Below, in pieces: positions 1-20,000 of a stretch of 20,000 nt of DNA; position 1 is the first letter of the stretch; every line of letters starts with the position of its first letter. Source of the stretch: an uncultured virus (IMG/VR IMGVR_UViG_3300007169_000009) (Duplodnaviria > Heunggongvirae > Uroviricota > Caudoviricetes); the IMG/VR virus record IMGVR_UViG_3300007169_000009; one strand, given 5' to 3'. The notes beneath the pieces were generated by a model. The model saw only the letters and a program-made list of their open reading frames with translations. It ran no database searches and was not told the origin of the DNA. A program made the translations under genes and the position numbers.

Positions 1-79
1 GAAAAACACTGCACTCAAGAATCTTGAGAGCCCTTACAGGCGTTCGGAGATTTTCAAAACGCTTTTCCAGTGAGATCCT

Positions 80-370
80 ATGGAATGGATTATTGATCGG
101 TTGCCAACTAAGGAAGACGCCGACAGCTACGGGAACGTTGTTTGCGGCGACAGAGATTCATGGGCGGATGTGCATTGGAGTTACGTGGACTCTCGCACTG
201 CCTGGCTTGCATTCAAGCCGGCCCCAGAGCCCGCCGCCCCCACCAGCCAACCCCGCCCCCACCAGCCAACCCCGCCCCCCCCTTCACCCCTCCCGGCGCT
301 ACGCCCGAGCCAGCTGCCGCCGCTGTCACCACCCCCACCAGTCAGCCCCGCCGCATCAGGAGGTGGATAA
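80..370 (+). CDS. hypothetical phage protein (MEWIIDRLPT..DAD N-terminus) with Pro-rich, probably frameshifted tail
   Basis: ATG ORF; stop TAA overlaps next ATG (TAATG at 368-372); the tail contains a 19-bp tandem duplication and a poly-C tract. Confidence 0.6.
   Translation: MEWIIDRLPTKEDADSYGNVVCGDRDSWADVHWSYVDSRTAWLAFKPAPEPAAPTSQPRPHQPTPPPPSPLPALRPSQLPPLSPPPPVSPAASGGG
236..273 (+). repeat. 2 x 19-bp tandem repeat GCCCCCACCAGCCAACCCC, with a degenerate third copy at ~331-352
   Basis: Exact copies at 236-254 and 255-273, followed by G+C8. Confidence 0.85.
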
Positions 371-615
371 TGGCTGATCCCCGCAATGCTCCACCCACCG
401 GCTTTGTCGCCACCTGTCGCTGCGGCGTGGTCGTTGGCGCTATGGACTACATCCGCACCGATCGCCGCGAGGCTGGTCGCCTCCTTGGTCAGTGGCTTCA
501 CGATGGCTGCACCGTCGAGCCACGGTTCACTGGCACATGGAACGTCTACGTTAAACCTTGCCGCTGTGGCATGGACTACTTGCCACTGTCCAGCGAAAAG
601 GTGGATCATGACTGA
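370..615 (+). CDS. hypothetical protein, 81 aa, two CxC motifs (CRC...CRC)
   Basis: AGGAGGTGG SD directly upstream of ATG 370; coupled to neighbours. Confidence 0.7.
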   Translation: MADPRNAPPTGFVATCRCGVVVGAMDYIRTDRREAGRLLGQWLHDGCTVEPRFTGTWNVYVKPCRCGMDYLPLSSEKVDHD

Positions 616-739
616 CCGCGTGAGCATCGCGCTCGATGCCGACTCGGTTGCTGCCGTGGCCGACGACGGCACTTCATGGTGGCTTAGCGGCGATGGAACC
701 GAGTGGACCCAAATGCCCGCGTTGCCGGATCGGAAATGA
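608..739 (+). CDS. small hypothetical protein, 43 aa (AVADDGTSWW...W..LP); possibly the detached C-terminus of the 80..370 gene
   Basis: AAGGTGG SD before ATG 608; ATGA overlap with next gene. Confidence 0.55.
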   Translation: MTDRVSIALDADSVAAVADDGTSWWLSGDGTEWTQMPALPDRK

Positions 740-894
740 GTCTTCTTGATGAATGCGTTGCTGCATACAGCGCTGGTGTCGAACCCGTCAGATGGCCCAA
801 AACAGTCTTCGGGCCGGATCGCGCCGCGCTGGCGTTGCTGCCGTGCTGGCACATCTTTCCGCAAACCCCACTCTTACCAGGACACTTCTCATGA
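736..894 (+). CDS. hypothetical protein, 52 aa
   Basis: ATGA overlaps at both ends (736-739 and 891-894). Confidence 0.5.
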   Translation: MSLLDECVAAYSAGVEPVRWPKTVFGPDRAALALLPCWHIFPQTPLLPGHFS

Positions 895-1088
895 ACGAAG
901 AGGCAGCTAAGGCGATTTCTGTCGTAGAAGCAAAGAAAGAAAAAGCAAGGCTTGAGCACGAGATCGGGGCGCTTGTAAGCGCTTTTTCAGAAAAAACCGG
1001 GCTTAGCATTAAGGGCCTGGACCTGATGCCACTTGTGTCAATGGGAGACGAGACTAGGTATTATGTTAAAGTTGATGCTGAGCTGTGA
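891..1088 (+). CDS. hypothetical protein, 65 aa
   Basis: ATG coupled to upstream stop; helical, protein-like composition. Confidence 0.7.
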   Translation: MNEEAAKAISVVEAKKEKARLEHEIGALVSAFSEKTGLSIKGLDLMPLVSMGDETRYYVKVDAEL

Positions 1089-1252
1089 TGCAAAATTCAG
1101 TCTGCGAAAAAATTAAAAAGCAAAAAGCTGTTAATTTTTTCAACAACTTAATTTGCGCATTCATAGCTGCTTCGGTTTTTGCTATGATTGGCATTGAGTA
1201 CGGCAATAGCCGTCTCCCAGCCAACAGTGGCACGCAAGGGTGCGTCAAATGA
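1088..1252 (+). CDS. small membrane protein, 54 aa (MQNSVCEK...LICAFIAASVFAMIGIEYG...)
   Basis: Translated by hand; TGATG coupling upstream and ATGA downstream; one hydrophobic segment. Confidence 0.65.
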   Translation: MQNSVCEKIKKQKAVNFFNNLICAFIAASVFAMIGIEYGNSRLPANSGTQGCVK

Positions 1253-1422
1253 CAATGCTTGCGTTTACATGCGTCGCAATGAAAGCCAGCGATCCGCCAA
1301 AGCGAATTGGAATTATTGCGACCTGCAGAGAAGGCGCCATTCAGACTGCTCAAGAAATCTTCCCAAACCACGTTTTGGGAATTGTAAGTCTTGAGCCCGA
1401 ATGGACAGATGATCCAGCTTGA
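1249..1422 (+). CDS. hypothetical protein, 57 aa
   Basis: ATGA coupling; ORF track. Confidence 0.65.
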   Translation: MTMLAFTCVAMKASDPPKRIGIIATCREGAIQTAQEIFPNHVLGIVSLEPEWTDDPA

Positions 1423-1448
1423 TTCACAAACCAAGTAAATGATCAACG

Positions 1449-1628
1449 ATGATTGAACGAATCAGGGAGCAGCTTCAGCGCTGGCAACTTCGCCGGGAGC
1501 AATGGCAGTTTCACCGCTTCAGGGCCAAGCTGCTTTCTGACTTTTATCTCTACCAGTATGCCACTGGTGGCCACTACAACCTGCAATTCGTCAAGGCTTG
1601 CAGGCATGAACTGAGAAACCGTCGCTAA
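1449..1628 (+). CDS. hypothetical basic protein, 59 aa (MIERIREQLQRWQLRREQW...)
   Basis: Translated by hand; fills the gap in the + strand gene run. Confidence 0.6.
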   Translation: MIERIREQLQRWQLRREQWQFHRFRAKLLSDFYLYQYATGGHYNLQFVKACRHELRNRR

Positions 1629-1647
1629 CGCCATTCAACATCAAATC

Positions 1648-2064
1648 ATGAACTACGACGACTGGAAGCTGAGTCCACCAGAGTACCCAGCTGATTCTGA
1701 GTTTCAGGAGAAGGTAATCGACAGGAATCAGGGAGTATTTTCTTGGCAAAGATTTTGCCATTCAATGCCTCAATATTGCGTTGATGACGCAATTTGGCAA
1801 ACTTGCAAAAAAGGCCCATTCATTACGCCGATTGAAAGGCTAATTTTTTGGGCCAATCTTGCAGTGGCGAGGCTCAAGAGACTGCAAAATCCCATTCAAG
1901 TAGCTGGCTGGATGTCACTGGCATGGGTCAATTCCTCCTATGTCGATGCCTGCGTCACGGTAGAAGAGACATGGAAGGAATCTTGGTCTTTTCATGACTT
2001 AAAAGCCGTCGAAGAGGATGATGGATCTATTTCACTGTATCGTTGCAACTTTGAAAAGCCTTAA
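1648..2064 (+). CDS. hypothetical protein, 138 aa
   Basis: ORF abuts the next gene; pyrimidine/A-rich leader. Confidence 0.7.
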   Translation: MNYDDWKLSPPEYPADSEFQEKVIDRNQGVFSWQRFCHSMPQYCVDDAIWQTCKKGPFITPIERLIFWANLAVARLKRLQNPIQVAGWMSLAWVNSSYVDACVTVEETWKESWSFHDLKAVEEDDGSISLYRCNFEKP

Positions 2065-2631
2065 ATGCAAGCCTCGATGAAAGACGTGGCCTTTTGGTCG
2101 TCAACTCCACAGCAAGGAAAGACAACTGCTGCAAGGTATCTGCAACACTTTGGGTACGCAAAGTTTGCATTTGCTGATCCACTTTACGCAATGCTCAGGT
2201 CAATGCTGCTGATAGCTGGCTACGAGCGCAGTGAAATCGACTTTTATCTTTCGGAAGGGAAGGAAGAGGTTATTCCTGAAATTGGCGTCAGTTGCAGGCA
2301 TTTAACCAGAACGCTTGGCACGGAATGGGGAAGGCACATTATTGACCAGAATTTGTGGGTCAAAGTCGCAAGAAAAAGAATCCTAAAAGAGCAGGGAGAC
2401 ATTTATAGGCGACCAATTTGCTTTGATGATCTTCGCTTTCCAAATGAACTTGAGCTGCTTAAGAGACACGGCTTTACGCTTATCAGGGTTGTGCGCGAAA
2501 CTGGCAGAAGTGACTATCACGTTTCTGACTTGGCGCTGAGGGATTACGATGGCTGGGACCATGTTGTTGAAAACAATGGCACACCAGAAGAGTTCAACTT
2601 CAAAATTCAAAAGCTTCTTGAATGGAACTAA
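2065..2631 (+). CDS. deoxynucleoside monophosphate kinase (T4 gp1-like dNMP kinase)
   Basis: P-loop QQGKTT, FAFADPL, R...LGTEWGR, DDLRFPNE, HVSD and VENNGT motifs typical of phage dNMP kinases. Confidence 0.9.
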   Translation: MQASMKDVAFWSSTPQQGKTTAARYLQHFGYAKFAFADPLYAMLRSMLLIAGYERSEIDFYLSEGKEEVIPEIGVSCRHLTRTLGTEWGRHIIDQNLWVKVARKRILKEQGDIYRRPICFDDLRFPNELELLKRHGFTLIRVVRETGRSDYHVSDLALRDYDGWDHVVENNGTPEEFNFKIQKLLEWN

Positions 2632-2864
2632 CTAACTTTGAGAAAAGGCTTTTGCTTGTTGCGCTAAAGTTTCTCTACAGAGCCGGTCCACACTTTGTTT
2701 CAATGCTGTGGGATGGCAATTCACCAGAGAAGCAAGAAGATTGGGACAAGTGCAAGGCTCGCATGAAAAAGCTTTACGCAAAAATCAAAGGTAGCATTGA
2801 TGACGGTTGCATCCCAGAGCCTCAGGCTTGCCGAGATCACATTCGCAAGCAAGCAAAACTTTAG
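2622..2864 (+). CDS. hypothetical protein, 80 aa
   Basis: ATG overlapping the kinase end. Confidence 0.65.
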   Translation: MELTNFEKRLLLVALKFLYRAGPHFVSMLWDGNSPEKQEDWDKCKARMKKLYAKIKGSIDDGCIPEPQACRDHIRKQAKL

Positions 2865-3033
2865 GTATGTTTACACGGCAGGAGGCTTCAAGGTTTGTCG
2901 CAAGTGCTGCGGATCAGAAAGGACTAGGTTTGCTATTGACCCTCTCTGGATCATCAAGGCTGACAACGTAAATGCAACTGGCTACAGAATAAAGTGCGAA
3001 AACTGTGGCGGATGGATTGATTCTAAATCCTAG
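2800..3033 (+). CDS. putative zinc-ribbon protein, 77 aa
   Basis: CRKC...CENC cysteine pairs; ends just before cassette 1. Confidence 0.55.
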   Translation: MTVASQSLRLAEITFASKQNFRYVYTAGGFKVCRKCCGSERTRFAIDPLWIIKADNVNATGYRIKCENCGGWIDSKS

Positions 3034-3086
3034 GATTAAATCTTACAGGTTCACTATCGCGCAAGGCTGAACTGGGGCAAGAGTTT

Positions 3087-3127
3087 GCGGTCGAGGCTGG
3101 CTAAATTGCCAGAATCGACCGCTTTTT
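3087..3127 (+). terminator. intrinsic terminator
   Basis: GCGGTCGA..CTGGC-loop-GCCAG..TCGACCGC stem followed by TTTTT. Confidence 0.8.
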
Positions 3128-3129
3128 AG

Positions 3130-3192
3130 TGTTACGCTTCGCCAACCTTATGGCGGGCTTCGCTTGCATACGGGGCGTTCGTATGGTACAAT
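3130..3192 (+). promoter_or_regulatory. sigma70 promoter (cassette 1) with conserved upstream box
   Basis: -35 TTGCAT 3164-3169, 17-bp spacer, extended -10 TGgTACAAT (3187-3192); box TGTTACGCTTCGCCAACCTTATGG at 3130-3153. Confidence 0.85.
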
Positions 3193-3249
3193 GGATGGCG
3201 TCGGGGATCTTGCGGGCTCGCCGGCCGCCACACTTACACCTTACAGGTT

Positions 3250-3645
3250 ATGCCAACAGCAAATCAGACCGTGCGTCAGGCAGCAGTTGCTAGGCGACAG
3301 CTTAAAAGGCTGCTTAAGCAGCTGCCAAGCTTGCGGCTCAGCATTTACAAGTTGTTAGTTGCCATCAAGAAGGATCAATGCTGGGAGCCTAGCTCTGACG
3401 CCGAAGAGCCCTACATTGACTTCACCATCGGTTGCACCTTCGACTTTGACGAAGGTTGCATTATCTGGAGCTACCAGACCGGAGACAACAGCTTCACTGG
3501 TGGAGCTTACGGGCACCCCGAATGGTTTACTACTTCACTACTTAGCCGCAGTAGCTGCATGGATCTTGCCACTGGTCTGATCTCAGAGATTGACAGTCGC
3601 ATCTGCGAGCTTGCATCCGGCCACTTTCCTTTTGCCGAATACTGA
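3250..3645 (+). CDS. hypothetical phage protein (WSYQTGDNSFTGGAY motif)
   Basis: First gene after promoter 1; motif I recall from uncharacterised phage proteins. Confidence 0.8.
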   Translation: MPTANQTVRQAAVARRQLKRLLKQLPSLRLSIYKLLVAIKKDQCWEPSSDAEEPYIDFTIGCTFDFDEGCIIWSYQTGDNSFTGGAYGHPEWFTTSLLSRSSCMDLATGLISEIDSRICELASGHFPFAEY

Positions 3646-3701
3646 GTCTGTATCTGCTGATCAGCTTTTTGCATGTTTGCAGTTTACCTGATTTTCACTC
3701 A

Positions 3702-4355
3702 ATGAAGAACTACAAGCTCACAGTCGCCGAGAATCAGCTTACTGGTGAGATTGGCGTCATTGTTTGCACTGGCCGCAAGTACCATGATCCGTGGAATGGG
3801 ACAGTTGCAGCTCACGACATTCTTGAGCATCCTGCAACTCCGCACCACGATCCATTTATTGACGAGTTTATGGCTCTTGGAGCGATGGCTGCAAGTAGAA
3901 TAGCGACGAACCATAGATCATTTTCAAGGCTAAGACCTGACAGCTTTGCCGACATTAGCGCAGACATTAGTAGACTTATCCTTGAGCGTCCCCAGCAACT
4001 ATGCCCCATTCCCTCAGGGAATAGAGTAAGGGATTCAAGAATTGTCTCTGATTTTAGAGATTGCGTGAAAGCGGGCATTAAAGAAGCTCGCTATGAGCTT
4101 GAAGAAGAAGGCGATACAATGCGCGAAATAAACGAAGAAGAGCTATCTTCTATCGTTGGCTGGATGTGCAAAGGCTACAGTCTTTATCGCGCAAGATTCA
4201 GGCGTTCGCCCGACAACGCCATCTACCTGTTTGATCTGATTCAGAAAGAAGTGGACAGCTGGCTTTCTGATAATAACTTTGAAGGCGCTGAAGCTACATT
4301 GTGCGTAGACTTTACGAACTGCTACTGCCACATTGCCGAGCATTTCTCAAAATGA
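3702..4355 (+). CDS. hypothetical protein with HDxxEH...DE putative metal-binding motif
   Basis: ATG 3702; AHDILEH...DEFMALG. Confidence 0.75.
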   Translation: MKNYKLTVAENQLTGEIGVIVCTGRKYHDPWNGTVAAHDILEHPATPHHDPFIDEFMALGAMAASRIATNHRSFSRLRPDSFADISADISRLILERPQQLCPIPSGNRVRDSRIVSDFRDCVKAGIKEARYELEEEGDTMREINEEELSSIVGWMCKGYSLYRARFRRSPDNAIYLFDLIQKEVDSWLSDNNFEGAEATLCVDFTNCYCHIAEHFSK

Positions 4356-4510
4356 AGAAACTCGTTATCGAAATCAAGGGAGATTGCACAGACTCCTTGT
4401 GCAATGCCATCAGAGAGGTTGAGCGCGTCGTTAGCGAAGGCTACACCTCTGGCTTCAATAGCAACGAAACAGATTGCTACCACTTTGACATTTCTGAGAT
4501 CAATGACTAG
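4352..4510 (+). CDS. hypothetical protein, 52 aa
   Basis: ATGA coupling. Confidence 0.7.
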   Translation: MKKLVIEIKGDCTDSLCNAIREVERVVSEGYTSGFNSNETDCYHFDISEIND

Positions 4511-4766
4511 CTCAACAGAAGACAGCCGCTTGTTTATTGCCGTGTTTCCTACTGGCATCGGCTATGCCGATATGTCAAAGGAGGAGCATGGAGATTACAA
4601 GCGTGTTGCATTTTTGTCTTATCGAACTTTGCAGTTTGAGCCGGAAAAAAATGCAAACAGAGAGCTTATTGAGCAGGCCAGGCAGCACGCAGTTACAATC
4701 CAGGCGATGCGCGGGCAAGAGTTCCGTGTTTCAGCCTCCGGTCAAACCGTGCTTCTTGGAAGTTGA
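4503..4766 (+). CDS. hypothetical protein, 87 aa
   Basis: ATG overlapping upstream gene end; FPTGIGYAD..EEHGDYK motif. Confidence 0.75.
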   Translation: MTSSTEDSRLFIAVFPTGIGYADMSKEEHGDYKRVAFLSYRTLQFEPEKNANRELIEQARQHAVTIQAMRGQEFRVSASGQTVLLGS

Positions 4767-4799
4767 CTCCCTTGACTTTCCAGTTTATCTTTTTTGACA

Positions 4800-5210
4800 A
4801 TGAATCCATCAGTTAAGCAGCTTGCTGAAACCCTACTTTGGTCGGAGTACGATCGTGACGGAGACGACGAGCCACTTGATTCAAAGTTCAGCCCTGAAGA
4901 CATTGACAGTAAATCTCTGTCGGAACTTCATCAGAGATTTCAAAAGTTTCTCTCAGAAGCAGAGGCTGAAATTACCAAGCTCAAGGGTGATGGTTGGAGT
5001 TTCGTTGAAGACTTTTACACTGGATCAGACAGAAGTGGCTATCAGCTTGAGCATGATTACATTATGACTGTCAATGGTCATGGCTGCGGCTTTTGGGAGA
5101 CAAGTGATTGGTTGCCAGAAGTCGGAGACATCTTGACAAAACTTGCAAAAGAAGAAAAGCAGATTAGCTGCTGGGTCAAAGATGAAACAGTTTACATTGA
5201 GTTCGGTTAA
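4800..5210 (+). CDS. acidic hypothetical phage protein (HD..T.NGHG.GFW motif)
   Basis: ATG 4800; HDYIMTVNGHGCGFW resembles a widespread uncharacterised phage family. Confidence 0.8.
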   Translation: MNPSVKQLAETLLWSEYDRDGDDEPLDSKFSPEDIDSKSLSELHQRFQKFLSEAEAEITKLKGDGWSFVEDFYTGSDRSGYQLEHDYIMTVNGHGCGFWETSDWLPEVGDILTKLAKEEKQISCWVKDETVYIEFG

Positions 5211-5504
5211 ATGAAAGAGTCGGCTATTCAGATTTATCGACTTAGCGAAGTCGGGCGATCAATGACATGGAGAGAGTATCAAGCTTTTGGCTATGGTCTG
5301 ACACAATGGCAAGATTACGGGCTTTCCAGGTCTTTTGGGCCGATTGCGCACTGGAGCCCAAATCTTACGCTTGGCGAGATTGAAGATGCCTGCCCATTTG
5401 CAGGCAGAACAATGGCAAAGATTTTTGCCGAAAGGTTGGGGCTTCCAGATTTAGCCATCACGGATGGGCCTCCCAGATTCTACAGGCAAATCGACCGATC
5501 TTAA
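5211..5504 (+). CDS. hypothetical protein, 97 aa
   Basis: ATG directly after upstream TAA. Confidence 0.7.
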   Translation: MKESAIQIYRLSEVGRSMTWREYQAFGYGLTQWQDYGLSRSFGPIAHWSPNLTLGEIEDACPFAGRTMAKIFAERLGLPDLAITDGPPRFYRQIDRS

Positions 5505-5508
5505 AAAA

Positions 5509-5712
5509 ATGAACCGACCCCTCGGCTATCTGCAACAGCAAATGTTTGATTTTTGCAAGCGCCACCCTGGACATCACTATGTCCCAGCTGACGCTGAGAG
5601 TGTAAGGATTGCTCGATCACTTGAAAAGCGCGGCCTACTGCACATCACAGATTGCGGGATGGTCGATGCTCGCGGCAGGTCTGCCCTGATGGCCTCCTAC
5701 GTTGAACCCTGA
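5509..5712 (+). CDS. small protein, 67 aa, possible winged-helix fold
   Basis: ATG 5509; RIARSLEKRGLLHI resembles a wHTH recognition helix/wing. Confidence 0.65.
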   Translation: MNRPLGYLQQQMFDFCKRHPGHHYVPADAESVRIARSLEKRGLLHITDCGMVDARGRSALMASYVEP

Positions 5713-5829
5713 GCATCGCCAGCGCCAGCCAGCGACCTCCCTGCGCCACCTTGGCCCATCGAAGTGACACTCTGGGGCCTCCAGCCTCAGAGCCCCCTCC
5801 CTGGCGATTTCTGCCTTCAAGTTAAAGCC

Positions 5830-6324
5830 ATGCCAAAGACTCGCAACTCTTTACAACTTACAAGAAACGAGACAATCGAAAGGCTACAGGCTGCCAAAAG
5901 TTACCTTGGAAACAAGGATAGACTGGCATTTATGCGAACAGGTAGCATCTACCTTCCGTGCAACTATCGCCCTGAAGACGAGCAAAGCTGGTACTCTGCG
6001 CCGAGGCTTTCTGAGTTAGAGCTTTGCTCCCTTTCAGAATGCACTATGGCCTTCGCCGGCTACAGCTGGAAGGCTGATTCAAGGTTCATGGCATCTAACG
6101 CAATCGAGTTTACAGACTGGGCATTCCGCAAAGGCGCTTCAATAGGTGAGGCAGTAGTCATCATTTTTTATCCTTGGAAGGAGAAGCGCAAAACCACAAA
6201 AACTGCAACTTTGTGGCTTGGGACTTGGCATCACGCCCCGCTCATTGCATGGATTGGTGGCATGGTCGCAGATCAAAATGTAGCAGTTGACGCTCTCCCT
6301 AAGTACCTCGATCTGATTCACTAA
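5830..6324 (+). CDS. hypothetical protein, 164 aa
   Basis: GTTAAAGCC-ATG leader; TAATG coupling to the next gene. Confidence 0.7.
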   Translation: MPKTRNSLQLTRNETIERLQAAKSYLGNKDRLAFMRTGSIYLPCNYRPEDEQSWYSAPRLSELELCSLSECTMAFAGYSWKADSRFMASNAIEFTDWAFRKGASIGEAVVIIFYPWKEKRKTTKTATLWLGTWHHAPLIAWIGGMVADQNVAVDALPKYLDLIH

Positions 6325-6923
6325 TGCAAAACATCCTTCTTGAAGTTAAAAGCGTTCGGCGCTGCGACAATGGCCACACTTGCAACTTGATAGCTAACGG
6401 CAGAAAGGTTGCATTTATTGCCCCTGGCATCTTTGAGTGGACAAACTATTCAAAAAAGGTTGATGTGCTGACTTGGTTTGCGGCCAGGGCAGGCTCAAAG
6501 GCAAAGCAGCCGCAACCTACAGAGCTGAAAGATGGTTGGGAGTCTGAGATTCCAGATCACAGGCTAGAAGACGCAAAGCATGAGGCGACGGAAACGGCCT
6601 TGCATCAATGGGTCATCTTGCATTTTAAGGCATACGAGATTACTCAAAGATGCAAGTTTACAGTTATGAGCCTTGGCAGCAAAGGGGAGATTCTTGACTG
6701 GGGCATTTCTCCTGACAGTCTGCATCCCACCAGGCTAGGTGATAACTGGGAGTCTCAGCTTTCTGGTTGCGACAGCGGTTCCGGCAAAGCTAAAGGTAGT
6801 GGCTACAGTCGCTCACGCTCTTCTTCGTCAACTTTGTTGAACAAACTTTCCATGCCAGAAATAGTCAGGCTTTTAGAGCAAAAGCCAAAGCCAGCTCCTC
6901 GGCGGAAACGCGCTAAGGTTTAA
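6324..6923 (+). CDS. hypothetical protein, 199 aa, Ser/Gly-rich segment and basic tail
   Basis: ORF track; coupling. Confidence 0.75.
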   Translation: MQNILLEVKSVRRCDNGHTCNLIANGRKVAFIAPGIFEWTNYSKKVDVLTWFAARAGSKAKQPQPTELKDGWESEIPDHRLEDAKHEATETALHQWVILHFKAYEITQRCKFTVMSLGSKGEILDWGISPDSLHPTRLGDNWESQLSGCDSGSGKAKGSGYSRSRSSSSTLLNKLSMPEIVRLLEQKPKPAPRRKRAKV

Positions 6924-6939
6924 CGGTTGCCTCTTTGCA

Positions 6940-7536
6940 ATGAAAGTCTTGGTTGCTTGCGAGTTTAGCGGCAGAGTTCGGGATGCTTTTCTGAAGAAGG
7001 GCCATGAAGCGATTTCATGCGACATTTTGCCGACAGAGGTTCCAGGGCCGCATTATCAAGGCGATGTGGCAGACATTTTGCATACTGAAAGTTGGGATCT
7101 TATTATTGCGCATCCTCCATGCACCTATCTTGCCAAAAGTGGTGTAAGGTGGCTTGGCGAAGAAGGAAGTGATAGATGGCAGAAAATGGTTGAAGCAGCA
7201 GCTTTTTTCAATTTATTCCTTGCCCACCCATGCAAAAAAGTTTGCATTGAAAACCCTGTGATGCACCGTTACGCAAAATCAAAGCTGCTGATTCCACATT
7301 ACAGCCAAAAAACTCAACCCTATTTCCATGGTCATCCAGAAAGAAAAGCCACTTGTCTTTGGTTAAAGGGGCTTCCGCTTCTTCAAGCAACAGGAAATGT
7401 ATCGCTGCTGATGATTGGACAGTCTGAAGGTTCAAAAAACAAAAGTCACTGGGAGCCGCCTGGGAGAGAAAGGCAAAAGAATAGAAGTCGCACCTTCCAT
7501 GGAATAGCTAAAGCAATGGCCGATCAGTGGGGGTAA
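6940..7536 (+). CDS. phage DNA (cytosine-5)-methyltransferase-like protein
   Basis: VLVACEFSG, SCD, GDV, catalytic AHPPC (motif IV), IENPV (motif VI), K.TCLWL, C-terminal RS.TF.GIA.AMA.QWG. Confidence 0.8.
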   Translation: MKVLVACEFSGRVRDAFLKKGHEAISCDILPTEVPGPHYQGDVADILHTESWDLIIAHPPCTYLAKSGVRWLGEEGSDRWQKMVEAAAFFNLFLAHPCKKVCIENPVMHRYAKSKLLIPHYSQKTQPYFHGHPERKATCLWLKGLPLLQATGNVSLLMIGQSEGSKNKSHWEPPGRERQKNRSRTFHGIAKAMADQWG

Positions 7537-7605
7537 GTTGTCGGCAGAACCTGGCCAATCTTGCGAAAATCTCGCCCTAATCTTACAGAGACCCAAGAAA
7601 AGTGC

Positions 7606-7668
7606 TGTTACGCTTTGCTAACTTTAAGGGTCGCCGGGCTTGACGAATGGCGTTCTTTCGCTTACAAT
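7606..7668 (+). promoter_or_regulatory. sigma70 promoter (cassette 2) with conserved upstream box
   Basis: -35 TTGACG 7640-7645, 17-bp spacer, -10 TACAAT 7663-7668; box TGTTACGCTTTGCTAACTTTAAGG at 7606-7629. Confidence 0.85.
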
Positions 7669-7742
7669 GGGGGCGCTGGGGAAGTTGCATCTTAAGTGCA
7701 TCCAGACCTTGCAGTTAAAACTCTACAGCTTACAGCTTGATC

Positions 7743-8006
7743 ATGGAAACTGGCATTTGCGTTAAAGTAACGACAAAGCTTGACAATAACGGCAACAGGA
7801 TTGCAACCGCCGTTCACAAGCGAGACAGCAGCACAACTTACAGGCTGCGAATGCAGACTAAAGATCCAAAAGAAGCTCTTGACGCCTGGATGGCAAAGTT
7901 TACCGGCCAAGGCTCCAAGGGATTGATTGCAGACTTTGAGGTTGTAGCTCGTGGCGGCGATCACGAAGGCTACTGCTATGTACTCGCTCCCCGCAACTTT
8001 AACTGA
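7743..8006 (+). CDS. hypothetical protein, 87 aa
   Basis: First gene after promoter 2; TGATG coupling. Confidence 0.75.
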   Translation: METGICVKVTTKLDNNGNRIATAVHKRDSSTTYRLRMQTKDPKEALDAWMAKFTGQGSKGLIADFEVVARGGDHEGYCYVLAPRNFN

Positions 8007-8293
8007 TGACAGTTTCCTTTTCCGAGTTCAAAAGCTCATACGTTACGCTCCCTCCCGACAGGTTTTTTGCCACCAGGATTGCGGTTGAGCAGTCAATCAC
8101 TAGAGATTACTGGTTGCAGCCTGGCGCACATCCGATGGAGTGTATGCCTTCCTGGTTCTTTGTTTACATGAATGAAGCCTGGATCGCATACCTTGGGTCA
8201 GGCATTTACATGACCCTTGTTGAGGGCAAAGAGATCAGCGGTGGAATCACAGAGGTTCTGACCGCACTGTTTGAGTGGTGGCAGGATTCATGA
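8006..8293 (+). CDS. hypothetical protein, 95 aa
   Basis: Coupled at both ends. Confidence 0.75.
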   Translation: MTVSFSEFKSSYVTLPPDRFFATRIAVEQSITRDYWLQPGAHPMECMPSWFFVYMNEAWIAYLGSGIYMTLVEGKEISGGITEVLTALFEWWQDS

Positions 8294-8457
8294 ACTACCG
8301 AGAAGCCAAAAGGCTATTTGACGAACGCTTCACGTTCTCTCCAAAAGACAGGGCCGAGGCGAGTCAAGCTTGGTGCATCTTCATTGACACCTTGCACCGT
8401 GATGGCCAGATCACGGACAATCAAGTTCAATCCTGGGACAACCCTTTTCACAAGTAA
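8290..8457 (+). CDS. small phage protein, 55 aa (AW..F.D.L..DGQIT..Q...W.NPF)
   Basis: ATGA coupling; motif I recall from small phage/cyanophage proteins. Confidence 0.75.
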   Translation: MNYREAKRLFDERFTFSPKDRAEASQAWCIFIDTLHRDGQITDNQVQSWDNPFHK

Positions 8458-8458
8458 C

Positions 8459-9241
8459 ATGGAAACCATTAAGCTTGACAGCTGCATTATTAAGATCCAC
8501 CAAGATGAAATCTGCCTAAATCCAAGAAAAGAGTTTGATTGCTTCCCTGGAACGTTTGTTTGCTTTCATCCGCGTTACGACCTTGGGGACGTGAATCCAA
8601 GATGCTCCCCAGACGAGTACAAGCTCCAAATGATGCAAGACAGGGAGTATAGCTTAAATAAAAAGTGGATTCCAGATGACATCAAGAAAGATCATGTTGA
8701 AGCCTACATTGCCAAGCATTTTGCAATGCTTCCAGTTTATGCGTATGAGCATGGAGACATTTGCATAAATGTTAAGCCTTTTGGATGTCGATGGGATAGC
8801 GGCCAGGTTGGCTTTATTTACATTTGCCGCAACTCTAAAGAGTACGACAATCTTGAAGCAGGCTTAGCTGGAGAGATCGAAGTCTTCAACGAGTTTCTTC
8901 AGGGCAATGTCTATAGCTTCACTATTTACGACCTTGATGGCGAGGTTTTAGAAAGTTCGGGTGGATACTACGGCATTGACAGCTGCAGGCAAGAGGCTAT
9001 TCACATTGCGTCAAGATTCAACCAAAAGCCTGAGCCATCGTCTTCCAGCTTTTTTCTAAATGTTGGCGAACGTGCTTGGCGCAAGATGCGCAAGTTTGCG
9101 CTTTGCACCCTACTGATTGCCTGCTCTCCACTTGCCGCCTCTTTCTTGACGGAAAAGTATGTAGAACTTGTAGAAAATAGATTAAAGGCGATGCAGTGCG
9201 ATAGCATACAGCGCATTTACGGTTCTAAAAAGTTCTGCTGA
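8459..9241 (+). CDS. hypothetical protein, 260 aa (LPVY.YEHG...F.C.WDSGQVGFIY family)
   Basis: ATG 8459; conserved motif I recall from mobile-element proteins; possible hydrophobic C-terminal extension. Confidence 0.8.
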   Translation: METIKLDSCIIKIHQDEICLNPRKEFDCFPGTFVCFHPRYDLGDVNPRCSPDEYKLQMMQDREYSLNKKWIPDDIKKDHVEAYIAKHFAMLPVYAYEHGDICINVKPFGCRWDSGQVGFIYICRNSKEYDNLEAGLAGEIEVFNEFLQGNVYSFTIYDLDGEVLESSGGYYGIDSCRQEAIHIASRFNQKPEPSSSSFFLNVGERAWRKMRKFALCTLLIACSPLAASFLTEKYVELVENRLKAMQCDSIQRIYGSKKFC

Positions 9242-9261
9242 TTAACTTGCAATCTTGGTCA

Positions 9262-9462
9262 ATGTCTTACACTCACCACATTTCAGTCAACTTCGCTACA
9301 AGCTTCAAGTCTGACATTGAAGACATTGAAGAAGCTTTTGACAAGTGGCTTGAATCATTTTCATCTGTGGATGACAGGCGACGGGCACTTCTTTCGACCG
9401 ATGAATCTACTAGATCAATCGTTGAAGGAGTTATTTTTATTGGCACTGACAAATCTTCATAG
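9262..9462 (+). CDS. hypothetical protein, 66 aa
   Basis: ATG 9262 within ORF-track frame. Confidence 0.65.
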   Translation: MSYTHHISVNFATSFKSDIEDIEEAFDKWLESFSSVDDRRRALLSTDESTRSIVEGVIFIGTDKSS

Positions 9463-9469
9463 CAAAACC

Positions 9470-9748
9470 ATGAACTTTCAGTCTATTGAGTACACTGTGC
9501 CCTCTAATTGGTTGTCCGTAATAGTCAATGGCGATGAAACGTCATTTGATTATTACGATGACCCAAAAGACTACAGAGCTTACAAAACATTTTGCAAGCA
9601 CGAAGTTAAGGATGCAATCGTGGAAGTTGCGAGTCAGGAGCCCTACTTTTCGCGTTCTCACGATGCAGAGCCATACGGAGTCTTGCCATGCCACGTAGCA
9701 GACTGCATCTTTCATTTTCCACTTGCTAAACAACTTGAACTTTCATGA
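9470..9748 (+). CDS. hypothetical phage protein, 92 aa (P..W.S..VNGD.S motif, DUF6926-like)
   Basis: ATG 9470; motif recognition only. Confidence 0.7.
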   Translation: MNFQSIEYTVPSNWLSVIVNGDETSFDYYDDPKDYRAYKTFCKHEVKDAIVEVASQEPYFSRSHDAEPYGVLPCHVADCIFHFPLAKQLELS

Positions 9749-10275
9749 CAACCCAGCAGCCTAGTTATTGGTGCATCAGAAACATCGGAGACGTTGATCC
9801 GTTGGAGCATAGAGGTGCTTTTGTCCTAGTTGACAGAACAGGTGTCTATTCTCCAGTCTTGCTCTTGCTGGAGCAGAAAACAGATTCTACCTATAACTTT
9901 TGGGATATTCAACTTGACAGGCTGATAAAAGTTCCCCCTGCATCCGAAGGAGGAGGCTATGGCTTATCAGATAACAGGCATTGGCCAGCCAAACACTGCT
10001 GGTTTGGTGAGCCAGAGAGTTTGCAGGGTCTTGCCAGCTTTTCCGGTAGACCACCTGATAGCTTGATAGATAGTTTTCTTTCAAGTTGTCCAGTGGAGCG
10101 GGCACTTGCATACCAAAGTGCTGCAGCTTACTATGGAGTGGAGAGATTCTCTTATCCGAGCTGTCTTTCAAGAGAAAAAGCTGAAGCCTTGTGCGATACA
10201 ATGCTTCATCAAATCCGACAATCACAAGGATGGCACAAAGGCTATGGAGTCACAAGCTATCATGATCAAGATTAG
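9745..10275 (+). CDS. hypothetical protein, 176 aa (NIGDVDPLEH.G.FV motif)
   Basis: ATGA coupling. Confidence 0.75.
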   Translation: MTTQQPSYWCIRNIGDVDPLEHRGAFVLVDRTGVYSPVLLLLEQKTDSTYNFWDIQLDRLIKVPPASEGGGYGLSDNRHWPAKHCWFGEPESLQGLASFSGRPPDSLIDSFLSSCPVERALAYQSAAAYYGVERFSYPSCLSREKAEALCDTMLHQIRQSQGWHKGYGVTSYHDQD

Positions 10276-10588
10276 AGGGAGTTTCCCAAAACCAAGAGCA
10301 AGCCTTGTCAAAGCCTTGGAAAAAAGGTTTGGCGAAAAAGATGGAAAGTTAAAGCTAGCTGCTTTAATGCTTGATGCTTGGAGTATCGGTCGAAAAACGT
10401 ATGTTGACGGCTATGTTTTCGCGCTGCATCGCCAGCACATACCTAATACCTGGAGGCTGGTACTCTTAAGCTTTGAAGATGAAACTAAATGCTTGACGAC
10501 TGACGAAGTAAAAGTTAAATCTGTCTCAGAGCTTCTTGGCGAAAGCGAAGAAGATGTTCAACTTTTCCTTGATTCACTTGCCCAATGA
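10262..10588 (+). CDS. hypothetical protein, 108 aa
   Basis: ATG 10262 overlapping upstream gene end. Confidence 0.7.
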   Translation: MIKIRGSFPKPRASLVKALEKRFGEKDGKLKLAALMLDAWSIGRKTYVDGYVFALHRQHIPNTWRLVLLSFEDETKCLTTDEVKVKSVSELLGESEEDVQLFLDSLAQ

Positions 10589-10860
10589 CTGAATCCAAAA
10601 GCTTCAAGTGGCTTCGTTCAATCCACAAGGCTACATGCTACGACAAGAAAACCGAGCTTACTTTCTCGGTAACGCAAAATCAAGACTCAAGCTCAAATGT
10701 TGATAAGTTTGCGTACAGGTGCGTGGACAGTCATCGAAGGTTGATTTTCGATAGAAAGATCAACTTTGCGACTGCACTTGTTGTAGTCAACTCTTGGGAG
10801 GGCGAAGTTGAGATTGAAGAGTATGCTCCACCAGGCAACACATTGCAGGTTGCAGGCTAA
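10585..10860 (+). CDS. hypothetical protein, 91 aa
   Basis: ATGA coupling; 3' end runs into the heptamer run of cassette 3. Confidence 0.7.
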   Translation: MTESKSFKWLRSIHKATCYDKKTELTFSVTQNQDSSSNVDKFAYRCVDSHRRLIFDRKINFATALVVVNSWEGEVEIEEYAPPGNTLQVAG

Positions 10861-10888
10861 AGGGCACAGGTTCACTATCCAGCAAGTT

Positions 10889-10928
10889 GCGGGCAGGGCG
10901 GGTAAGTTGCCGGCCAGGCCCGCTTTTT
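10889..10928 (+). terminator. probable intrinsic terminator
   Basis: GCGGGC...GCCCGC stem followed by TTTTT; same position as in cassette 1. Confidence 0.55.
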
Positions 10929-10953
10929 ACTGGCAAACCGGCCAGAACTTTAC

Positions 10954-11015
10954 TGTTAAGCATTCTTTATCTTATGGCGTTTTGGCTACCTTGAGGGAGA
11001 GTTGTGTGCTATAAT
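10954..11015 (+). promoter_or_regulatory. extended -10 sigma70 promoter (cassette 3) with conserved upstream box
   Basis: TGcTATAAT (-10 at 11010-11015); box TGTTAAGCATTCTTTATCTTATGG at 10954-10977; no canonical -35 at 17 bp. Confidence 0.8.
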
Positions 11016-11078
11016 GGCGGTGTCGGGAAAGTTATGGCTTGCCCGGCGGCTTACCTTGCAGTTTACAGGTTACAGGCT

Positions 11079-11381
11079 ATGGACAGCATTTTTTCTCACG
11101 CTAACAGATTGATCTGCAGCTTTGACTTTGTTAAAGTTCAGAGGATGATGGCAGCAGTTGACTGGAAGTGGGGCGGCCCTTACATGAATGGCGAGTTAGG
11201 ACTTCCGACAATCGACGCGATGCAGTCGCAAGCTCATAGCTTAATCCTTGAAGCTCACCGGCTGGACTGCAACTGTTCGGCTGGCGGCTTTGAAGCTTAC
11301 TGGATCCGCCAGGGACAGGTTGCAGGTTACAAAGGCAATGGCTACATCGGGCTTCGCTTCATTGGAGCCGAACTTCACTGA
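11079..11381 (+). CDS. hypothetical protein, 100 aa (FDF.KV...M....W.W motif)
   Basis: ATG following the cassette 3 heptamer leader. Confidence 0.75.
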   Translation: MDSIFSHANRLICSFDFVKVQRMMAAVDWKWGGPYMNGELGLPTIDAMQSQAHSLILEAHRLDCNCSAGGFEAYWIRQGQVAGYKGNGYIGLRFIGAELH

Positions 11382-11422
11382 TTCAGTTTTTAAGTTTTAA
11401 CAGCAAATCTCGCAACTTTACC

Positions 11423-11620
11423 ATGGCTACTTACAAGACCGTCCTCTTCCAGTTCAACGGTTCTTCGCGAACATTGGATCGTGGTCTTACGCTGGAGGAA
11501 GCGCAAGCAATCTGCAAGCATTCAGATTCCAGCAGCAAAACCTGCAGGGACAACTCGCGACTGGACAGATGGGGGCGGGATCGCAGCAATCCCTGGTTCA
11601 TTGGTTACACCGAAGAGTGA
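11423..11620 (+). CDS. small phage protein, 65 aa (GLTLEEAQA.C...SS.T...WF.GY.EE)
   Basis: ORF track; motif I recall from uncharacterised phage proteins. Confidence 0.8.
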   Translation: MATYKTVLFQFNGSSRTLDRGLTLEEAQAICKHSDSSSKTCRDNSRLDRWGRDRSNPWFIGYTEE

Positions 11621-11651
11621 TCACCGTCAACCTTACATTGCAATCTTCACA

Positions 11652-11867
11652 ATGGCAACCTTCATTCTGCCAACTGGCAGGCAAGTCGAGAAAGATGCAG
11701 CTTACTGCGTGAGCACAAAGGCTAGAGGCCGCTGGAGCGCAAAGTTTTTCAAGAGCTTCAAGGGTGCAGACAATGAGTTCAGGTCTGTGAGGGCGCACCT
11801 TCGCAACCCGGACATGGTTGCTTACTACGACTTGCAGGAAGTCAAACTGATCAAGCCCGAAGCTTGA
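11652..11867 (+). CDS. hypothetical protein, 71 aa
   Basis: ATG 11652 with pyrimidine-rich leader. Confidence 0.7.
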   Translation: MATFILPTGRQVEKDAAYCVSTKARGRWSAKFFKSFKGADNEFRSVRAHLRNPDMVAYYDLQEVKLIKPEA

Positions 11868-11898
11868 TTCTTAACCATCAACTTTACAGATTTCAGCA

Positions 11899-12537
11899 AT
11901 GAGCAATCTTGTTTACGACAAAGAACTGCCTGGCTACATCGAGCCACCTTGCCCGGCTGCACCTTGCAAGCCGGAGGCGCTACCTCTCGACCACTGCCTG
12001 ACGGCAGAGGCTGGAGGTTCCAACATCGAGGCGATTCTTCCTTGCACCAACTGCAAGGGAGCTGGCCACAGGCTGAAGGATGGCTTCAGCTACGACACAG
12101 AGCAGGGGGAGCGTAGATCGTTCCCTACACATTGGAAGCAGTGCCATTGCTGCAATGGAGCTGGATGGTTCCATGCTCCAAGGCCGAGCGATCTGATCAA
12201 GCAGGTTACAGGACGCAAGCCCCGCACCCTGAAGTCAAAGAGGCCGGACGATGCACGTCAATACTACGTCTGGCGACTTGCCAGATTCCATGGTGGCAAA
12301 GATGTTTGTATGCCTATGGGTGCCGAAGTGGAGGTTTCAGGCGATCCCTACAGGGATGTTCTTGACGAACTTGCAAGATTGATCGCCAAAGCTTACTTTG
12401 GCAGCGGCAACGTTGGAACTGCAAGATGGCAACAGGCTATGTACGGAAGCCACAGCTTCGATGATCTTCCGCCATACCTTGATGGCCCAGTTCATGATGG
12501 CAACAAGCCACTTGATGAAATGTTGGAGACAATGTGA
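11899..12537 (+). CDS. protein with DnaJ-type CxxCxGxG zinc finger
   Basis: CTNCKGAG and CHCCNGAG repeats. Confidence 0.8.
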   Translation: MSNLVYDKELPGYIEPPCPAAPCKPEALPLDHCLTAEAGGSNIEAILPCTNCKGAGHRLKDGFSYDTEQGERRSFPTHWKQCHCCNGAGWFHAPRPSDLIKQVTGRKPRTLKSKRPDDARQYYVWRLARFHGGKDVCMPMGAEVEVSGDPYRDVLDELARLIAKAYFGSGNVGTARWQQAMYGSHSFDDLPPYLDGPVHDGNKPLDEMLETM

Positions 12538-12689
12538 TGCGGGATACAGTTTGGGAAGATAAGCACAAGACTCGATGGCGGGTGATTGACGCTGCTCTCA
12601 GCCATCTTGTGCTTAAAAGTGTGAGCGGCGAGGCTCGATCAAGAATCAAGTGGGAAACACTTCTCAGGGAATACACGAGAGTTTCCTGA
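12537..12689 (+). CDS. hypothetical protein, 50 aa (MRDTVWEDKHKTRWRV...)
   Basis: Translated by hand; TGATG coupling. Confidence 0.6.
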   Translation: MRDTVWEDKHKTRWRVIDAALSHLVLKSVSGEARSRIKWETLLREYTRVS

Positions 12690-12696
12690 TCACAGC

Positions 12697-12728
12697 TTTA
12701 AGTTTGGCGGAGTGCCGGAAACCGCCAA
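12697..12728 (+). repeat. conserved intergenic hairpin, copy A
   Basis: TTTAAGT-TTGGCGG-AGTGCCGGAAA-CCGCCAA; homologous to 15423 and 15716. Confidence 0.7.
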
Positions 12729-12749
12729 CTATCCACCTGCCTTTTAACA

Positions 12750-12905
12750 GTGAAAACGATCCACGTCACAGTTAAGCTTTGCATCAGCGATCATGCGGAT
12801 GCCTACGAAGTGGTAGAAGACTGTAGTTACAGTTTTGAGCATGGAGACATTCTCGAAACCGAGATTGTCAACGTTTGTGATGAAAACAATATGAACGTTT
12901 TTTGA
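12750..12905 (+). CDS. small acidic protein, 51 aa (MKTIHVTVKLCISD...)
   Basis: Translated by hand from GTG 12750; fills the gap after hairpin A. Confidence 0.6.
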   Translation: MKTIHVTVKLCISDHADAYEVVEDCSYSFEHGDILETEIVNVCDENNMNVF

Positions 12906-12935
12906 TTCTTCAACCATCAATCCTGCTAGCCTGCT

Positions 12936-13259
12936 ATGACAAGCTCTGAATCCTGGAGAAAGCTGTTTACAGTTTCTACTGAGCTTTCCTACTTTCTGGA
13001 TCATTCTTTGGCTGAAATGGAAGACCTTAAACAGTGGGGCCGCGTATCTGACAGGATCTATCGTCACTACTGTTTCCTGTGGTTGTGGAGCGCATGGCGC
13101 CAAGATTACAGGCACGATCAGTTTTATCGCAAGTTTGGGTATTTGCGCTATTGGAAGCGCATTGAAAGGGTGAAGGCCGTAGTTGAGAGGATCAGGCCGC
13201 TGAGGGTCCAGGTTCCGAGCGAACACGCTCCATTCTCACTTGGCACGTTGAACCGATGA
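12936..13259 (+). CDS. hypothetical protein, 107 aa, Trp/Arg/Tyr-rich
   Basis: ORF track; ATGA coupling downstream. Confidence 0.7.
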   Translation: MTSSESWRKLFTVSTELSYFLDHSLAEMEDLKQWGRVSDRIYRHYCFLWLWSAWRQDYRHDQFYRKFGYLRYWKRIERVKAVVERIRPLRVQVPSEHAPFSLGTLNR

Positions 13260-13432
13260 CGCAGCGAACTTGGAAGCCTGCTGGCAAGGTTGATCTTGTC
13301 GGATTGGAGGATCGACTTTCCTCCGACAAGAAGGTGGTTACAGCCTGGTTCCCAGATCGCGGAGCTTGCTACATGATTGTTGATAGCAAGTCATCTTACA
13401 GCCGCAAGCACAAGCCAAAGGTTATTTACTAA
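13256..13432 (+). CDS. hypothetical protein, 58 aa (MTQRTWKPAGKV...)
   Basis: Translated by hand; coupled at both ends (ATGA, TAATG). Confidence 0.65.
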   Translation: MTQRTWKPAGKVDLVGLEDRLSSDKKVVTAWFPDRGACYMIVDSKSSYSRKHKPKVIY

Positions 13433-13776
13433 TGAACACTTCCGACAAGCGCACACTCCTTCTTATGGGAAGGAGCTTCCAGCATTATGCAGCGCACCTC
13501 AAGACTTGCGGGACTCCAGAGGCCAAGATCGAACTTTCCGAAGTCAGCACAATGCTTCTTCTCTTAGACGAGGAACTTCACAGCCTGGAGACTGCAGAAC
13601 AGGCTCAGGAAGAAGACACCTCAAGATGGGATGTTGTAGCCTTGGATGATGAAGGCAACTGGAAAACCCTGCTCGCAAACGTGAGCTACCACGATGCGGA
13701 CAACAAGGTTGATCGTTACACCGATCAGTTTCCGCACGCAATCATTGATGTTATTCCCCACAACTCCAATGCCTGA
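13432..13776 (+). CDS. hypothetical protein, 114 aa
   Basis: TAATG coupling. Confidence 0.75.
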   Translation: MNTSDKRTLLLMGRSFQHYAAHLKTCGTPEAKIELSEVSTMLLLLDEELHSLETAEQAQEEDTSRWDVVALDDEGNWKTLLANVSYHDADNKVDRYTDQFPHAIIDVIPHNSNA

Positions 13777-14224
13777 AATCTGCATCTTTGATCCCAGCTC
13801 AAAGTATGGGAATGGTATTTACTCCTTCATGGTTCCGGGCTCTAACTCCGGGGTCCTGGTCTGCGAGTTCGGAGGTGAAACCCTGGAGGAGCTGAGGTCG
13901 CAGGGCAAAGTTTCACCAGAGGCCTTCCTGTGCCCCTGGGAGGAGGCTGAAGCTCACTGCCTGGGTCTTGCCCGCCAAAGGTACTGCAGAGGGCCTGAGA
14001 GGGTTTCCCGCGAACGTTGGTGGGAGCTGCTTGAAGCCATGCCCCCTGCGCGTTGGAGGTCACTCCCTGGTGGCGAAATCTTCATGGTTGCAGAGCCCAT
14101 TGCATCCGACCTTTACAGATTTGGAGTTCGCATTGGCGAAGAATACTTCTCCATTGTTGAAGACTGCGACATTGAAGACAGCAGATTGATTGATCTTTGC
14201 AAAGCTGAGGTGCCTGGCCAATGA
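13769..14224 (+). CDS. DUF1419-like protein
   Basis: ERWWELLEAMPPARW...EIFMVAEP...FGVRIGEEYF matches the pattern I recall for DUF1419. Confidence 0.7.
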   Translation: MPEICIFDPSSKYGNGIYSFMVPGSNSGVLVCEFGGETLEELRSQGKVSPEAFLCPWEEAEAHCLGLARQRYCRGPERVSRERWWELLEAMPPARWRSLPGGEIFMVAEPIASDLYRFGVRIGEEYFSIVEDCDIEDSRLIDLCKAEVPGQ

Positions 14225-14490
14225 TTGCTGAAGACTACCTGCTTTACGTTGAAGAAGATAGCGCAGACTTCACACGTCGCACTATTGCTCGCGGGATTCT
14301 TTGGGCAGACCAAAGTTGCAGGATTAGCGGCACCTTGAGTCTTGCAATCCGCAGGTCTGGTGCTGCAGGTGCAGAGACGCTAGTTTGCCATCTTATTGCT
14401 TCTGGCTTGACAACACAGGCTGAAGTTCCCAGGTTCTTGAATAAGAACAGGGAGGCAATCTTGCAGCTTCTTGAGGAAGCAAAAGCCTAG
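14221..14490 (+). CDS. hypothetical protein, 89 aa
   Basis: ATGA coupling. Confidence 0.7.
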   Translation: MIAEDYLLYVEEDSADFTRRTIARGILWADQSCRISGTLSLAIRRSGAAGAETLVCHLIASGLTTQAEVPRFLNKNREAILQLLEEAKA

Positions 14491-14523
14491 CTACAGTTTA
14501 ATCGCAAACCTCGCTTTCTACCA

Positions 14524-14952
14524 ATGAGCTTTCTGAATCTTACAGTTGTCAGCGATGATGGCTCGTACTTCTCGGCCACCAGCGCATACCTTGTTGATAC
14601 AGCTACGTTCAGCGAGGAAGACCTTGAGGATTTCAACGATGGATCTGACAGCGACCGGGCGGAGATTGCAGCTGCAAACGGAATCCCGCTATCAGAAGCG
14701 TTGAGCAATAAAGGAATGAAGTTCGTAAGCTCACTGGTTATCTACTCTGGTGATCTTTACGATGAAGATGCTCCAGAGTATTGCTACTACATTCCTTGTA
14801 TTACTGGCAACCGCTACATTGTTGATTGCTTGATTGTCGATAGATTTGGCAGGTTGCACCCTAAATTTCAACATGGGGTGCCAGTTGCAGTTCACACGCT
14901 GACTCCTGTTGGAGACAACACGATGATGCCATTGCCAGAGGTTGAAGGCTAA
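14524..14952 (+). CDS. acidic hypothetical protein, 142 aa
   Basis: ORF track; ends in the heptamer run of cassette 4. Confidence 0.75.
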   Translation: MSFLNLTVVSDDGSYFSATSAYLVDTATFSEEDLEDFNDGSDSDRAEIAAANGIPLSEALSNKGMKFVSSLVIYSGDLYDEDAPEYCYYIPCITGNRYIVDCLIVDRFGRLHPKFQHGVPVAVHTLTPVGDNTMMPLPEVEG

Positions 14953-15007
14953 AGGTTAAAGGCCAAAGGTTCACTATCGGGCAAGTTGCGGGGTCGCGCA
15001 GAGTTTG

Positions 15008-15044
15008 GGGCTGTCGGGCGGTGATCTTACCGCCCTGGCGGCCC
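15008..15044 (+). terminator. long GC-rich hairpin in the terminator position of cassette 4
   Basis: GGGCTGTC-GGGCGGT...ACCGCCC-T-GGCGGCCC; weak U-tract (TTAGCTTATT). Confidence 0.55.
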
Positions 15045-15053
15045 TTAGCTTAT

Positions 15054-15115
15054 TGTTAAGGATTCCTTACCTTATGGGGAATCGGCTACTTTACGGGTCG
15101 CTTGTGTGGTATAAT
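15054..15115 (+). promoter_or_regulatory. extended -10 sigma70 promoter (cassette 4) with conserved upstream box
   Basis: TGgTATAAT (-10 at 15110-15115); box TGTTAAGGATTCCTTACCTTATGG at 15054-15077. Confidence 0.8.
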
Positions 15116-15171
15116 GGGATGGCTGGGAAAGTTGTGGCTTGCCCGGCGGTTCATCTTACAGGTTAAAGGTT

Positions 15172-15420
15172 ATGGCTATTTACTTTGCGCAAGCGAACCT
15201 AGACGTTGCGTTTAGCAGAAACAAGCGCAAAGTGCGCAGGTTCGCCAAGCGCCACCTCCCGTTTGGGGACTTGCACGTGAGGGTTGGAACCTGCACTTGG
15301 CAGGTTTTTGCATCAAAAGACAACTTTATTGACCAGTTTGGCTATTCAATGATCTACGACCTGGATCAAAGGTTAGTTTTTCGGCCAGACCTTTCTGTAG
15401 TTCGTACCATGCGCTTCTAA
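15172..15420 (+). CDS. hypothetical protein, 82 aa
   Basis: ATG after the cassette 4 heptamer leader. Confidence 0.7.
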   Translation: MAIYFAQANLDVAFSRNKRKVRRFAKRHLPFGDLHVRVGTCTWQVFASKDNFIDQFGYSMIYDLDQRLVFRPDLSVVRTMRF

Positions 15421-15422
15421 TC

Positions 15423-15461
15423 TTGAAGTTTGCAGGAGTTCCCGAAACCTGCAATGTAAAC
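15423..15461 (+). repeat. conserved intergenic hairpin, copy B (39-bp direct repeat)
   Basis: TTGAAGTTTGCAGGAGTTCCCGAAACCTGCAATGTAAAC. Confidence 0.85.
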
Positions 15462-15477
15462 TTTGCTTTTTAATGCT

Positions 15478-15705
15478 ATGGCAGTCCACTCTCAATCAGC
15501 CTACAGCCTGCAGTTTCTGGTAACACTGCCAGGAGGTTCAACGCAGTGGGTGACGCACTGCCAGACAAGTTCAGAGAGTGAGGCGTGGGATCTTCTCTCG
15601 TTGTTCGAGAGGGCTTACAGCTCAAAGCGTTGGAGGTGGATTCTCCAAGCGCAAGACTCACAGTTCAGTCATGTGAGGCCTGACAATACGCCTACAGTTT
15701 GCTGA
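15478..15705 (+). CDS. hypothetical protein, 75 aa, flanked by 39-bp direct repeats
   Basis: ATG 15478. Confidence 0.65.
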   Translation: MAVHSQSAYSLQFLVTLPGGSTQWVTHCQTSSESEAWDLLSLFERAYSSKRWRWILQAQDSQFSHVRPDNTPTVC

Positions 15706-15715
15706 TAGGCATAGA

Positions 15716-15754
15716 TTGAAGTTTGCAAGAGTTCCTGAAACCTGCAATGTAAAC
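15716..15754 (+). repeat. conserved intergenic hairpin, copy C (39-bp direct repeat)
   Basis: TTGAAGTTTGCAAGAGTTCCTGAAACCTGCAATGTAAAC; 2 mismatches to copy B. Confidence 0.85.
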
Positions 15755-15769
15755 CCTGACCTAAAAGCC

Positions 15770-16174
15770 ATGACGCTAGCAAATGCTCTTCAAAGTTGCA
15801 CCACAAACCTTGAGTGGCGCAGTTCGTCATTGTGGGCTACACCGCACCCGAACGATCTTTATAGCAGCGAGATAATAACTTTTGCCGCAGCCGGGCGAAC
15901 GGAAGTCTGCAGTTTTCACATTAGCAGAATGAAGTTGATACTTTGTAGGAAGACTTGGTGCAGCTGGCAAGAGACCCCTGCTGTTACATACTACAGCATG
16001 GGAGAGTTCACGGAGCCAATCGCAAGCTCACTGGCTTCGCTTGAGGGGCAAGCAAGCAAGATAAAAGAATACGCAGATTACATTATCAATGGATTCAGGA
16101 AATACGGCAACCTTGGCCATTGTCCATCTTTCGAGATTATTGATGATGTAGACGAGAACTTCAATCCTATCTGA
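15770..16174 (+). CDS. hypothetical protein, 134 aa
   Basis: AAAGCC-ATG start after hairpin C. Confidence 0.7.
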   Translation: MTLANALQSCTTNLEWRSSSLWATPHPNDLYSSEIITFAAAGRTEVCSFHISRMKLILCRKTWCSWQETPAVTYYSMGEFTEPIASSLASLEGQASKIKEYADYIINGFRKYGNLGHCPSFEIIDDVDENFNPI

Positions 16175-16203
16175 AGGTTTAATCACACATTGCTTTTTAA
16201 GCT

Positions 16204-16569
16204 ATGACTACCACGCTGGAAACTTCAACTTACGCGCTCCCTATCACAAGGGAGCAGTTTCAACAGTTCTTCGGCTGCGAGCCGCAGGATGTACGGGCAG
16301 AGCTTAAAGCCTGCGGGCCGTGGCACATACCTCACACCCTGAAGGCTCCGGCCATCAGGCGACACTGGGAGGGTGAAGGCTCTTTGAGACACGTTGCGGC
16401 AATGACCTTCTACGGAAGGCGCAGTCTTTACAAGTTGAGCCAGGACGGTTACTGGCTGGAAGGCCGGTGCAAGATTGAGGGAAAAGAGGTGTCTGCTTAC
16501 ACCTCTGACATCATGGTAGAGGTTGAGGGAAGCCTCTACACGGTCGAAGTTATCAGCGTGAGGTCTTGA
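16204..16569 (+). CDS. hypothetical protein, 121 aa
   Basis: ORF track. Confidence 0.75.
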   Translation: MTTTLETSTYALPITREQFQQFFGCEPQDVRAELKACGPWHIPHTLKAPAIRRHWEGEGSLRHVAAMTFYGRRSLYKLSQDGYWLEGRCKIEGKEVSAYTSDIMVEVEGSLYTVEVISVRS

Positions 16570-16570
16570 A

Positions 16571-16774
16571 GTGAAGTTTGAAGATTTCAGCTCCCTGCCT
16601 TCTTTCAGGCAGGTGAGGTTTGCAGGCCAAAGGGTGACCGTCGAGAGGACGGCAGCGAGCCCAACGGGGTTTGTTGTTACAGGCTGGGAGCAAGGGCTTC
16701 CGGTTGCAAGGAGGCCCGTTCCAGCTTCAGTTGTCAGAAAGATGCTGAGGCTTTATCCTCACACCTTGAACTAA
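16571..16774 (+). CDS. hypothetical protein, 67 aa
   Basis: GTG start 1 nt after upstream stop; TAATG coupling. Confidence 0.65.
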   Translation: MKFEDFSSLPSFRQVRFAGQRVTVERTAASPTGFVVTGWEQGLPVARRPVPASVVRKMLRLYPHTLN

Positions 16775-17097
16775 TGGAGTCTCCTCCTCTTTCCAAGGTC
16801 CTTGCTGAAAGCGAAGACTCAAAGCTTCTAGCTTCAAAGCTGAAGTTTTTTCCTCACGTTGCAGTGTCAACTGCAACGCTTGCAGGTCACTCTTCACTCT
16901 ATGTAAGAGTGAGCCTTGATCATAGAGATCAGTGGGTAAATGGTATCTACTTTAATAGTAGGTATTCGATCTTTACCATCAGGGATGGAAAGATTGAACA
17001 GGTAGCGAGGTACGGCCTCGCAAAGTTCCGCAAGTCAAAGATTAAAAGCCTTGACGATGTGGCTTCCAAGTTAAAGAAATGGTTTGACGGTCATTGA
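16774..17097 (+). CDS. hypothetical protein, 107 aa (SLD....W.NGI..NSRY motif)
   Basis: TAATG coupling. Confidence 0.75.
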   Translation: MESPPLSKVLAESEDSKLLASKLKFFPHVAVSTATLAGHSSLYVRVSLDHRDQWVNGIYFNSRYSIFTIRDGKIEQVARYGLAKFRKSKIKSLDDVASKLKKWFDGH

Positions 17098-17099
17098 AG

Positions 17100-17435
17100 A
17101 TGGATTTCAAAGAGTTCATTGATTGGTGTCTGGATCTTATGACAGCAATCGTGCTGGACATAGGTGACATCTTGATTGAGTCGATTGATCCCTATTGCAG
17201 GTTTTCTCCTGCGTGGTGGGTTGCATCTTGCGTCGGAGGATGGGAGATTGCAACATGCGAGTTCTTCAGGTTCAAGGCTGCGGCCTGGTATCAAAGTATG
17301 AGGAAGTTCAAAGGTAAGAGGTACTACCGTAGGCGCAAGATTGCGTGGATGACTTATTGCTTCTTCTTTGATAAGGAGCAAGAGTTTGCAGAGAGCTTTG
17401 CTGAACTTGGCTGGGTACGCCAGGATCTCGAATAG
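17100..17435 (+). CDS. hypothetical protein, 111 aa
   Basis: ATG 2 nt after upstream stop. Confidence 0.65.
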   Translation: MDFKEFIDWCLDLMTAIVLDIGDILIESIDPYCRFSPAWWVASCVGGWEIATCEFFRFKAAAWYQSMRKFKGKRYYRRRKIAWMTYCFFFDKEQEFAESFAELGWVRQDLE

Positions 17436-17438
17436 TAC

Positions 17439-17480
17439 ACCTTCAACCTTCAGTCTTCAATCTTCAACCTTCAACCTTCA
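17439..17480 (+). repeat. 6 x 7-bp tandem repeat (ACCTTCA/GTCTTCA/ATCTTCA)
   Basis: Read directly; fills the leader of the 17488 gene. Confidence 0.85.
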
Positions 17481-17487
17481 ATTAACA

Positions 17488-17820
17488 ATGATCAAGATTT
17501 TCGGCAAGAAGTTCGCGGGTTCCAACAGGGAAGCTGTTTCGTCGTTGTTCCAGGAGGATGGAACGGTCATTGGATTTTACAGGAGGCACAAGAGGAGTAT
17601 CAGGTTCTTTGATCTGAACCTAAATCCTATTGCCTTTTGTAACCAGCATGGGGTGGTGGGCAATGCTTACAGGTTAAAGCCTGATGGTGAAACTTATTAC
17701 CAGGGAGGTCTCCCAGAAAATCATGTACTTTACTCTAAGGAGATTGGATTGAGGGCGATGATCGAGGAGGTCGAGGGTTTGGCCGTGGGACGTGACAGGA
17801 AGGGACTGTACTTTATGTGA
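17488..17820 (+). CDS. hypothetical protein, 110 aa
   Basis: ATG 17488. Confidence 0.75.
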   Translation: MIKIFGKKFAGSNREAVSSLFQEDGTVIGFYRRHKRSIRFFDLNLNPIAFCNQHGVVGNAYRLKPDGETYYQGGLPENHVLYSKEIGLRAMIEEVEGLAVGRDRKGLYFM

Positions 17821-17865
17821 ATAAAGTAGTTCAATCCTATTACCAATCTTATCACTTTAGAAGCC

Positions 17866-18054
17866 ATGGCTCAGTATTTTGAGATTGAAACTTACAGCAG
17901 GGACTTTGGATGGAGCACTAACCCAGATTTTCTGGGAAGGTTAAAGGATGTAGATGACAACTTATTTTCTTCAAGGGAGGAGGCTGATGAAGCAGTGAGA
18001 AGTCTTGTGGAAGCTGGTTTCCCTGAGGGCAGCTTAAGGGTTATTGAATGTTAA
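17866..18054 (+). CDS. hypothetical protein, 62 aa (F.SREEA.EA motif)
   Basis: ORF track. Confidence 0.75.
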   Translation: MAQYFEIETYSRDFGWSTNPDFLGRLKDVDDNLFSSREEADEAVRSLVEAGFPEGSLRVIEC

Positions 18055-18083
18055 ACGTTGAATAACTAAATAGTGTCTCTTGT

Positions 18084-18113
18084 AGGCTGGTGGTTACTCC
18101 ACTAGCCTTTTTT
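18084..18113 (+). terminator. intrinsic terminator closing the small-gene region
   Basis: AGGCTGGTGG-TTACT-CCACTAGCCT followed by a T run. Confidence 0.85.
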
Positions 18114-18157
18114 ATTGTTTGATGGAGGTTACAGGTTAGGGATTAAATGATAAAGGG

Positions 18158-18168
18158 TGTGCTAGTGT
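18158..18168 (+). promoter_or_regulatory. possible extended -10 promoter for the 18192 gene
   Basis: TGTGcTAGTGT, same TGTG-n-TAnnnT layout as cassettes 3 and 4. Confidence 0.4.
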
Positions 18169-18191
18169 GGGGACGAAGTTAATGTCTGTCG

Positions 18192-18977
18192 ATGATGGAT
18201 CGAACGAATTTTGATGATCTCCATGATGAAGGTAAAAGAATTGAAGATGAACTAAATGGTTTTGATTTTACTTTGAATGATGATGATGATAGTATTGATG
18301 ATCTTGATTCTTCTAGTTTGAACGAATACGGTGAAGTTGAAGATGATGAAATAGTAGATACTGATGATGTATCTATGGGAAATGTTGAAGAACAAAACCC
18401 TATTACTCACACTACCCAAAGTTCACCCTTCTCACTACAAACTCACACTACTAACCCTCTCCCTAAACTTAAGTCCTCGTGGCTTAAAAGATCGTATCTT
18501 GCTCCTAATGAAACTGATAAAGAGTTTGAACTCTTCAAAATCTTCTGCAGGAATCCAGGGGGGAGGTCAATGGATTATATCTCTAGGCTATCGCACATAC
18601 AACCATCCGCACTAAACAGGATTGCAAAGAAGAACAACTGGAAGCGTAGATCATCTGACTACGATACTGCAGAACTTGCAGCAAAAGTACAACAGGCTGA
18701 AAATTCAAGACACGATGAGCATGTTCGTAAGTTAGACAGGTATCGTGAGGAGCAAGAAGCTTTAGGTCAACAGATTACATCAAATGCTGCACGTATAGCG
18801 CTTCTTGCAAACTCTACACTTGCAAAACTTCTAGACCAAGAAGCTGTCTTGGGGATTAGGGATCTACCTGCAATGTTGAATGCAGCAGCCAAGTTAGCAG
18901 AGGTTGGGAAGAACCTTCAAAGCTCTGCACTTGGAGTTGACAACTTGCTTGCTGCTCTTGAAGAGGGTGAAGATTGA
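18192..18977 (+). CDS. putative terminase small subunit-like HTH protein with long acidic N-terminus
   Basis: ET.K.F..F..F.....RS...HTH...NW..R...YD followed by coiled coil, a pattern seen in putative phage TerS proteins. Confidence 0.6.
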   Translation: MMDRTNFDDLHDEGKRIEDELNGFDFTLNDDDDSIDDLDSSSLNEYGEVEDDEIVDTDDVSMGNVEEQNPITHTTQSSPFSLQTHTTNPLPKLKSSWLKRSYLAPNETDKEFELFKIFCRNPGGRSMDYISRLSHIQPSALNRIAKKNNWKRRSSDYDTAELAAKVQQAENSRHDEHVRKLDRYREEQEALGQQITSNAARIALLANSTLAKLLDQEAVLGIRDLPAMLNAAAKLAEVGKNLQSSALGVDNLLAALEEGED

Positions 18978-19168
18978 ACCCTCAGACATGGCTGTTCCCT
19001 CCCTGGTGGGGCTGTTCACAGGGGCCAACGGCCTCCCGGCGGGCCACTCCGTGGAGGTGACAGTGAAGGTGAATAGAGAGAACGTCAAAACAGCCCAGTC
19101 ATACCAAGGAGTTTCAAGGATGTAGGTTCGCAATCGAGTCTTGTCGATTTCAAAGGCTGCTGCGATGC

Positions 19169-19708
19169 GTGGTAGGGTTTACTGGGGTGGTACTTCCACC
19201 AAACACCTTGCTACGACTGGATTCTGTGGAAAAACCTGTGGAAAACGCCAATTTGGGGGTTTTTGAGCAAAGTTTGGATCCTTCATCTTTGATTTTCCAT
19301 GATGATGAAGAGAGCATGTACGCCTTTCTTTTTAAGAAAGGGATCGAAGCTGTGGTGTTTCAGGTTGCAACCAAAACGTTACAGCACAAGGATCTTACGA
19401 TTTTAATGATCTACATTATTCATGCAAGTTGGAGAAATGGACGTTGCAGATTGACCACCGCAAGGGTTGCAGAAATGATGGGACATAAAATAGAGACCAT
19501 CTATCCGTCAGTTAAAAGGCTGAAAAAAGCGCGCTTACTTGTTCCAATTAAAGATTCAAAGACTGGCGAAAAGCTTCATTTAATCAATCCTTTCTTGCTA
19601 AAGGCTGGATCTGGAAGGGTCAGAGGAGCAATGATTAAAGCATTCAATGATGCACTTCGGAACAATGGCAATCCAGTTTTGACCACAAATGAAGACTTTG
19701 ATGGCTGA
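19169..19708 (+). CDS. RepL-like winged-helix replication/maintenance protein; true start probably TTG 19274 or ATG 19316
   Basis: LTTARVAEMMGHKIETIYPSVKRLKKARLL (HTH) and LINPFLLKAG wing, resembling the RepL Y.INP....G motif. Confidence 0.65.
   Translation: MVGFTGVVLPPNTLLRLDSVEKPVENANLGVFEQSLDPSSLIFHDDEESMYAFLFKKGIEAVVFQVATKTLQHKDLTILMIYIIHASWRNGRCRLTTARVAEMMGHKIETIYPSVKRLKKARLLVPIKDSKTGEKLHLINPFLLKAGSGRVRGAMIKAFNDALRNNGNPVLTTNEDFDG
19225..19245 (-). promoter_or_regulatory. two tandem DnaA boxes (TTTTCCACA)
   Basis: TGTGGAAAA at 19225-19233 and 19237-19245. Confidence 0.65.
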
Positions 19709-19725
19709 GAGTCGCAGGCCGTGGC

Positions 19726-20000
19726 CATTCATCTTCCCTGGTGGACGCTGCAGTTTTGGCCATTCACCATGGGCCATTCACATTAAGCCATTCACTTTAT
19801 AGGTTGTAGTTTATGGGTTGTAGCTTGGAGACTGTGGGTTGCAAGTTGCGACATTCACATTCACGCATTCACATTGGGCCATTCACATTGAAGCATTCAC
19901 ATTGAAGGTTTTATGTTAAAGATTACAGGTTAAAGGCGAATGCAAAAGGCGGGATCATAGAGATTGCAGGTTGCAGGTTAAATGCAACAGGTTGCAGGCT
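19726..20000 (+). repeat. degenerate 7-bp-register tandem array (CATTCAC and nTTRMAG units), running off the window end
   Basis: CATTCAC at 19761, 19775, 19789, 19852, 19866, 19880, 19894, all in 7-bp phase and interleaved with GTTGTAG/ATTGAAG/GTTAAAG/ATTACAG/GTTGCAG. Confidence 0.85.

Follow-up and report, generated by a model that had tools for sequence, protein, structure and literature searches.

The 20,000-nt window analysed here comes from a long-tailed virus whose hosts are likely freshwater cyanobacteria, and it carries a degenerate 7-bp unit with the consensus NYTRHAS, matched by 96 of the 16384 heptamers. The unit takes three forms: an array that follows terS and a winged-helix gene, runs of two to four units edging four promoter modules, and single copies in the early genes (Table 1). 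We see about an even chance that these heptamers form a carpet of putative double-stranded DNA binding sites, read by a phage helix-turn-helix protein that nucleates on the array near the predicted packaging start. Such a reading rests on the observed word, its strand, the borders of its domain, its gradient, its presence in relatives, and the switch of the unit together with the array.

Table 1 Features of the 20,000-nt window
Feature	Position	Strand	Details
CCATTCA, five copies	1337..1898	+	1337, 1631, 1758, 1816, 1892; outside the domain's left edge
Module 1	3035..3252	+	heptamer run; TCACTATC box 3051; TGTTAC dyad-like site 3130; -35 TTGCAT 3164; extended -10 TG-G-TACAAT 3187; leader hairpin; heptamer run; ATG 3250
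Early region	3250..18054	+	about 40 small, mostly unannotated genes; single or paired heptamers on the sense strand
Module 2	7537..7745	+	no TCACTATC box; TGTTAC-N5-GCTAACTT 7606; -35 TTGACG 7640; -10 TACAAT 7663; degenerate heptamer run 7708-7742; ATG 7743
Module 3	10842..11081	+	four-unit run, overlapping the preceding gene's 3' end; TCACTATC 10872; TGTTAA 10954; extended -10 TATAAT 11010; hairpin; three-unit run; ATG 11079
Module 4	14941..15174	+	four-unit run; TCACTATC 14971; TGTTAA 15054; extended -10 TATAAT 15110; hairpin; two-unit run; ATG 15172
Inverted six-unit run	17439..17481	-	GTTGAAG on the - strand; abuts ATG 17488; 7-nt insertion in one strain
Putative intrinsic terminator	18084..18108	+	ends the early region before terS; pattern match only
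Likely small terminase subunit (terS), candidate reader	18192..18977	+	phrog_6299, E 1.7e-4
Winged-helix protein, RepL/HTH_36-like, candidate reader	19316..19708	+	model pLDDT 85
CCATTCA/CATTCAC repeat block	19725..19903	+	partly 14-bp spacing
Heptamer array, start	19903..20000	+	contig end falls within the array

The first-pass annotation of the window had proposed an oriented, non-random heptamer, and in this it was right: the excess persists under codon-preserving shuffles, in-gene copies are seen in all three frames, and the word is kept in relatives. All seven runs that it listed were found in place (3035, 10842 and 14941 leading to GTTCACT; 3233, 7708, 11055 and 15155 leading to ATG), but only three of the five units described at 7708-7742 fit the strict unit. 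The estimate of roughly 25-30 TTACAG on the + strand was borne out (29 on +, 0 on -), whereas the expectation of 5 was too low, an order-2 Markov model giving 10.1. The 52 curated genes contain 18 copies against 9.4 ± 2.8 under a synonymous-codon shuffle (at least 18 in 1 of 500 shuffles), and the 2.8 kb of non-coding DNA in the window hold 11 more. Runs of at least two strict units number 12 on the + strand, against a mean of 2.2 and a maximum of 6 in 200 order-3 Markov sequences; for runs of at least three the figures are 4 and 0.03. CTGTAA is indeed absent from the + strand, but this is not significant as a signal (1.6 expected in genes; none in 94 of 500 shuffles), as coding alone predicts the lack of TTACAG on the - strand. 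In the window genes TTGCAG and TTGAAG exceed the shuffle expectation on both strands (TTGCAG 26 versus 13.9, CTGCAA 16 versus 9.2; TTGAAG 26 versus 15.5, CTTCAA 16 versus 9.6).

The signal is not genome-wide, as had been supposed. In the remaining 56.8 kb TTACAG occurs 16 times on the + and 12 times on the - strand, and the word is confined to a domain of 10-17 kb that extends from the first early promoter (module 1, its left edge) to just beyond the array. The 34 automatically called early genes hold 89 copies of TT[AG][ACT]A[GC] against 58.5 expected (z 4.7); PHROG matches were obtained for seven of the 39 window proteins scanned. An in-gene excess over synonymous shuffles was observed in all six genomes. 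Under a strict null preserving amino acids and codon-junction dinucleotides, the pooled domain genes of these genomes contain 320 copies versus 231 (z 7.6), and genes outside the domain 162 versus 162 (z 0.0). All domain genes lie on the + strand, so that transcription direction and genome strand coincide there; outside the domain a sense-strand excess is absent for genes of either strand. In the same pool the excess is flat along genes (1.64-1.78x at starts, middles and ends), present in frames 0, 1 and 2 (1.3x, 1.7x and 2.06x, respectively), and declines with distance from terS, being 1.87x in the nearest 3 kb and 1.13x at 12-15 kb. Hence, the signal is DNA-positional, not translational. The excess is equally strong in genes common to at least three genomes (1.71x) and in singletons (1.87x), which suggests that the word was imposed on old genes.

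The borders of the domain are sharp. Both terS (z 3.0, eight orthologues) and the winged-helix gene (z 3.2) lie past the terminator and carry the excess, whereas the dNMP kinase gene just outside the domain does not (z -1.2). The excess is one-sided about the array: genes beyond an element composed of a G-run, a C-run and an A-tract do not show it, and neither does the gene for a ~200-aa protein that follows the array under an early-type promoter (z -0.8). A small excess in terL (z 2.4), which lies outside the domain, speaks against the reading as binding sites. In-gene copies form pairs 7 bp apart more often than expected (8 versus 2.5; 1 of 1000), and spacings at multiples of 7 are also in excess (28 versus 15.9; 4 of 1000), which indicates that copies hold phase inside genes. 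With the motif masked, domain genes retain lag-7 self-similarity (z 3.9, against 0.4 outside), a signal that a local 7-bp misalignment process could produce.

In strain L034, whose terS is 95% identical, the array continues past the end of our contig with two TCACTATC boxes and nine further units; in seven relatives it comprises 12-37 units in register. It always lies between terS and terL, and in the distant relative G006 the A-tract element is less than 1 kb before terL. Unit sequences drift along the arrays. The earlier suggestion that slippage expands the runs fits both the 7-bp register and the 7-nt indels found among strains at 17438 and 18144. All 19 loci with at least 1.4 kb downstream of terS have 3-11 copies of the CCATTCA/CATTCAC repeats near that gene. 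The 2.6 kb that precede the first module hold 3-5 copies of CCATTCA in seven of seven genomes against 0.16-0.36 expected, in a region picked post hoc, with the module position in G003 approximate and one copy per genome possibly encoding a conserved K-G-P-F. In G002 and G008 the array is succeeded by AT-rich repeats. The assembled contig of G000 has no terminal overlap.

Judging from their match to the consensus, modules 1-4 are predicted to be repeated sigma70-type promoters; modules 3 and 4 share 75% identity across 134 nt. A GTTA site is located 55-57 nt upstream of the -10 box in 16 of 22 census rows. Heptamer runs are found at 120-170 nt before the -10 box. In many cases they also occupy the loop of the leader hairpin, a structure that is predicted in all four modules and in none is more stable than shuffled sequences (z -0.01 to -1.27). 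Rfam gave no match. The proposal that the runs stand in place of a Shine-Dalgarno (SD) sequence was not supported: a unit lies within 19 nt of only nine of 52 starts, and the in-gene excess is equal at starts, middles and ends. An SD-like word precedes seven of the 52 starts, none of the four module starts among them; the modules of G006 have GGAG. Of the 13 joints listed in contigs from four runs, none is module-to-module, and one swaps the first gene after module 3.

The degenerate unit and the position of the array are kept across phages whose TerS proteins are 50-60% identical. G006 instead has a 5-bp array of TTACA, ATACA and TTGCA, and its early genes are enriched in TTACAA (z 4.5) and TCACAA (z 3.4), not in TTRHAS (z -0.2). 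Thus, its gene words follow its array unit, and the dispersed word co-varies with the array; TTACA is the core common to both lineages. This switch from 7 to 5 bp is a single event, which weakens the case for binding sites, and within the 7-bp lineage the words of a genome's own array fit its genes no better than those of other genomes. Single in-gene copies show no conservation beyond control patterns: 84 of 99 (0.85) were retained among close strains, versus 0.86 for controls, and 354 of 591 (0.60) among distant genomes, versus 0.50 ± 0.11, a level that 65 of 360 permuted patterns matched or exceeded. Threefold GGTTRCA arrays are present in 14 of 15 viral contigs unrelated to this clade, and several unrelated viruses have unannotated inverted sets of GGTTACA/TGTAACC after gene ends.

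We infer that the reader is encoded at the array locus, where the flanking genes code for winged-helix or winged-helix-like proteins. TerS is the best-conserved candidate. It is 18-26% identical to the annotated TerS of S-CBS2, S-CRES1-3 and CL131. The winged-helix protein resembling RepL and the ~200-aa protein, itself winged-helix-like, are the other two. Foldseek matched the winged-helix protein to MarR/ArsR/TubR-type structures (prob ~1, E 1e-3 to 1e-2) and Atlas to HTH_36/RepL clusters (0.96-0.97). Its Pfam RepL score, 17.5 bits, is below the cut-off of 20.3, and four of the 12 members of its alignment match PF05732 (best E 0.001). In G002 and G008 this protein is only 24-26% identical, though both keep the 7-bp unit; it and the ~200-aa protein track the unit poorly, since both diverge while the unit stays. 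The nearest characterised TerL groups are Jerseyvirus (37% identity) and Dhillonvirus (35%), which are reported to be headful/pac packagers (PMC10783031, PMC9022532); a TerL identity of 35-38% is a weak guide to packaging mode.

Under the reading as binding sites, slippage would make and renew the 7-bp register, and weak selection would maintain the regional density of the word. The helix-turn-helix protein would nucleate on the array beside the predicted packaging start, and the resulting complex could mark the genome-end domain for headful packaging; at the runs flanking promoters it may lower early transcription too. At known pac sites the recognised stretch is much shorter than 15 kb, which counts against this. 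A bolder version, which we offer tentatively and hold as doubtful, is a graded, one-sided protein coat over 15-20 kb of the genome end, in which a winged-helix or TerS polymer would spread from the array over early genes and promoters, and the repeat period (7 versus 5 bp) would be a lineage code changing with its reader. If true, this lattice, embedded at domain scale in coding sequence, would add a new level to the organisation of phage chromosomes and tie packaging or entry to early gene shut-off.

Distinctly less probable than the reading as binding sites is a neutral by-product, in which regional 7-bp slippage or misalignment expands non-coding arrays and writes array-like words into nearby genes, with nothing reading them. 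The drift of units, the 7-nt indels, the inverted run at 17439, the absent site-level retention, the lag-7 excess after masking, and like arrays in unrelated viruses are all consistent with it, as are published accounts that rank heptamer repeats first in frequency among the long repeats of prokaryotes and put them down to polymerase slippage (PMC4679880, PMC4692102). However, 7-bp slips break the frame, yet conserved genes show the excess; the degenerate unit and its position are shared at 50-60% TerS identity; and the sharp borders (first promoter, A-tract element) with a one-sided gradient require an additional assumption.

By analogy, early transcripts could display the word to an RNA-binding protein or nuclease, as a translation enhancer, decay timer or sponge, which we consider unlikely. 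Within the domain the word is invariably on the sense strand, runs abut the first ATG of each module, a role of this kind was proposed for the TAACTGA repeats of Beggiatoaceae (PMC4679880), and the ~200-aa protein resembles T4 RegA in Atlas at 0.76, below the 0.9 bar. Nevertheless, the excess favours no part of a gene, some runs are located upstream of the -10 box, copies are densest in non-coding DNA beyond the terminator, the ~200-aa gene lacks the excess despite its early-type promoter, leader hairpins are no more stable than shuffled sequences, and Rfam gave no match.

A secondary replication origin, where a RepL-like protein would bind CCATTCA iterons, the array and AT-rich stretches unwind or prime, and dispersed copies serve as priming or loading sites, is very unlikely: the RepL/HTH_36-like gene does adjoin the repeats, AT-rich repeats trail the array in G002 and G008, and unrelated viruses carry the inverted sets, but the RepL score is below the Pfam cut-off, a separate putative initiator-helicase pair (named by inspection) lies at 37.0-39.3 kb, and the runs at promoters and the 15-kb gradient are left unexplained. 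It is highly improbable that the heptamers serve a host regulator such as RpaB as sites or decoys, for while the shared TTACA core is the half-site core of HLR1, two (G/T)TTACA(T/A)(T/A) 10 bp apart, i.e. with a 2-nt gap (PMC6525291), that pattern had no match at up to two mismatches on the + strand of six of six domains, 10-bp and 11-bp pairs number 2 versus 2.4 and 1 versus 2.3, and G or C follows TTACA here.

Several features make the clade testable: the domain has sharp borders, the excess falls with distance, the unit switches naturally between 7 and 5 bp, and three candidate readers are encoded next to the array. If the heptamers are indeed binding sites, a phage can adapt the synonymous sites of genes spanning 10-15 kb to a signal at the DNA level; if neutral, they document a regional, strand-specific 7-bp mutational process. 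We found no report on these repeats in the open-licence literature. Short repeats of one orientation have long been on record close to the ends of phage genomes, as in T7, and ahead of bacterial start codons, and to our knowledge their reader is not known.

The short terminal repeats of T7, SRL and SRR, are likewise same-strand heptamers near terminase genes and the genome end, which in our phage is a predicted one. T7 CCTAAAG and its variants GTTACAG, CCTACAC, CTTAAAG and TTTAAAC fit NYTRHAS, giving 11 matches at T7 161-340, the 180 bp beside the left terminal repeat; this likeness may be due to chance over rotations and strands, because the unit covers so many heptamers. Unlike T7, with mostly 13-bp spacing and a ~200-bp span, our phages have a 7-bp register, arrays of up to 37 units and a dispersed field of 10-15 kb. 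The stoperators of cluster A mycobacteriophages, to which the immunity repressor binds, are 13 bp long. As described, they are also asymmetric, transcription-oriented and numerous per genome, but are longer, well-conserved single sites (PMC4351075), in contrast to a short degenerate tandem unit without site-level conservation. The PeSL cassettes of T4-type phages similarly place a repeated sigma70 promoter and hairpin between variable ORFan clusters (PMC2839356). Those cassettes have a stable stem-loop and a 3'-terminal SD and show recombination among themselves, with mini-circles; our modules lack an SD, add the TCACTATC box, heptamer runs and a TGTTAC-N5-GCTAAC site fixed at 55-57 nt before the -10 box, belong to a phage that is not T4-like, and gave no module-to-module recombination among the listed joints. 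The parS heptads of pSM19035, at least four contiguous copies of which are bound by omega in a multimeric complex also controlling promoters (PMC9499535), and the p6 end complexes of phi29, nucleated by a periodic degenerate signal (PMC4974454), provide models of how the carpet might work. The arrays of 12-37 units likewise exceed four contiguous heptads. The pSM19035 system pairs a ribbon-helix-helix ParB with a ParA ATPase; here we identified neither a ribbon-helix-helix nor a p6-like protein, the candidates being (winged) helix-turn-helix proteins, and our heptads are all direct. Finally, the bacterial heptamer repeats (TAACTGA in Beggiatoaceae and cyanobacteria), as portrayed in PMC4679880 and PMC4692102, share tandem 7-nt units, length variation, occasional long arrays, and two to six copies right before start codons without an SD. 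They are essentially intergenic and replicon-wide, whereas the unit described here is degenerate, restricted to one domain and one strand of a phage, and embedded in coding sequence with a gradient.

Every heptamer run listed in the first-pass annotation was found in the window, and runs of at least two units numbered 12, against a maximum of 6 in 200 Markov sequences. The excess of TTACAG withstood a codon-preserving shuffle, with 18 copies in the 52 curated genes against 9.4 ± 2.8 (1/500 shuffles), and 11 further copies lie in 2.8 kb of non-coding DNA. The plus-strand bias claimed for this word held in the window (29 plus, 0 minus) but not in the remaining 56.8 kb of the source contig (16 and 12), and since the bias is regional in relatives too, the idea of a genome-wide polar signal had to be given up. 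The missing CTGTAA, to which the same annotation had drawn attention, is unremarkable: 1.6 minus-strand copies are expected, and 94 of 500 shuffles had none. Both strands of the window genes show an excess of TTGCAG and TTGAAG.

G000, the virus contig of which the window forms the final 20 kb, measures 76.8 kb, has no terminal overlap and stops inside a heptamer array. Its large terminase is closest to those of Synechococcus phages KBS-S-2A and S-H1 (38%), followed by Jerseyvirus (37%) and Dhillonvirus (35%), its probable small terminase (TerS) is similar to those of cyanophages S-CBS2, S-CRES1-3 and CL131, and the sequencing runs containing the stretch are mostly of freshwater, estuary and aquaculture samples; because of these likenesses and sources, the phage is probably a siphovirus of picocyanobacteria. 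Portal, capsid, initiator, helicase and sigma are names given by inspection only. As for cultured relatives, blastn of the 14-20 kb stretch found no match among 50,697 phage records, and heptamer runs are absent from the terS surroundings of S-CBS2 and S-CRES1.

Coordinates of the features (window positions unless a locus is named)
Feature	Position	Strand	Remark
Large terminase gene	1347-2750		
Four promoter modules (~230 bp)	3035, 7537, 10842, 14941	+	
TGTTAC-N5-GCTAAC dyad-like site	3130, 7606, 10954, 15054		constant distance 5' of each promoter
Small intergenic hairpin, 11-nt loop ending GAAA	15423-15461, 15716-15754, 12697-12735		two copies 95% identical, and a variant
Single early genes absent or substituted in strains	11087-11423, 15481-16208, 15754-16190, 10261-10585, 17822-18085		joints adjoin start codons
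Predicted terminator	18084-18108	+	then terS, winged-helix gene, CCATTCA block, array start
Small terminase-like protein	18192-18977		
Raised depth	17000-20000		terS, winged-helix gene and array; 3 of 4 runs
HNH-like gene (by inspection)	L054:11913-12314		inside repeat block of relative G007
Conserved ~200-aa protein, no known family	L009:12662-13264, L010:12485-13093, L054:12966-13589		after array, own early-type promoter

TerS searches gave 32 loci, of which 29 were examined after three duplicates had been dropped. All 19 loci with at least 1.4 kb 3' of terS, several of them near-duplicates, contain 3-11 copies of CCATTCA, and 17 contain runs of at least three strict units; the two exceptions, L056 and L057, have a 5-bp array instead. 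terS is followed in turn by the winged-helix gene, a block of CCATTCA, an array holding TCACTATC boxes, a module-type promoter, the ~200-aa gene and a G-run/C-run/AAATTTTTT element. The consensus of 296 array units is N(G/C) Y(75% T) T(91%) R(96%) H A(92%) S(91%), and the longest in-register runs in seven genomes comprise 12-37 units, against 4-7 on the opposite strand. In each genome the strand bias starts near the first module and stops at this G-run/C-run/A-tract element. A CCATTCA cluster lies directly 5' of the first module in 7/7 genomes as well as by the array, and this second motif therefore brackets the strand-biased early domain.

The conserved G-run/C-run/AAATTTTTT element, 2.4-3.4 kb past terS (L005, L007-L010, L045, L053, L054, L057), marks the right border of the domain and might be where packaging starts or the genome ends; L057 has it as several repeats, and G000 stops before its position. 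A long terminal repeat spanning the entire early region was rejected, as contig depth is the same over the early genes as over terL and the structural genes (runs X1, X3, X10). Depth, summed over contigs and confounded by co-occurring strains, is raised over terS and the winged-helix gene in X3 (12.9 against 6-9), X10 (39.7 against 14-23) and X5 (50.7 against mostly 4-13), with no rise in X1, which could reflect strain sharing, terminal redundancy or amplification of a sub-genome.

Dispersed copies were analysed in G000, G002, G004, G005, G007 and G008, G001 and G003 being excluded for their short domains. Genes of the domain exceeded the synonymous null in all six heptamer-lineage genomes (z 3.7-7.8), while genes outside it did not (z -2.2 to 1.1), and a stricter null gave z of 7.6 and 0.0, respectively. 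The excess occurs in all reading frames, is uniform along gene length, and declines from 1.87-fold near terS to 1.13-fold at 12-15 kb, the far bins coming mostly from two genomes. It is carried by terS and the winged-helix gene and is absent from the genes for dNMP kinase, the ~200-aa protein and portal; terL, outside the domain, has a z of 2.4. Pairs are over-represented at 7 bp and its multiples, not at 10 or 11 bp. Outside the domain, sense excess is absent on both genome strands, and plus-strand genes show a weak antisense excess (z about 3). In the distant lineage G006, which has a 5-bp array, the words over-represented in early genes are those of its own array, TTACAA and TCACAA, and not TTRHAS, though TTACAG by itself has a z of 2.9. 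An origin of the heptamers as relics of array-born genes was ruled out, enrichment being equal in shared and singleton genes.

Other biases were observed as well. GCTGGTGG, the E. coli Chi octamer, lies mostly on the plus strand and is frequent outside the early domain (plus/minus 12/6 at 1-56848 of G000 against 1/1 inside; 12/1 in G006 and 14/2 in G003 over the whole contig; weaker in G002, G004, G005, G007 and G008), and in genes outside the domain its sub-words rank top against the strict codon null; it may hint at a Chi-like word in the host. The six-base palindromes GCATGC, GCGCGC, GAGCTC, CTCGAG, ATGCAT, GGGCCC and CCGCGG are strongly depleted in the genes outside the domain of six genomes, as expected from restriction avoidance.

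The modules, which split ~40 small genes, all on the plus strand, share the order heptamer run, TCACTATC box (lacking in module 2), TGTTA(C/A) site 55-56 nt upstream of the -10 box, predicted sigma70-type -35 and -10 (extended in three modules), leader hairpin beginning GGG(G/A)A, heptamer run and ATG. The dyad-like site, perfectly palindromic in L007, is a candidate operator or activator site for a dimeric regulator. The suggestion that heptamers replace Shine-Dalgarno (SD) sequences is untenable given the flat in-gene excess and the general rarity of SD-like words, found at just 7/52 starts; their absence at the modules is therefore not special. A wider search for the promoter module gave 52 matches, 14 from genomes already analysed and 38 without module or homologues. 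A hairpin resembling the GAAA-loop hairpins precedes terS in G005; these hairpins have no Rfam match and folding z of -0.3 to -1.9.

Thus, the heptamer carpet is real, conserved in the clade, regional and graded. We see an even chance that it is a carpet of DNA-binding sites for a protein nucleating on the array, with a role at the packaging start and in early-promoter control. Such a protein would also use the weaker dispersed sites, weak selection on total density would let single sites turn over, and the flanking runs would control the early promoters; a role at the packaging start appears most likely, because the TerL neighbours are described as headful/pac packagers in PMC10783031 and PMC9022532 and matching heptamers of T7 adjoin its terminal repeats. 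The reader, the genome ends and the effect on transcription are what we infer. Neutral slippage, possible if rather unlikely, agrees with the retention of single in-gene heptamers, no better than that of permuted patterns, with lag-7 self-similarity remaining after motif masking, with 7-nt indels among strain differences, and with perfect three-unit arrays, since 14 of the 15 contigs found are viruses unrelated to the clade. These results tell against a functional reading, and so do two more: within the 7-bp lineage own-array words do no better than those of other arrays, and the winged-helix-type neighbours diverge among genomes with a common unit. Slippage accounts for the period, however, and not for the conserved degenerate unit, the fixed terS-terL position, the sharpness of the borders, the gradient to one side only or the conserved-gene excess, all of which fit an array-nucleated DNA-binding protein. 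An element acting as RNA is improbable; Rfam gave no match at E ≤ 1, so no known RNA family was recognised. That the carpet serves as a secondary replication origin is quite improbable.

Both winged-helix-type proteins flanking the array, candidate readers along with TerS, are not well conserved across genomes with the common unit. The gene for the one in the window ends at 19708 and begins at 19316 or 19169. The ~200-aa protein, encoded outside the window and modelled from the G005 copy (pLDDT 68), has a weakly winged-helix-like C-terminal part; the model gave no Foldseek match in PDB and matched winged-helix domains at just Z 3-4. Its sequence matches are at chance level only, and it has 22 relatives, none carrying a name, and one uncharacterised viral homologue. 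It weakly resembles its G006 counterpart (hhalign probability 3%; 19% for the winged-helix protein).

Among known systems, host RpaB-type sites are very unlikely, as the heptamers fit neither the HLR1 definition of PMC6525291 nor the 11-bp pho-type spacing. The repeats of cluster O and Microbacterium phages, as described in PMC4351075 and PMC7302621, are longer single sites, unlike those here, and the modules are similar to the PeSLs outlined in PMC2839356 but lack an SD. In the unrelated viruses L071, L076 and L085, GGTTACA runs stand opposite TGTAACC runs just past the end of a gene, in a layout resembling an origin. Closest in working are the end repeats of T7, whose terminal repeats have matching heptamers next to them; no paper describing these was found in the open-licence literature. 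As binding models, the heptad arrays of pSM19035 (PMC9499535) and the nucleation of phi29 p6 (PMC4974454) are similar to the carpet. PMC4679880 and PMC4692102 present heptamer repeats as the most abundant long repeats of prokaryotes, with slippage as the suggested cause, which likewise tells against a functional reading.
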